Positions 1 to 64,000 of a DNA stretch of 64,000 nucleotides are shown here, piece by piece (positions within the stretch are counted from its first letter, which is position 1; each line of letters begins with the position of its first letter). Position numbers and translations under genes: made by a program. Source of the DNA: Eledone cirrhosa (taxonomy: Eukaryota); contig OZ024743.1 of the NCBI GenBank assembly GCA_964016885.1, forward strand, positions 152,582,001-152,646,000. Direction: 5' to 3'. The notes below the pieces were generated by a model. It did no database searches and had not been told where the DNA came from. It saw only the letters and a list, made by a program, of their open reading frames with translations.

Positions 1-1600
1 CAGAAAAGCATTCGATAGTTTGCCACACAGTTGGATTGAAAAGTGTTTAGAGATTTTCAAAATATCTCCCGTTATCAGGAGGTTCCTGTCATTCAGTATG
101 AAGACATGGAAAACGACACTCCTTTTGAATAGTGAAAAAAAAATCACTGGAAGCTGGAGAAGTTAATATTAATTGTGGAATTTTTCAGGGTGAATCTTTA
201 TTACTGCTTTTATTCTGCATCGTACTTATACCATTAAGTAAAATGCTCAATGAAACAAAACATGGATATAAAGTCTATGACAAAACCATTAATCACTTGT
301 TCTACATGGATGACCTGAAACTATTTGCAAAAAGTGATGAGCAATTACAAGGGCTATTATCAACTGTGAAGCAGTTCAGTGATGATATTAAAATGGAGTT
401 TGGACTAGATAAATGCTCCAAAGCCACGTTCAGGAAAGAAGGAGGACGTGGGTTAATACAGTTAGATATTGCGTTGAAAACAGCAACAATTGGATTATCT
501 ACATATCTAAGGGAATCACATGATTGGATGATCAAACTCGTTTTGAAACATGAAAGCATCAAAAGATCATACTCCATTACAAAGATGCACAAAGATACAG
601 TAATGAACTACAAATTTCAGAAGTTCCATTTACTGCTGAAATGAAAAACAGAAAAAGCAAAGCAGGTAAAAGTAACTGCAAAGAAAGAACTGCTACAGAA
701 ATTTGCTAAGAAATGGCAAGTATGGAAAATATCCAGAAAGAGCTAACAATCCTGATGTTGACAAAACTTTAACCTATCAGTGGATGGCATCTTCTCGACT
801 GAAATCGGAGACTGAAAGACTAATTATATCAGCATAAGATCAGTGTCTGCCAACAAAAAATTACCAAGCCAACATAATAAAAAATGGATGCAACCCATTA
901 TGCCGTGTATGTAAAAAACAACCAAAGTCCATTGATAATATAATTTCAATGTGCAGTCCTATAGCTCCAACCGAATACCTAAACAGGCACGACAGAGCTG
1001 CACAATACATACATTGGATAATGTGTAAGCATTTTGACCTGTCCCATCAAAAGAATTGGTGGGAGTATCAACCAACTCCCGTACTTGAAAAAGATCACAT
1101 CTCAATCTTGTGGAAATTTAACATCCAAACAGACCGAAAAATAGACCTGATATTATACTGAAGGACTTTAAAAAGCGGGTATGCCTGGTAATTGATATGT
1201 CCGTTCCAATAGACAAGAACGTATCTATAAAAACATTTGAAAAATTGAGCAAGTATAAAGCCATGGAGATAGAAATTGGAAAAAATGGAAGTTGAGAACT
1301 AAAACAATACCAGTGGTTGTAGGCGCTCTAGGAATGATACCTAAGGGGTCTAATGATTACTTATCGCAAATCCCAGGAAACCCGCGTATAGGAGAAATAC
1401 AAAAGATAGTACTAATGGGAACTGCCCATATACTAAGGAAGATTCTGTCAATATAAGTACATCACAAGTCTAAATACCTAAAGATGCATGTGTGTGTATG
1501 TGTGTTCTTTCTTGAACATGGCGGACCTTGTTGTCTCTTGAGGTCACTGGTTGTGACTTGGTGATAACTCGTATGAATATTAAGCAAGATAAATGCAACT
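1..1600 (+). mobile_element. Dong/R4-clade non-LTR retrotransposon, family A, degraded copy running off the left edge
   Basis: RT motifs GIFQG and HLFYMDDLKLF, RLE region (RHD, PVVVGALG). Near-identical to 8623-10916 but with an internal deletion near 431 and frameshifts. The 3' UTR ends in ataataat. Confidence 0.92.
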
Positions 1601-1608
1601 ATAATAAT

Positions 1609-1773
1609 TGTTTCTACTTTTGGCACAAGGCCATCAAATACCCAGTACATTACGTAAGGATGAAAGGCAAAGTTAACCTCGGCGGGATTTGAACTCAGAA
1701 TAGCAAGGGCTGTAACTCTGTGCGTCAAAGCATAGCGTCTGACCCGCTACCAATACTTCCAATCCACCGCCCT
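1609..1773 (-). mobile_element. tRNA-derived SINE with (ATT)n tail, internally deleted copy
   Basis: Minus strand shows an A-box-like tggaagtattggtag, B box gagttcaaatcc, body gccgaggttaactttgcctttcatcc and tail ggccttgtgccaaaagtagaaacaattatt. Confidence 0.88.
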
Positions 1774-1775
1774 TT

Positions 1776-1810
<35 letters not shown>

Positions 1811-1840
1811 GTATTGTTTCTACTTTGGCAAAGGCCAACA

Positions 1841-2232
1841 ATGCTTTCATTATTAATCACAAGGGTAAAGCATAAAGAAAGCATTATTAATCACAAGGGT
1901 TGAATAAAGTATAACATTAAGGACAGCAGAGGATGGTACAAAGGGGCATTTCTGCGTGTAAAGAATAAAACGAAACAATAGCAAAGGAAGTAACAAAAGA
2001 AATTTCCCAATAGGGGGAGGGGGGTAGACGTCAGAGGGCCACTCGTGGAGAAAGCCCACACAAAGTTTCGGTGAACCTGACCACCAGGGCAAGTGCCCTC
2101 TCCCAGTTTTCCACCTCCAATCTACTGGTGCATACTCAGAGGAGCCCCATCCATCTTTCAATAAATTGCTGAGGAGGAGCACTTCACTCTCCCCCCTGAT
2201 TTTCTTTTTCAAATAAAAATTTGAAAAAGTTA
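1841..2232 (-). mobile_element. Tx1-clade element, 3' terminal fragment
   Basis: Matches the 3' UTR and ORF2 end (NF..LKKKIR.E.EVL) of the Tx1 copies at 3443 and 11977. The 3' terminus is duplicated. Confidence 0.8.
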
Positions 2233-2245
2233 AATAATAATAAAT

Positions 2246-3393
2246 GCAGAAAATTTCGGAGCTGTGTTTATTGTTAGGTACAGTGCTGGAATTCTCAAAA
2301 GGAATGTTACTGAACAAAAAGAAATTGATAGAAAGACTAGGAAGCTAATGACTACCTACAGCATATTCCACAAGAGGAGTGATGTTGATAGATTCTACTT
2401 AAAGAGATCTGAATGTGGAAGAGGTCTTATCAGCATAGAGGACTGTGTTCAGATAGAGTAAAACAATCTGCACAAATATGTGTCCATGAGTAGGGAACCA
2501 ATGCTCAAAGTTGTTCTGAAGGAGTGGACAATAGACCAGGGGATGTCCAAGGAGGAAGTAAAAACAAAGAGGATGATCAACCTTAATGAAAAATCCCTTC
2601 ATAGCACCTTTTTTAAGATAACGGAATTCAGAGATCCACAGGCATGGAGCTGGTTAAAGAGAGCAGACCTTAAAAAAGCTACAGAAGGAATGCTAATGGC
2701 TGCACAAGTGCAACCCCTCAGAACGAAGTGGGTGAAACACTAAACTGACAAGGAGGAGGCTAGCTCACACAGTAGGATTTGTAGAGAAAGAGAGGAGACT
2801 GTGGCTCATATCATATCCGAATGTAAACACCTAACCCAGATTCATTATAAAGGCTGGAGGCATGATATAATAGGAAAGGTGATCCACTGGAATTTGCGCA
2901 AACTAATAATTTACCACATTCTGAGAAGTGGTATGAGCATAAATCAGAGTGAAGGTGCTATGGGATTTCAGGATACAGACAGACAAGAAATTAGAACACA
3001 ATAGGCCTGACCTGGTGGTTTTTGACAAGGAAAAAAGATCATGCCTGATTGTAGATGTAGCCTGCCCCTTTGACACAAGAGTGCAAGAAAAGGAGTAGGG
3101 GAAAATTAACTGATACCAGGATTTAAAGAGGGAATTATAAATGATTTGGGACTGTCATGAGATCATGGCCATCCCGATTGTCATAGCAGCACTAGGCACT
3201 ATCTCAAAGAGTTTTCAAGGATGGGTAAGGAACATTAGTACAGCCTCGTTGTTTGGAACACTTCAAAAGGCAGCCCTGCTGGGAACAGCATGAACACTCT
3301 GATACGTCCTGAATATCTGAGGGTGCTGGTAGCAGCTTGATGTTCATTGGAACAAACTTTCCAGTTAAATGACTTCAATGACTGAGACTCAAA

Positions 3394-3394
<1 letters not shown>
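2246..3394 (+). mobile_element. Dong/R4 family B, 5'-truncated degraded copy
   Basis: Homologous to 21750-22920 (RYSAGIL, GRGLISIEDC, RHD, RPDL motifs). Ends ctgagactcaaag followed by (AAT)n. Confidence 0.9.

Positions 3395-3442
<48 letters not shown>
3395..3442. repeat. (TAA)n microsatellite at a tail-to-tail Dong-B/Tx1 junction
   Basis: Direct reading. Confidence 0.97.
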
Positions 3443-3443
<1 letters not shown>

Positions 3444-6400
3444 TTTTCTTTATTAACCACAAGGGTTCACATAAAGTAGACATTAAGGACAGTACAGGAC
3501 AATACAGGACGGTACAAATGGGCATTTCTGCGTGTAAAAAAACAGAGGTTGAAATAAAATAACAAAGAAAAATTCCCCAATAGGGGGGAGACTTCCAAGG
3601 GACATTTGTGGAGAAAGCCCATTAAAAGACCACAGTGGCCCTGACCACCAGGGCAAGTGCCCTCTCCCAGTTTTCCACCTTTAATTTACAGACACATACT
3701 CAGAGAAGGCCCATTCATTCGGGCCATACTTGCTTCTCTCACCCATCTTTCAACAAAATGCTGGGAAGAGAGCACTTCCCTCTCTACCCTGATTTTCCTT
3801 TTCAAATGAAATTTGAAAAAGTTAATCAGGGCATCAGCCCTTTCAAACGTGTCCACCATACTATCTCTTTCGCCATGGCCACCAGACAGATAAAAACTGC
3901 CTGCCCTTCCCGGCTAAAGAAAGAGGGCGAGGCAATCCTCACGATGGACTCAGCTGATAGCTGGATCCGTGATACACGTGACAGCAGGTGTTCGACATAA
4001 ACCCACAAGTCAGCAATGCTCGGACACTGGATGAGTGCGTGCAGGACGGTTTCGTCGCCCTGTGCGCATCTCGGACATTCCCGGCTGACGGCACCTCCAT
4101 GCCTGTAGAGTTTATCCCGAACTGGCAAAGCACCCCGGTAGCACGGCCAGGGATTTCTGGAAGTTGTCCATAGGCCCCGGCCCGAAAGTCCTTCCGAAGA
4201 GATTGGCTAGTTGATTTTCGTCGACGCCTAGAGTTTCTCCAAGTACGTCGTCGCTCTTACCCTCCACTAATCCCCTATAGAACGCCAAGGTGGAGTTTCC
4301 ACCGATCACATTGCCCGATTGGTCAAGGGCTGTGAGCGCCTGAAGACATTCCAGTCTCCAAGCGCTCCCTCTCGGTCTTCGCTTGACCCAGGACTGCAGC
4401 TCCGTCAAGGAGACGAGCTGGGGAAAAACGTGTCTAGCAAACGGCGACCACACCTGATCACCGTCGAGGAAGATGTGAAGATGTCGTAGCCTGAGCGCGT
4501 GTCTGTGCATCATCAACCACGGCATGCCCAGCCCTCCACGTAGCGGGTGTTGACAGCAGATGGACCGCCTGACCATCGGAGTGCGTCCCTTCCACAAGAA
4601 GCGAAAGAGCAAACGCTCCAGCGCAGTCAGGCGGGGCTTAGGACAAGGTACGACGGTCAGGCGGTAGTAGATGACGGACGCGATGTACGCGTTAGCCACC
4701 TCCGCTCGAGCTTTCAGGGATAGCTTCCTCTCGGCCCATTTCTGGGTTAGAGAAGCCACACTGCTCGTCACCTCGTCCCAGTTTTTGTCCGTCTGGAGGT
4801 CTGGACCGAACCAGACCCCTAGCAATTTAACCGGTCCGTCCGTTCAGCGCCCGACGACGCTGTTGGACGGCATGGACCTACCTCTCCAGGTGCCGAGCTG
4901 CAGGCCCACTGACTTTTCCTGGTTGATCATTGCTCCTGTCACCGCTTCGTATTCTCTTAGTGTAGTGCCGATCGCCTCGATGTGTTTGGCGTTCGACACC
5001 ACTACGGTGACATCGTCCGCATATGCTGACACGGATCTTCCGCATCCTAGTTCGCGCGGGACCCCCCTCAACGTCTCCAGTTTGTGCAGTAATGGCTCGA
5101 GTGTCAATACGTACAATAGGGACGAGTGGGGATATCCTTGGCGGACCGAGCGCATGATGTTGAACGGTTCCGAAAGGTGACCGTTCACTCTCACTACAGA
5201 GCAGATGTCGCTGTGCATGGCAGCGATCCAGCCTCTGAAGACGGGCCCAAAGCCAGCCGCCCTCATGACTGCCGCTAGGTAACGATGGTCGACCCTATCG
5301 AAGGCTTTCGACTGATCTAAATTGATCAAAGACCCACCCGTGCCAGGTTCCCTAGCTACCTTCTCTACGATGTATCGCATGAGGTGGAGGTTGTCGTGGA
5401 TGGATCTGTCGGGAATGGCGCATGTCTGTGCCTCTCCCATCAGACCACCAACAACAAGCGCCAACCTCTTTGCTAGCACCTTGGCCAAAATATTGAACTC
5501 TGTGTTTAGCAGAGTTATGGGCCTAAAATTATCTATGTTATCCCCCTTGTTCGGATCCTTTCTCAGCAGTGCCACCGCTCCTCGGCTCACAGAGCTGGGA
5601 ATTCTCCCGTTCTGTTGCCAGTTGCAGTAGACGTCCGCCAAGAGGCCTCCGAACAGGTCTGGCATTTGTACGTAAAGTTCATAGGGCAGACCATCTAAAC
5701 CAGGCGATTTACCCCTTGTGCAGCCAGTCATTGCCTCCCGTACTTCAGCGGTTGTTATCGGCTTTTCGCAACACTCCGCCTCAGTGGCCGAAAGCCGCGG
5801 CAGTCCGTCGAGGTAGACACTAAAGTCCATCCCTCGATCCGGCCCGCCACTGCCCCCGAACAGTTGAGCGAAGTGTCGCTGAAAAGCTTCACACATTTGC
5901 CCGGGATCGAGTAGCATGCGCCCGTCGTGGTCCACCAAAGACCGAATCGTGGCTTTATTGCCACGACGCGCCTCTGCCACTCGGGCCCATTGAACGGCTT
6001 TCGTCCCCTCGTATCTGAGAGCACGCATCCTAGCTCTGACAACGCAGCCTTCGTGCTTTGCATTGAAGAATTGGTCAAGGGCCAATTTCGCCGCAAGTAC
6101 GTCGGTCGCGATGCCTTTGCTAAGCGCCTCGTCTAATTTTCTAACTAATTCTCCCTCTGCTCTATTTTTCTCTATTGCTAAAGCCTTACTAAACCTAATG
6201 GACTCTATTCTAATTGCTCTTTTCAGAGCAAACCACCACTTGTTGTTGACGATGGCCCCCGTCAACGCCCGCTTAACTAGTTCGCTAATCCGGTCTCTGT
6301 AGGCCTTGCCTGCTGGTAAGGATGCGTTTAGCTTCCAGTAGCCGGGTCCTCGTCTATGAAGCCTATCTAATTCAAGCACACAGATCACGAATTTGTGGTC

Positions 6401-7400
6401 CGTGTAGCTGACTATCTTGAATTATGGACAGCCTATGCTAGACCTATCTATTTCCCTACAAAATACTCTATCTAGATATGATCTGGATGACCCTATGCGA
6501 TTTGTCCAATTCCACATTGGTACATTCGGGAAATCCATTCGGTACCTGGCAGACAGTTCAAAACGCCTGAGCAGGTTGGTGAGGCTCTTGCACCCTCCTC
6601 CCCTATCCACTAATCCCACACAGTCCCAGCGTGCATCTAAGATCCCGTTCCAGTCGCCCACTAACACTAAAGAGCGGGACGTTCCTAGAAAGGTCTCCAG
6701 ACGCCGGAAGAAATCAGGCCGCCCTGCTCCTGTCGAGGCATAGACGGCCACTAGCCTGAAAACTTTCCCTTCTCCGCTGGTCACGTCCAGCACCACCAAC
6801 TTACCTTCTGGGTCCAGGAAGATGGCCCGTATGGCGAGATCCAAACCTCTCCGAAAAAGCACAGCAAATCCTCCCCCGATCCAGGACGGCTGGGAGATGC
6901 ATACACATCGTAGCCGCCGAAGATCGGTGCGAAGGCACGTGCTTCGGAGATTCTGGTCTCGCTGATGGCCACTACATCTATGTTTAGTGACCTGATGTCG
7001 TTGAGCAGGTGGCCCTGCTTCCATGACGACCCAAAGCCACGCGCATTTATGCTGCCTATTCTGAGTGAGGTCATGTTGAAATGGATTGGAAAAGATGGGT
7101 AAGACCACTTACCTTTGTTCTCGTAGAGGAAGGACGGTTTCTCCATCCTTTTCACTGCTTGTGGCCTCCTCTATCTATGAGTATATCCGAATATACCCTC
7201 CGGTTGAGTGTCCCTCCTAGGTCTCTGAAATCACCAACTGCGTTGGGGAATTTCGTTTTAATGTCTGTGTATTGTTTCTGTGCTATTTTTACCAGTCTTA
7301 TGTTCGTTGGTGTTTTGATTGGTGCTGGTATTATGTAGTCGTGCTGTGAAATGCCTGTGTGTTCAATTACGTAAGTCATTAGTTTCTTGTTGTGTGTATT
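3443..7400 (-). mobile_element. Tx1-clade (L1-like) retrotransposon family a, 5'-truncated within ORF1
   Basis: Carries APE, RT and zf-RVT regions. The 3' end cccttgtggttaataaagaaaac runs into (ATT)n, and an AT-rich attattaata junction lies at the 5' side. Confidence 0.93.
3686..7074 (-). pseudogene. Tx1 ORF2 (APE endonuclease, reverse transcriptase, C-terminal zinc-binding region), disrupted
   Basis: MTSLRIGSINARG..SETR, GDWNG, SYLDR, TDH (APE); FRPITLLN, DQSKAFDRVDH, VRQG, AYADD (RT); CPRC..DETVLHALIQC. A few stops and frameshifts. Confidence 0.92.
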
Positions 7401-7410
7401 TATTAATAAT

Positions 7411-8559
7411 CAACAATTGGATTATCTACATATCTAAGGAAATCACATGCTTGGATGATCAAACTCGTTTTGAAACACGAAACCATCAAAAGATCATACT
7501 CCATTACAAAAGATCAACAAAGATACAGTAATGGACTACAAATTTCAGAAGTCCCATTTACTGCTGAAATGTGAAACACAGATAAAGCAAAGCAGGTAAA
7601 AGTAAATGCAAAGAAAGAACTGCTACAGAAACTAGCTAAGAAATGGCAAGAAAAGCCTCTGTATGGAAAAAACCCAGAAAGAGCTAACAATCCTGATGTT
7701 GACAAAACTTTAACCCACCAGTGGTTGGCATCCTCTGGACTGAAATCGGAGACTGAAGGACTGATTATATCAGCACAAGATCAGTGTCTCCCAACAAAAA
7801 ATTACTAAGCCAACATAATAAAAAATGGATGCAACCCATTATGCCGTGTATGTAAAAAAAAAAGAAAACAACAAAGAAAACAATCAGAGACCATTGATCA
7901 TATAATTTCAATGTGCAGTCCTATAGCTCCAACCGAATACCTAAACAGGCATGACAGAGCTGCACAATACACACACTGGATAATGTGTAAGTATTTTGAC
8001 CTGCCCCATCAAAAGAATTGGTGGGAGCATCAACCACCTCCCATACTTGAAAAACTTGTGGAACTTTAGCATCCAAACAGACTGAAAAATAGATGCAAAT
8101 AGGCCTGATATAATACTGAAGGACTTTAAAAAGCGGGTATGTCTGCTAATTGATATGTCCGTTCCAATAGAAAAGAATATATCTATAAAAACATTTGAAA
8201 AATTGAGCAAGTATAAGGACCTGGAGATAGAAATTGGAAAAATGTGGGAATTGAAAACTAAAACAATACCAGTGGTTGTAGGCGCTCTAGGAATGATACC
8301 TAAGGGGTCTAATGATTACTTATCGCAAATCCCAGGAAACCTGCGTATAGGAGAAATACAAAAGATAGTACGAATGGGAACTGCCCATATACTAAGGAAG
8401 ATTCTGTCAATATAAGTACATCACAAGTCTAAACTCCTAAAGATTCATGTGTGTGTATGTATGTCCTTTCTTGAACATGGCGGACCTTGTTGTCTCTTGA
8501 GGTCACTGGTTATGACTTGGTGATAACTCGTATGAACATAAAGCAAGATAAATGCAACT

Positions 8560-8560
<1 letters not shown>
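7411..8560 (+). mobile_element. Dong/R4 family A, 5'-truncated copy
   Basis: Matches 9780-10916. Ends aatgcaactg followed by (TAA)n. Confidence 0.92.

Positions 8561-8622
<62 letters not shown>
8561..8622. repeat. (TAA)n microsatellite between tandem Dong-A copies
   Basis: Direct reading. Confidence 0.97.
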
Positions 8623-8623
<1 letters not shown>

Positions 8624-10916
8624 CGTAAAAGATACCATCATGGCTAGTTAACGGCATTACATTCCTGCTACCGAAGAATGATGAGACAAACAATCCCAAA
8701 AATTACAGACCGATAACCTGCTTGACCACAATGTATAAAATTTTAACATCAGTCCTAACTGAATACACATATGACCACCTGATAACAAATGACCTATTTC
8801 CCATTGAGCAGAAAGGGTGTAAACGAGGCTCATATGGCTGTAAGGATCAGCTTCTGGTTAACAAAATGATACTGGAAGATTGTCATAATAGACACAAAAA
8901 TCTATCGATCGCTTGGATAGATTATAAAAAAGCATTTGATAGTTTGCCACACAGTTGGATTGAAAAATGTTTAGAGATTTTCAAAATATCCCCCGTTATC
9001 AGGAGGTTTTTGTCATTCAGTATGAGGACATGGAGAACGACACTCCTTTTGAATAGTGAAACAAAATCACTGGAAGCTGGAGAAGTTAACATTAATTGTG
9101 GAATTTTTCAGGGTGACTCTTTATCACCGCTTTTATTCTGCATCGCACTTATACCATTAAGTAAAATGCTCAATGAAACAAAACATGGATATAGAGTCTA
9201 TGACAAAACCATTAATCACCTGTTCTACATGGATGACCTGAAACTATTTGCAAAAAATGATGAACAATTGCAAGGGCTATTATCCACTGTGAAGCAGTTC
9301 AGTGATGACATTAAAATGGAGTTTGGACTGGATAAATGCGCCAAAGCAACGTTCACCAGAGGAAAGCTGCTGAAGAGTTCAGACATTAATCTTGATCGGG
9401 GGAACGTGATAAGAGAGCTTGATCAAGAACAAACTTACAAATATCTAGGTGTTTGTGAAGGAGACGGAATCAAGCACTCGACAATGAGGGAAAGGATAAG
9501 GAAGGAATGTTACCGCAGAGTCAGAGCAATCTTAAGAACGGAATTGAATGCAAGGAATAGGATCGATGCCATAAACACGCTTGCCATACCAGTAGTAACC
9601 TACAGTTACAATGTCATCAACTGGTCAAGCACAGAGATCCGTAGGCTCGATACAAAAATCCGAAAATTCTTAACCATGCACAGAATGCATCACCCTAAGG
9701 CAGACATAGATAGAATATATCTCCCTAGGAAAGAAGGAGGACGTGGGTTAATCCAGTTAGACATTGCGTTGAAAACTGCAACAATTGGATTATCCACATA
9801 TCTAAGGGAATCACATGATTGGATGATCAAACTCGTTTTGAAACACGAAAGCACCAAAAGATCATATTCCATTACAAAAGATGCACAAAGATACAGTAAT
9901 GGACTACAAATTTCAGAAGTCCCATTTACTGCTGAAATGGAAAACACAGAAAAAGCAAAGCAGGTAAAAGTAACTGCAAAGAAAGAACTGCTACAGAAAC
10001 TGGCTAAGAAATGGCAAGAAAAGCCTCTGTATGGAAAATACCCAGAGCGAGCTAACAATCCTGATGTTGACAAAACTTTAACCCATCAGTGGTTGGCATC
10101 CTCTGGACTGAAATCGGAGACTGAAGGACTGATTATATCCGCACAAGATCAGTGTCTGCCAACAAAAAATTACCAAGCCAACATAATAAAAAATGGGTGC
10201 AGCCCATTATGCCGTGTATGCAAAAAACAACCAGAGACCATTGACCATATAATTTCAATGTGCAGTCCTATAGCTCCAACCGAATACCTAAACAGGCATG
10301 ACAGAGCTGCACAATACATACATTGGATAATGTGCAAGCATTTTGACCTGCCATATCAAAAGAATTGGTGGGAGCATCAACCACCTCCCATACTTGAAAA
10401 AGATCACATCTCAATCTTGTGGAACTTTAGCATCCAAACAGACCGAAAAATAGATGCAAATAGACCTGATATAATATTGAAGGACTTTCAAAGGAGGGTA
10501 TGCCTGCTAATTGATATGTCTGTTCCAATAGACAAGAATGTATCTATAAAAACATTTGAAAAATTGAGCAAGTATAAGGACCTGGAGATAGAAATTGGAA
10601 AAATGTGGAAATTGAGAACTAAAACAATACCAGTGGTTGTAGGCGCTCTGGGAATGATACCTAAGGGGTCTAACGACTACTTATCGCAAATCCCAGGAAA
10701 CCCGCGTATAGGAGAAATACAAAAGATAGTACTAATGGGAACTGCCCATATACTAAGGAAGATCCTGTCAATATAAGTACATCACAAGTCTAAACACTAA
10801 GGATGCATGTGTGAATATGTGTGTTCTTTCTTGAACATGGCGGACCTTGTTGTCTCTTGAGGTCACTGGTTGTGACTTGGTGATAACTCGTATAAACATA
10901 AAGCAAGATAAATGCA
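8623..10916 (+). mobile_element. Dong/R4 family A, young 5'-truncated copy flanked by (TAA)n on both sides
   Basis: Begins mid-ORF (PSWLVNGITFLLPK..NYRPITCL), has an uninterrupted frame and an ~140-nt 3' UTR. Confidence 0.95.
8722..10776 (+). CDS. Dong/R4 polyprotein, C-terminal 684 aa (RT, CCHC finger, PD-(D/E)xK restriction-like endonuclease); N-terminus missing
   Basis: [68 protein letters not shown]. No internal stop. Confidence 0.9.
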   Translation: MTTMYKILTSVLTEYTYDHLITNDLFPIEQKGCKRGSYGCKDQLLVNKMILEDCHNRHKNLSIAWIDYKKAFDSLPHSWIEKCLEIFKISPVIRRFLSFSMRTWRTTLLLNSETKSLEAGEVNINCGIFQGDSLSPLLFCIALIPLSKMLNETKHGYRVYDKTINHLFYMDDLKLFAKNDEQLQGLLSTVKQFSDDIKMEFGLDKCAKATFTRGKLLKSSDINLDRGNVIRELDQEQTYKYLGVCEGDGIKHSTMRERIRKECYRRVRAILRTELNARNRIDAINTLAIPVVTYSYNVINWSSTEIRRLDTKIRKFLTMHRMHHPKADIDRIYLPRKEGGRGLIQLDIALKTATIGLSTYLRESHDWMIKLVLKHESTKRSYSITKDAQRYSNGLQISEVPFTAEMENTEKAKQVKVTAKKELLQKLAKKWQEKPLYGKYPERANNPDVDKTLTHQWLASSGLKSETEGLIISAQDQCLPTKNYQANIIKNGCSPLCRVCKKQPETIDHIISMCSPIAPTEYLNRHDRAAQYIHWIMCKHFDLPYQKNWWEHQPPPILEKDHISILWNFSIQTDRKIDANRPDIILKDFQRRVCLLIDMSVPIDKNVSIKTFEKLSKYKDLEIEIGKMWKLRTKTIPVVVGALGMIPKGSNDYLSQIPGNPRIGEIQKIVLMGTAHILRKILSI

Positions 10917-10973
<57 letters not shown>
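10917..10973. repeat. (TAA)n microsatellite at a tail-to-tail Dong-A/Tx1-b junction
   Basis: Direct reading. Confidence 0.97.
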
Positions 10974-10975
<2 letters not shown>

Positions 10976-11957
10976 TTTCATTTATTAGCCACAAGGGCCG
11001 ACATGTAGGGGACAATACAAAGACAGGGACAGTGGGGGTTTACAATAAGGTCGAGTAAAAGTGCACAATGGCAAGACTAATTTAACAATGAAAATATAAA
11101 ATATAAAATAAACTATGCAAAATATAACAAAATAAATTCCCCGATAGGGGGTGGACGACCCTGGGGTGATTCGGGTACCCCACCAATCCTGAACCACCCT
11201 GCGCTTCTAGGGCACCCAGGAGAGCACCCCTCTCCTCAAGTTAGCCAGCCTATAGGCGCATGGTCAGAGTAGGGCCATTCACACGAGCCATTCTCGCCAC
11301 ATTCACCCACCTTTTAGCAAATGTACTGGGGGGCAGCACTTCTCTCTCCACCCTCACCCGCCTTTCCAGGTGAAACTTGAAGAAGTTGATGAGGGATTGG
11401 CCGAAGAGAAAAGTGTCTGTCTTTAGTCCTTTCAACCTGGTCCACCATATAATCTCTTTCGCAACTGCCACCAGACAGAGGAAAATGTCCTGCTCTTCCT
11501 GACCTAAGGAAGGTGGCGGCTCGATCTTTACTATGGACTCGGCCGATAACTGGATTCGTTCCACACGCGACAGTAGCTGTTCGACATAACTCCACAAGTC
11601 AGTAATGCACGGACATAGGACAAGTGCGTGCAGAACGGTTTCGTCGTTCTGTGCGCATCTTGGGCAGGTCCGTCTGACAGCACTTCCGTGCCTGTAGAGT
11701 TTATCCCGAACCGGCAGTGCCCCCCGGTAGCACTGCCAAGCGAGGGATTTCTGGAAATTGTCCATCGTCCCCGGCTCAAAAGTCCTCCGGTACAGACTGG
11801 TCAGTTCGACTTCGTCGAGGTCCAAAGCTTCTCCGAGTGCGTCATCGCACTTGCCCACCACTAATCCTCTATAGAACTCGAGAGTGGAAGTTCCACTGAT
11901 CGCATTGCCCGCTTGGTAGAGGGCAGTGAGTGCCTGGCAACATTCCAGGTGCCAGTC
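10974..11957 (-). mobile_element. Tx1 family b, 5'-truncated 3' fragment flanked by (ATT)n
   Basis: ORF2 C-terminus (WQCYRGALPVRDKL, CPRC) clearly diverged from family a, with a distinct 3' UTR ending ggcccttgtggctaataaatgaaatc(att)n. Confidence 0.9.
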
Positions 11958-12217
11958 TAATAATAATAATAATAATGCTTTCTTTATTAACCACAAGGGT
12001 TTACACAAAGTAAGACATTAAGGACAACACAGGGCGGTACAAATGGGCATTTCTGCGTGTAAAAAAACAGAGGATGTAACAAAAAAAAGAAACAATGAAA
12101 AATTCCCCAATAAGGGGGAGACTTCCGAGGGACATTCGTCGAGAAAGCCCATTAAAAAAAGTCACGGTGATACTGACCACCAGGGCAAGTGCCTTCTCCC
12201 AGTTTTCCACTTTCAAT

Positions 12218-14901
12218 TTACAGGCACATAATCAGAGTAGGTCCATTCACACGGGCCATTCTTGCTTCTCTCACCCATCTTTCAACAAAATGCTGGGAAG
12301 AGAGCACTTCCCTCTCTACCCTGATTTTCCTTTTCAAATGAAATTTTGAAAAATTAATCAGGGCATCACCGAAGAGGTAAGTGCTCGTCTTCAGCCCTTT
12401 CAAACACGTCCACCATACTATCTCTTTCGCCATGGCCACCAGACAGATAAAAACTGCCAGCAATTCCCGGCTAAAGGAGGAGGGCGGGTAAATCCTCATG
12501 ATGGACTCAGCTGATAGCCGGATCCGTCCTACACGCGACAGCAGGTGTTCGACATAAACCCACAAGTCAGCAATTCTCGGACACTGGATGAGTGCGTGCG
12601 GGACCGTTTCGTCGCCCTGCGCGCATCTCGGACATGCCCGGCTGACGGCACCTCCATGCCTGTAGAGTTTATCCCGCACTTTCAAAGCTCCTCGGTAGCA
12701 CTGCCAGGCCGGGGATTTCTGGAAGTTGTCCATAGGCCTCGGCCCGAAAGTTCTTTCGAAGAGATTGGCTAGTTGATTTTCTTTGACGCCTAGAGTTTCC
12801 CCAAGTACGTCGTCACTTTTCCCCTCCACTAATCCTCTATAGAACGCCAAGGTGGAGTTTCCACCGTTCACATTGCCCGGCGGGTCGAGGGCTGTGAGCG
12901 CCTGAAGACATTCCAGTCTCCAAGCGCTCCCTCTAGGTCTTCGCTTGACTCAGGACTGCAGTTCCGTCAAGGAGACGAGCTGGGGAAAAACGCGTCTAGC
13001 AAACGGCGACCACACCTGATTACCGTCGAGGAAGAGGTGGAGATGTCGTAGCCTGAGCGCGTGTCTGCGGATCATCAGCCACGGCATGCCCAGCACTCCA
13101 CGTAGCGGGTGTTGACAGCAGATGGACTGCCTGACAATCGGAGTGCGTCCCTTCCACAAAAAGCGAAACAACAAACGCTCCAACGCAGTCAGGCGAGGCT
13201 TAGGACAAGGCACGACGGTCAGGAGGTAGTAGATGTCGGATGAAATGTACGCATTCGCCACCTCCGCTCGACCTTTCAGGGATAGCTTCCTCTCGGCCCA
13301 TTTCTGGGTGAGAGAAGCCACACTGCTCGTCACCTCGTCCCAGTTTTTGTCCGTCTGGAGGTCCGGACCGAAACAGACCCCTAGCAATTTAACCGGTCCA
13401 TCCGTCCATCGCCCGACGACGCTGTTGGACGGCATGGACCTACCTCTCCAGGTGCCGAGCTACAGGCCCACCGACTTTTCCTGGTTGATCATTGCTCCTA
13501 TCACCGCTTCGTATTCTCTTAGTGTAGTGCCGATCGCCTCGATACCGATCGCCTCACTACGGTAACATCGTCCGCATATGCTGAGACGGATCTTCCGCAT
13601 CCTAGTTCGCGCGGGACTCCCCTCAACGTCTCCAGTTTGTGCAGTAATGGCTCGAGAGTCAATACGTACAAGAGGGACAAGAGGGGACATCCTTGGCAGA
13701 CCGAGCGCATGATGTTGAACGGTTCCGGAAGGTGACCGTTCACTCTCACCATAGAGCAAATGTCGCTTTGCATGGCAGCGATCCAGCCTCTGAAGACGAG
13801 CCCAAAGCCAGCCGCCCTCAGGACTGCCGCTAGATAACGATGTTCAACCCTATCGAAAGCTTTCGACTGAGCTAAATTGATCAAGGACCCACCCGTGACA
13901 GGTTCCCTAGCTACCTTCTCCACGATGTATCGCATGAGGTGGAGGTTGTCGTGGATGGATCTGTCGGGAATGGCGCATGTCTGCGCCTCTCCAACCACAC
14001 CACCAACGACAAGCGCCAACCTCTTTGCTAGCACCTTGGCCAAAATTTTGAACCCTGTGTTTAGCAGAGTTATGGGCCTGGAATTCTCTATGTTACCCCT
14101 TTGTTCGGATCCTTTCTCAGCAGCGCCACTGCTCCTCGGCTCACAGAGCTGGGAATTCTCCCGTTCTGTTTGGAGTTGAAGTAAACGTCCGCCAAGAGGC
14201 CTCCGTACAAGTCTGGCATCTGTACGTAAAGTTCGCAGGGCAGACTATCCAAACCAGGCGATTTACCCCTTGTGCAGCCAGTCATTGCCTCCCGTACTTC
14301 AGCAGCTGTTATCGGCTTTTCGAAACACTCCGCCTCAGTGGCCGAGAGCCGCGGCAGTCCGTCGAGGTAGACACTAAAGTCCATCCCTTGGTCCGGCCCG
14401 CAACTGCCACTGAACAGTTGAGCGAAGTGTTGCTGAAAAGCTTCACACATTTTCCCGGGATTGAGTAGCCTGCTCCGATCGTGGTCCACCAAAGACCGAA
14501 TCATGACTTTGTTGTCACGACCCGCCTCCGCCACTCGGGCCCATTGAACCGCTTTCGTCCCCTCGTGTCTGAGAACCCCGTCAGGGCATAGACGGCCACT
14601 AGCCTGAAAGCTTGCCCTTCTCCGCTGGTCACGTCCAGCACCACCAACTTACCTTCTGGGTCTAGGAAGATGGCGCGTATGGCGAGAAGCACAGCAACTC
14701 CTCCCCCGATCCAGGATGGCTGGGAGATACATACACGTAGCCGCCGAAGATCAGTGCGAAGGCTCATGCTTCGGAGATTCTGGTCTCGCTGATGGCCACT
14801 ACATCTATGTTTAGTGACCTGAGGTCGTTGAGCAGGTGGCCCTGTTTCCATGACGACCCCAGGCCACGCACATTTATGGTGCCTATTCTGAGTGAGCTCA
14901 T
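12218..14901 (-). pseudogene. Tx1 ORF2 (partial APE plus RT), disrupted
   Basis: Fragments SPGLD, SKAFDRVEH, AYADD, CPRC across several frames. Confidence 0.9.
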
Positions 14902-14936
14902 GTTGAAAAGGAGTGGAAAAAGATGGGAAATACCAC

Positions 14937-16896
14937 TTACCTCACTTCTCGTAGAGTAAGGATGGTTTCTCCATCCTTCTCACTGCTTGTGGTCTCTTCC
15001 GGAAAGATGTCCTTATAAATTCTCCTGGAGAGTGTTTGTCGGAAGTCTCCGATGTCCTTCGGGAATTTTTGTTTTAGTGTCGTGTATGTTTTCTGTGTGA
15101 TGCGAGTGATTTGTATGTGTGGAGGTGGTGTGAATTTTTGGGGTGTTGTGTAGTCTTTTTCCGTGATGCTTGTGTTGTGTTAGATGTAGTATAATAATTG
15201 GTTGTTGTTCAAATTTAATGCTGTGTAGTGTGTATCGCTTTGGTTGTTTTGTTTTGTTTGCGTTCGTTATGGGTTTGTTTCTGTTTCGCTTTTTGGTGAT
15301 TTTTGTGGTGTTGGTGATGGTGGTTGTGGGGTTAACGATGATGATGGTGCTGGTATTTGTGGTGATGGGGCTGGTGATGCTGGTGTGGGTGGTGGCATAG
15401 CTGTCTTAACATTTTTGTTTGTTTGCTTATTTGTTTCCCCCTGCATTTTATTTTTGGAGGGCGAAGGAAGAGGATTTTTTCTTTTTGTTTTTTTTTTTCT
15501 TTTTCATTTTTCCTGATACCATTTCCCACTCCCCCTCATCGTCAGAATCTGTCTCCAGTGGGGATAGTTCGGGGAGTGGATAATCCTCCACAGGCGTTGG
15601 TTTTGGTTGTGGCGTGTTGGATGGTGGATGCGCTGGTGCTAATTCTGGGGCGGTGGGTGGTAGTGGTGTTGGTTTTGCTACTGTTGCTGGGGTTGTTGCT
15701 GCTACAGTTACTTCTGTTGTTGCTGCTACAGTTGTTGCTGCCATTTCTGCTGCTGGTGGTGTTGATGGTTAAGTCACTGGGGTGGGTAGGAGAGGTGGCC
15801 TCAACTTTTTAGCCTGAGGGCAAAACCCTTTAGGTGGCTTCCTTCGCCACAAACGATACACCTAGGCCTTCTACCCTCAACGATTACGGTGAGGTGGCCG
15901 CCGTCATTGAGGTCTATCACCTCTGGAATTTCCTCAATGTTATTTTTGGTCCGCTTGGATCAGGAGCTCCATACCAGATCCGGACCAGTTCTCCTGCTAT
16001 TCTTTTGTCCCCTAATTATTTTTGTGTTGGCCTCAATGCCAGCGAGGACGGCAGCCATTAGCCAGGGAATTTCGATGGCCGGCGGAACGTGGGTCACCCT
16101 GATCTTCACGAGTCTCTGACCACAATAGCTTGGAACGAGTGTGAACTCGTCGCTTCTTAATGGGGCCATGGAGTGCTCTCTGCCTTCCTGTGGGATTCCA
16201 AAGAACACGTCCACGGTTCCATATTTCTGCCCACGTCTGATGTGGTTTTTTTTTGCCCACACATGTCCCAAAGCTTTTTTGTATCTGGGACTCAGATGTC
16301 CGTTCCACTCTGCGTGATTTTGTGTTTATCGTCCGATATGACACGGTGCATAGGCGCCGATGCCCCATTTTATTAGATGGTGGGGTGAGGCTGACCCTGT
16401 ACCCATCTTTTTTACCATTCTCTTGGCTTCATTTAATTCATTCTGGCTTACCTCAATTGTTTCGCTTTTCTTGGCTGCTTTGGCAAACTACACATTTTGT
16501 TTTACGCTGGTGTCGATGTTGTTGTTGTTATTCTCATTGTTGTTTTTGTTACTGTGGTTGTTATTGTTATTTTTAGTTTCAGTTGTGGTGGCGGTGTCAG
16601 TGGTGTTCGGCGTGGAAGAGTTGATTCTGGGTGAATTCATTTCGATATCACGAGATAACAATTTATTTTTTTTTGTTTCTGTTGTTGCTGTGGTGGTGCT
16701 GGTGGTGGCGGCGGCTTTAACACCTGCAGTTATTGGTAATGGCGGGAAATGAATGTCTGCATGTGACAAATTTAAATTATTGCCACTGCTTATATTGTTA
16801 GTGTTGGCAACCGTAGTAATGTTTACAATGGTGGTGTTGGTGTGAGGTGTTAATTTGTGAGGAAGGCTGTCAGCTTTGTGTGGCTGAGCCGTCCAT
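14937..16896 (-). pseudogene. Tx1 ORF1 (gag-like, CCHC knuckle, Thr/Pro-rich and Lys-rich tracts), frameshifted
   Basis: Homologous to 26563-28475. Contains CIVCGEGSHLKG.CP and DDEGEWEMVSGKMKKKKK. Confidence 0.85.
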
Positions 16897-17109
16897 GTTT
16901 TTTTTCAAAGAAAGTTTTTGTTTGATGTTTATAAAAGTTAAAATTTTGGGCTCAAGGCCCCACATTTTTTAGTGTCCTTTCAGAAAGCAATATATGTGAA
17001 CTTATAAACACTTAACAACAAACATTTTCCATAACTGGCAATTTGAAACAACTGAAAACAACAAACCTTTGCGGAGCTCACGATAATACGATTTCCTATG
17101 TAGGCCACC

Positions 17110-17160
<51 letters not shown>
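17110..17160. repeat. (TAA)n microsatellite between tandem Tx1 copies
   Basis: Direct reading. Confidence 0.97.
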
Positions 17161-17161
<1 letters not shown>

Positions 17162-17840
17162 GTTTCTTTATTAGCCACAAAGGCTAACATGAAGAAAAAC
17201 ATACAGACGGCACAGAACGGTACGGGACGATACAAAGTGGGTTTTGGTCATGTAAAAAAGGTTATAACAAGAAGATAGAAATATAAAACAAATTCAAACA
17301 ACAAAAATTCCCCAATAGGGGGTAAACTTCCGAGGGTCACTCGTGGCAAAAACTACAGAAAAGACCACGGCCACCCTGACCACCAGGGTAAACACCCTCT
17401 CTCAGTTTTTCACTCCCCAGTCTACAGGCGCATACTCAGCGCGGGCCCGTTCACTCGGACCAGACTCGCCACTTTCACCCACCTTTCAACAAACTTATTA
17501 GAAGACTGCACTTGTCTCTCCACCCTGATTTTCCTCTTCAAGTGAAATTTGAAAAAGTTAATCAGAGATTGGCCGAAGAGGAAAGTGTACGTCTTCAATC
17601 CTTTCAACCTTGTCCACCATACAATCTCTTTCGCCATGGCCACCAGGCAGATGAAAACTGCCTGCCCTTTGTCCTCCTTAAAGGAGGACGGCGGGGCTAT
17701 CTGCACAATGCACTCAGTCGATAACCGGATCCGTCCTACACGTGACAGAAAATGTTCGACATAGCTCCACAAGTCAGCAATGCTCTGACACTGAACGAGT
17801 GCGTACACAGTGGTTTCGTCGCTCTGTGCGCATCTCGGAC
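17161..17840 (-). mobile_element. Tx1 family c, 3' fragment
   Basis: ORF2 C-terminus (KEIVWWTRLKGLK, ERWV..RVNGP). The 3' end is ttagcctttgtggctaataaagaaacc(att)n. Confidence 0.9.
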
Positions 17841-17842
17841 AA

Positions 17843-17934
17843 TTGTTTCTACTTTTGACACAAAGCCAGCAATTATCCTAGTGCATTACTGGTACTTTAT
17901 TTTAGCGACCCTGTAAGAATATAAGGCAAAGTTA
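17843..17934 (-). mobile_element. SINE 3' half
   Basis: Reverse complement of the SINE body and tail. Confidence 0.85.
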
Positions 17935-17963
17935 TAATAATAATAATAGAAATTATTATTATT

Positions 17964-18263
17964 GGTGGATTGGCAGTATCGGTAAAGGGTCGGACACCAT
18001 GCTTTGCAGCATAGAGTTACGTTCCTTTACGGTTTGAGTTCAAATTACGCTGAGGTTAACTTTGCCTTTCATCCTTATGTGGTCGATAAAATAAAGTACC
18101 AGTAATGCACTGGAATAATTGCTGGCCTTGTGCCAAAAGTAGAAACAACTATTATTATTATTCGCCGAGGTTAACTTTACCTTTCATCCTTACGGGGTCG
18201 TTAAAATAAAGTACCAGTAATACACTGGGATAATTGCTGGCCTTGTGCCAAAAGTAGAAACAA
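17964..18263 (+). mobile_element. Two tandem SINEs (near-full 17964-18148; 5'-truncated 18163-18263) separated by (ATT)n
   Basis: A box tggcagtatcggta, B box gagttcaaat, tail ggccttgtgccaaaagtagaaacaa. Confidence 0.9.
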
Positions 18264-18999
18264 TTATTATTATCAATGTTACTCTAACACACTTGCTTGC
18301 TCCCTACGTTTTCAATGCTTGTCCCTGTCTTAACCATAAATTCAACATGGTCTGCCCAGGGAATTTGAAATGGCTGACGTTAAGATTGCAGAGATAAGAT
18401 GGTTGATGTGACATGAGATCTTGTGAGGTCAAGAGGAGGTGTAAATATGGCAGGTATCATTTGGTTATTCAAGGGAAGTAACTCCTGCATTTGTATGTTT
18501 TTAAGTTTGTACGTATGACAAAATTATAAATATACAAAATTATAAACATATACATATCTGTTATGAATTATACTATGTTAAAGCTACAGTTAATTAATCC
18601 TAGTCAGTCAAGCTTACACTATATGCAAATGCGCATCACCAACTTATCCTTCATATGTAAAATAATATTTAATCTATAGCTTATTTTTGAGTGAAGATCA
18701 CTGATAATGGATAAAAATCTAGAAACAAATGTCTGGCATTCGCACATGAGTACTGTGACGGATGACATGATCACAGCTTAAAACATTCATAGCAAGACTC
18801 ATATATGTTTATTATACATAAACATATAGTATATGCCTTTATATACACCTCTATTAGTATATTTAGATGTCTATTTATACACATGTTACACACACACACT
18901 CACACACACACAACCCCTCCCCTCTATATATGTATGTATGTATGTTCCAGCAAAGGGCAGATGAACTCAGCAGAGTCATTGGTCATCCAAACAGTACTT

Positions 19000-19470
19000 T
19001 TTTTTTTACCTGGGAGTGAAAGGTCCCTAGTTGTGGTCAAAACACCTTTCTAAGAGAGGGAAATTGAAAGAAAAACCTGCAGCTTCGGAAGCATCCGATG
19101 ATGTTGACCAGTTTTCTCCTTTTTGGATAGTGTTTTCAATGCTCAGAGAGTGGGATTGGTCGAGTGCAAGGCTTTTCCCCATATATAAAACCTTCAAAGC
19201 ACAGGCATTGTTTGTTCAGGATATGTTACAGCTTCATGTGGCTGGCCGTAGCCTAAAAGTGCACCATTTTCTGTAATCTGACAAGCAATTGCAATACTCT
19301 TAACAGAGTTGGCAGCGATCATGTATGTAAGGTCCAGTAACTCCTGGGGTGGGTGGGGGGTGGGGGTGGGGGGAGTGTCGTAGGGGCACCACATTAACCT
19401 ATGGCATTTCTAGGGTATTTTTTAAAAACCTGGTGGAGCCCAATCCTCTCCAGGTCTGAATACAGAATTT
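19000..19470 (-). pseudogene. Heavily decayed non-LTR RT fragment (possibly Ingi/Vingi/I-like)
   Basis: Piecewise minus-strand translation resembles RT domains 1-3 (IALL..K..RLRP..GF..GKS..SIEN..QK..KTG). Many frameshifts. Confidence 0.3.
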
Positions 19471-19499
19471 CTTCCAGAGAATGATAGAGAGTGATATGT

Positions 19500-19541
<42 letters not shown>

Positions 19542-19570
19542 GTTTAACGTCCATTTTCCACGCTAGTATG
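19500..19570 (-). mobile_element. RTE-type 3' tail remnant with (GAT)n
   Basis: Minus strand reads ctagcgtggaaaatggacgttaaacgatgatgatg, as in the RTE ends at 32440 and 55530. Confidence 0.75.
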
Positions 19571-19597
19571 TGTGTATATATATCTATATATTTGTGA

Positions 19598-19715
19598 AAG
19601 TGCTTGGCTGATAGTTAGAGAACTGGATTCACAATCGTGAGCTTGTGAGTTAGATTCCCAGACCGGGTGATGTGTTATGTCCTTGAGCAAGACACTTTAT
19701 TTCACATTGCTCCTC
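19598..19715 (+). mobile_element. Second tRNA-derived SINE family with a CORE-like domain, partial
   Basis: A/B-box-like head plus tgtccttgagcaagacactttatttcac. Same family as 56493 and 62517. Confidence 0.7.
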
Positions 19716-20641
19716 CTACCTGGATTTGTGACTAATAGAAACATTGTTTCTTCAGTTCGACTTGACAAAAGTCGATTGACTGTCAATATATATACATATT
19801 AGTGAGCTTTTATGTGATAGTGTGATTGTGCATGAAAAGATTACTACTATCTATATTTTTGTTGTTAGGTAGAGAGAAGGTTATTAACATGTAAAATGTT
19901 AACATCATCTATGCTATAGCTAGAAGACACAAATACAGAAATGGAGACATGTTAACTCCAATAACAAATGGAGTTTCTTAACTCAAGTCATTGTAAGAGA
20001 AATAACTATAGCTTGATTAAATTATATATTTGACTGCATTGGTCCAGAAACTAATACAGAATAGACACTTTAGAATCACATGTCAGTTTAGGAATATGGG
20101 ACTGCATCATTTCATAAGAAATCTTAATTCAGCTTTAAAATGTGACGGTCTTGTCACTTTCAATGAGATCTCTTCTTTCTTTTTCTTTTAATGACATACT
20201 TCTTTCTTATTTTTTTCTGTTTCCTTCTTTTTCTCATTCATTCTTTCTCTTTTTCCCTCATTTTTCTCTGCCTCACATATAGTCTACGAAGCGTGTATTG
20301 CCAGTAATTTAATTCTTTAACAAGATGTAGTGTTACAATAATCTCTTGCTGTGCAATGTGTCAAAGTTTGTAAGTTAATGATTACTCTTCAGTAATTGTA
20401 AAAATAGATAAAAACCTCCAAAAATTTAATCTTAAATCTCATTTTGATGAAACAAATACAGGGTGAGTTATTTTAAATTGGCTGTAGTTTCTTTCTGAAG
20501 CTTAACCCTATATAGTGTGTTAGTTTTGGTTTAGAATTGCTGAATTCTGAGAATTTTAAACAATGTCACGTGCTTGCCTGTTTGAAAATTATTATTATTA
20601 TTATTTTTATTATTATATTATATTGTATTGTATTATTATTA

Positions 20642-21420
20642 TTGCCATTTCATTTATCTTGCTTTATGTTCATCCGAGTTATCACCAAGTCACAACCAGT
20701 GACCCAAGTGACAACAAGGTCTGCTATGTTCAAGAAAATTGCACACACACATGTATCTTTAGGTGTTTAGACTTGTGATATACTTATATTGACATAATCT
20801 TGCTTAGTATATGGGTAGATGCCATTAGTACTATCTTTTGTATTTCTTCTGTACGTGGGTTTCCTGGGATTTAGGATAAGTGATCATTAAGCCCCTTAGA
20901 TATCATTCCTAGAGCGCCTACAACCACTGGTATTGTTTTAGTTCTCAACTTCGCCATTTTTCCAATCTCTATATTTGCCAATTTTTCAAACGTTTTATAG
21001 ATACATTCTTGTCTATAGGAACAGTCATGTCAATTAGCAGGCATACCCTCTTCTTAAAGTCCTTCAGTATTATATCAGATTTATTTGCATCTATTTTTTG
21101 GTCTGTTTGAATGATAAAATGCCACAAAATTGAAATATGACCTTTTCAAGTATGGGATGTTCCCACCAATTCTTTTGGTAGGGTAGGTCAAAATGCTTAC
21201 ACATCATCCAATGTATGTATTGTTATGCTCTGTCGTGCCTGTTAAGGTATGGATTTGGCACTATAAGACTGCACATTGAAATTATATGATCAACAGTCTC
21301 TGGTAGTTGTTTTAGACATGGCACAATGGTTTGCATCCATTTTTTAATATGTTGGCTTGATAATTTTTTGTTGGCAGACACTGTTCTTGTGCTGATATAA
21401 TCAGACCTTCAATCTCCGAA
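20642..21420 (-). mobile_element. Dong/R4 family A, older 5'-truncated copy
   Basis: Reverse complement of the Dong-A 3' region and UTR, preceded on + by degenerate (ATT)n. Confidence 0.88.
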
Positions 21421-21429
21421 TTTTTACTC

Positions 21430-21508
21430 AATTATATTGTAAACCCCCACTGTTCATGTCTTTGTATTGTGCCCTACATGTCGGCCCTTGTGACCAATAA
21501 ATGAAATC
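21430..21508 (+). mobile_element. Tx1 family b, extreme 3' tail only
   Basis: gtctttgtattgtgccctacatgtcggcccttgtgaccaataaatgaaatc matches the reverse complement of 10974-11050. Confidence 0.85.
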
Positions 21509-21516
21509 ATTATTAT

Positions 21517-21694
21517 TGGATTGGCAGTATCAGTAGAGGGTCGGACGCCTTGCTTTCCAGCATAGTTAAGTCCCTTTACGATCTGAGTTCAAATCCCGCT
21601 GAGGTTGACTTTGCCTTTCATCCTTGCGGGGTCGATGAAATAAAGTACCAGTAATGCACTGGGTAATTGCTGGCCTTGTGCCTAAAATAGAAAC
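21517..21694 (+). mobile_element. tRNA-derived SINE with (ATT)n tail
   Basis: A box, B box, body and tail all present, followed by (ATT)n at 21695-21737. Confidence 0.92.
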
Positions 21695-21695
21695 A

Positions 21696-21737
<42 letters not shown>

Positions 21738-21749
21738 GCCATTGTTATT

Positions 21750-24700
21750 CCTTGAATCTCAGTCATTGATGTTGGTTAACTGGAAAGTCCGTTGGATTGA
21801 ATATCAAGCCACTACCTGCAGCCTCAGATATTCAGGACGTATCGGAGGGTTCTTGCTGTTCCAAGTAAGCATGCCTTTTGAAGCGTTCCAAAAAGCGTGA
21901 AGGGGCCGATTTTCTTTAACCATCCCTGGAAACCTTTGGAGATAGTCCCCAGTGCGCCTATGACAATCGGGATCACTTTGACTTCATGGCAGTTCCAAAT
22001 CCTTTTCACCTCCCACTTTAGGTCCTGGTATCGGTTAATTTTCTCCCTCTCCTTCTCTTGCACTCTCGTGTCGAACGGGCAGGCCACATCCACAATCAGG
22101 CACGATCTTTTTTCTTTGTCCACAACCACCAGGTCAGGTCTATTGTGTTCCAGTTTTTTGTCCGTCTGTATCCTAAAATCCCACAGCACCTTCACCTGAC
22201 TGTTCTCCATCACCGCCTCTGGCCTATGCTCATACCATTTCTCAGAATGTGGTAGATTGTTTACTTTGCACAGGTGCCAGTGGATCACCCTGCCCATCAC
22301 ATCGTGTCTCCAGCCCTTATAGTGGGTCTGGGCTAGGTGTTTACACTCGGACACAATGTGAGCCACAGTCTCCTCTCTCTCTCCACAGATCCTGCACAGT
22401 GGGCTAGCCTCCTCCTTGTAGATATGGTGCTTCAACCACTTCGTTTTGAGGGCCTGCTCCTGCGCAGCCATTAGCATTCCTTCTGTAGCCTTTTTGAGGT
22501 CTCCTCTTCTCAACCAGTTCCATGTCTGTGGATCTCTAAATTCAGTTTTCTCAAAGAAGGTACTATGAAGGGATTTTCCCTTAAGGCTGCTCTTCCTCCT
22601 TGATGTTATTTCCTCCTTGGGCATCCCCTGGCCTACTGTCCCCTCCTTCAGTACAGTTCTGAGCATTGGCTCCTTACTATAGGTCACGTATTTGTATAGG
22701 TTGTTTTTCTCCATCTGAACACAGTCCTCTATGCTGATAAGACCTCTTCCACCCTCAGATCTCCTTAGGTAGAGTCTATCGACATCACTCCTCTTGTGGA
22801 ACATGTTGTAGATAGTCAATAGCTTCCTAGTCTTCCTATCCATTTCTTTTTGTTCAGCAACATTCCATCTCAGAATTCCCGCACTGTACCTAATAATAGA
22901 CACAGCTCGGGAATTTACTGCGCTTATGGCATTTCTGCTGTTCAGATGTGACTTCAATACGCTCCTTACTCTCCGAATGTATTCAGTTCTTAACAATTCC
23001 TTCATTTTTTTGTTCTTTATGCCATCAGCCTCCAGAACGCCCAAATACTTGTATCCTTCCTCAGAGTCAATTTCCTTTATCATCCCACCTGTTGGTATCT
23101 GGATCCCGTTACTTCTGCTCAACCTACCCCTCTTCATCACAATGACTCCACATTTACCAATACCAAACTGCATACATATATCACTGCTGAAAATACGGAC
23201 AGTGTCAACAAGCACATCCAACTCCTTCTCACTTTTCCCGAAGAGCTTAAGATCGTCCATGAAGAGGAGGTGATTGATGGTAAGCTCTCCCCTTCCCAAC
23301 TTGTATCCTGCTCTCACTTTTCGCAGCATAATGGTCAAGGGCATCAGGGTAAGGACAAACAACAGAGGGGACAGGCTATCTCCCTGGAAGATACCTCTCT
23401 TGATCTTCACGCTTCCCAAGGATACTCCAGTTGATGTCAACTCTGTCTCCCAGGACCCCATACTCCTGCCCAGCAACTGTCTGATGTTATCTGCCACCCT
23501 GAAGATCTCCAGGCTTTTGGTGATCCAGGAATGAGGCACCATGTCAAATGCCTTTCTGTAGTCTATCCATCCCATGGCAAGATCAGTGTGTCTCCTCCTG
23601 CAATTCCCCATTACCATCTTATCAATAAGCAACTGGTCCTTTGTACCACGTGACTTCTTTCGGCATCCTTTCTGTTCGTCCGGTAACAAGTTGTTTGTGT
23701 GGAGGTGATGGTAGATTGCCTCAGACACAATGCTCGTCAACAGTTTCCACATTACGGGCAGACATGTGATAGGTCTATAGTTGGTAACATCATTACCCTT
23801 GATTCGGTCTTTCATTATCAGAACTGTGGTACCTTTTGTCAACCACTCTGGCACCTCACCCGACACCAAGCAGTCATTGAACATGGCCGTCAGCTTCGGG
23901 TGGAGGGATGTTAAATGTTTAATCCAATACCCCTGCACACCATCTGGGCCTGGTGATTTCCAGTTGGTTAGTTTTTTGGCTTGCCCCTTAAGAGTTTCAA
24001 CTGTGATACTCAAATCAGTCTGTTGTTGCGCCTGCTCACCGATCTCCCTCTGTACTGTCTCAATCTACCCTGCCTGGGCATTGTGTCTAACATCCTGCTC
24101 CCATATTCCTCTCCAGAATGTTTTAGCTTGTTCCGCCCCAGGGATCAAGTCGTTGCCTCTTTCTTTCCCCTCAAGCTGTCCAAACAGCATCTTCTGGTTG
24201 TTGTCGAACATGCGGTTCTGTTTATACTGACTGACTCTGTTCTCGTATCGCCTGATTTTGGCACTCTTTGCTACAATGCGTTGCTTCAATTCCTCTATGA
24301 TAATATTTAGCTTTTTACTCCTAGTTTTGTATTTTATTTCCAGTCTATTTTTAGTGCCTATGTTTTTTAGTGTCCCATTCAGTAGTGACTCAAGCTTTCC
24401 TATGTCATTTCTCATTTCCCCGATTTGCCCACTCAGTCGCTTCTTCCACCACGGCTCTGCTCTTTCTTGTCTGTTGTTTCCTCTCGCTTTTATACCAAGT
24501 AGTTTCCTCACCGTATTTGCTGTTGCTTTGAGGATATTGTTGCACTGGTGAAGGCTCCTCGCCTCAAGGTATGGGATGACTTTGTTTACCTTAGCTGTTG
24601 TTTCTTTTAACTTTTTCCTGTCTACAAATCTTAGGTTCATAGGTCTCCCACTATCATTGTTCAATTCATCTACCACTAAATTTAGGATGTCAACCGAATC

Positions 24701-26296
24701 TTGTCCTAGCCCGTCAGCACTCATCTCCTCAGTGGCCGCATCTCTGTTCCAGGTATTATTTATCTCAGTATTCAGATCATTGTCTGCTTCGGGTGGTTCC
24801 TCCGTTCTCAGGACCTCCTCACCTTCATTTCCCACCGGCTCGCTTGTCTGGCATACTACACCCGCCATCTCCAAGCCATTCTCTCTGCTCAGTTCCTCCA
24901 GTTCCAGCTCGCTTATCCACCCATTAGTTCTTATTACCCGAGCCTGCCCGGCCAATTTTTGTTCATCTAATTTAAATAAACCAATCTCGTTCCAGATGTT
25001 ATGCATCCGTCTCCTGTAGCCCCTCTCCTTGGGGTTACTTTTCAGGTAGCATTGCATAACAGTTCTATTCAATTCTTTCGTCCAGTTGGTTCTGGCCCCT
25101 TTCCTTCTTCTTCTTCCTCCAACATCAGCAGTATTTGGTTGACAGTCAGGTTCCTGCTGCTGAGCCAGGGGGCACCTGTTGGGTGAGAGTCTGTCACATG
25201 ACGTTCTAGTCTCCATTTCACCGTTATTCGAACTGTTTATGTTCGATATTTAAACACTCTTATCGAGGATTGGCGAATGTATGTTTACATAGCCATCTGT
25301 GGATCCGCCATCCCACTTGGCCCTTGTGTGGCATTATCACCACGCTGTATACGAACACACATAAACAAACAAACACACGGGCAGAAAGGGCCCCCAAAAT
25401 GAATAAGCATAAGTTTCATTGTAATGTAGTATTCGAATGTCTGACTTAGTTTTTGTTTTTTAAGTTTTACTTTTTCCCCCCTCTTCTCTGTCCGTCCGCC
25501 TGCTTCTCTCTTCATTCTTATTTTCTTTACGTTTTTGGGGTTTCTTTTTTTGTTTTTGTTTTTCTCTGTTTGTTTTTCTCGTTTTTGCTGTTGTTGCTGT
25601 GCTGCTTTGGTTTTGTTGTTTGTTTTTTCTTTTTTCTTTTGAGTCTATCTATATATTTTGATGCCTTCCTCTTTGTTAGTAGTAGGAATTCTATAATGTG
25701 GAAGTAGCAGCCAGCAGGGAGAAGTGGGAGACTGGCGGCGGTAGCGATACTGAGACAGTGGTGGTGGTGATGTCGATACCGAGGCAGTGGTGGCGGTGAT
25801 GCGACCGTATTACTGTAGTGATGGTGCTGTAGCGGTGGCAGCAGTGAAGGAGTCAAGGGGTGGTGGCGGCGGTGATGGGATAGTGGTGGTAATGATGGCC
25901 GTAGTGAGCGGTGGCGGTGAAGGTGAAAATGTCGTTATCTGGCTGTTGTGTTTAGTGTACACAGATGATGGGGTGGGTGGTGTATCTAGTTTCTGGTGTT
26001 GGTGAGTTTAGCTGTCCTATATAGTGTAGCCAGAGGAGAGGGGGGGGGGTTCTTCTTCTTCCATTTATAGCCATTTTTTTTTGGGATATACAGTGTACAA
26101 TACAAAGTTGAATATTTGAATATTTGAGCCTTATAACAATATATTTTGGGTCCGAATGTTTTGGGGCTCAAGCCGGGTGCTTTACGTAGCATTTGTACTA
26201 AGAGTTGTTATTTCACAAATGATTTAAATATGTTAAAAATTCAAAACTTACGGGAGCGATTTCATGACCTCCGTCACCTCGTGCGTCTTCTTCCCT

Positions 26297-26298
<2 letters not shown>
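21750..26298 (-). mobile_element. Dong/R4 family B, apparently full length (~4.55 kb)
   Basis: Bounded by (AAT)n on both sides on the minus strand. A single long ORF, an ~1.08-kb leader and a short 3' UTR. The 5' boundary is inferred from the microsatellite. Confidence 0.88.
21824..25216 (-). pseudogene. Dong/R4-B polyprotein (~1130 codons; RT, CCHC, RLE) with one in-frame premature TAG
   Basis: The 383-aa and 729-aa ORFs are in the same frame, split by TAG at 24065-24067 where the paralog has TGG (48103-48105). Motifs KSPGPDG, FMDD, CRIC..H..C, RHD, RPDLVVVD..IVDVACP. Confidence 0.93.

Positions 26299-26352
<54 letters not shown>
26299..26352. repeat. (ATT)18 microsatellite separating head-to-head Dong-B and Tx1-a
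   Basis: Direct reading. Confidence 0.97.
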
Positions 26353-26562
26353 GGCGACCTACGTAGTAAATCGTATCATCGTGAGCTCCGCAAAGGTTTG
26401 TTATTTTCAGTTATTTAAAATTGCCATTTATGGAAAATTTTTATTGTTAACTGTATACAAGTGCACATACATTGTTATCTGAAAAGGACACCCAAAAGGA
26501 TTGGGGCCTTGTGCCCAAAATTTAAACTTTTATGATTATCAAAAAATTTCTTTGAAAAAACC

Positions 26563-28475
26563 ATGGCTGATTCACCTCTGCACCAAGCAACTGAGAGCCT
26601 TCCTCACAAACTAACACCTCACACGGACACCACCATTGTAAATATTACTACGTTTGCCAACACTAAAAATATAAGCAGTAGCAATATTTTTAATTTGTCT
26701 CAGGCAGACATTCATTTCCCGCCATTACCAATGACTGCAGGTGTTAAAGTCGCCACCCCCACCAGCACCACAGCGACAACAGAAACAATAGAAAAAAATA
26801 AATTAACTCGTGATATCGAGATGAATTCAACCAAAATGAACTCTTCCACACCGAACACCACTGACGCCACCACCACCACAACTGAAACTAAAATTAATAA
26901 CAAAAATAACGATAACAACAACAGCAACAATGAAATTAAGAAAACCATTCTGAGTTTTGCCAGAGTAGCAAAACAGTGCGAAGCATTTCAGGTAATTCAG
27001 GAGGAATTAGAAGAAGCCAAACAATTGGTAAAGAAAGATGGGTACAGGGTCAGCCTCACCGCCCCACCTAATAAAATGGAGCATCGGCGCCTATGCACCG
27101 TGTCTTATCGAACAATTAATATAAAATCGCGCCGAGTGGAACGGGCATCCGAGTCCCAAATCCCAAAAGCTTTGGGTCATGTGTGGGCAAAAAAACCCCA
27201 CATCAGACGTGGCCAGAAGTATGGAACCGTGGACGTGTTCTTTGAAACACCACAGGAGGCTAGAGAACACTCCATGGCCCCATTAAGAAGTGACGACTTC
27301 ACACTCGTCCCCAGCTATTGTGGCCAGAGACTCGTAAAGATCAGGGTCACCCACGTTCCACCGGCCATCGAAATTCCCTGGCTAATAGCTGCCGTCCTCG
27401 CCGGCATCGAAGCCAACACCAAGATAATCGAAATAGCGAAAGAAAAGCAAGAGAACTGGTCCGGATCTGGGATGAAGCTCCTGATCCAAGCGGACCAAAA
27501 AAGCATTGAGGAGATCCCAGAGGTAATAGACCTCACTGACGGCAGCCACCTCACCGTAATTGTCGAGGGCAGAAGGCCTAGGTGTGTCGTTTGTGGTGAA
27601 GGCTAAGGTTGAGACCACCTCTCCTACCCACCCCAGTGACTCAACCATCAACACCACCAGCAGCAGAGATGGCAGCAACAACTGTAGCAGCAACAACAGA
27701 TGCAACTGTAACAGCAACAACCCCAGCAACAGTAGCAAAACCAACACCACCACCACCCAATGCGCCAGAACAAGCACCAGCGCCTACACCATCCACCACG
27801 CCACAACCAAAACTAACGCCTGTGGAGGATTTTCCACTCCCCGGCCTATCACAACTGGAGACAGATTGTGACGATGAGGGGGAGTGGGAAATGGTATCAG
27901 GAAAAATGAAAAAGAAAAAAAAAAACAAAAAGAAAAAATCCTCTTCCTTCGCCCTCCAAAAATAAAATGCAGGGGGAAACAAATAAGCAAACAAACAAAA
28001 ATGTTAAGACAGCTATGCCACCACCCACACCAGCATCACCAGCCCCATCACCACAAATACCAACACCATCATCATCATTAACCCCACAACCACCATCACC
28101 AACACCACAAAAATCACCAAAAAGCGAAACAGAAACAAACCCATAACGAACGCAAACAAAACAAAACAACCAAAGCGATACACACTACACAGCATTAAAT
28201 TTGAACAACAACCAATTATTATACTACATCCAACACAACACCAGCATCACAGAAAAGACTACACAACAACCAAAAAGTTCACACCACCTCCACACATACA
28301 AATCACTCGCATCACACAGAAAACGTACATGACACTAAAACAAAAATTCCCCAAAGACATCGGAGACTTCCGACAAGCACTCTCCAGGAGGATTTATAAG
28401 GACATCCTTCCTGAGGAGGCCACAAGCAGTGAAAAGGATGGAGAAACCGTCCTTCCTCTACGAGAAGTAAGGTAA
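26563..28475 (+). pseudogene. Tx1 ORF1, frameshifted
   Basis: ATG at 26563 opens 347 aa ending RPRCVVCGEG (knuckle partly deleted), then Thr/Pro-rich and Lys-rich segments ending ..ETVLPLREVR*. Confidence 0.87.
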
Positions 28476-28509
28476 GTGGTCTTTCCCATCTTTTCCACTC
28501 CATTTCCAC

Positions 28510-31203
28510 ATGACCTCACTCAGAATAGGCAGCATAAATGCGCGTGGCTTGGGGTCGTCATGAAAGCAGAGCCACCTGCTCAACGACCTCAGGTCACTAA
28601 ACATAGATGTAGTGGCCATCAGAGAGACCAGAATCTCCGAAGCACGGGCCTACGCACCGATCTTCAGCGGCTACGATGTGTACGCATCTCCCAGCCGTCC
28701 GGGATAGGGGGGCGGATTTGCTGTGCTTTTTCGGAGAGGTTTGGATCTCGCCATACGGGCCATCTTCCTGGACCCAGAAGGTTGGTAGTGCTGGACGTGA
28801 CTAGCGGAGACGGGCAAGCTTTCAGGCTAGTGGCCGTCTATGCCCCGACAGGAGCAGGGCGCCCTGATTTCTTCCGGCGTCTGGAGACCTTTCTTCGAAC
28901 GTCCCGCTCTTTAGTGTTATTGGACGACTGGAACGGGATCTTAGATGCACGCTGGGACTGTGTGGGATTAGCGGATAGGGGAGGAGGGTGCAAGAGTATC
29001 ACCAACCTTCTCAGGCGTTTTGAACTGTCTGACAGGTACCGATTGGATTTCCCGAATGTGCCAATGTGGACTTGGACAAATCGCATAGGGTCATCCAGAT
29101 CATATCTAAATAGAGTATTTTGTAGGGAAATAGATAGGTCTAGCATAGGCTGTCCACAATTCAAGATAGTCAGCTTCACGGACCACAAATTCGTGATCTG
29201 TGTGCTTGACTTAGATAGGCTTCATAGACGAGGACCCGGCTACTGGAAGCTAAACGCGTCCTTACCAGCAGGCAAGGCCTACAGAGACCGGATTAGCGAA
29301 CTAGTTAAGCGGGCGTTGACGGGTGGTATGCTCTGAAAAGAGAAATTAGAATAGAGTCCATTAGGTTTAGTAAGGCTTTAGCAATAGAGAAAAATAGAGC
29401 AGAGGGAGAATTAGTTAGAAAATTAGACGAGGCGTTTAGCAAAGGCATCGCGACCGACGTACTTGCGGCGAAACTGGACCTTAACCAATTCTTCAATGCA
29501 AAGCACGAAGGCTGCGTTGTCAGAGCTAGGGTGCGTGCTCTCAGACACGGGGGGACGAAAGCCGTTCAATGGCCCGAGTGGCGGAGGCGCGTCGTGGCAA
29601 CAAAGCCACGATCCGGTCTTTGGTGGACCACGACGGGCGCATGATACTCGATCCCGGACACAGCTGATTGGGGGCAGCGGCTGGCCGGATCGAGGGAAGG
29701 ACTTTAGTGATTACCTCAATGGCCTGCCGCGGCTCTTTGCCACTGAGGCGGAGTGTTGCGAAAAGCCGATAACAGCCGCTGAAGTACGGGAGGCAATGAC
29801 TGGCTGCACAAGGGGTAAATCGCCTGATTTGGATGGTCTGCCCTATGAACTTTACGTACAGATGCCAGACTTGATCGGGGGCCTCTTGGCAGACGTCTAC
29901 TGAAATGCAACAGAACGGGAGAATTCCCAGCTCTGTGAGCCGAGGAGCTGTGGCACTGCTGAGAAAGGATCCGAACAAGAGGGATAACATAGGTAATTTC
30001 AGGCCCATAACTCTGCTAAACACAGAGTTCAATATTTTGGCCAAGGTGCTAGCAAAGAGGTAGGCACCATTCCCGACAGATCCATCCACGACAACCTCCA
30101 CCTCATGCGATACATGATAGAGAGGGTAGCTAGGGAACCTTGCACGGGTGGGTCCTTGATCAATTTAGATCAATCGAAAGCTTTCGATAGGGTCGACCAT
30201 CGTTACCTAGCGGCAGTCATGAGGGCGGCTGGCTTCGGGCCCCTCTTCAGAGGCTGGATCGCTGCTATGCACAGCGACATCTGCTCTGTGGTGAGAGTGA
30301 ACGGTCACCTTTCGGAACCGTTCAACATCACTGGGCATGCCGTGGCTGATGATGCGCAGACACGCGCTCAGGCTACGACATCTCCACCTCTTCATCGACG
30401 GTGATCAGGTGTGGTCGCCGTTTGCTAGACACGTCTTTCCCCAGCTCGTCTCCTTGACGGAGCTGCAGTCCTGGGTCAAGCGAAAACCAAGAGGGAGCAC
30501 TTGGAGACTGGAATGTCTTCAGGCGCTCACAGCCCTCGACCAATCGGGCAATGTGATCGGTGGAAACTCCACCTTGGCGTTCTATAGAGGATTAGTGGAG
30601 GGGAAGAGCGACGATGTACTTGGAGAAACTCTAGGCGTCGACGAAAATCAACTAGCCAATCTCTTCGGAAGAACTTTTGGGCCGGGGCCTATGGACAACT
30701 TCCAGAAATCCCTGGCCTGGCAGTGCTACAGAGGAGCTTTGCCAGTTCGGGATAAACTCTACAGGCATGGAGGTGCCGTCAGCCGGGCATGTCCGAGATG
30801 CGAGCAGGGCGACGAAACCATCCTGCACGCACTCGTCCAGTGTCCGAGCATTGCTGAGTTGTGGGTTTATGTCGAACACCTGTCACGTGTATCACGGATC
30901 CAGCTATCAGCTGAGTCCATCATGAGGATTGCCCCGCCCTCTTCCTTTAGCCGGGAAGGGCAGGCAGTTTTTATCTGTCTGGTGGCCATGGTGAAAGAGA
31001 TAGTATGGTGGACACGTTTGAAAGGGCTGAAGACGAGCACTTACCTCTTCGGTGATGCCCTGATTAACTTTTTCAAATTTCATTTGAAAAGGAAAATCAG
31101 GGTAGAGAGGGAAGTGCTCTCTTCCCAGCATTTTGTTGAAAGATGGGTGAGAGAAGCAAGTATGGCCCGAGTGAATGGGCCTACTCTGAGTATGTGTCTG
31201 TAA
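28510..31203 (+). pseudogene. Tx1 ORF2 (APE plus partial RT plus C-terminal domain), disrupted
   Basis: MTSLRIGSINARG, VAVYAP, TDHK, PGYWKLN, DQSKAFDRVDH, CPRC motifs. Confidence 0.92.
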
Positions 31204-31446
31204 ATTAAAGGTGGAAAACTGGGAGAGGGCACTTGCGCTGGTGGTCAGGGCCACTGTGGTCTCTTAATGGGCTTTCTCCACAAATGTCCCTCGGAAGTCT
31301 CCCCCCTATTGGGGAATTTTTCTTTGTTATTTTATTTCATCCTCTGTTTTTTTTACATGCAGAAATGCCCATTTGTACCGTCCTGTATTGTCCTGTACTG
31401 TCCTTAATGTCTACTTTATGTAAACCCTTGTGGTTAATAAAGAAAA

Positions 31447-31483
<37 letters not shown>

Positions 31484-31536
31484 CTAGAAATCATTATTAT
31501 TGTTACTATTATTATTATTATTATTTCCATTATTAC

Positions 31537-32645
31537 TTTACCAAAGACAGCTCTGTGCGCCTGGAGCATGAGCAGTGTAGCTTTTGCTGATGTTGTTTCT
31601 ATTGCATTGATACTACTTTTCGGAATATGTGTGCAATAACTAGTAGAGCTATATTTTGTATGCTGTATATATTTCTAAGTCCTGGGGTTTTGACTATGTA
31701 GGGCATTGTGTGCAGAGGATCTGTGCAGACTGGAGAGGAACGAAGCTTGCATGCTCCGTTGGATGTGTAATAGTAATATACGTGAACGGCAAAGCATAAA
31801 TGAACTAAGTGAGAAATATGGAATAAGAGGGATCAGATGCTGTTTACTCGAGAGAAGACTACGTTGGTATGGTCACGCACGTGATGTGCATGAAAGACGA
31901 CAGCTGTATAAAAAAATGCAGGGCGATCAAAATAGATGGAAGATACGGAGTAGGCAGACCCAGAAAAACCTGGGACAATTTGATAAATTCTGACCTTACA
32001 CACTGACACCTCTCCAAGACAATGTCACTGGAACGAGATCTTTGGTGCTACGCAGTAATACAGAAGACCCACCATGCCTAAGTACAAAGTGAAACCTACA
32101 GTCACTAGGCACATCCTAACCAAAAATACACCCCCACCCCACTACACCTACCCCCCACCCCCATATACACCACCCCTTTCTCTGTAAAGTTATGTTGGTG
32201 CCACAACATCCAGTCCTAAATAAATGAGGTCGTGTAGGTGTCACAACAAAAAAGACACACTCTCCACGCTGTAATGTGGCCGTGTAGGTAACACGGTAAA
32301 AACCTCCCAGTCCACACTGTAAACGTGGTTGGTGTTAGGAAGGGCATCCAGCCGTAGAAAACCCTCCAGACAGTCCTATACGAGCAAGACAACCAATCCT
32401 GCCTCATGTGGGACAATTCCCGTCTAAACCCATGCTAGCTTGGAAGATAGACGTTAAATGATGATGATGATGATGATGATTTGTCTGTGTGTTTTTTTAT
32501 AATTCCTAGGGCACCTATTATTATAGGCATATGGTTTTCATTTTCCACATTCGAAATATTTCCATCTCTATATTTGGAAAGTTTCTTTATTTCCTTGGAA
32601 TATATATATTGTCGTCTGTGGAGATAGATACATCTATTAGAAGGT
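31537..32645 (-). mobile_element. Dong/R4 family C 3' fragment, split by an RTE insertion
   Basis: 31537-31700 and 32481-32645 join seamlessly (acacagacaa|tacatagtcaaaacccc) and match 58960-59290. Confidence 0.8.
31701..32480 (+). mobile_element. RTE-clade LINE, 5'-truncated 3' fragment with (GAT)n tail
   Basis: MLRWMC..RRLRWYGH and GRPRK.W motifs. Close to 44760-45547. Confidence 0.9.
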
Positions 32646-32667
32646 ATTTATTATTATTAAAATGTCA

Positions 32668-32984
32668 ATCTGAGTTCAAATCCCGTCGAGGTTAACTTTG
32701 CCTTTCACGCAGTCAATAAAATAAAGTACCAGTCATGCACTGGAGTCGATTTAATCGACTCTCCCCTCCTCCAAAATTGCTGGCCTTGTGCCTAAATAAG
32801 AAACCATTATTGGCAGTATCGGTAGAGGGTCGGATGCCATGCTTTCCATCATAGTTACGTCCCTTTACGATCTGAGTTCAAATCCCGCCGAGGTTGACTT
32901 TGCCTTTCATCATTTCGGGGTCGATAAAATAAAGTACCAGTAATGCACTGGGTAATTGCTGGCCTTGTGCCTAAAGTAGAAACA
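32668..32984 (+). mobile_element. Two tandem SINEs (long-subfamily 3' part 32668-32806; short subfamily 32811-32984)
   Basis: B boxes, shared body, tails ggccttgtgcctaaataagaaacc and ggccttgtgcctaaagtagaaac, each followed by att repeats. Confidence 0.9.
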
Positions 32985-33005
32985 ATTATTATTATTATTA
33001 TTATT

Positions 33006-34075
33006 CTTTGAGTCTCAGTCATTGATGTTATTTAACTGGAAAGTTTGTGGAAATGAATATCAAGCCGTTACCTGCAGCCTCAGATATTCAGGACGTATTG
33101 GAGGGTTATTGCTGTTCCCAGCAAGCATGCCTTTTGAAGTGTTCCAAAAAGTGGGGCTAATCTTCTTTAACCATCCTTGGAAACTCTTTGAGATAGTACC
33201 TAGTGCACCTACGACAATCGGGACGACCTTGATTTCATGGCAGTTCCAAATCCTTTTTACCTCCCACTTTAAGTCCTGGTATCAGTTAATTTTCTCCCTC
33301 TCCTTTTCTTGTACTCTCGTGTGAAATGGGCAGGTTACATCTACAATCAGGCACAATCTTTTTTCCTTGTCCAAAACCACCAAGTCAGGCCTATTGTGTT
33401 CTAATTACTTGTCCGTCTGTAGCCTAAAATCCCATAGCACCTTCACCTGATCGTTTTCTATCACCGACTCTAGCTTATGCTCATACCACTTCTCAGAATG
33501 TGGTAAATTGTTTACTTTGCATAGATGCCTGTGGATCACCCTCCCTATCACATCATGTCTCTAGCCTTTATAGTGAGTCTGGGCTAGGTGTTTACACTCA
33601 GATACAATCTGTGCCACAGTCTCCTCTCTCTCTCCACAGATCCTACGAGATGGGCTAGCCTCCTCCTTGTAAATATGGAGTTTCACCCACTTCGTTTTGA
33701 GTGCCTGCTCTTGCGCAGCCATTAGCATTCCTTCTGTAGCCTCATTAAGGTCTCCTCTTTTTAACCAGTTCCATGTCTGTGGATCTCTAAATTCAGTTTT
33801 CTCAAAGAAGGTACTATGAAGGGATTTTTCATTAAGGTTGCTCTTCCTCCTTGTTGTTATTTCCTCCTTGGACATCCCCTGGTCTATTGTTCTCTCCTTC
33901 AGTACAATTCTGAGCATTGGCTCCCTACTCTCAGTCACGTATTTGTGCAGGTTGTTTTTCTCCATTTGAACACAGTTCTCTTTGCTGATAAGATCTCTTC
34001 CACCTTCAGATCTCTTTAAGTAGAGTCTATCGACATTACTCCTCTTGTGTAACATGTTGCAGATAGTCAATAGCT
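33006..34075 (-). mobile_element. Dong/R4 family B, 5'-truncated copy
   Basis: Matches 21750-22825. Flanked by (ATT)n on the + strand. Confidence 0.92.
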
Positions 34076-34095
34076 TATTATTATTATTATTATTA

Positions 34096-34738
34096 CAGTT
34101 GCATTTATCTTGCTTTATGTTCATACGAGTTATCACCAAGTCACAACCAGTGACCTCAAGAGACAACAAGGTCCGCCATGTTCAAGAAAAAACATACAGA
34201 CACACACATGCATCTTTAGTTGTTTAGACTTGTGATGTACTTATATTGACAGAATCTTCCTTAGTATATGGGCAGTCCCATTAGTACTATCTTTTGTATT
34301 TCTCCTATACATGGGTTTCCTGGGATTTGCGATAAGTAATCATTAGACCCCTTAGATATCATTCCTAGAACGCCTACAACCACTGGTATTGTTTTAGTTC
34401 TCAATTTCCACATTTTCCCAATTTCTATATGCAGGTCCTTATACTTGCTCAATTTTTCAAATGTTTTTTAGAAACATTCTTGTCTATTGGAACGGACATA
34501 TCAATTAGCTTTTTAAAGTCCTTCAGTATTATATCAGGTCTATTTGCATCTATTTTTCGGTCTGTTTGGATGCTAAAGTTCCACAAGATTGTGATGTGAT
34601 CTTTTTCAAGTATGGGAGGTGGTTGATGCTCCCACCAATTCTTTTGATGGGGCAGGTCAAAATGCTTACACATTATCCAATATATGTATTGTGCACCTCT
34701 GTCATGCCTGTTTAGGTATTCGGTTGGAGCTATAGGAC

Positions 34739-34740
<2 letters not shown>
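34096..34740 (-). mobile_element. Dong/R4 family A, 5'-truncated copy
   Basis: Reverse complement of the Dong-A RLE region and 3' UTR. Flanked by (ATT)n. Confidence 0.92.
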
Positions 34741-34770
<30 letters not shown>

Positions 34771-34809
34771 GTTGTTGTTTTTGTTGTTGTTGTTGTTATT
34801 ATTATACCA

Positions 34810-35760
34810 CAATTTAATCAATTACATACAACATAACACAAGCATTTCAGAAATACATCACATAACACCCAAAGAATTCACACCACCCACACACGTAAAC
34901 ATTATAAACAGTCGGGTGCTTTGATGGGTAGAAACTCAACCTTGATATTCCATAGAGCGTTAGTGGTGGGAAAGAACGACAACGTCCTTGGGAGACTGAG
35001 GGCATCAAATGAAAATCAACTAGACAATCTCTTTGGGAGAACTTTTAAGCCAGGGCCCATGACAACTTACATAAATCCCTGGCCTGGCTATTGAGGAGTT
35101 TTGCCAGTTCGGTTTAAACTCTACAAGCATGGAAGTGCCATCGGTCGGGTCTGTCTGAGGTGTGCGCAGGGCGACGAAACTTCTGCATGCACTTGCCGAG
35201 TGTCCGAGTACTGCCAGCCTCTGGGCTTATGTCAAGCACCTGCTGTCACGTGTAGGATGGATCCAATTATCAACTGAGTCCATTGTGAAGATCTCCACAC
35301 CATCCTTCTTTAGACAGGAAGGATAGACAGCTTTTATCTGCCTGGTGGCTATGACAAAAGAGGTGTGTGGTTGAAGACAGCCATTTTCCTCTTCAGCGAA
35401 GCCCTGAGTAACTTTTTCAGGTTTCACCTGAAGACGAAAATCAAGGTGGAGAGGGAAGTTTTGCATTACAGCCAGTTTGTTGAAAGGTGGGTGAGAGAGG
35501 CAAGAATGGCCCATGTGAATGGGCCTGCCTTGAGCATGTGCTTGTAGTATCATAGGAGGAAAACTGGGAGAAGGTTCTTGCCCTAACTTTTTGTGGTCTT
35601 TCTCCACAAGTGACCCTCAGAAGTCTCCCACCTATTGGGGAATTTTTCCTTTGTTTTCATGTTTTGTTACATCCTTTGTTTTTGTTTATATAATTTTGTT
35701 TTTTTACACGCAGAAATGTCCATTTGTACTGTCCTTAATGTTATACTTTATGTGTACCTT
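34810..35760 (+). mobile_element. Tx1 fragments (short ORF1-like piece, then ORF2 C-terminus and 3' UTR), degraded
   Basis: NFFRFHLKTKIKVEREVL..ERWVREARMAHVNGPALSMCL and 3' UTR acacgcagaaatg. Confidence 0.8.
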
Positions 35761-35789
35761 CGTTATATGTTGTGTTTCATTTTATTCTT

Positions 35790-36560
35790 GTATTGAAATT
35801 ACACTGTAATATGTATGCAGTGCATAGTAATGCTACTTTCTTTTTTGTTGTATATATGTGTAAATCCTGGATTTCTGATTACATTAGTAATCCCTACAAT
35901 ATGACATACCAAGGGAACTATTATTATAAGGATTGTTTTTGTAGCCACTTCCCACCATTTTGTTAATTCTATTTCCAGATATTTATATTTGGATAACAAA
36001 ATTAGAATTTAGTTTTTCACTCTAACATATTAGATATGTAAATGCATTCATTAGTTTTATATTGAATAAAAATAATATTCAATTTGTTTGCAAGCAAACA
36101 GTCTCATTACGCTATGTTTTTTAGATGACCATCACCGACCTTTTGTTCTTGCGGTAACAGAGAGAAACAACCAATAATATTGTTTCTGTTAAAGGGCAAT
36201 AACCCAAACAAATCAAATACTATTATTATTTGATATAAAACTCACAAATGCATATATTAGGATAAATTCTCCATTTCTCACGGGGATACATTATCAGCTA
36301 TTGGGACTGATATAGATTAGGGGGCCCTTTCTTTTCTGATGGTCCTTAATATTAATATCAAATACTTAATATCAATAACAGATTGATTTCCTTTGATCTT
36401 CCTGTTTGCATTGATTGGCATATCGCAGAATATGGAAACTTTCTCATCCTATGAGACATTTACTTGTGTATTTTTATAGCATCTCTTTTCTCTTGCTAAT
36501 TCATAATGCTGGCATGATTTTCAATGTATAATAGCTCTTAATGGTGGCATATTTAGTGTA
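35790..36560 (-). mobile_element. Old Dong/R4-like RLE fragments
   Basis: LSKYKYLEIELTKWW..TKTI and DEKVSIFCDMPI-like translations on the minus strand. Confidence 0.5.
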
Positions 36561-36593
36561 TGGAAGTTCCTGATTATTATTATTGTTATCATA

Positions 36594-36779
36594 GGGCGGT
36601 GAATTGGCAGTATCGGTAGAGGGTTGGACGCCATGCTTTCTAGCATAGTTGCGTCCCTTTACAGTCTGAGTTCAAATCCCGCTGAGGTTAACTTTGCCTT
36701 TCATCCTAATGGGGTCGATAAAATAAAGTACCAGCAATGTACTGGGTAATTGCTGGCCTTGTGCCTAAAGTAGAAACAA
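36594..36779 (+). mobile_element. Full-length tRNA-derived SINE
   Basis: gggcggtgaattggcagtatcggtag..gagttcaaatcc..ggccttgtgcctaaagtagaaac(aatt), embedded in (ATT)n. Confidence 0.92.
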
Positions 36780-36865
36780 TTATTATTGTTATCATAACCA
36801 TTCTCACCAACTATCACAACAACCACTCTCATAATGATTTGTAAAACCATTACCACTTCTACCTA

Positions 36866-37460
36866 TGGTTTCTGATTTAGACACAAGGTGAACAATTTTT
36901 GGGGGAGAGGAAAGTTGATTAAATCGACCCCAGTACATTATAAGTGCTTTATTTCATCAATCCTGTAAGGCAAAGCTAACCTTGGCAGGATTTGAACTCA
37001 GAACATAAAGAGCCAAAACTATGCCATGAAGCATGGTGCCTGATGCTCTACCAATACTGCCAATCCACTGGCCTCTTAATACTACTAATAATAATAAGTG
37101 TTTTTACTTTAGGCACGAGGCCAGCAGTTTGAAGGGGAGGGGAAAGTCAATTAAATCGACCCCAGGTTTTGAACTCAGAACATAAAGGGCCGTAACTCTA
37201 TTGTGCAAAGCAGGTGTTCTACCAATACTAGTAATAATGCTTTCTTTATTTAATAATTGTTTCTACTTTTAGCTCAAGGCCAGTAATTTGAAGGGGAGGG
37301 TAAAGTCGATTAAATTGACCCCAGTGCATTACTGCTACATTATTTTATCGACCCCGTAAGGATGAAAGGCAAAGCTAACCTCTGTGGGATTTGAACTCAG
37401 AACACAAAAGGCCGTAACTCTATGCTGCAAAGCAGGGTGTCTAGCACTCTACCAATACTA
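36866..37460 (-). mobile_element. Three tandem long-subfamily SINEs (36866-37074, 37098-37230, 37257-37460) separated by (TAA)n
   Basis: Reverse-complement B boxes (gatttgaactc), the gtcgattaaatcgac palindrome and tails. Confidence 0.85.
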
Positions 37461-37958
37461 GTAATAATAATAATGATAATTTCTTTATTTGGATAAATGA
37501 GGAGACATTATAAGTACAAATTACAAAAGCAGAAGTGGTTTTGCTGAATTGATTATGAAAACAGATAAAGAAAACAACAGTAAACAACAGGAATGGAATA
37601 AGTCATCCCACTACAGAGACAATTAACTAAGATTAATTCAGGAACATGTATAAATTCATCTTTTTCTATATATACAGTATAATAATAATTTCAAACGATT
37701 GTCGAAATTAAGAAAATAATTCTTCTCTTTAATAAAACTGTCATCTTTTATTACACAGTTACACTATTATATATATATAACATAAATAATGTGTCTATAT
37801 TTAAACATTCGGCATCTAAAATAATAATAAGCTAATCTGTAATCATTAAACAACAATAAAATATCCAAATCTTGTGAGCAGACATTTCAAATTCTTAAAC
37901 CACTTGATTATTTGCCATTGTTGGTCTGATTTAGTGAGAGGCTCTCTCTTTGTTTGTA

Positions 37959-37961
<3 letters not shown>

Positions 37962-38007
<46 letters not shown>
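37962..38007. repeat. (TG)n microsatellite
   Basis: Direct reading. Confidence 0.95.
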
Positions 38008-38009
<2 letters not shown>

Positions 38010-38364
38010 TTAAGCAATGTATATTGACAACAGACATGAACAGCATTGAGAAACCCAGCAAATTGGTGCATTCAATCAGAGATTACTGTGTGTGGCATGG
38101 CTACTTCGCAAGTTGCACAAACAATTTCTTGCCACTGTTGTAGTGATTGGCACAGTCTTTCACAAAATGTAATGCAAGGAAACAACAGCAAATTGCTACA
38201 GCTAGGCCTCAGAGAGTAATAAAATATTTTTTTCTGATGAAATATGAAGACAATACTGTAAGTGTGAGTTATCAATTATCTTAAACTAACAATCTACTTC
38301 TACACAGAGCCTTATAAATTGAGCCTTCCACTTCTCTAAAGAGGATAGTCACAACAGCCAATAC

Positions 38365-38500
38365 ATATATATGTAACTATTGAACTACCTAACAAAAGAT
38401 ACGGATATATAGAACTATTGAACTACTTAACAGAAAATATAGATACATGAAACTATAGAACTACTTAATAGACAATGTAAATGTATGGAACTACTGAAAA
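38365..38500. repeat. 38-bp minisatellite, about 3.5 degenerate units
   Basis: aactattgaactac-like cores at 38375, 38413, 38451 and 38489. Confidence 0.8.
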
Positions 38501-38742
38501 GTTAGACATTTGAACTGGCATAAATTAGAAGTCAGGTACTACAAATGGACATATTGGGCTCATGCTGGTACTATTATGTCATCTAACTTAGCAGTTGGAC
38601 AAAAGAGATTGTTTAAATAAGAACCAAATATTAAGAATAAGTATCGGGCTCAATGAGATATTCTAAATTGGTGATGGTGATGTCCTAGCATGACTACAGT
38701 CTAATGATTGAAACCTGAGACAAAAGAATAGAGGAAAATACA

Positions 38743-38901
38743 TATCATCATCATTTTACGTCTGCTTTTTCCATGATTGTATGGGTTGGAGGGGTCCTTT
38801 TTAGTATGGTATCTCTCCACTCGTGATCTTTTGTCATCTCTACCATGAGCTTTAGTAATTTGAGATCAGCTCTTATGTTTTCCACCCAGGTCATTCTTCG
38901 T
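38743..38901 (-). mobile_element. Older RTE family, 3' end (left part of a split element)
   Basis: Minus strand RMTWVENIRADLKLL..W, then cagacgtaaaatgatgatgatg. Confidence 0.75.
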
Positions 38902-41392
38902 TTTTCTCTCGGATTTTCAATTAATATTTTACATGTTTTTAATAATATGCCTCATTCTGTTGGACCCTTCCTAAAAACTAACCTTCTCCTAGTATTATTA
39001 TTAATTAATTATTCTAGAACCTTCCTTCATCTCACTCACTAACTTTATATACCTTTTGCTCCTTCTCTCATACTGCTCGCAAGTATAAAATAAATCTTGC
39101 AGGATTCCAAGGCCAGAATTTATATATCTAATCTATCTTACGGACGATCCGTCGATTTTGAGAATGTAAGCAAAACACTTGTCTTTCCTTTTACCCCATA
39201 GTCCACTCGATGAGCAGTGTTTTAAACTTCTATTTATGCCAGTCTAGAATTCAAATTCTCTGTTTTTCTCTCAGATTTTCAATTAATATTTTACATGTGT
39301 TTAATAAAATGTCTCATTCTGTTGGACCCTTCCTAAAAACTAACCATCTCCTAAAGTTACCCATTTCCCACCCCCGCCCCCGCCACCGCACACCACCATC
39401 GCTATATGGCCCAATCATAACTCAGCGGTTTATAGTAAGTTCTCTTACAAATCAGTATAGCATAGCTACCACCTCGGTTACTACTCCTTAAGTTTAGACC
39501 TGTTTGATAGGTGGACTGTGGAAATTGGAAAGTCTGAACTCAATGACAAAGTCACAGATAAAGATAAATTCACCTCTTGCTGTAGGACGAGAATACAAAT
39601 GTCCCCTCTTTACTTCAGACATGGATGACCAACATAATTCCGTCTCCCACACCCCTCCTTGCCCCTCCAACCCATCCATCCCACCCTCCCAACTTCAGAG
39701 TTGGTATCATGAACGTAGGCTCATTGAAAGGTCGCTCAAATGAGGTTGTAGAGATGCTTGAACGTAAAGAAGTTGAGGTTTGTTGTATTCAAGAGACTAG
39801 GTGGAGAGGTGGGTCTGCCAGATTCATCGTGGGTAAAAAACGATGCTATAAACTTTTCTGGGTGGGAAATGACAACGGACTGGGTGATGTAGGAATTATG
39901 TTAGCTGAAAAATGGGTAGATAAGGTAATTGACGTAAATAGAGTGAATGACAGAATAATTAAAATAAAACTAGTTCGAAATAGAACTACTGTGACAATAA
40001 TATCCCCTTATGCACCCCAATCTGGTCTACCTGACGTTATAAAGGACAGGTTCTATGAGACGCTAATGCATACTACCTCCCAAATAACCAACAGCGACTA
40101 CTTAATTATTGCTGGCAACCTAAACAGTCACGTTGGACAACATAGTGATGGCTATGATGGAATCCATGGAGGCTATGGGTTTGGAAATAGAAATGAGGAG
40201 GGCTTCAGAATCCTGGAATTCTGTGACGCTAATAACCTAACTATCTGTAACACAAACTTTAAAAAACGAGAAAACCACTTGATCACCTATAGATCAGGGG
40301 AACATGCCAGCCAGATAGCTTATATCCTTACTAGAAGATGGGACAAAGTGTCTGTTGTAAACACTAAATCCCTCCCCCGTGAAGAATGCACCACCCCACA
40401 TAGCCTAGTAGTTAGTGACCTCATAGTCAGGAATAGACGTACTAGATGACAGAGGAGGACTACCTTGAGGAGAAGAATATGAAAGTTGAAGGACCCCATA
40501 GTCAGTGACAAATTTAAAAGCTTATTACTTGATGCCTTTGACAATAAGGAAGAGCAATTAGAGACGTGCAATATAGAGGAACAGTGGGAATTCTTGAAAG
40601 GGAACCTGCTGAAAGCAACGGATGAAATCTGTGGCTGGAGCAGACCTATTGGCAGGAGGAGAGTAACTTGGTGGCGGAACAGTAAGGTGGAGGAGACAAT
40701 CAAAGTCAAAAAGCAGGCTTGGAAAGTATGGCAGGATGGGAGAAGTAGAGAACGCTATCAAGTGGCCAGGAGAGAAACTAGGAGACAAGTGTACCTTGCA
40801 AAAAGGGATGCAGAGGATAGAAAGTTCAAGCATGTTCTACAATGTGAGGACCAAAAACGTAAGGTGTTCAGGATTGCTAGACAATGTGTCAAGGAAAACC
40901 GTGATATTGTCAGGGAGAAGTGTGTCCATAATGATAATGGTGTACTTGCCCTCACTGATACTGATGAGAAGATAGCTTGGAAGTGTCACTACGAGAGACT
41001 ATTAAATGAGGAGAATAAATTGGAAAAAGATAGTCTGCTCCAAATCAATCCAATAGAAGGACCAGCGGTGCAAGTTAAAGGTAGTATAATAAGTAAGGCA
41101 ATCAAAGATATGAAGACAGGCAAAGAAGCTGGGCCTTCGGAGATAGTTGCTGAGATGTTGAAGGCATCTGGAATGGTGGGACATACTATGGTCACCTGTT
41201 TTGTAAACCAAGTAATACAGAATGGGGTCATACCAAATGACTGGCATAGCAGCAACATCATTAACTGCTACAAGGATAAAGGGGACGCTCTAGATAGGGG
41301 AAACTAATAGAGGCATTAAGTTAATTGACCAGGTCATGAAGGTCACAGAAAGAGTTATAGCGCAAATAATCAGAGAGCAAATTGATCTAGAT

Positions 41393-43800
41393 CAGAGTTT
41401 CCCAAACTTTTTCAGGCTGGCGCCCACCTTGGCTTCCAGATAGATTCCTAGCGCCCCCTCTCCCAATATACACATGCAAGCTTTTTTTTTTCAAAGTGAA
41501 AACAACAATATTAAACACAAAATATGTATTTAAAAAATAATAATTAATTCAATAAACCATTTTATTTGGTCTTCACAATTACCCCCAATACACACATGCG
41601 AGCATTTTTTTGTTTGTTTCAAATTGAAACCAACAATATTAAACACAAAATATGTATTGAAAAATACTAATTAATTTAATAAACCATTTTATTTAGTTTT
41701 CACAATTACTTCTAATGGGATGGGTGTACTTGGTGTAGGCATATTAGTTTCTCCACATCAGGCTGGAACTCAATAAGAACTTGTAATTTTAAGTCTGTTC
41801 CTTTACTTGGAAAGAAGCAAGGCAACTGCACTGAAGCCCCGTTCTACCAAATATGATGTTGGAAAGGCAATAAAATATATCTTCACCTTGTTCCATAATA
41901 CTGGATAGAAGTCAGAGATTTTCTTTTGTAACCAAAAATCTTGATATGATTTCTTGAAGTTTGGCCTAAGCTCAATGTCCTTTTGGATTGAAACTAATTC
42001 TTCCTCTGCCTCTCCTGTTTCCTCACTGCTGACATCTAAGAATGGATTGATTACCCAGTCTGGTATTTTAAGCAATAAAATATCCTGAAATCTTTCAGAC
42101 ATGTCTCTTTGCAACTCTTCCAGGTGAGCACAATACACTTGAAGGTCATCATCTGATATGCCCTTCTCTTGATCCAATTCAGAGAGGCTTGGAAACTGGT
42201 AGAGTTCATGACAGGCTAAGTTTCATTTGAATAACTTACACTTAAACAGGAAGGTGGAGATAGTAGATTTGTCTTTGATAAGGTTGACATCATTTCCTTG
42301 CAACTGCAAATTAATTTCATTGAACTTTGTGAATATATCTGACAAATAAGCAATGTCATCCTTGATGTTTCTAAGATCATCACAGAGCTCAGATTTAGAA
42401 TCTTGGAAAAATTTTACAACTGTATCAAACAGTGAATAGAAACATTTCAGGAAGTTTTCCTTTGACAGCCATCTAACTTCTGTGTGTAGCAATAAACGTT
42501 CACACTCTTCATCATTATCAATGCAAAGCTGTCGAAACAGTCTGGAATTAAGAGAATGTTACTTGATTTTATTTATCGCTGTGATAACAGTATTCATTGA
42601 TTTGTGAAGTCGACTAATTAGGTTTTTTGCTACCAGATGCTGCCTGTAAGCACACCAGGTACAGTTTTTTTCAAGAAACTGATGAAGCCACGATGACGAC
42701 CTATCATCGATGGTGCTCCATCTGTTGCACAAGCAATCATGTTAGAAAGTGGGATGTTTTTCTCTTTGAAAAAATTCTCAACAACATTAAATACTGATTC
42801 TCCTTTAGTGTCTGTTTTAAGTTGTCTTGCAAATAACAGCTCTTGAACCAACTTTTCATCTTTGATAAAACGAACATAAGCAAGAAGCAAAGATTCATTT
42901 CCTGGTAGAGTGGACTCATCTAACTGAAAGCTAAATTCTGTTGCAGCAAGAATGTTGCACAATGTTTCTTCAATGTTTTCAGCCATTTCATCTACTCTTC
43001 TTTGAACTGAGTTATCACTGAGAGGGATAGCTTTTATAATTTGGTCAGGTGACTTATGTACAACTGTGTGCAGAACCTCTCTTATTGCAGGCAGAATAAG
43101 TTCCTCCCCAATCGTATGAGGCTTACCAGATCTAGCAATCAGCAAAGATATGTTGTATGAAGCACGCAAACCGTCAGTGGATTGTTCTGAAGTGCTAGCA
43201 AACATATTTCCAATAGTTTTTCGTTTCTGGAACTTTTCTCGAAGTGACTGAAAATATGCTATATCTTTGTCTGAAAATATGCTATATGCTTTATCAGAGT
43301 GCATTTTTTGTCAAATCTTCCAAAAGTCTGGAAGGTTTCATGGCTTCGTTTGAAAACACTTTCTCACACAGCAGACACGTAGGTTGCTGTTGGCTGTGTG
43401 GTGCCTCTACAAATCCATATTTCAGATATTCCACACTATACTGCCTACACTTCTTTTTTGCTTGCTGTGGTGTTGCCATTCTTTATTCTGGAAAAAAATA
43501 ACATTTAATAACATGTGTGTATGTGTGTATGTGTGTGTGTGTGCGTGTGTGTATGTGTGTGTGTGACTGTGTGTGTGTGTGCATACCTTAGTGGCTGAAT
43601 CTATGACATATTTTGTCATTCAGATTTTGTAAAAAAAAGAAAAAATCAAGCTATTTATTGTTTAAAATTTAAACAATAAATAGCTTTTTTTCTTTTTTTT
43701 AATACTACACTGTCACTCTCCAACCGCCCCCCCTCCCGATATCAAAGCACCGCCAGCAGGGTGGGTGGGTGGGTGGTACCGTCCACTTTGAGAAACAATG
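41393..43800 (-). mobile_element. hAT DNA transposon, Buster/Charlie group
   Basis: Imperfect 16-bp TIRs cagagtttcccaaact / actttgagaaacaatg and a perfect 8-bp TSD atctagat at 41385-41392 and 43801-43808. Confidence 0.96.
41712..43479 (-). pseudogene. Buster-type hAT transposase (BED finger plus DDE core), frameshifted
   Basis: CLLCEKVFSNEAMKPSRL, KPHTIGEELI, FQLDEST, ATDGAPSM, HTEVRWLS, FPTSYLVERGFS. Confidence 0.93.
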
Positions 43801-45547
43801 ATCTAGATGAAATGCAGTTTGGGTTTGTGTCAGGTAAAAGTACCACAGATGCTCTTTTCCTTGTACGACAACTACAGGAGAAGTACCTAGCTAAAAGTAA
43901 ACCCCTCTACTTAGCTTTTGTAGACCTAGAGAAAGCCTTTGACAGAGTTCCCCGCTTCATTATCTGGTGGGCTCTTAGAAAACTAGGTGTAGATGAATAG
44001 CTTGTGAGAGCTATGCAAGCCATGTATAAAGAAACAGTCAGTAAGGTTAGAATTAACAATGAATATTGTGAAGAATTTAGTGTAAAAGTTGGTGTTCATC
44101 AAGGCTCTGTCATTAGCCCCCCTCCTATTTATTATTGCTCTTCAGGCTATAACAGAGGAGTTTAAGACCGGCTGCCCATGGGAACTCCTATACGCAGATG
44201 ATCTAACTCTCATAGCTGAATCTATGGCTGAACTAGAGAAGAAATTCCAAACATGGAAGCATAGCCTAAAATCAAAAGGCCTTAAAGTTAACTTGTCTAA
44301 GACTAAAGTTCTAGTTTGTAGAGAGGAAAATAGGGCACATGGAAATTGCCATGCTCAGTGTGTAGGAAAGGATTAGGCAGAAATTCCATTTTATGTCCCA
44401 AATGCAAACTATGGGTACATAAAAGATGTAGTGGTATCACTGGTAAACTATCTAAGAACGTAGATTTTATATGTGGCCGATGTTCAGGGGCAATAAGTAG
44501 CAAGTGCCCACAGGATACTGGCTCCTTCTATTGCCCTGATGGTTCTATAGAAATAGTGGACACTTTCCGTTACCTGGGTGACAAAATCAGCAGTGGTGGA
44601 GGGTGCTCTGAAAGTACAGTAGCCAGAGTCAGAATGGGATGGAAAAAGTTCAGAGAGCTTATACCGCTGTTGGCCACAAAAGGTTTCTCTCTAAAAATGA
44701 AAGGCAGATTGTATGATGCCTGTATACGAACAGCAATGATACATGGCAGTGAGACATGGGAATTGCGTGCAGAGGACCTGCGCAGGCTGGAAATGAACGA
44801 AGCATGCATGCTCCGTTGGATGTGTAATAGTAATATACGTGAATGGCAAAGCATAAATGAACTAAGTGAGAAATTAGGAATAAGAGGGATCAGATGATGT
44901 TTACTTGAGAGAAGACTACGTTGGAATGGTCATGTGATGCGCATGAAAGACGACAGCTGTATAAAAAAATGCAGGCCGATCAAAATTGATGGAAGTTACG
45001 GAGTAGGTAGACCCAGAAAAAATTGGGACGATTTGATAAATTACGACCTTACACACTTGCACCTCTCCAAGACGATGTCACTGGACCGAGATCTTTGGCG
45101 CTACGTAGTAATACAGAAGATCTGCCTTGCCTATGTACAAAGCAAAACCTACAGTCAGTAGGCACCTCTTAACCAAATATACACCCCAATCTACTACCCC
45201 TACCCTATCCTCCCACTCCCACCAACACCACCCTCTCTCTGTAAAGTTGGTACCACAACATCCAGTCCAAATAAATGAGATAATGAGATCGAGATTGTGA
45301 AGGTGTCACCAGAAAAAAATACACACAGTCCACGCTGTAATGTGGTTGTGTAGGTAACACGGTAAAAAGTTCCCAGTTCCACACTGTAAATGTGGTTGGT
45401 GTTAGGAAGGGCATCCAACTGTAGAAAACCTGCCAGATAGTCCTATATGAGCGAGACACGGTCACCCGACCAACCTTGCCTCAAATGTGACAACTCCCGT
45501 CTAACCCATGCTAGTGTGGAAGATAGTTAAACGAAGATGATGATGAT

Positions 45548-46215
45548 GTCCTTTTTAGTCTTCCTCTACTCCGGCTTCCTTCCAATGGAATACTTTGGTA
45601 TTCTTCACACAGCGATCATCATCCATGCACATTAAATGTCCATACCAGCATAGTTTTCTCTTTTGCGCACAACATTTGATTCCTCTTATACTCAATGGTA
45701 TTGTGTATATAGTAGAGAGTTTCTACTTACTTTTTCTACATATCAAGCAAGGCCATCTCTCTGATGGGATCAGGACTGTGTCTTCTTTCCTACTTATTAA
45801 TATTTTGGTTTTTGTTAAATTTACTCTCAGCCTCTTTGATTCTAAGTTTTGTTTCCATAGATTGAATTTATTCTCTAGTTCTGTAGATTCAACTATAAGA
45901 ATCAAATTATCAGCTTATAGAAGTTCCCATAAACAACCTGTCTTAAACTCCTCTGTTATGGCTTGAGAACAAGTGGGCTGAGAACTGAGCCCTGATGCAC
46001 TCCTACCTGTAATTTGAATTCCTTGATAAACTAATTTCCTTCACTTAATTTACTAACACCACCTCTATACATAGTTTACATTGCTCCCACAAGCCATTTT
46101 TCTACACCTAGTTTCCTTAAGGACCACCTGATAGCAGATCATGCTACTTTGTCTAAGGCCTTCTCTAGATAAAAAGAAACTACTTATAGAGGCTTACACT
46201 TAGCTAGGAACTTCT
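45548..46215 (-). mobile_element. Older RTE family, RT fragment (right part of the split element)
   Basis: Minus strand WKQNLESKRLRVNLTKTK, WPCLICRK, WYGH and GSRSRGRLKR, which continue into 38901. Confidence 0.8.
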
Positions 46216-46412
46216 TTTGTCATTGTAGAGGAAATAATCATATATATATATATAGATATATATAGATATATAGTGAAAGAATGAAGAGTAACATGGTTGA
46301 CTGTACAACAAGGGGCTTTATTTCAGTTAAACAAAGCCATACGTTAAAACTATCCATGACGCAGAGTACTCACAACCTCTAACTGGATTACCTATAACGA
46401 TAACTTGTTACC

Positions 46413-46443
<31 letters not shown>

Positions 46444-46447
<4 letters not shown>

Positions 46448-46825
46448 AGCTGAAGCATATATACAGTATGCCCCACACACTCTGCCATACCCCCTATGAG
46501 GACAGGCCAAAATAAATTTATCCAGTGAAGCCCCCAGCCCCACTGTAAAGTGGTAATGATGGTGACACAGCAAAAAGTGCCCAGCCCACACTGTAAAGTG
46601 GTCAAGTAGGTGTCATGACAAAAAGCACCCAGTACTCACTGTAAATGATGTTAGCATTAGGAAGTGCATCCAGCTGTAGAAACCAAGCCAGAATCAGCTC
46701 TATATGAGCAAAACATGGTCACCTGACCTATGATTACCCACAAGAGGACAACTCGTCTAACACATGCTAGCATGGAAAATAGACGTAAAATAGTGGTGAT
46801 GATGATGATATATATATATATATAT

Positions 46826-46869
<44 letters not shown>

Positions 46870-47065
46870 TGATATATATATATTTGTACTATGTTGGTAC
46901 AACAAAAAATTCAGCCCATACTATAAAGTGTTTGTGTAGGTGTCATGAAAAATCACCCAGCACACACTGTAAATGTAGTTGGCATTAGGAAGGGCATCCA
47001 GCCATAGAAAACCAACCAGATACAGTCCTATATAAGTGAGACACGGTCACACAACCCAACTTGCC
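46444..47065 (+). mobile_element. Two RTE 3'-UTR remnants with ~45-bp subrepeats
   Basis: cacactgtaaagtgg units, aggaagggcatccagc and a gacgtaaaa..gatgatg tail. Similar to 55260-55575. Confidence 0.75.
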
Positions 47066-47069
47066 TTCT

Positions 47070-50000
47070 TGGAGGAAGAATAAGGAATGGGACAAGAAAT
47101 AACTGGATGAAATTACTGAATAAAACTCTCACGGAATGTTACCTGAGAGTGATCCCATGAAAAAAGGTTATAGGAAATGGATGCATAACATCTGGAACAA
47201 GATTGGTCTATTTAAATTAGGTGAACAAAAATTGGCAGATCAGGCTCATGTAATAAGAACTAATGGATGGATAAGTGAGTTGGAAATGGAGGAACTGAGC
47301 AGAAAGATTGAGTTAGAAATGAAGAGTGGGATATATCAGGCAAATGAGCCAGTGGGAAATGAGGGTGAAGAAGTTGAGAGACCTGAGGAAGCAACCAAAG
47401 CAGACAATGACCTGAATGCTGAAATAGATAACATCTGGACCAAAGATACAGCTAGGTCAAGCTAGGGCAAGATTTTGTTGATATTCTGAACTTAGTGGTA
47501 GATGAAATGAACAATGATAGTGGAAAGCCTATGAACCTAAGATATTTAGACAGGAAAAAGTTAAAAGCAATGACAGCTAGGGTAAACAGGGCCATCCCAT
47601 ACCTTGAGGCAAAGAACCTTTACCAATGCAACAACATCCTCAAAGCAACAGCAAATATAGTAAAAAATTACTTGGTATATAAACGAGAGGAAACAACAAA
47701 CAAGAAAGGACAGAGCCTTAATGGAAGAGGTGACTGAAAGGTCAAATCAAGGAAATGAGAAAAGACATTGGAAGGCTTGAGTCTTTACTAAACGAGACAT
47801 TACAAAACATAGACACTAAAGATAGATTGAAAATAAAATACAAAACTAAGGGAAAAGAGTTAAATGTTGTCAAAGAGGAACTGAAGCAACGCATTGTAGC
47901 AAAGAGTGCAAAGATTAGGTGGTATGAGAGCAGAGTCAGTCAGTATAGACAGAACCGCATGTTTGACAACAACCAGAAGATGTTATTTGATCAGCTTGAA
48001 GGGAAAGAAAGGGGTAACGACATGATCCCTGAAGCTGAACAAGCTAAGGCATTTTGGAGAGGATTATGGGAGCAGGATGTTGAACATAATAGTCAGGCAG
48101 TGTGGATTGAGACAGTTAAAAAGGAGATTAATGAACAAGCACACCAACAACCTGATCTGAGTATCACGGTTGAAACTCTTAAAAAGCAGGCCAATAAACT
48201 AACCAACTGGAAATCACCAGGCCCAGATGGTGTGCAAGGATATTGGACAAAAAATATAACATCCATCCACCCAAAACTGACAGCCCTGTTCAATGACTAC
48301 TTGGTGTCAGGTGAAGTACCAGAGTGGTTGACAAAAGGTACCACAGTTCTGGTAATGAAAGACTGAATCAAGGGTAACGAGGTTACCAACTATAGGCCTA
48401 TCACATGTCTGTCAGTAATGTGAAAACTGCTAACAAGCATTGTGTCTGAGGAAATCTACTATCACCTCCACATAAACAACTTATTGCCGAACAAACAGAA
48501 ACAATACTGAAAGAAGTCCTGTGGTACAAAAGACCAATTACTTATTGACAAGATGGTAATAAGGAATTGCAAGAGGAGGCATACTGGTCTTGCCATGGGA
48601 TGGATAGACTACCAGAAGGCATTGGATATGGTTCCTCATTCTTGGATAACCAAAAGCCTAGAGATGTTCAAGGTCGCAGACAACATCAGACAGCTATTAA
48701 GTAAAAGTATGAAGTCCTGGGAGACAGAGTTAACATCAAGTGGAGAATCCTTAGGAGGAGTGAAGATCATAAGAGGTATCTTCCAAGGAGATAGTTTGCC
48801 CCCTCTGCTGTTTATCCTCATGCTCATACCCTTGTCCCTCATATTGTGAAAAGTAAAAGCAGGATACAAGCTGGGAAAAGGAGAGCTTACCATCAACCAC
48901 CACCCCTTCATGGAAGATCTAAAACTCTTTGGGAAAAGCGAGAAGGAGTCAGATGTACTTGTTAACACTGTCTATATTTTCAGCAATGATATATGTATGG
49001 AATTTGGTGTTAATAAGTATGGAGTCCTAGAGATGAAGAGGGGTAAATTCAACAGGAACAGAATCCAGGTACCAACAGGTGAGATGATAAAAGAAATCTA
49101 CATTGAATAGCGATACAAATATTTGGGTGTTCTGGAGACAGATGACATCAAGAACAATAAAATGAAGAAATTGATAATATCTGAATACATAAGGAGAGTA
49201 AGGAACATACGAAAATCACCTCTAAATAGTAAGAATGCCATAAGTGCAGTAAATTCCCGAGCTGTGTCTATTATTAGGTACAGTGCAGGAATTCTCAAAT
49301 GGAATGTTACTAAACAAAAAGAAATGGATACAAAGAAAGCTAATGACTACCCACAGCATGTTCCACAAGAGGAGTGATGTTGATAGACTCTAATTAAGGA
49401 GATCTGAAGGTGGAAGAGGTCTTATCTGTGTGGGGGACTGTGTTTGGATGGAGAAGTGCAGTCTGCATAAATATGTGTCTGAGAGTAGGGTACCGATGCT
49501 CAAAGTTGTACTGAATGAGAAGACAATAGACCAGGCGATGTCCAAGGAGGAAGCAACCTTAATGAAAAATCCCTCATAGCACCTTTTTTAAGAAAACGAA
49601 ATTCAGTGATCCATAGACATGGAGATGTTTAAAAACAGGAGACCTTAAGAAGGAAAGCTACAGAAAGAATGGCTGCACAGGAGTAGGCTCTCAGAACGAA
49701 GTGGGTAAAACACCATATTGACAAGAGCCTAGCTCACACTGTAGGATCTGTGGAGAGAGAGAGAGGAGACTGTTGCTCACATTGTAACCGAATGTAAACA
49801 CCTAGCCCAGACTCACTATAAAGGCTGGAGACATGATGTGATAGGCAGGGTGATCCACTAGCATCTATGCAAAGTAAACAATTTACCACATTCTGAGAAG
49901 TGGTATGAGCATAAGCCAAAGTCGGTGATAGAAAACGATCAGGTGAAGGTGCTATGGGATTTTAGGATACAGACAGACAAGTAATTAGAACACAATAGGC

Positions 50001-50383
50001 CTGACTTGGTGGTTTTGGACAAGGAAAAAGATTGTGCCTGATTGTAGATGTAGCCTGCCCATTTCACACGAGAGTGCAAGAAAAGGAGAGGGAGAAAATT
50101 AACTGATACCAGGACTTAAAGTGGGAGGTAAAAAGGATTTGGAACTGCCATGAAATCAAGGTCGTCCCGATTGTCATAGACGTACTAGGTACTATCTCAA
50201 AGAGTTTTCAAGGATGGTTAAAGAACATTAGACCAGCCCCGCTTCTTGGAACACTTCAAAAGGCAGCCTTGCTTGGAACAGCAAGAACACTCCGATAAAT
50301 CCTGAATATCTGAGGCTGCAGGTAGGGCTTAATGTTCATTTGGACAAATTTTCCAGTTAAATAACATCAATAACTGAGACTCC
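47070..50383 (+). mobile_element. Dong/R4 family B, older copy covering nearly the whole ORF
   Basis: Colinear with 21750-25120 with many stops. Ends ctgagactcc followed by (AAT)n. Confidence 0.92.
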
Positions 50384-50421
50384 AATAATAATAATAATAA
50401 TAATAATAATGATAATAATAA

Positions 50422-50889
50422 TGGGGAGGGTAAAGTCGATTAAATCGACGCCATTATGTTACTGGTGCTTTATTTTATCGACCCCGTAAGGATGAAAGGC
50501 AAAGTTAACGTCAACAGGATTTGAACTCATACCGTAAAGAGCCGTAACACAATGCTGCAAAGCATGGCATCCAACCCTCTACCGATATTGCCAATCCACC
50601 ACCATAATAATAATAATAATAAATATAATAATAATTGTTTCTACTTTTTGTACTTTATTAAATATAATGGTACTGGTACTTTAATAAATATACTAATAAT
50701 AATTGTTTCTACTTTTGGCACAAGGCCAGCAATTACCCAGTGCATTACTGGTACTTTATTTTATCGACATCGTAAGGGTGAAAGGCAAAGTCAACCTCGG
50801 CGGGATTTGAACTCAGATCGTAAAGGGACGTAACTATGCTGGAAAGTATGGCGTCCGACCCTCTACCGATACTGCCAATCCACCACCCT
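50422..50889 (-). mobile_element. SINE cluster (50422-50603, a tail remnant near 50635-50685, and 50703-50889) in (TAA)n
   Basis: Reverse-complement A/B boxes, body and tail. Confidence 0.88.
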
Positions 50890-50904
50890 ATAATAATAAT
50901 AATA

Positions 50905-51395
50905 AAGACAAGACATCATTGTAAAAGATCAACATAACAAGGTCTGTTTATTGATAGATATGAGCATCCCATGTGTTCACAATATCGCGGCAAAAGAATT
51001 TGACAAGCTACGAAAATATAAAGATCTGCTATTGAAATTGAGAAAATGTGGCACCTCAAGGCCGTTACAATACCAGTGATTGTGGGAGGACTGGGAATCA
51101 TCAAGAAAGGAACAGAACAGTATTTGCAAATGATTCCTGGTTTACACTCTCTGCAAAAGGTGCCGCACACGTATTGAGAAGAGAACTATCTCTGTGAGAA
51201 TGATATCCCTCCTTGTGTAGATGTGTGTGTGTAAGTAGAGCACTATCTTTGTAAGAATGATAAGTTGTAAATTATATTCAATGTGGTGTGTTAACTGGCT
51301 TACCAATATATACAGTGAATTTATTTGCCCTAGGTGCCAGGAAGACACTCCGCATATATCAGAAACAATACTGAAGGAAAAGGAAAAACAATAAA
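50905..51395 (+). mobile_element. Dong/R4 family D, RLE 3' fragment and probable 3' UTR
   Basis: LLIDMSIP..KEFDKLRKYKDL..EIEKMWHLKAVTIPVIVGGLG-type translation. Confidence 0.72.
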
Positions 51396-51409
51396 AATAG
51401 TAGTAATAA

Positions 51410-53082
51410 TTCTAACTGAATATACATATGATCACTTGATAACAAATAATCTATTTTCCAATGAGCAGAAAGGATGTATACAAGGCTCATATGGCTGTAA
51501 GGATCAGCTTTTGATTAACAATATGATTCTGGAAGATTGTCACAATAGACACAAAAATCTATCAATTGCTTGGATAGATTACAAAAAAGCATTTGATAGT
51601 TTGCCACACTGTTGGATTGAAAAGTGTTTAGAGATTTTCAAACTATCTCCTGTTGTCAGGCGCTTTTTGTCATTCAGTATGAAAGCATGGAAAACAACAC
51701 TCATTTTGAACAGTGAAAAATAATCACTGGAAGCTGGAGAAGTTAATATTAATTGTTGAATTTTTCAGTGTAACTCTTTATCACCGCTTTCATTCTGCAT
51801 TGCACTTATACCATTAAGTAAAATGCTCAATAAAACAAAACATGGATATAAAGTCTATGACAAAACCCTTAATCACTTGTTCTAGATGGATGACCTGAAG
51901 CTATTTTCAAAAAAGGATGAGCAATTGCAAGGGCTATTATCCATTGTGAAGATTTTCAGTGATGATATTAAAATGGAGTTTGAACTAAATAAATGCACCA
52001 AAGCCAAGTTCATCAGAGGAAAGCTGCTTGGAAGTTCAGACATTAATCTTGATCAGGGGAATGTGATAAGAGAACTTGATCAAGAAAAAATTTATAAATA
52101 TCTAGGTGTTTGTGATGGAGATGCAATCAAGCACTCAACATTGTCAACAACTGGTCAATCACAGAGATGCGTAGGCTTGATATACAAAATTAGAAAGTTC
52201 TTAACCATGCACAGAATGTATCACTCTAAGGCAGATACAGCTAGAATATATCTCCCTAGGAAAGAAAGAGGACGTGGATTAATCCAGTTAGATATTGCTT
52301 TGAAAACTGCAACAATTGGATTATCTACATATCTAAGGGAGGCATATGATTGATTAGATGATCAAACCCGTTTTGAAACACGAAAGCATCAAAAGACTCC
52401 ATTACAAAATATGCACTTAGATTCAATGATGAACTACAAATTTCAAAAGTTCCCTTTAATGCTGAAATAAAGAATACAGAAAAAGCAAAGCAGGTAAAAG
52501 TAACTGCAAAGAAAGAACTACTAAAGAAACTGGCTAAGAAATGGCAAGGAAAGCTGCTGTATGGAAAATACCCAGAAAGGGCTAACAATCCTGATGTTGA
52601 CAAAACTTTAACCCATCAGTGGTTGACATCCTCTGGACTGAAATTGGAGATTGAAGGGCTGATTATATCAGCACAAGATTAGTGTCTGCCAACAAAAAAT
52701 GATCAAGCCAACGTCATAAAAATTGGATGCCACCCATTATGCCGTGTATGTAAAAAACAACCAGAAACCATTGATCATATAATTTCAATGTGCATTTCTA
52801 AACAGGCAAAACAGAGTGGCACAATACATACATTGGGTAATGTGAAAACATTTTGACCTGCCCCATTAAAAGAATTGGTGGGAGATCAACCACCACCCAT
52901 ACTTGAAAAAGGTCACATCTCAATTTTGTGGAACTCTAGTGTCTGAACAGACCAAAAAAATAGATGCAAATAGATCTGATATAATACTGAAGAACTTTAA
53001 AAAGAGGGTACTTCCTACTTCCCATAGACAAGAAAGTATCTACAAAAACATTTGAAAAATTGAGCAAATATAAAGACCTGGT
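51410..53082 (+). mobile_element. Dong/R4 family A, older internal copy
   Basis: Colinear with 8752-10585 with stops and deletions. No 3' UTR. Confidence 0.9.
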
Positions 53083-53724
53083 ATAGTATACTGTCTTACC
53101 TTCTCGAATAAAAAGTATACACATCCAGGGACTTTGAATAATGACCTTTGGTCTTTCACACTCACTCAATATATATATATCTACGAGTGTGTGTATGTGT
53201 ATACATGTAAATGTGTATATATAGATTTATATTAATAAAAGAAATTCCAACTTTGTCTGATTTACTTGTTTTATTTACAATCCTTTAAAATTATAATAAT
53301 ATTATAATGAAATAGTATGGTAGAATATTAAATGTTAAATGTTAATTGAATAAGTACTTTCATGCTTTCGCAATCTTCAGGTTCATATTCAGTGGTGACA
53401 GTCAAGTTTGCAATTTTCAACTGTAATGAGATGGCTAAAATCTGTGCCTTATATACAGTAAAAAGGGCTACAGAATGCTAAGTTTTGCAAACTGTATTTT
53501 GACCAATCGGTGTGTGGTTTCACTAGATTACTAAAGCTGATTCGTTTAGGCATCACGGTTGGTTGAGCATGTCTAACGACTTCTATTTGACCCTATCCAA
53601 AGCATCAATTGTTTTGCTATTTTTAGAAATTATGAAAATAGCATTTTCTAGGGTTTTTATAAAAAATCTTCAGTAATCATCAACATCAACATCACTTTTA
53701 TTATTATTATTATTATTGTTGTAT

Positions 53725-53914
53725 AGGGCGGTGGATTGGCAGTATCGGTAGAGAGTTGGACGCCATGCTTTGCAGCAAAGAGTTACGGCCCTTGCCATTC
53801 TGAGTTCAAATCCCGCCGAGGTTAACTTTGCCTTTCATCCTTACGGGGTCGACAAAATAAAGTACCAGTAATACACTGAGATAATTGCTGGCCTTGTGCC
53901 AAAAGTAGAAACAA
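53725..53914 (+). mobile_element. Full-length tRNA-derived SINE in (ATT)n
   Basis: A box, B box, body and ggccttgtgccaaaagtagaaac tail. Confidence 0.92.
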
Positions 53915-54132
53915 TTATTATTGTTGTTGTTGTTAGTGGTGGTAGTTGACATGGTCCTAGGTGTAATGTGTACATACATGTTTTCAACTTGTACAAACAT
54001 TATTTGACTCATTCTTCCTAGGGTCTTTAGACTGAAAAACTGACCACTAATTGATTTTACATATGTCTTTAACCCATTGATAACAAAAATTGCAGCTCGT
54101 GTGTATGTATAAGTGTATATATATATATATAT

Positions 54133-55575
54133 TCAAGCATGTTTTGCAACGTGAGGACCAGAAACAAGAGGTGTTCAAGATTGCGAGGCAGTGTGTCAGA
54201 GAGAATTGTGATGTCATTGGAGAGAAGTGTATCTAGAATGATAAAGGTGAGTTTGCCCTCACAAGTGCTGAGAAGAAAGATGCATGGAAGAGTCATTATG
54301 ATAGATTACTAAATGAGGAGAATGCATGGGAAGAAGAGACCCTACCCCAAGTAGACCCTATAGAGGGGCTAGCAGTACAATTCAGCAGCAGCTGTAATCT
54401 GGTGGGCTCTTAGAAAACTAGGAGTAGATGAATGGCTTGTGAAAGCTGTACAAGCCATGTATAGGGGAGCAGTCAGCAAAGTTAGGATTAGCAATGCGTA
54501 TAGCGAGGAATTTAGCGTACAGGTTGGGGTCCACCAGGGCTCTGTTCTTAGCCCTCTCCTGTTCATCATAGTCCTGCAGGCAATAACGGAGGAGTTTAAG
54601 ACCGGATGCCCATGGGAACTCCTGTATGCTGATGACCTCGCACTTATAGCTGAATCTATGGTAGAACTAGAGAAGAAATTTCAAACTTGGAAGCAGGGAC
54701 TAGAAAGAAAGGGTCTCAAAGTCAACATGACAAAGACTAAGGCCCTTGTAAGTAGACGAGAAAACAGAACACCCAGATCCCCTCAGGGAAATGGCCTTGC
54801 TCAGTATGTAGGAAAGGTGTAGGTAGGAACTCCATTCTCTGCCCAAAATGCAAACAATGGCTACACAAGAGATGTAGCGGGATCTCAGGAAGCTTAATTA
54901 AGAATGTAGGCTTCACATGCAGCAGCTGTACTGGGACAGCAAGCAGCAAACAGCCACAGGAAACAAGTACCACCAATCTCTGGGAGGGCTCTGTAGAGGC
55001 AGTAGACAGCTTCTGCTACCTAGGTGACCAAATTAGCAGCGGAGGTGGGTGTTCAGAAAGTGATGCGTATGATGAAGGATGACAGTTGCATAAAAAGGTG
55101 CAGAGCACTAGAAGTCGATGGAAACCGCGGAGTGGGGAGACCCAAGATGACCTGGGATGAGGTGATAAAAGCCGATCTTACCCAATTACACCTCTCAAAA
55201 GGCGATGACACAAGACCGTGACCACTGGCGTCACGCAGTAATACAGAGTACCCGACCTCCCATGGGTACAAGCTGAAGCATATAGACAATATGCCCCCAC
55301 ACCCTCCCTCTGCAAAGTGGTCGTGGAGGTGCCACGGCAAAAAAGCACCCAGCCCACACTGTAAAGTGGATGTGTAGGCGCCACGAAAAAGCACCCAGCA
55401 CTGTAAATGAGGTTGGTGTTAGGAAGGGCATCCAGCTGTAGAAATCAAGCCAAATCAGTTCCTGTATGAGCAAGGCATGGTCAGCCGACCAGACACTGCC
55501 TACAACAGGACAACCCATCTAACCCATGCTAGCGTGGAAGAACGGACGTAAAACGGTGATGATGTTGATGATGAT
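54133..55575 (+). mobile_element. RTE-clade LINE (related family), 5'-truncated with two large internal deletions
   Basis: GVHQGSVLSPLLF, LLYADD, PHD-like finger, GRPKMTW, 3' subrepeats and (GAT)n tail. Confidence 0.9.
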
Positions 55576-55876
55576 ATATATATACATATTTATATATACA
55601 TGTGTATGTGTGTCCATGAATAAATACAGTAAGCCAGTGACTCTTACTGTTAGCACTCTCATATATTTTGGTTTCTATTAATTCCCTAGGGAATTGTTTG
55701 ACCAAATGCTTTACTTCTTTGTTTATTTATTTAAAAAAAACATTTTATTTTTTCTCTGAGACGTTTTTTAAAAGATATTTTTTGGAAGAAAAGCATTGGC
55801 CTGTAAATTACTATAGTGGGTTCCTGAAATGCTACTGTCGGCCCACTTGCCATTAGGCAACCTGGCTAGTCCCCCA

Positions 55877-55918
<42 letters not shown>

Positions 55919-56109
55919 TGAGTAAAATGACAAGAGGCTGGCCTGGTGAAATTCCTTCAAAGATTTATTTCAGCAAACAACATGTACATTTTAGTGGCCA
56001 GGTTCTGTAAGATCCTGGTGACATCATCAGGTGTGTATTGCACAATAGTTATATGCTAAAGGATAATGGTAAACACAATCCAAGAGAAGGAGAGAAAGCA
56101 AAGAAAAAA

Positions 56110-56210
56110 ATCAAGTATAAAGACCTAGAGATAGAAATTGGAAAAATGTGGAAGTTGAGAACTAAAACAATACCAGTGGTTGTAGATGCTCTAGGAATGA
56201 TACCTAAGGT
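56110..56210 (+). mobile_element. Dong-A RLE micro-fragment
   Basis: KYKDLEIEIGKMWKLRTKTIPVVV. Confidence 0.8.
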
Positions 56211-56492
56211 ATAAAATCAAAAAGACACAAATGGACAACAGAGGAATATGCTTCAATCATACACATGCACTTTACGGCAACATTATACCCTAAAAACGAA
56301 AATACAACAACACACATAAAATCTGGCAAAAAAAAAACAACCTGCATTTTGAGTTAATACTTGGCCCTAATAAACTAACGACTTTAAGGAGATACATATT
56401 AAAAACAAAAACCAAAAATATCAGACACTGAAATCGAAGATCTAAAAAAACATTCATACTGCAAACACAAATAATGATAACAATAATTAATG

Positions 56493-56832
56493 GAGGCATA
56501 TGGCTTAGTGGTTAGAGCATTGGGCTTGCAATCAAAAGGTTGTGAGTTCAATTCTCAGACCGGGTGATGTGTTGTTTTCTTGAGCAAGACACTTTATTTC
56601 ACATTGCTCCAGTTTACTCAGCTGTAGAAATGAGATGATAGGACTGGGGTCCCTATCAATCCACTGCAAAGTGGTCGTGGAGGTGCCACGGCAAAAAAGT
56701 ACCCAGCACTCACTGTAAATGAGGTTGGTGTTAGGAAGGGCATCCAGCTGTAGAAATCAAGCCAGAATCAGTTCCCGTCCCACCCTTGCAAGCAGGGAAA
56801 AGTGGACGTAAAATAATGATGATGATGATGAT
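56493..56832 (+). mobile_element. CORE-like tRNA SINE (56493-56640) followed by an RTE-type 3' tail (56660-56832)
   Basis: tggcttagtggttagagc A box, gagttcaattc B box, ttgagcaagacacttta; then aggaagggcatccagc..ggacgtaaaa(tga)n. Confidence 0.7.
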
Positions 56833-56839
56833 GAAACAT

Positions 56840-59290
56840 TCAGAGAATTTAAAGCGTGATATCAAACTCGGCATACCCCAAATAGATAAAATTAAAAGAA
56901 GTGGAAGAGTTCTGGAGAAGAATATGGGCAGAAGGGGAAAAGAAATTACCATTTACAAAGCTAGCAAACACATCAGACGAACAACTATGAGAGGATATTA
57001 TAACAGATGATGTGTCTATCACACTGAGAGGGACAAGCAACTGGAAGGCACCAGGACATGACAAGATCCCCAACTTCTGGTTAAAATATTTAACAGGGAC
57101 ACATGTAATGCTGTCAATGTAATTTAACAAAATTCTGATAGAACCAGAAAAAACACCTGACTGGCCCATTAAGGGGACAACGACCCTGATCTAAAAAAAT
57201 CACAGACCCGTAACATGCTTGTCTACTACATACAAAACCTTAACTTCAATACTATCACAGAAAATAACCAAACACCTGGGAAAAAAATAACCTGTTCCCA
57301 GAAGAACAGAAAGGATGCCGCAGAGGATATGGATGCAAAGACCAAGTTATTAATAAATAAAACCATAACTGAAAACTACAGCAGAAACAAAAAAAAACCC
57401 CCCAAAACCTCAGCATGTCTTGGATTGATTACCAAAAAGCATTTGACAGTGTTCCCTATACATGGATACTCAACAGACTAGCCATGAATAGGGTATCTGC
57501 AAAAATAACAACATTTATCAAACATGCTATGAGTAAATGGCAAACAATTTTGCTGATACAAACAAAAGATAAAACAATAAAAACAGAGCCTATCCCAATC
57601 AAGAGAGGAATATTCCAAGGAACTCCCTATTACCACTCCTTTTCTGTCTAGCATTAACGCCACTATCTGAAACAGTAAACAGAACTGGGCTTGGGTATAA
57701 ATGTTACTAAGGGAAAATTAACCATCTCCTATATATGGATGATCTATGGCTGTATGCTACAAATGAAAAACAACTCCAAACACTGCTCCAAACTGTACTC
57801 GGATTTACAAAAGAAATTAGGTATGAAATTTGGATTAGAAAAATGTGCTATGGCAACTCTGAAGAAAGGGAAACTAGTGAAAAGCAATAATATCATTTTA
57901 GATAAAGAAACAGAAATAAGAGAACTAGATCAGACTCAGACATACAAATACTTAGGAATCAACAGACTAAATACGATTCAACACACACAGATGAAAAAAA
58001 AAAGATTAGAAAAGAATATTACAGACGAATAAGGTTAATACACAAAACTGAACTAAATGCAAAGAATAGGGTGATTGGCATGAACACTTTAGCAGTCCCA
58101 ATAATGAGCTACAGCTTTAACATTTTGAACTGGACACTAAAAGAACTATCTGGAATAGATAGAAAAACAAGAAAAACAATGACCGAATTTAGAATACATC
58201 ATCCAAAATAACACGTAGAAAGATTATACCTGCCAAGAACACAAGGAGGAAGGGGTCTTATGCAACTAGAAAACTCTTATAAAATAACTACTGTAGGACT
58301 ACAAAAATACCTAATAAAAAACAAAAGAAAGCTAATACAAATAGCCATGAAACATGAACAAAACAAAAAACTGTTCTCGGTCTTCAAGGAAGCCAAAAAA
58401 TTCAAATCAGAAACTGTGCTATCAGATAATTGTGAGGAAAATGAAAGCAAAGGAAAAACAACAATAGATATTGTGAAAGACATAAAATTTAGATGAAAAT
58501 TGACATCCAGAATGCCATGTTAAAACGATAGCAAGCTAATAGAAAGGAAGAAGAGAAAGGAAACACACAAAACTGGCTCTGAGACAGAAGGATTTCTAAT
58601 TGCAGCACAGAACCAGAGTCTACCTACCAGAAACTACCAGAAGTACATAATGAAACAAAACACTATAAGTAACTGTAGAATATGTGGAGATAGGGAAGAA
58701 ACAATCAACCACATAGTCTCTCTGGAGGCCCAGCACTATCCAAAAAAGAATATATCCACAGGCATGATAGAGTTAGGACCTTCATACACTGGAAATTATG
58801 CTAGCATTATGAAATACCAACAGAAAAAATGGTATAAACACATACCAGAAGATTAATGACAAAACAACCATTTTCTGGGATATGCCAATTCATACAGACA
58901 GGGAGATCAAGGCCAACTGACCAGTCAAAGACTACAAAGAAAATAAAGAAAATAATGCCTTCTAATAGATGTATCTATTCCACAGATAACAATATATCTT
59001 CCAAGGAAATAAAGAAACTCTCAAAATATAAGGATCTGGAGATAGAAATAACTTGAATGTGGAAAATAAAAACAGAAACAATACCTATAATAATAGGTGC
59101 TCTAGGAATGATAAAAAAACACACAGACAAATACATTGCGAAAACCCCAGGACTTACAAATATATGCAGCATACAAAAAATAGCACTGCACACATATTAC
59201 AAAAGGTACTATCAATACAATAGAAGCAACATCAGCAAAAACTACACTGCTCATACCCAAGGTGCATGGAGCTGTGGTCAGTAAAGTAGT
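56840..59290 (+). mobile_element. Dong/R4 family C, degraded
   Basis: NWKAPGHD, WIDYQKAFDSV, KRGIFQG, CRICGDREETINH, KYKDLEIEI. Followed by degenerate (TAA)n. Confidence 0.88.
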
Positions 59291-59512
59291 AATGATGCGC
59301 AATAAAAATAATAATGGAAATAATAATAATAATTATATATTTATATATATATATATATATATATACTCTATTTATGATTATTGTAACAAGTTACTAAAAT
59401 GGTTGGTGTCAAGAAGGGCATCCAGCTGTGAAACTTTGCCTCAAAATATCCTGTCCAAGCATGAAAAGGTTTTTTATAAAGGTGATGATAATGATGATAT
59501 TTATATATATAC

Positions 59513-59553
<41 letters not shown>

Positions 59554-60426
59554 AGATGTGAGAGAGATAGAGAAAGGGATTATACAAATATATATTTAAA
59601 TGTAAGTATGTATGTATACGTACATACATACATGTATACAGACGTACAGTAGCATGCATATATATATATATATATATACATACAGGTACACATACATATA
59701 TGCACGTATCAGTTTAGCGGATGCTTATTATAACGCTGCTTTGTTCGTTTGTAAACAAACTGAACAGCCTGAATCTATGCCGTACGGTGTTAAGGCAACC
59801 ACGTCGCCTTTTTGTTCAACACTGACACATACTTACATTTAAGTAAGTGCCGTACTAAGAGTGAGAAATGAAATTTCGTTTTCATTTTATTTCAACAAAT
59901 ATATATTTATATATCAAATCTCTTGTGATGAGACTTTCAGTGTTAAGTGTTTTTAAACAAATTGAAACAAGATGAAACAATAAATGATGTTAACTTCAGC
60001 TGGAATCTTGTTTTTAACTGTTTAGCTCTGTAGGTCATTACTTAACAATCTCTACTGGAGACCAAGTGTGTTTCCATGGCCAAAGTTTATCATGCTATAC
60101 AATTTCTATTGAAATTATTATTCCTTACAAGCTATCAGATGGCTATCAATTGTTAATATTCATTAAATGCTTCTTCCTCCTGTCATATCTATTTTACTTT
60201 TCAATGGCTGTAAAGGAAGAGATAAATTAGTTGTTTTTAAAGGTGATGCTTGCTTGCTCTTGTGGCTTGTCTGGTAAAGGTGAGAACAGAACAGAGGGTA
60301 TAGAGTGTGGTAGGTTCTATCGTAAATGTTTCTCAATGTCTCATATTGGTAATTTATCACATAAGATTGTTAACACATCTGTCATAACAATTTTGACATT
60401 CTTGATGTTTTTGTTAATGTGATTAT

Positions 60427-60522
60427 TTCTTCTTCTTCTTCTTCTTCTTCTTCTTCTTCTTCTTCTTCTTCTTCTTCTTCTTCTTCTTCTTCTTCTTCTT
60501 CTTCTTCTTCTTCTTCTTCTTC
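60427..60522. repeat. (CTT)n microsatellite, ~32 units
   Basis: Direct reading. Confidence 0.97.
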
Positions 60523-61121
60523 AATCTCTCTCTCTCTCTTGTTTTTTTTCCTTATCAACTAGTTGTTATTCATGCTTGCCTCAAGCACAAAAATTAGCGC
60601 CACTATACCCTCCAACATCATCATTCCAACCTCAATCATTACCCATCATCTGTTGCCACCACCACCCATTTATTCTACTATCCATGGATATTCATTGCCA
60701 TTACCATCATGCTACTGCCACCTTTTTGGGGGTAATTGTATGATGCAGATGTGAAACAAATAGAACTTCACAATTTCTTCAGATTTGCTATCTCCATAAA
60801 CTTTTTTATGGGTGAGCTTCATAATCTCCCAGATTTAACTAGGTTCTCTGAATTCAGAGTTGTTCAATAGCTTTTTCATAGGTTCAGATATTATCTATAT
60901 TCTTAACAACCCTTAGCATATTTTTCTTCATTCTCATTGTCTATTCACTCAACAGCTTCTCATATCAGAAGGCATCCGTTTGAATAGTTTACAGTACTTG
61001 AACCTTGTAAAGAATGTAGTAATTTTTTTATATTCATGCTAATTCCTTTACAATTGTATTCCATTTCTATACTACTATTGCAGATCTTCCTGCCCTGATT
61101 TCAATAATAAAAAAAGTATTG

Positions 61122-61330
61122 AGGGCAGTGAATTGGTAGAATAATTAGGGCATTGGAAAAAATGCTTTGCAGCATTTAGTTAAGGGTCTTCATATTCTTG
61201 AGTACAAATTCTACTGAGGCAAACTTTATCATTCACCCTTCCAAGATCAATAAAGTAAATTACCAGTTAAGTACTGAAGTCAATTTAATCAACTTCTCTT
61301 ATCCCAAAATTGCTGGGTTTGTGAAAGCCA
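61122..61330 (+). mobile_element. Old, diverged long-subfamily SINE
   Basis: agggcagtgaattggtag..gagtacaaattc..aaattgctgggtttgtg. Confidence 0.65.
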
Positions 61331-61816
61331 ATAAAATACAGCATTACTTTTAAACCTTTCATGGCTGTATTTATAATGAAATATGCTTTATTTCAATTAA
61401 TCAATGAAGAAATTTGAGGGATTTACTAAAATTATTAATTATTTCGTTATTATGATAGTAACTTAACATAATGTTCTTATATAAAATTATGTTGGCATAC
61501 TTTAATTTAAATTGGAACCGTTTAAGATCAATGGATTTGTTTCATAAGGCCTGAAGCAATTTTGACTGGGTTGGTAATGAAAGGGTTAAAATCTAATTCA
61601 TGGAAGCTTCTATATCAGAAATGGGTAACCTACACTTGTGGATGAAATTTCCCTCACTTTCAAATTCAAAACTGTCTGCTGGCAAAATCACAAAACATCA
61701 ATGTACAAATATAAATTTAGTTTAAACCTTAAGACACAAATACGATTTTAATATAAGTTGCATACCTATGAATTCAATAAATTAAAAATTTGTATTGGTG
61801 TTCTGACATAACAGTA

Positions 61817-62290
61817 TACATATACATGTACGTATACGTATTGTATATTAAATAATATACAGGATGTTTACGAAAGACATTTGCAGGCCTTTTGCTATGA
61901 ATGTTTAAAGTTGTGACAAATGACACATACCTAGTCTCAGCAAAAGCAAGGGGAAGTAAGCGCCAATGCATCAATTCTCGCTCTTTTGCATATATCAAGA
62001 CTACATATCTCCTGATTTCTGCTTATGCTTATGAGCTGATAAACTCAGTTGCATACAGAAACATGGGCAGAAATCTATAAGTTCCTAGCTTATTTTAACC
62101 TCAGCAGAAGTCGGGAGATATGTAGTCTTGATAAATAGAAAACAGCAAAAACGATGCCTTATTGATTACTTCACCCTGCTTTTGCTGAGGTTAGGTATGT
62201 GATGTTTGTCATAACTTTAAAAAAGCCTTCAAATGTGTTTCATAAACATCTTGTATATTATTCAATATACAATACATACATTTATATGTA
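61817..62290. mobile_element. Foldback/MITE-like element with ~200-bp imperfect inverted arms
   Basis: 61817-62023 is the reverse complement of 62103-62290 (e.g. atcaagactacatatctcc / ggagatatgtagtcttgat). Confidence 0.8.
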
Positions 62291-62516
62291 AAATTAGATT
62301 ATTTTTCACAGCACAGATTTGCTGGTTATTATGCATTTGCAATTTACTCCTGGTATTAAAAGGATTGCCCATCTCTGCTTTATATGTTCTCTTATTCTGC
62401 TAAAAATAGCAACGAAACCTTTCTCAAATGGCATCCTATCATTTTAAAAAATGTAACAAGATAAATATGTGAGATAATGAAAACCTAAATTCATTATGCT
62501 TGAACAATGAATGGGA

Positions 62517-62790
62517 ATGGCTTAGGGGTTAAGGTGTTTGGTACATGATCTTAAGGTCATGGATTTCATTCCTGGTAATGCATTGTGTCCTTGAGTAAGA
62601 CCTTTTATTTCATGGCTGCTCCAGTTTACTCAGTTGGCAAACATTAGTTGTTCCTATGATTCAAAGGGCCAGCCTTGTCACACACTGTGTCATGCTGAAT
62701 CTCTCTGAGATTTGCATTAAGGGTACATGTGTCTATGGAATGCTCTGCCAATTGCACATTAAATTAACAAACAGGCCATACCATTGATCA
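62517..62790 (+). mobile_element. CORE-like tRNA SINE, diverged
   Basis: tggcttaggggtta head, tgtgtccttgagtaagac, gctccagtttactcag. Confidence 0.6.
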
Positions 62791-62894
62791 AACAACTGAA
62801 ACACTTCTTGTTGGAACTGGCAGAGTTCAGGCACATGTCTGAACAAAAGTATGGGAGGTTTACAATCTCCAGTGGCAACCATGTGCATTTAGTG

Positions 62895-63050
62895 ACTAAC
62901 CCGGGTTTCACTGCTCATAGGGCTGAAGAGGGCATACTGTTGAAATATCGGTTGCTCTCTAATAAGTTTGGAGTTGAGCCTGTGGCAGTGGAGACCTCTG
63001 GCATTCTTGGCTCCTTGACCACACTCCTACTTACTACTATCGGGGTGGAG
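62895..63050 (+). pseudogene. CRE-clade-like RLE endonuclease fragment
   Basis: PGFTAHRAEE..KY..LSNKF.VEPVAVETSGILG..T..LL..IG resembles the C-terminal RLE motif of CRE-clade elements. Confidence 0.6.
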
Positions 63051-63391
63051 TTGTTTAACTGTGTTATTGCTATTCCCATGCATCTCCCTTACCATTCTCT
63101 GGGGCAACATTTTCTCCACTCTGTCCACTGGGACCACAAGGTGGCATACAAATGTCCCCCATCCCTTAACACTAAGCATTAAAGTATTATGTTACATCCT
63201 CACTTGCTAACAAATATTGCTTATTGACCCAAGACCTAGGTGAAAGTGTAATTTATATATTTCCTTTTAAATATTTTTCGTCTTGTAGTTGATTTTGTTG
63301 TAGTTGTTGTTTCCTTTGTTGTGGTTGTTATATTTAACCAATTCAGATATTATACCCCATTTCAGTCACAAGTTACACATAATACAGTCTC

Positions 63392-63426
<35 letters not shown>

Positions 63427-64000
63427 CATTTATGATAACACACACCCACATCCACACCTATACACACATCATCATCATTTGATCATAGTATATACTGGTC
63501 TTAAACAACAGCAAAAATGTTCAAATCTGTAACCTATACCCTAATTTATTTTATATAGTAATTTGTGAACAACATTTATTGTTTACAGATCTACATAGAC
63601 CAATCTCTGCTTGACTATAATTCTGATTGAAATTATGTCAAAGGAGTGTCACTGCTTGTTCAGTTTCCAGTTAATGTTTAGAACTATCATTAATATATCA
63701 CATGCACATCCGGCTCATGCATACATGCACACACTCATACCTATATATGTTGGGCTTCTGCACAGCTTCCATCTATCAAGATTTACTAACAAGTATTTAT
63801 GTCATACTGATGTCAGTTTTTCATTTTGAGAGCATTGAAATAAGTACCAAATAAAATACCAGTGTCAATATAATCAAATAAAAAAATGACTAGAGATGAT
63901 GCAGAAGCATGGCCACAGTTAAAGGACTGAAACCAGTAGAAGAAGGATAGAAAGAGAACTCACCCATAAGCTTATAAATGTTCATGATGAAACAAATTGA

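Follow-up and report, generated by a model that had tools for sequence, protein, structure and literature searches.

The DNA analysed here, a 64-kb stretch of the Eledone cirrhosa genome (hereafter the window), raises the question of why retroelements with unrelated endonucleases, namely Dong-like elements of the restriction-like endonuclease (RLE) class and Tx1-like elements of the APE class, together with a SINE, lie nested in one trinucleotide repeat in fixed opposite orientations, and which step of insertion sets the strand.

Polarity of element ends relative to the repeat

The element map, built from self-BLAST and a repeat library cut from the window itself, bears out the strand assignments of the preliminary description. 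In 1-17948, where the spacers read (TAA)n on the + strand, four Dong-like elements are on + and five Tx1-like elements and three SINE pieces on -; in 17950-36790, where the spacers read (ATT)n, six Dong-like elements are on - and three Tx1-like elements and six SINEs on +; and the outlying sites at 36866-37460, 47070-53082, 53725 and 56840-59330 obey the same rule. The left block contains:

1..1600, +, Dong-like family A; 5' end beyond the window, internal deletion near 432
1610..1776, -, SINE; tail abutted by a Dong 3' end
1811..1840, -, SINE 3' fragment
1841..2232, -, Tx1-like 3' piece, subfamily D
2233..2243, no strand, TAA tract with a 5' end on each side; a target rather than a tail
2244..3394, +, Dong-like family B, 5'-truncated
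3443..7400, -, Tx1-like family A; ORF2 (APE, RT), two stops and a frameshift near the start
7411..8560, +, Dong-like A, 5'-truncated
8623..10916, +, Dong-like A flanked left and right by (TAA)n; RT, CCHC and RLE motif in an open frame of 715 aa
10974..11957, -, Tx1-like B 3' piece
11977..17109, -, Tx1-like A, 5' end present and interior partly deleted; bordered by repeat left and right
17161..17841, -, Tx1-like C 3' piece
17845..17933, -, SINE 3' half
17934..17963, no strand, polarity pivot with a SINE 5' end on either side; (TAA)5 and (ATT)4 separated by three bases

Twin priming was considered as the origin of the pivot and rejected, as both SINEs retain their 3' ends. The right block, the second flip and the further arrays are as follows:

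17964..18273, +, tandem pair of SINEs, each with an ATT tail
18274..20587, no strand, unrelated DNA outside the array, splitting the right block
20644..21422, -, Dong-like A; degenerate tail at 20588-20643, repeat-less joint to the next piece
21423..21508, +, Tx1-like B 3' fragment
21517..21695, +, SINE
21738..25260, -, Dong-like B; entire 1130-codon ORF with one stop
25261..26298, -, unassigned multicopy 1-kb piece joined to the upstream side of Dong B; Tx1-like 5' UTR and a composition like that of ORF1
26299..26352, no strand, (ATT)18 flanked by two 5' ends
26353..31447, +, internally deleted Tx1-like A; 5' UTR and both ORFs present
31526..32647, -, Dong-like C 3' piece; RTE piece inserted at 31701-32478
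32660..32984, +, two SINE copies
33006..34074, -, Dong-like B 3' piece
34096..34738, -, Dong-like A 3' piece
34806..35758, +, Tx1-like E 3' piece without the last bases
35759..36572, -, old Dong-like piece, family E
36585..36778, +, full SINE; A-box-like 36605-36616, B-box-like 36668-36679
36779..36865, no strand, second polarity flip: SINE(+) tail against a degenerate, G-poor SINE(-) tail
36866..37474, -, SINE cluster, TAA on +
47071..53081, no single strand, third array: Dong B(+), two SINE(-), Dong D(+), Dong A(+)

The region 17950-36790 had been described as one array; this holds for a contiguous 16.2 kb at 20588-36790, whereas the SINE pair at about 17950-18273 is separated from it by 2.3 kb of unrelated DNA, within which the bin 19821-20485 shows near single-copy read depth. 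The contiguous array also contains an RTE element inside a Dong.

We scored an element end as repeat-positive when a run of at least 8 nt on the element's own strand lay no more than 18 nt from the end, with boundaries placed by hand and not blind. By this measure, 53 of the 75 scored ends of Dong-like, Tx1-like and SINE copies in the window adjoin a repeat run (25 of them 5' ends and 28 3' ends), none reads in the wrong polarity, and 22 have no run. Dong-like copies carry TAA on their own strand at 8 of 14 5' ends and 11 of 15 3' ends, and TTA at none; TTA stands at 5 of 8 5' ends and 6 of 8 3' ends of the Tx1-like copies of the window, and at 12 of 15 5' ends and 11 of 15 3' ends of the SINEs, with TAA at none of these. 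The background rate of such runs is 19 in 3289 windows; none of 12 RTE ends touches a run in the same tally, nor does either end of an older SINE at 61122. The earlier statement that RTE and hAT ignore the rule is correct in that RTE ends have no run, but trivial, since the scored RTE ends never meet the repeat. Six tracts of at least 8 nt (at 2233, 26299, 32648, 34739, 36573 and 50890) stand head-to-head between two 5' ends and are therefore targets and nobody's tail. The rule is kept by at least five Dong-like and at least five Tx1-like subfamilies (grouping by hand). That a whole array shows one polarity is a consequence of this junction rule and adds no independent evidence. We conclude that the polarity pattern is real within the window.

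No exception had been noted for these families, and no opposite run occurs at any scored end; however, the piece at 25261-26298 may be one. It has no homolog by BLAST among the comparison loci, and its similarity to Tx1 5' UTRs is borderline by local alignment, the global test having been chosen afterwards. It may represent a Tx1-type 5' piece on the Dong strand, either an exception or a chimera, and would break the rule if it is Tx1-derived. One of the eight TAA-positive Dong 5' ends is that of this piece, and the only long Dong 5' end in the window looks Tx1-like.

Two enzyme classes and a SINE

The Dong-like elements have a single ORF (1130 codons with one stop) with a central RT that matches RVT_1 in Pfam and has R2 proteins as its closest solved chains. 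A C-terminal CCHC knuckle and a PD..D..K restriction-like endonuclease motif are present in families A and B, which share 44% amino acid identity, and the motif columns are invariant in an alignment of 26 rows. No N-terminal zinc finger or Myb domain was detected in the ORF by eye or by Pfam; their absence is the R4 state. None of the 120 RT matches listed is a named Dong or R4 reference, and the clade name is putative. Of 45 metagenome relatives, 22 have TAA in the 400 nt downstream; of the 20 with an N-terminus, seven have TAA upstream and none TTA. Two Dong-lineage loci, L009 and L018, group together (100/100) inside a set of TAA-tailed rows and have (TTA)n at their 3' ends, the only ends available, in a tree limited to 38 rows with at least 170 aligned residues and a labelled tail, where the 'A' labels of L019 and L064 denote the first run only. 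RLE type therefore does not fix polarity. In 80 metagenome loci, most on contigs shorter than 5 kb, no Tx1-best match was found beside Dong; viral contigs yielded one distant Dong-like locus. A search for an HDV-like ribozyme in 25150-26310 by Rfam and our own descriptor found none, the descriptor being also blank in 11 of 11 relatives and used without a positive control.

The Tx1-like elements have two ORFs, the second with APE, RT and zf-RVT domains in Pfam (the APE motifs being read across a frameshift) and with L1 ORF2p as its best solved match (E 1e-41, versus 4e-20 for R2); the APE piece alone had no match in a PDB search. No informative clade name occurs among the 25 Tx1-like matches listed, and the name Tx1 is likewise putative. 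Tx1 ORF1 carries a CCHC zinc knuckle; that of the window breaks off after C-x2-C, and a relative (L081) has the full motif, with a Pfam E value of 0.07 that is below the cut-off. In the ESM Atlas this ORF1 gave weak matches only. Seven of the eight Tx1 pieces retain the 3' signal, ending in the register C|ATT; three window ends showed no significant 3' hairpin against shuffles (z -1.6, 0.1 and 0.7). The nearest relatives (43% amino acid identity) form tandem arrays and lack TAA or TTA beside 96 of 96 3' signals, and therefore ATT targeting is not lineage-wide. Tx1 relatives were absent from viral contigs.

In the SINE, Pol III boxes can be read from the sequence (see the full copy above), and Rfam gave no tRNA match to this family, which we take to resemble the octopus 'OK' family. 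Its last 30 nt match those of Tx1 in 29 of 49 pairs at p<0.01, versus none of 42 pairs with Dong and none of 21 with RTE, and SINE and Tx1 3' ends share the register C|ATT. Moreover, the SINE motif GGCCTTGTGCC matches the 3' signal that another animal's Tx1 relatives carry at 86 of 86 ends, although these come from overlapping loci with 9 distinct 16-mers and thus are not 86 independent cases. Mobilization of the SINE in trans by Tx1 is the most likely interpretation of these sequence similarities. With a 3' signal in common with Tx1, the SINE is no third witness to the rule, and as it is probably Tx1-mobilized, two machines are involved rather than three.

What sets the insertion strand

We propose, with a probability of about 0.75, that the nesting of Dong, Tx1 and SINE copies in (TAA)n/(ATT)n in fixed opposite orientations reflects a family-specific priming strand, with repeat left on both sides of each insertion and new targets thus provided. 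The Dong-like elements would prime reverse transcription on the (TTA)n strand, and the Tx1-like elements would nick the (TAA)n strand at a T/AA step, which is suggested by the C|ATT register of their 3' ends and would fit L1-type nicking. Nick preference and base pairing by the repeat tail carried on the RNA itself would jointly lock the polarity, and Tx1 would mobilize the SINE in trans; tracts may be lengthened by slippage, and some junctions trimmed by deletions. Since repeat would remain on both sides, targets would multiply. Of the TPRT reading put forward in the preliminary description, we retain the repeat as target of both families and the (TTA)n and (TAA)n primers of Dong and Tx1, respectively; that the endonuclease sets polarity does not follow, because RNA-tail pairing predicts the same pattern. 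The arrays may have grown from a single microsatellite, as also suggested there; no empty allele was seen among the listed read joints and loose ends, the right block falls into two parts, and an inversion may have divided what was once a single array into the two blocks.

The endonucleases alone might fix the strand without any part played by RNA-tail pairing, the RLE being restricted to cutting (TTA)n and the APE to cutting (TAA)n. We consider this possible but clearly less probable than joint locking: target choice is said to be mainly endonuclease-determined (PMC4494074, in excerpt) and the C|ATT register is constant at Tx1 and SINE 3' ends, yet a fixed RNA tail would equally yield a fixed register, the L009/L018 clade has TTA tails (as judged from 3' ends), and annealing of the RNA 3' end to the target raises R2Ol insertion (PMC6530143, in excerpt). 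Similarly tentative, and compatible with targeting, is the view that a single array of at least 34 kb was split by an inversion or assembly flip at about 17949-36790 with breaks inside repeat tracts. The window's only two flush polarity flips bracket one segment, the reversal of which would unite both arrays and both SINE clusters in a single polarity; against this, the breaks lack a near-identical inverted duplication by self-BLAST, a palindromic (TTA)5(TAA)6 in the unrelated locus L045 indicates that flips can arise otherwise, and the joint between the two places is absent among the 15 listed of 18,751 joints in a read alignment dominated by multicopy matches (24 of 27,973 loose ends being listed).

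Two further explanations fare far worse than targeted insertion. Were the repeats simply the elements' own tails, with copies accumulating in an AT-rich or tolerated region, 3' ends should adjoin runs, as 28 of the 53 positive ends do, but the 25 5' ends next to a run of the right polarity, the six tracts between two 5' ends and the RTE copies of the same region that meet no run make this very improbable, and it is largely refuted. Least probable of all is an origin by segmental duplication or misassembly: the same families do occur on either side of the pivot and no long read spans the region, but same-family identities of 66-94% (93.6% at best) and differing truncation points argue against it, mirror order is absent, and a short-read contig of run X2, which may be the assembly's own sample, equals 36224-36615 with 0 differences and, at the bridging threshold, crosses a head-to-head junction. 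Purging of inverted copies as an explanation was set aside because it leaves orientation unlinked to the repeat strand, and a contig of organism A over 36391-36591 was rejected as an ortholog because it aligned only partly. Run X1 has a word share of 0.17, which alone is no evidence.

Relation to known targeting systems

Excerpts of the cited sources place much of this in print. Dong inserts in TAA repeats with TAA on its own strand (PMC3812793, PMC3774820), and a 5'-junction primer for Dong has TAA repeats ahead of the element (PMC3774820). The elements described here resemble Dong of the R4 lineage (Bombyx mori, Anopheles, Biomphalaria) in the single RT/CCHC/RLE ORF and the TAA target; unlike known Dong, several deeply split families share an array with a second enzyme class, and the one long 5' end looks Tx1-like, with no HDV-like ribozyme found there by the searches above. 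Tx1 families with microsatellite preference include Kibi (TC), Koshi (TTC) and the crocodilian TTCC/TTTC elements (PMC4494074), which are likewise APE-type and of the L1 group, whereas the target here is (ATT)n, which the excerpts do not name, and is shared with an RLE element. Two families in opposite orientations form arrays in one repeat in the case of TRAS and SART in silkworm telomeric repeats (PMC10088271); both are R1-clade and telomeric, in contrast to the RLE and APE pair in an interstitial microsatellite. Crocodilian SINEU shares target and orientation with Tx1-Mar and has been inferred to be Tx1-mobilized (PMC4494074); unlike SINEU, the present SINE has tRNA-type A and B boxes and a microsatellite target, and its link is a common 3' signal. 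In Octopus vulgaris, Dong-R4, L1-Tx1 and SINE families are abundant and recently active (PMC13282606, PMC8967140), and the excerpted accounts mention no repeat targeting, nesting or polarity such as are seen here. An ATT-targeting Tx1 lineage with a SINE partner was not found in the literature searched.

Thus, Dong in TAA repeats, antiparallel families in one repeat and Tx1-borne SINEs are already known, and since the core ideas are published, the surprise is limited: the pattern extends a known targeting habit and is no new mechanism. We regard as unlikely the broader scenario in which shared (TAA)n pads genome-wide let RLE elements, APE elements and the dominant SINE exchange parts and build arrays partitioned by strand, Dong B having captured a Tx1 5' promoter/ORF1 and spread with it in many copies and the tracts serving as inversion breakpoints. 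If the proposed targeting is correct, a Tx1 lineage aimed at (ATT)n could be named, together with the likely partner LINE of a very abundant SINE, and targeted growth would account for long, collapsed-looking repeat blocks and for the abundance of AAT tracts in the genome. Dong and Tx1 would then be a natural pair for weighing the nick against the RNA tail as the setter of the strand of microsatellite insertion.

Repeat polarity of the nested elements

Across the window, AAT-type tracts part nested non-LTR retrotransposons, and the polarity pattern of the Dong, Tx1 and SINE copies is real and well supported locally. Element annotation, based on a junction table and a library built from the window's own sequence, bears out the orientations given for the first array in the preliminary description: 1-17948 is contiguous, with four Dong-like copies on the plus strand and five Tx1-like copies and three SINE pieces on the minus strand. 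The reversal reported for 17950-36790 (six Dong-like, three Tx1-like and six SINE copies) is likewise found, but this interval is not one array, because 18274-20587 is unrelated DNA (bin 19821-20485 is near single-copy depth); it comprises a 16.2-kb array (20588-36790) plus a SINE pair at the pivot. Clipped-end junctions that lack a repeat tract, at 21422/21423, 35758/35759 and 17841/17845, suggest deletions within the arrays.

Both ends of every element were scored on its own strand for a run of at least 8 nt within 18 nt, with boundaries set by hand. Dong reads TAA at 8/14 5' ends and 11/15 3' ends, whereas TTA is read at 5/8 and 6/8 of the respective ends of Tx1 and at 12/15 and 11/15 of those of the SINE; the 3' ends are partly trivial evidence because the tail defines its own strand. 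Among the 75 ends of these families scored in the window, none carries a run of opposite polarity and 22 carry no run; the controls gave 0/12 for RTE ends and 19/3289 for background. The original claim of a rule with no exception thus stands for the scored ends, although the piece at 25261-26298 may break it. Furthermore, six tracts in the window are flanked by 5' ends on either side and therefore must be target remnants. An older SINE copy (61122-61323, plus strand, 69% similar) has no repeat at either end.

As for the origin of the arrays, same-family copies are 66-94% identical and are broken at different points, which argues against the duplication or misassembly (collapse) considered earlier; the read comparison over the window yielded no long read confirming an entire array. 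The only two flush polarity flips in the window, at 17949 and about 36790, bracket one segment, a putative inversion of which would give a single array of at least 34 kb. Outside the window, locus L045 has Dong pieces on both strands and a palindromic (TTA)5(TAA)6 tract at 150-185.

The piece upstream of Dong B

25261-26298, minus strand: multicopy 1-kb piece fused to the 5' side of the complete Dong B ORF

In the reads of organism B (X2), the depth of this piece is 25,000-41,000, where unique contigs have a depth of about 6-10 and the Dong ORF one of 224,000; in those of organism A (X1) it is nearly absent, as is Dong B. In an alignment test chosen afterwards, its first 240 nt against both Tx1 A 5' UTRs beat 999/1000 shuffles and 1041/1044 control windows, and the start codons line up. 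In composition the piece agrees with Tx1 ORF1; BLAST found no match among the loci compared. The piece may break the polarity rule, or it may belong to a Dong element that has captured a Tx1 5' end. The Tx1 A 5' UTR itself has, at 26505 (plus) and 16959 (minus), a 3' signal resembling GGCCTTGTGCC some 150 nt after the UTR start, as though the Tx1 A head had been captured from the 3' end of a SINE-like or Tx1 element. Dong B (21738-25260) reaches very high abundance in organism B, whereas at 85% likeness organism A has almost none of it, which is a lineage-specific burst; Tx1 ORF2 and the SINE, unlike Dong B, are abundant in both.

Element identity and strand choice

With 1130 codons and a single stop, the ORF of the Dong-like element contains RT and CCHC together with an RLE motif. 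Two ORFs are present in the Tx1-like element, with the arrangement APE-RT-zf-RVT, and L1 ORF2p is its closest match among the solved chains. Both names are putative, resting on anatomy and target rather than on placement against named references. The SINE carries A/B boxes, and comparison of its final 30 nt with Tx1 ends gives a match in 29/49 pairs at p<0.01, against 0/63 pairs with Dong or RTE ends; the C|ATT register is also common to SINE and Tx1. Moreover, Tx1 relatives (43% identity) on animal-like contigs of assembly CAXXMW01 carry the window's GGCCTHGTGCC signal at 86/86 ends (overlapping loci). Given this shared 3' end, register and signal, the SINE is likely Tx1-borne; its polarity follows the rule together with Tx1, as first described, but is therefore not independent evidence for it.

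TPRT logic is established. Under it, Dong would prime on the (TTA)n strand and Tx1 and the SINE on the (TAA)n strand, at the T/AA step; repeat would remain on either side of each insertion, so that subsequent insertions would take over the polarity of the array. The priming strands proposed at the outset agree with this logic. Among 45 metagenomic Dong-like loci with a C-terminus, TAA lies downstream in 22, TTA in three and neither in 20. In the tree, two of the TTA loci (L009 and L018) group together with 100/100 support inside a set of TAA-tailed rows, and hence polarity can differ within the RLE lineage; their (TTA)n 3' tails reverse the usual Dong-lineage polarity. The remaining TTA locus, L071, has a degenerate run that lies at a distance. 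At the level of sequence, either the enzyme or the RNA tail may set the strand; for R2Ol, pairing between the RNA 3' end and its target plays a part (PMC6530143).

Head-to-tail arrays (98-99.7% identical) are formed by the nearest Tx1 relatives, with TAA or TTA beside 0/96 of their 3' signals; ATT targeting is therefore a narrower trait than the Tx1 lineage. The animal-like CAXXMW01 contigs (L081-L117 and L121), from a genome labelled as an Arenicella MAG, are likely host contamination; their tandem elements (6.4-6.8 kb, 98-99.7% identical, intact ORFs, short family-specific spacers) are likely very recently active. Further Dong-like loci include L078, distant, on a contig with (CTTA)n at its start (1-105) and at its end, which may be a further target; L029, with a tRNA-like 5' head (84-168; ARAGORN, Rfam); L004 and L025, with a similar head by eye only; and L124 (2694-5946), an ORF with 31% identity on an IMG/VR contig.

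Precedents and other elements

Every ingredient has precedent. TAA repeats host Dong (PMC3812793, PMC3774820), as in the window; Tx1 families that target microsatellites and a Tx1-borne SINE are described (PMC4494074); and TRAS/SART are two families antiparallel in one repeat (PMC10088271), as are Dong and Tx1 here. Further comparison literature comprises PMC4640811, PMC5678591, PMC4758252, PMC9115989 and PMC9004415. RLE, APE and SINE elements on one microsatellite appear to be undescribed; the literature searched held neither ATT-targeting Tx1 nor Dong-Tx1 antiparallel arrays, which is weak evidence of novelty because Repbase reports, most subscription papers and supplements lay outside the search. 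By resemblance the host would be an octopus, which is consistent with the family spectrum in PMC13282606 and PMC8967140. Separate clusters of RTE-like pieces occupy 39600-47066 and 54132-56834; the pieces have (ATG)n tails, several of which continue as (AT)n. A DNA-transposon-like insert, labelled hAT in the preliminary description and lacking a Pfam hit, lies at about 41393-43790.

Follow-up and report, generated by a model that had tools for sequence, protein, structure and literature searches.

Tx1-like L1-group retrotransposons and a putative partner SINE at (ATT)n arrays in Eledone cirrhosa

In a 64,000-nt window of the Eledone cirrhosa genome (the whole stretch of DNA analysed here), pieces of L1/Tx1-group retrotransposons, for which we use the working label "Tx1-like", are associated with ATT microsatellite arrays. 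This raises the question of whether the repeat is the DNA into which these elements insert or only a tail that they carry. An earlier note on this sequence claimed the former, together with an ATT-specific APE endonuclease, on the basis of three copies, a1 (11977-17109), a2 (26353-31447) and b (10974-11957), the coordinates of which proved correct on re-mapping. With five further pieces (c, T0, a3, e, and d), the window contains eight, spread over two nests, and none of them is intact.

Both ends are present in a1 (minus strand), where ORF1 and ORF2 are broken and, relative to a3, ~710 nt are deleted from the endonuclease into the linker, and in a2 (plus strand), which has an ORF1 with a CCHC-like knuckle and, again relative to a3, a ~620 nt deletion in the RT; stops and frameshifts occur in both. 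Both begin at the same base, directly behind a whole ATT unit. A segmental duplication as the origin of this pair is ruled out by their 83-91% identity, different deletions and different neighbours. The best-preserved ORF2 is that of a3 (3443-7402, minus strand), which is 5'-truncated in late ORF1 and encodes APE, RT and zinc finger in broken frames. Two other families are represented by the 5'-truncated copies b (minus strand; 68-72% identical to family a), with an open 235-codon ORF2 end, and c (17161-17840, minus strand; 73-77% identical to family a). T0 (1843-2233, minus strand) is likewise 5'-truncated, and its 3' terminus is rearranged and duplicated, followed by one ATT unit. The remaining pieces are e (21425-21508, plus strand), an 84-nt 3' fragment of family b, and d (34806-35760, plus strand), which is old, internally deleted and without its last ~20 nt.

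Sense-strand (ATT)n had been claimed for both ends of a1, a2 and b, and it is seen at all six. On the minus strand, (ATT)19 (10917-10973) is common to the 3' ends of b and of an opposite-strand Dong-like element, (ATT)6 (11958-11976) adjoins a1 at its 3' end and b at its 5' end, and (ATT)17 (17110-17160) adjoins c at its 3' end and a1 at its 5' end. On the plus strand, (ATT)18 (26299-26352) lies head to head between the 5' ends of a2 and of a near full-length Dong-like element, while (ATT)11 (31448-31482) and degenerate repeats occupy 31448-31525 between the 3' ends of a2 and of an old Dong-like fragment. However, as evidence for a target these arrays are weaker than claimed, because tails of the adjoining copy account for two of the three 5' arrays, and because full-length transcripts could carry an upstream array along. 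Similarly, the assertion that three families behave alike is borne out at the 3' end of c, with its 17 units, but not at its 5' junction, where a single ATT unit directly follows a SINE terminus.

Over all eight pieces, a sense ATT repeat of at least 6 nt lies within 2 nt of the 5' junction in five, or in six when the first non-array base is taken as the start of d, against a background of 1.2% of window positions. Both counts are given because a degenerate ATT/GTT array lies 0-13 nt from the start of d, which can be set at 34815 (3 nt of ATT) or at 34806 (10 nt). The repeat measures 11 nt at the 5' junction of T0 and 7 nt, in ambiguous orientation, at that of a3, where a run of 6 nt is also found in the opposite orientation. 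Exceptions are c and e, with one unit each at the 5' end (e has three at the 3' end), and d, which has no ATT tail. Among the truncated pieces, three of six have an ATT 5' junction (P = 3e-5 with the window background, P = 2e-4 with a nest-only background of 2.1%), with P values that are overstated in that insertions in two nests are treated as independent. Of nine control junctions of RTE and tRNA-SINE copies, none lies at ATT (Fisher P = 0.009). Each of the 27 ATT arrays in the window abuts an end of a Tx1-like, Dong-like or SINE copy. As had also been noted, the (CTT)32, (TG)22, and (TA)17 tracts show no homology to Tx1, a control of little power with tracts 6-29 kb from a2; no Tx1-like copy in the window sits at (CTT)32 or at AG/CT tracts, as a (TC)n or (TTC)n target like that of Kibi or Koshi would imply.

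The strongest indication that the elements insert into the repeat comes from a putative partner SINE, two copies of which have target-site duplications beginning in ATT units. Seventeen SINE pieces were mapped between 1609 and 61330. One of them, S8 (36592-36778, plus strand), has a Pol III A/B-box-like head, with boxes identified by eye, and is flanked by an 18-nt duplication (36576-36593 and 36779-36796); the solitary S15 (53725-53913, plus strand) is flanked by one of 14 nt (53709-53722 and 53914-53927), and each duplication opens with three ATT units. Non-trivial duplications were found at two, possibly three, of the 17 SINE pieces and at none of the eight Tx1-like pieces. SINE 5' junctions lie at ATT in 14 of 17 cases, against a background of 2.7%. 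The SINE ends in the same 3' hairpin (stem 3-4 bp in the SINE) with the same spacing as the Tx1-like element, over a common stretch of only ~25 nt, and appears to be mobilised by that element through this shared end. Neither Rfam nor ARAGORN made a tRNA call for the SINE head.

The ends are also consistent in strand, as Tx1-like ends read ATT in 10 of 10 cases, SINE ends read ATT in 18 of 20, and Dong-like ends read TAA in 17 of 17. Nest 1 (1-17948) is an unbroken chain of Dong-like (plus), Tx1-like (minus) and SINE (minus) pieces, and the arrays between them have the plus-strand reading AAT. Nest 2 (20588-35760) is a chain of Dong-like (minus), Tx1-like (plus) and SINE (plus) pieces, among them SINE S5 (21517-21695, plus strand), with joining arrays that read ATT on the plus strand and a single RTE fragment within a Dong remnant. 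Sense (TAA)n is present at both ends of Dong-like element A (8623-10916, plus strand), which has an RT without APE and which we take to be R4/Dong from its C-terminal nuclease motif, and of Dong-like element B (21738-26298, minus strand), which is nearly complete, with 394 + 746 codons and one stop. The neighbours of Tx1-like copies vary (Dong-like A, B, and C, SINEs, and other Tx1-like copies), and therefore the array is their sole common factor. Targeting of Dong itself was considered and is ruled out, as the neighbours comprise SINEs, the element's own kin, and three Dong-like families whose break points differ.

When the Dong-like pieces are taken out, both nests collapse to head-to-tail, same-strand chains of Tx1-like and SINE copies, and therefore the head-to-head arrays may be split tails. 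These chains, the head-to-tail arrangement of b, a1, and c, and the one-unit joint between c and a SINE terminus would also fit a process with no targeting at all, in which template jumping from one RNA onto the (AUU)n end of another and passive pile-up in a tolerant region produced the nests, with Dong-like elements invading the tails. We regard such a process as very improbable, since it needs repeated jumps between families that are only 57-78% similar and decayed to different degrees, and since the solitary S15, like S8, has a true duplication beginning in ATT.

Taken together, the truncated 5' junctions, the fixed orientation, the controls, and the SINE duplications uphold the view that the repeat is a target and not a tail only, and (ATT)n is very probably the insertion target of the Tx1-like family. 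The LINE itself occurs in only two nests here, and its 5' arrays can be tails of neighbours. Contaminant copies were sought in bacterial and archaeal genome contigs, where a first scan gave 13 pattern matches, none confirmed, and a second scan none. As an indirect check of flanks, poly-Ile/Leu/Tyr leaders were sought in related ORF2 ends, and none of 152 predicted proteins had one, a test of low power because gene callers start at internal Met. In the text of open papers, we found no Tx1 element with an ATT target; the target may be undescribed, while repeat targeting itself is known in the L1/Tx1 group.

By its domains, the predicted Tx1-like protein is an L1-group (L1 plus Tx1) APE-RT. ORF2 has the layout of that group, an N-terminal APE, an RT, and a C-terminal zinc finger, with Pfam matches to Exo_endo_phos (6e-08), RVT_1 (2.4e-26), and zf-RVT (2e-09). 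The APE coding region of a3 (6361-7075, minus strand) is frameshifted and contains one stop, yet all catalytic motifs are present, with 9 residues separating the anchors of the hairpin loop. The predicted structure of a 72%-identical relative best matches the L1 endonuclease fold, and the full-length relative P0121 matches L1 ORF2p at 9e-63 vs. R2 proteins at 1e-27 or weaker, in a comparison made without RTE, CR1, and I references. PDB sequence searches with the endonuclease halves returned nothing useful. Its N-terminal APE separates the element from Dong/R4, which lack an APE and have a restriction-like nuclease at the C-terminus; the neighbouring Dong-like elements have no APE either. A separate upstream ORF1 is represented in a2 by a 356-codon ORF (26536-27603) and a broken continuation. 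Tx1-clade ORF1 is described as being of the RRM/CCHC type (PMC5203782); among the atlas neighbours of the present ORF1 are CCHC and ZCCHC3-RBD clusters at 0.86-0.90, which are leads only, while ORF1 gave no Pfam match and in BLAST did not resemble a frog protein that bears an RBD. Target-specific insertion, which is common but not universal in the Tx1 clade, was observed in the two nests only. A quick RT tree (110 rows, with 18 of one dense cluster dropped) put the element in a 73-row group lacking three presumably vertebrate-L1-like rows, whereas a careful tree of 41 hand-picked rows did not recover this group and left a 9-row clade unplaced; neither tree contains Kibi, Koshi, Keno, or Tx1L. 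At the LINE 5' end, Rfam gave no notable match for a ribozyme or tRNA head, and one covarying pair was seen, in two sequences.

The 3' terminus, in a2 at 31421-31447 (plus strand), consists of a 4-6 bp stem with a 5-nt loop, YTTGT, and an AATAAA-containing spacer, followed by ATT. The spacer measures 12-13 nt, a final C precedes ATT in constant phase at seven of eight Tx1-like termini, and poly(A) is absent from all seven examined for it. Compensatory changes are present in the stem, by controls that ignore relatedness, and stability exceeds that of shuffled sequences in only one of eight folds. One ungapped pattern, built from the very ends on which it was scored, picks out five Tx1-like and 12 SINE termini, with no other matches.

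Given these features, we think it moderately probable that a cephalopod L1/Tx1-group lineage integrates into (ATT)n in one orientation, with its specificity derived from two steps together. L1 endonuclease nicks at TTTT/AA; the APE domain here would nick the (AAT)n strand, plausibly at T/A steps. The RNA, whose conserved hairpin would be recognised by ORF2p, would read through into, or carry, (AUU)n, with which the freed (AAT)n primer would pair so that reverse transcription could start. In other LINEs, pairing of primer with template and guidance of site choice by the tail have been described (PMC6007223). For the SINE, the target is duplicated by a second nick 14-18 nt away; the same presumably holds for the LINE, where the duplication would be invisible within pure arrays. 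Insertions leave arrays on both sides, which are then re-hit by the Tx1-like family and its SINE on the same strand and by Dong-like elements on the opposite strand, giving nests of 15-18 kb.

The earlier proposal of an ATT-specific APE lineage thus stands as to ATT targeting but not as to strict Tx1-clade membership, nor as to APE specificity, given an L1-length loop and a possible role for RNA-tail pairing that could suffice. If the APE domain alone were specific for (TAA)n/(ATT)n, it would resemble the Tx1L endonuclease, which nicks almost only its own target (PMC1950540), and would agree with the strict orientation of ends and with the statement that the endonuclease is the main determinant of target choice in the L1/Tx1 group (PMC4494074). 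However, the 9-residue loop is that of L1, compared with 11 residues in Tx1L and TRAS1, although the loop is not the sole determinant of specificity (PMC1950540); recognition seems loose, in that insertions also occur beside 1-3 units and at the edges of arrays, and the present data do not separate nick choice from primer pairing, so we judge specificity of the APE alone unlikely. An ordinary T/A-preferring L1-type endonuclease, with specificity only from pairing between the (AUU)n RNA end and the (AAT)n primer in an array-rich genome, seems to us doubtful as well. The loop length, the lack of poly(A), and the constant C-ATT phase speak for it, as does the tail-target overlap reported for RTE, L2, CR1, I factor, and R1Bm (PMC6007223), but that overlap is one to few bases without confinement to arrays, RTE copies with (ATG)n tails lack such arrays at the examined 5' junctions, and a2, T0, and S15 have long 5' arrays.

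Beyond two-step integration into (ATT)n, we tentatively raise the possibility that an uncatalogued animal L1/Tx1 lineage has converged on Dong's (TAA)n from the opposite strand, identifies its RNA through a stringent 3' hairpin and not through poly(A), and brings an abundant octopus SINE into these arrays too, with three element kinds building self-extending nests and maybe much of the host's ATT microsatellite. If true, this would extend the short list of APE-type targets by a new one, offer a natural example of unrelated nucleases, one APE and one restriction-like, that share a microsatellite on opposite strands, and identify what drives part of the SINE expansion in octopus. It would also supply a LINE-SINE pair with a common hairpin, which is rare in the L1 group, as L1 tails occur in only 3 of 58 SINE-LINE pairs surveyed (PMC3472496). 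Whether microsatellite targeting, called "not well understood" (PMC3812793), resides in the endonuclease or in RNA-primer pairing becomes testable.

The association of Tx1-like, SINE, and Dong-like elements is not a new kind of system. Kibi, Koshi, and the crocodilian (TTCC)n/(TTTC)n Tx1 families are also L1/Tx1-group APE-RTs in microsatellites (PMC4494074; PMC3812793), but their targets are pyrimidine T/C repeats in vertebrates, whereas here it is (ATT)n in a mollusc, a likeness drawn from description only. In Octopus vulgaris, 80 L1-Tx1 and 51 Dong-R4 families are reported, of which 13 and 5 were recently active; the sections of that report examined give no target analysis, and neither "target" nor "microsatellite" occurs in its supplement (PMC13282606). 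Tx1L of Xenopus and Tx1-Mar are target-specific APE elements like the present one, but their targets are transposons, and the loop of Tx1L has 11 residues rather than 9. Tx1-Mar is thought to mobilise SINEU, both having the same target (PMC4494074); SINEU has poly(A), and for SINEU-1 no common tail was found, whereas the SINE here shares the 3' end of the LINE. A 3' terminal sequence and hairpin common to LINE and SINE, the mark of stringent LINEs, is present here over ~25 nt only, as a conserved 3' hairpin is in maize LINE1-1_ZM with ZmSINE2/3 and in algal L1-1_CR, although the hosts of these are plants and algae rather than animals, and the available sections of the source report no microsatellite targeting (PMC3472496). 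Finally, Dong, of the R4 clade, uses the same (TAA)n microsatellite, a target listed for Dong only, snail included (PMC3812793), and the Dong-like elements here use the very same arrays. These have no APE domain and lie on the opposite strand to the Tx1-like element at 17 of 17 ends, and the relation between the two is one of convergence on a single target.

Self-comparison of the window, which is repeat-rich eukaryotic DNA, resolved eight Tx1-like LINE pieces in two nests, and BLAST found no further Tx1-like copies elsewhere in it. Nest 1 (1-17948) holds T0 (1843-2233, minus strand), a3 (3443-7402, minus), b (10974-11957, minus), a1 (11977-17109, minus) and c (17161-17840, minus), and nest 2 (20588-35760) holds e (21425-21508, plus), a2 (26353-31447, plus) and d (34806-35760, plus); the coordinates of a1, a2, b and their flanking arrays agree with the earlier note. 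The family a copies a1 and a2 share an identical starting base, just past a complete ATT unit, and are independent insertions, since they are 83-91% identical, carry different internal deletions (~710 vs. ~620 nt) and have different neighbours. Compared with family a over the common 3' region, identity is 68-78% for b, c, d and T0.

Seven of the eight pieces terminate in C followed by ATT (16 units in a3, 19 in b, 6 in a1, 17 in c, 3 in e, 11 in a2, one in T0), while d lacks its final ~20 nt and a tail; poly(A) is absent from all eight 3' ends. At the 5' junctions, sense ATT runs for 11 nt in T0, 7 in a3 (with an additional 6-nt run in the opposite orientation), 19 in b, 51 in a1, 3 in c, 3 in e, 54 in a2, and 3 or 10 in d, according to the placement of its start. 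At a cut-off of 6 nt, such ATT is present in 5/8 pieces (6/8 on the lenient count) and in 3/6 truncated ones (4/6). The background is 1.2% of window positions (P = 3e-5) or 2.1% of nest positions (P = 2e-4), and among control junctions of RTE-like elements and tRNA-SINEs, with boundaries drawn from BLAST and by eye, the count is 0/9 (Fisher P = 0.009). These P values are optimistic, since the tests count insertions inside two nests as independent. Arrays do lie on both sides of a1, a2 and b, as had been described, but the one 5' of b is the tail of a1 and the one 5' of a1 is the tail of c, which counts against the argument of the earlier note.

Each of the window's 27 perfect ATT-class arrays (at least 12 nt) is no more than 40 nt away from an end of a Tx1-like, Dong-like or SINE piece. 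Dong-like ends carry TAA on their own sense strand (17/17), Tx1-like ends ATT (10/10, one counted across a 30-nt SINE fragment) and SINE ends ATT (18/20, with the other two at the flip point 17934-17963). Pfam gives an RT and no APE for the neighbouring Dong-like elements, which we take to be of Dong/R4 type from their C-terminal nuclease motif. Because TAA is already known as the Dong target (PMC3812793), these pieces serve as a positive control. Without them, both nests form head-to-tail chains, and even the head-to-head arrays could therefore be tails that were later divided. A tail that receives a new insertion still counts as a target, and template jumping is the sole way round this conclusion; it would require repeated jumps among families 57-78% alike, and we regard it, combined with pile-up, as very improbable.

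The window contains at least three Dong-like families. One near full-length element (21738-26298, minus) has a single in-frame stop separating stretches of 394 and 746 codons, and a third nest (47066-53081) of Dong-like and SINE pieces keeps the strand rule with no Tx1-like piece. Two Dong-like 5' junctions lie off TAA (56816-56835 and 47066), one adjoining an (ATG)6 tail and the other an RTE-related fragment. An RTE-like element (39400-45550, plus) has endonuclease, RT and PHD domains and an (ATG)n tail, and is interrupted at ~41384-43790 by a minus-strand DNA-transposon-like remnant (labels by eye); related 3' fragments occur at 31701, 46226, 46447, 46891, 54132 and 56662. An imperfect, MITE-like palindrome of ~470 nt (61823-62290) is 73% self-complementary. 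A tRNA-headed SINE family (56495-56625, with an Rfam tRNA match at 56501-56558; 19590-19715; 62520-62640) is not tied to ATT arrays.

Seventeen pieces of another SINE, ~190 nt long, were mapped in the window; its head has A- and B-box-like motifs, read by eye, and was not called by Rfam or ARAGORN. In 14/17, sense ATT of 6 nt or more is found no further than 8 nt from the 5' end, against a background of 2.7%. Target-site duplications flank S8 (36592-36778, plus; 18 nt, present in the window only at its two flanking sites) and S15 (53725-53913, plus; 14 nt, three occurrences), each comprising three ATT units directly past the terminus and then non-ATT sequence; agreement between unrelated array ends over 9 nt occurs in 5/903 pairs, and over 5 nt in 11/903. 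S1 has a possible third duplication of 9 nt, and none was found in 14/17 SINE pieces or in any of the 8 LINE pieces. Because the S8 and S15 duplications begin with ATT units, the ATT past the SINE terminus is at least partly target DNA. The earlier proposal of (ATT)n as insertion target is thus borne out by the LINE 5' junctions, the fixed orientation and the SINE duplications, and orientation-specific targeting by an L1/Tx1-group lineage is real on the evidence of this one window.

The LINE termini form a stem of 4-6 bp with a 5-nt loop, YTTGT. In shuffle controls that ignore the relatedness of the ends, the LINE stem (79% of cells paired, both sides changed in 2/6 pairs) was matched by 3/500 shuffles, and three pairs across the LINE and ten SINE ends (96% paired, including one that is C-G in one element and G-C in the other) by 0/500. 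The hairpin is present in the minimum-energy fold of 7/8 pieces and is more stable than shuffles in c only (z = -4.1). SINE ends match LINE ends more closely in alignment (mean 21.8) than they do Dong or RTE ends (mean 10.6). A single ungapped pattern, built from the same ends that it matches and missing b and e, gives 17 matches at up to two mismatches (0.03 expected), every one at a LINE (five) or SINE (12) terminus. Since strand, target and 3' end are common to both, the LINE, not Dong, presumably mobilises the SINE, and their partnership is probable. A hairpin in the LINE 5' UTR (26505-26542, plus; a1 counterpart near 16950-16970, minus) has the same loop as the SINE 3' end, with ~82% similarity over 35-38 nt. 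T0 carries its 3' terminus twice (1843-1900, minus), the two copies separated by a short inverted one, resembling a fold-back or restart in priming.

We propose a two-step mechanism, modestly favoured as a whole, in which ORF2p bound to the hairpin would nick the (AAT)n strand, the (AAT)n primer would anneal to an (AUU)n stretch ending the RNA, and the target would be duplicated through another nick at a distance of 14-18 nt, leaving arrays for later insertions. The starts of the S8 and S15 duplications are consistent with a nick at a T/A step, as in TTTT/AA of L1, but this phase is equally expected from pairing. Specificity arising from the endonuclease alone seems to us quite unlikely, and pairing alone, with a generic enzyme, unlikely.

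In a3, the APE catalytic motifs are kept and the reading frames are broken. The Pfam domains of ORF2 are an endonuclease, an RT and a zinc finger, and its nearest named relatives are from Argonauta hians (58-71% identity), Octopus sinensis (44%) and a cuttlefish (43%), which points to a coleoid cephalopod as host, probably an octopod. When a relative with 72% identity was modelled (mean pLDDT 76.8), its structure best matches the L1 endonuclease, then APE1 and TRAS1, and a full-length relative matches L1 ORF2p far better than R2. In both trees, a3 groups with one further protein and Argonauta (100/99), adjoining a group of ~1150-residue ORF2s at 40-45% identity (100/100); the deeper position of this clade differs between the trees. 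The large sister group P0121-P0155, with full-length ORF2s at 40-45% identity, includes clusters of hundreds of members, and its endonuclease hairpin loops are longer and more varied. ORF1 offers leads toward CCHC/ZCCHC3-RBD types, for which Pfam and BLAST gave no support. The ORF1 end of a3 has diverged from a1 and a2 while its ORF2 is 89-94% identical to theirs, which suggests that ORF1 may have been swapped among subfamilies; a3 (7171-7402, minus) and d (34806-34908, plus) begin at almost one position in late ORF1. The element belongs to the L1 group and behaves like a microsatellite-specific Tx1, and strict Tx1 membership seems likely.

Among sequence-specific elements, Dewa targets tRNA arrays and Mutsu 5S. 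Tx1 microsatellite targets include TC for Kibi, TTC for Koshi, and TTCC/TTTC for crocodilian families (PMC4494074). In a full-text literature search covering parts of PMC4494074, PMC13282606 with its supplement, PMC3472496, PMC3812793, PMC8967140, PMC9004415, PMC3747384, PMC4824008, PMC4758252, PMC5203782, PMC1950540, PMC4640811, PMC10294476 and PMC6007223, we found neither a Tx1 with an ATT/TAA target nor an octopus Tx1-SINE pair; the target labels in Fig. 3 of PMC4494074 and its supplements could affect novelty. In our judgement, there is about one chance in three that Repbase already records the ATT target of such an element. The joint reading, of an uncatalogued L1/Tx1-group lineage that converged on the (TAA)n of Dong and combines hairpin RNA recognition, SINE mobilisation and self-extending nests, is tentative. 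The hairpin loop of the a3 endonuclease has 9 residues between anchors, a length shared with the L1 endonuclease, whereas the loops of Tx1L and TRAS1 have 11 (PMC1950540).

Follow-up and report, generated by a model that had tools for sequence, protein, structure and literature searches.

This locus raises the question of whether a SINE can move by means of the enzyme of a Tx1-like LINE through a 3' tail that the two have in common. The window, by which we mean the whole 64-kb stretch of DNA analyzed, contained the following elements (coordinates, strand, description):

26353..31447, +, Tx1-a LINE with its 5' end kept, an internal deletion of ~620 nt and broken ORFs
26299-26352 and 31448-31480, (ATT)n array flanking this Tx1-a LINE
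31423..31447, +, 3' tail of the same LINE, with stem AACC/GGTT, loop CTTGT, AATAAA and GAAAAC (hairpin 31423-31435)
11977..17109, -, Tx1-a-type LINE with its 5' end kept and an internal deletion (hairpin 11989-12001)
3443..7282, -, 5'-truncated Tx1-a LINE that retains frames for endonuclease and RT (hairpin 3455-3467)
10974..11957, -, 3' part of a Tx1-b LINE, with zf-RVT (hairpin GGCC/GGCT, 10987-10999)
17161..17841, -, 3' part of a Tx1-c LINE (6-bp hairpin 17171-17187)
21422..21508, +, very short Tx1-b 3' end with a single stem mismatch (GACC)
17964..18147, +, SINE of the short subfamily, near full length, with A/B boxes (tail hairpin 18123-18135)
18163..18262, +, tandem SINE copy, 5'-truncated
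17844..17934, -, 3' part of a SINE, adjoining the Tx1-c 5' end
21515..21695, +, SINE immediately after the short Tx1-b tail
32668..32805, +, SINE of the long subfamily, 5'-truncated, with tail GGC-CTTGT-GCC-TAAATAA-GAAACC
32809..32984, +, SINE of the short subfamily (GCCT variant)
36598..36778, +, SINE of the short subfamily
50704..50884, -, SINE of the short subfamily
53730..53913, +, SINE of the short subfamily
1609..1768, -, SINE with an internal deletion
8629..10916, +, R4/Dong-like LINE X with RT, C-terminal CCHC and PD..D motifs, a control outside the pair; it ends in (AAT)n in the opposite sense to Tx1 and the SINE, without the hairpin
21738..25249, -, R4/Dong-like LINE Y, a control outside the pair; it also ends in (AAT)n in the opposite sense, without the hairpin

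The labels R4/Dong, RTE and CR1-like are tentative, being based on translation motifs rather than on a classifier. A sequence-only reading of this DNA had proposed a Tx1/SINE partnership from a tail hairpin, and all of the sequences that it quoted were found in place, at 31423-31435, 18123-18135 and 32781-32812 on the forward strand and at 3455-3467, 11989-12001, 10987-10999 and 17171-17187 on the reverse strand.

The ORF2 of these LINEs was compared with known families. The natural 1147-aa ORF2 frame contained PF03372, PF00078 and PF13966 in the order EN-RT-zf, which corresponds to the apurinic-type endonuclease, RT and C-terminal zinc finger expected of Tx1. In phmmer searches it scored 375-395 bits to U2-associated, Keno-like ORF2s, 293 to a protein named 'Transposon TX1' and 176 to human L1 ORF2p; L1 ORF2p was the best solved relative, and the closest named RT relative was an Argonauta hians protein with 73% identity. 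Frames of 330-570 aa were present upstream of ORF2, and the one that was tested revealed no Pfam family above the cut-off. The target-specific insertion typical of the Tx1 clade was evident from the (ATT)n junctions and from sister families in (TATC)n. By similarity, the LINEs likely belong to the Tx1 clade, the RT tree having included no curated Tx1 or L1 reference.

The partner element carried A-box (49/68) and B-box (51/68) motifs 65-67 nt apart, and it is because of these motifs that it was called a tRNA SINE. That label agreed with the boxes and with target duplications, but neither ARAGORN nor Rfam (two copies) revealed a tRNA in the SINE head. Internal A/B boxes, a short non-coding body and target duplication are the features of a tRNA-derived SINE, and all three were present. 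The MetaSINE superfamily, which is defined by a 66-bp Meta domain after the head, was considered first as an identity and was not borne out: the SINE body was unlike bivalve Meta sequences by eye, and a 7-nt body word was absent from their supplement, the comparison covering bivalve Meta sequences only.

Across the genome, Tx1-like LINE ends followed the consensus RCC-YYUGU-GGY-N-AAUAAA-GAAANC with the target repeat immediately after it. The loop end was 16-17 nt from the ATT run, and poly(A) was found at none of 135 Tx1-like LINE ends. Exact-pattern searches of the genome revealed LINE-type ends at a spacing of 16 nt (11,493) or 17 nt (3,159), as well as 145,378 SINE-type ends; these are not chance occurrences, and reversed-pattern controls gave 0 matches. 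A profile trained on LINE ends only was used to scan 1,999,972 28-mers (2.0 million) of unselected genome, with the SINE median score as the cut. It gave 107 matches, of which 73 were SINE ends, 30 belonged to Tx1 and 4 to neither, and three competing LINE ends (two Dong-like and one RTE) scored -11 to -18 at the best shift. One end that resembled the hairpin and was tailed by (AAT)n, of which the genome search gave one copy, was set aside.

Upon comparison of the SINE and LINE tails, 2 of the 10 columns common to at least 11 of 12 LINE examples (AAUAAA excluded) were found to differ, and both differences were the two sides of one stem pair, a C-G to G-C swap. A match with both differences on one pair would arise by chance in perhaps 1-2% of cases, by a rough estimate. 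The loop and GAAA were conserved as primary sequence. The two tails are homologous over a short stretch of 28 nt. In sampled distant metagenome relatives of L1/Tx1 (25-42% identity), the hairpin motif was absent from the 20 of 80 loci searched, with a best profile score of at most 6.8; 3 of the 20 matches stop before the C-terminus, and no outside covariation was obtained from that sample. The contigs of each of three runs carried both SINE and LINE sequence, and no stem variants were called from them.

Stem pairs 1-4 were paired in 142, 135, 131 and 82 of 144 LINE ends and in 126, 122, 128 and 76 of 134 SINE ends, and RNAalifold returned a sole stem of 3 bp from 17 family examples. The compensated 4-bp stems of the sequence-only reading are accordingly shortened to three conserved base pairs, among which two compensatory changes occur; pair 4 often fails. 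In particular, pair 3 covaried in Tx1-a (G-C to A-U) independently of the SINE swap, and slid pairing registers were 13-59% paired versus 88% in the proposed register. A shuffle test of covariation gave 0/500, which is not a probability because there were two covariation events among related sequences; the number of double-changed pairs was equalled in 127/500 shuffles. Isolated hairpins folded at -1 to -5 kcal/mol, and the in-context hairpin probability was ~0.7 for the GCCA SINE example and ~0.1 for the GCCT (the common variant) and long-subfamily examples. Additionally, the LINE tails had a longer predicted lower helix, in which a U-rich tract pairs with AAUAAAGAAA, and the SINE was without this helix. 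A structural 3' signal, as first suggested, is partly supported, being favored by two independent compensatory changes and weakened by the 3-bp stem and the ~0.1 probability of the common SINE variant.

The same data bear on an explanation that we regard as unlikely, in which Tx1 would mobilize the SINE by recognizing only the primary sequence (CUUGUG...GAAA) or only the AUU tail, and the 3-bp stem would be incidental or would aid LINE 3' processing beside AAUAAA. The marginal stem, of low probability in 2 of 3 SINE examples, the lower helix missing from the SINE, and the loop and GAAA kept as sequence are all consistent with it. However, the only SINE changes at near-invariant columns outside AAUAAA form the reciprocal C-G to G-C swap, and the independent covariation of pair 3 and the poor pairing of the slid registers argue for the stem itself.

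Insertion sites were compared for the two elements. Full-length Tx1-a 5' junctions were within (ATT)5-30 in 11 of 11 examined, and an ATT run of at least 15 nt followed Tx1-a ends in 22 of 30 cases and unselected ATT-type Tx1 ends in 7 of 8. SINE ends had a median ATT run of 6 nt, with at least 15 nt in 5/134, versus 4.3% of random ATTAT sites; among background ATTATT sites, 275/1,975 started a run of at least 15 nt. When ends with at least 6 nt were compared for array length, the SINE gave 5/81 and the LINE 23/40 (Fisher p 1e-9). It had been suggested that the SINE inherits (ATT)n microsatellite targeting, and this is not supported in that form, as the SINE uses short ATTAT(T) with no preference for long arrays. 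The common orientation of SINE and Tx1 relative to ATT was borne out, with ATTAT following 96 of 134 SINE ends.

Target duplications were found in 35 of 57 full-length SINEs (1.95 for shuffled pairs), with a median of 16 nt, and 27 of the 35 started with ATTAT. Tx1 duplications with unique sequence included examples of 12, 16, 16, 17 and 20 nt whose register matched that of the SINE, and 42 of 73 Tx1 5' boundaries were without a duplication. The duplications of both elements were ~10-22 nt and began at the first base after GAAANN. Array length apart, the SINE and the LINE have the same insertion signature.

We also found that Tx1-like sister families with the same hairpin target (TATC)n, which had been missed earlier, and that one sister subfamily targets short AATAT sites. 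Direct (TATC)n junctions of the SINE numbered 0, versus 145,378 at ATTATT. SINE use of (TATC)n was considered and rejected: the 94 ATTATCTATC junctions amount to 0.065% of the ATTATT count, versus a background of 0.3% (6/1,975).

In humans, the poly(A) of L1 pairs with a T-run to prime reverse transcription. Because the SINE carries a match to the last 28 bases of the LINE, its mobilization in trans by an ATT-type ORF2 is likely; as both also insert at ATTAT, the SINE likely borrows the LINE enzyme via the tail rather than via poly(A) as in humans. We assign a probability of roughly 0.65 to the reading that a Tx1-like, ATT-targeting ORF2 protein mobilizes the SINE in trans, with the YYUGU hairpin and GAAA as its predicted recognition site. 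The partnership proposed earlier is thus likely, being supported by tail specificity, duplication geometry, the same ATT sense and the finding of no other LINE with this end among those seen.

A less probable explanation than action through sequence alone is that the true partner is another LINE outside the sample, such as an L1/Tx1 family of greater age or low copy number that targets short ATTATT sites, and that the current families share tail ancestry only. The difference in array-length preference, the sister subfamily at short AATAT sites and the ~10:1 excess of SINE-type over ATT-type Tx1 ends are in line with this, as is age. SINE and LINE divergence ranges overlap at ~2-9%, and the SINE copies, by their medians (7.2% and 13.7%), look older than the sampled Tx1-a copies (3.1%), the LINE sample being biased to young copies. 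However, pattern searches of the genome revealed no LINE carrying the SINE-type stem. The SINE stem with non-SINE upstream bases gave 215 matches, and the 30 examined included 19 SINE bodies and none with Tx1 sequence within 200 nt upstream; the SINE stem with AATAAA gave 4 matches, all SINEs. The RTE, CR1-like and R4-like ends sampled had other tails, those of RTE being (GAT)n or (ATG)n, in a survey of other LINEs that covered 1.0 Mb of the 3.0 Gb. A weak target preference is also described for crocodilian SINEU-1/2 (PMC4494074).

The view that the resemblance is a chance product of AT-rich ends, with the SINE moved by abundant R4/Dong-like or RTE elements, can draw on the short tail match and on the use of the same AAT/ATT arrays by both Dong-like families, but it is largely refuted by the background of 4 in 2.0 million 28-mers and by ends that are (AAT)n in the opposite sense (Dong-like) or (GAT)n or (ATG)n (RTE), and is highly improbable.

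If the SINE is mobilized by the Tx1-like ORF2, the endonuclease would nick the bottom strand of ATTAT(T), and an RNA that reads through its own duplication would carry AUUAU(U) behind GAAANN, which would pair with the freed strand and prime reverse transcription. The LINE RNA, as a Pol II transcript, would keep AAUAAA and perhaps several AUU units, favoring long arrays; the SINE RNA would be made by Pol III, with AAUAAA lost and a short AUUAU behind, and may therefore take short sites. RNA choice (by the hairpin) and site choice (by the endonuclease and tail pairing) would then be separate modules, as suggested by the (TATC)n families that retain the hairpin and by the absence of the AUUAU-tailed SINE at TATC. 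More tentatively, and at somewhat less than even odds, these elements may represent an animal Tx1 lineage without a poly(A) end that uses a code of two parts: the RNA would be selected by an unchanging YYUGU hairpin, and the site by the read-through repeat tail and the endonuclease. The hairpin would have stayed the same while targets changed between (ATT)n, (TATC)n and AATAT, and the SINE (>145,000 copies) would have taken it over with compensation in the stem.

Known systems resemble this one in part. Maize/sorghum LINE1-1_ZM (L1 clade) with ZmSINE2/3 and Chlamydomonas L1-1_CR with SINEX-3_CR have shared 3' tails (Ohshima 2012, PMC3472496; Ohshima 2013, PMC3747384). As is proposed here, an L1-group LINE with a conserved 3' hairpin, a fixed loop and a compensated, variable stem has a tRNA SINE partner, and the pairing was deduced from sequence; in contrast, the present lineage is an animal, target-specific, Tx1-like one, shares ~28 nt rather than 50-80 nt and has no poly(A) at insertion ends. 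The 58-pair LINE/SINE table of PMC3747384 gives no Tx1 partner. Crocodilian Tx1-Mar, which targets a Mariner transposon, was proposed to mobilize SINEU (Kojima 2015, PMC4494074). It too is a Tx1 LINE that apparently moves SINEs with a shared target and a weak preference in some SINE families, but SINEU combines snRNA heads with poly(A) tails, and the SINEU-1 3' half is given without a LINE match, whereas the link here would be a structured tail. Kibi and Koshi, as described in PMC4494074, belong to the Tx1 clade and are likewise inserted in microsatellites, namely (TC)n and (TTC)n; the present elements instead target (ATT)n, (TATC)n or short AATAT, and a likely partner SINE exists. In zebrafish ZfL2-1/2, a 3' stem-loop serves as the binding site of ORF2p, with general recognition of the stem and specific recognition of the loop, and short tandem-repeat ends replace poly(A) (Hayashi 2014, PMC4176376); eel UnaL2/UnaSINE is also a stringent L2 system (PMC3747384). 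These share with our elements the 3' stem-loop and tandem-repeat ends, but they belong to the L2 clade and their binding was shown by experiment, whereas the stem here is 3 bp and its binding is predicted.

No Tx1/SINE pair with a shared structured tail was found in the literature searched, with Repbase and Dfam outside its scope. If the reading is correct, this would be the first such pair and a natural experiment on RNA choice in the L1 group. PMC3472496 and PMC3747384, which draw on plant and algal cases, leave open whether that group was ancestrally stringent (reading a structured 3' tail) or relaxed (reading poly(A)), and an animal case from the Tx1 branch would bear on this question. The system is testable, as sister families have one tail and different targets and the SINE is a natural compensated variant. 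The partnership would also point to a likely driver for a very abundant SINE of a probable octopod genome, and APE elements that target repeats and can choose RNA and site separately are of interest for targeted gene insertion. As a separate observation, which the sequence-only reading had missed, the R4/Dong-like LINEs occupy the same ATT/AAT arrays as Tx1 in the reverse sense.

The 3.0 Gb assembly contributes here a window of elements nested around ATT/AAT arrays, with six endonuclease-RT LINE copies that carry the 28-nt tail (a YYUGU hairpin followed by GAAANN) and about a dozen copies of an abundant A/B-box SINE. The sequence-only reading of this stretch had proposed a partnership between the two through a shared 3' stem-loop, and each hairpin that it quoted was present at its position, with 16-17 nt between the loop end and the ATT run. 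Exact-pattern counts revealed that the shared tail is real and genome-wide: two LINE-type patterns matched 11,493 and 3,159 ends and a SINE-type pattern matched 145,378, while the reversed-pattern controls for both types gave no match in the genome.

A profile built from 12 LINE ends only was used to scan 1.0 Mb of genome sequence, fetched at round-number positions, on both strands. At the median SINE score, it recovered 107 of 1,999,972 28-mers (73 SINE, 30 Tx1 and 4 other), and best-shift scores were below -11 for both Dong-like ends and one RTE end. These scores indicate that the SINE tail is specifically Tx1-like. Among the matches listed, other sampled LINEs had (GAT)n, (ATG)n, (TA)n or (ACAT)n ends; the 3' ends of one RTE-like and one CR1-like LINE were not located in the sample. 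A search for a LINE with the SINE-type stem returned 215 matches, and the 30 examined comprised 19 with a SINE body and 11 with neither, none having Tx1 sequence within 200 nt upstream; a second search returned four matches, all SINE. The SINE lacks AAUAAA, and its most variable columns lie at that place, a loss that could fit a Pol III transcript. The segment that differs between the short and long SINE subfamilies ends approximately 10 nt before the loop.

The LINE is approximately 5.9 kb in full length, and one natural copy has an uninterrupted ORF2 of 1147 aa with endonuclease, RT and zf-RVT domains. Its closest named RT relative was an Argonauta hians protein (73% identity), which points to an octopod as the probable host. 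ORF2 scored 375-395 bits against Keno-like ORF2s adjoining U2 snRNA sequence, 293 bits against a protein annotated Transposon TX1 and 176 bits against human L1 ORF2p. A metagenome contig (L281:1-5947) also carried a Tx1-like ORF2 with U2 snRNA sequence on either side, Keno-like in arrangement. In a tree of 33 rows, the ATT and TATC families and the Argonauta protein formed one clade (100/99); because curated references are absent from this tree, membership of the LINE in the Tx1 clade is likely rather than proven. Twenty copies were fetched, and the 5' junction was (ATT)5-30 in all 11 full-length ones. A run of at least 8 A within 40 nt was found in none of 135 LINE ends. Divergence from the column majority, used as the age measure, had a median of 7.2% for the short SINE (1.6-25.6; n=79), 13.7% for the long SINE (n=24) and 3.1% for the Tx1-a family (0-9.5; n=24), and was 4.6% for the TATC family (n=33). 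The SINE and LINE ranges overlapped with unequal medians, and the LINE sets lean young because they were partly picked by exact patterns.

The list of families in the sequence-only reading was incomplete. The same tail followed by a non-A base occurred as a pattern at 2,526 ends genome-wide; (TATC)n followed in most of the first 100 listed, and Tx1-like coding sequence lay upstream in most of 30 examined loci. Tx1-like sister families that target (TATC)n with this tail were represented by loci L221-L248, L145, L165, L214 and L215. Another 269 matches included a subfamily at short AATAT sites; at L254, L256-L258, L261, L263 and L269, one subfamily was inserted at TATC as well as at short AATAT sites; its duplications were 16 nt long, and it may be in the course of switching targets. 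Since the (TATC)n and AATAT families keep the tail, it is lineage-wide and not tied to the target. One single-copy sequence (L195:4385-4530, minus strand) had a near-perfect Tx1-type tail, yet (AAT)n behind it.

Target duplications were present in 35 of 57 full-length SINEs (1.95 for shuffled pairs), with a median of 16 nt, and 27 of the 35 began with ATTAT at the first base behind the tail. The sixth target base was T at 77 of 96 SINE sites, against a background of 31%. For Tx1, 31 of 73 boundaries yielded a duplication; the length of many is uncertain because they are pure repeat, and those containing unique sequence (including 12, 16, 16, 17 and 20 nt) had the same register as the SINE. The target unit common to both is ATTAT(T). 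An ATT run of at least 15 nt followed the tail at 22 of 30 Tx1-a ends; it did so at 7 of 8 Tx1 ends taken without selection, at 23 of 40 selected by pattern, and at only 5 of 134 SINE ends. As the SINE showed no long-array preference among these 134 ends and its use of (TATC)n was not above background, its description as microsatellite-targeted was wrong in detail.

The proposed covarying stem-loop has three conserved pairs; the fourth often fails and the folding is marginal. Pairs 1-4 formed in 142, 135, 131 and 82 of 144 LINE ends and in 126, 122, 128 and 76 of 134 SINE ends. In 17 family examples picked by hand for covariation and consensus folding, pair 1 was invariably C-G, pair 2 was G-C in the SINE and C-G in the LINE, pair 3 was G-C or A-U, and pair 4 was unpaired in eight; the consensus fold had three pairs. 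A shuffle control that ignores kinship gave 0/500 on three measures and 127/500 on the count of double-changed pairs. The actual backing for the structure is two independent compensatory events. In context, nine of the 11 LINE examples had a predicted hairpin probability of 0.7-1.0 and the other two had 0.4, and the LINE hairpin usually sat on a longer predicted helix, in which a U-rich tract paired with AAUAAAGAAA; for the SINE, the probability was 0.7 in one example and 0.1 in two. The hairpin is plausible at this marginal level. Folding and inspection by eye also suggested further SINE hairpins upstream of the tail (18098-18112 and 32746-32760), with stems CCAGT/ACTGG and, in the long subfamily, GTCGAT/ATCGAC.

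Taken from sequence, the Tx1-like LINE/SINE partnership is well supported, with a probability of roughly 0.8; the targeting claim made with it needs correction, and a structural role of the hairpin is plausible, if thin. In human L1, the RNA poly(A) pairs with a T-run. Here, the endonuclease would nick opposite ATTAT(T), and the read-through AUUAU(U) of the RNA would pair with the freed strand in place of that pairing. The LINE RNA would carry a longer AUU read-through than the SINE RNA, which would account for the long-array preference of the LINE. ORF2p would choose its RNA by the YYUGU hairpin and GAAA, a predicted choice similar to the binding of both stem and loop by L2 ORF2p (PMC4176376). 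We consider this full model, hairpin recognition included, somewhat less secure than the partnership, although still probable. SART1 requires several target repeats (PMC7265360), the partner SINEs SINEU-1/2 have weak target preference and crocodilian Tx1-driven SINEs were inferred from shared targets (PMC4494074), and structured shared tails are known in the L1 group of maize, sorghum and Chlamydomonas (PMC3472496, PMC3747384). Octopus repeat surveys report L1-Tx1, Dong-R4 and many unclassified SINEs, whose partners are not named in the accessible portions (PMC13282606, PMC8967140). Full-text literature searches found no tail-sharing Tx1/SINE pair; Repbase, Dfam, figure alignments, supplements, Ohshima & Okada 1994, Kojima & Fujiwara 2004 or Albertin 2015 may describe one.

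Two further LINE families in the window have RT with C-terminal CCHC and PD..D motifs, which we take to be R4/Dong-like, and end in (AAT)n in the sense opposite to Tx1 and the SINE. These and other neighbours are as follows.

Neighbouring elements in the window
8629-10916, plus strand, R4/Dong-like LINE, (AAT)n end
21738-25249, minus strand, R4/Dong-like LINE, (AAT)n end
1-1608, additional R4/Dong-like copy
7411-8560, additional R4/Dong-like copy
47071-50383, additional R4/Dong-like copy
31701-32480, plus strand, RTE-type LINE, (GAT)n end
43790-45548, plus strand, RTE-type LINE, (GAT)n end
46539-47050, shorter element, end resembling the RTE-type (GAT)n end
55306-55607, shorter element, end resembling the RTE-type (GAT)n end

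The R4/Dong-like (AAT)n ends face the Tx1 and SINE tails head-on within the same arrays; one repeat, in opposite senses, serves two unrelated endonuclease types. A PHD-finger frame was present at 44334-44897 on the plus strand amid RTE-like repeat fragments, and a self-inverted repeat of approximately 470 nt at 61823-62290 is possibly a MITE.
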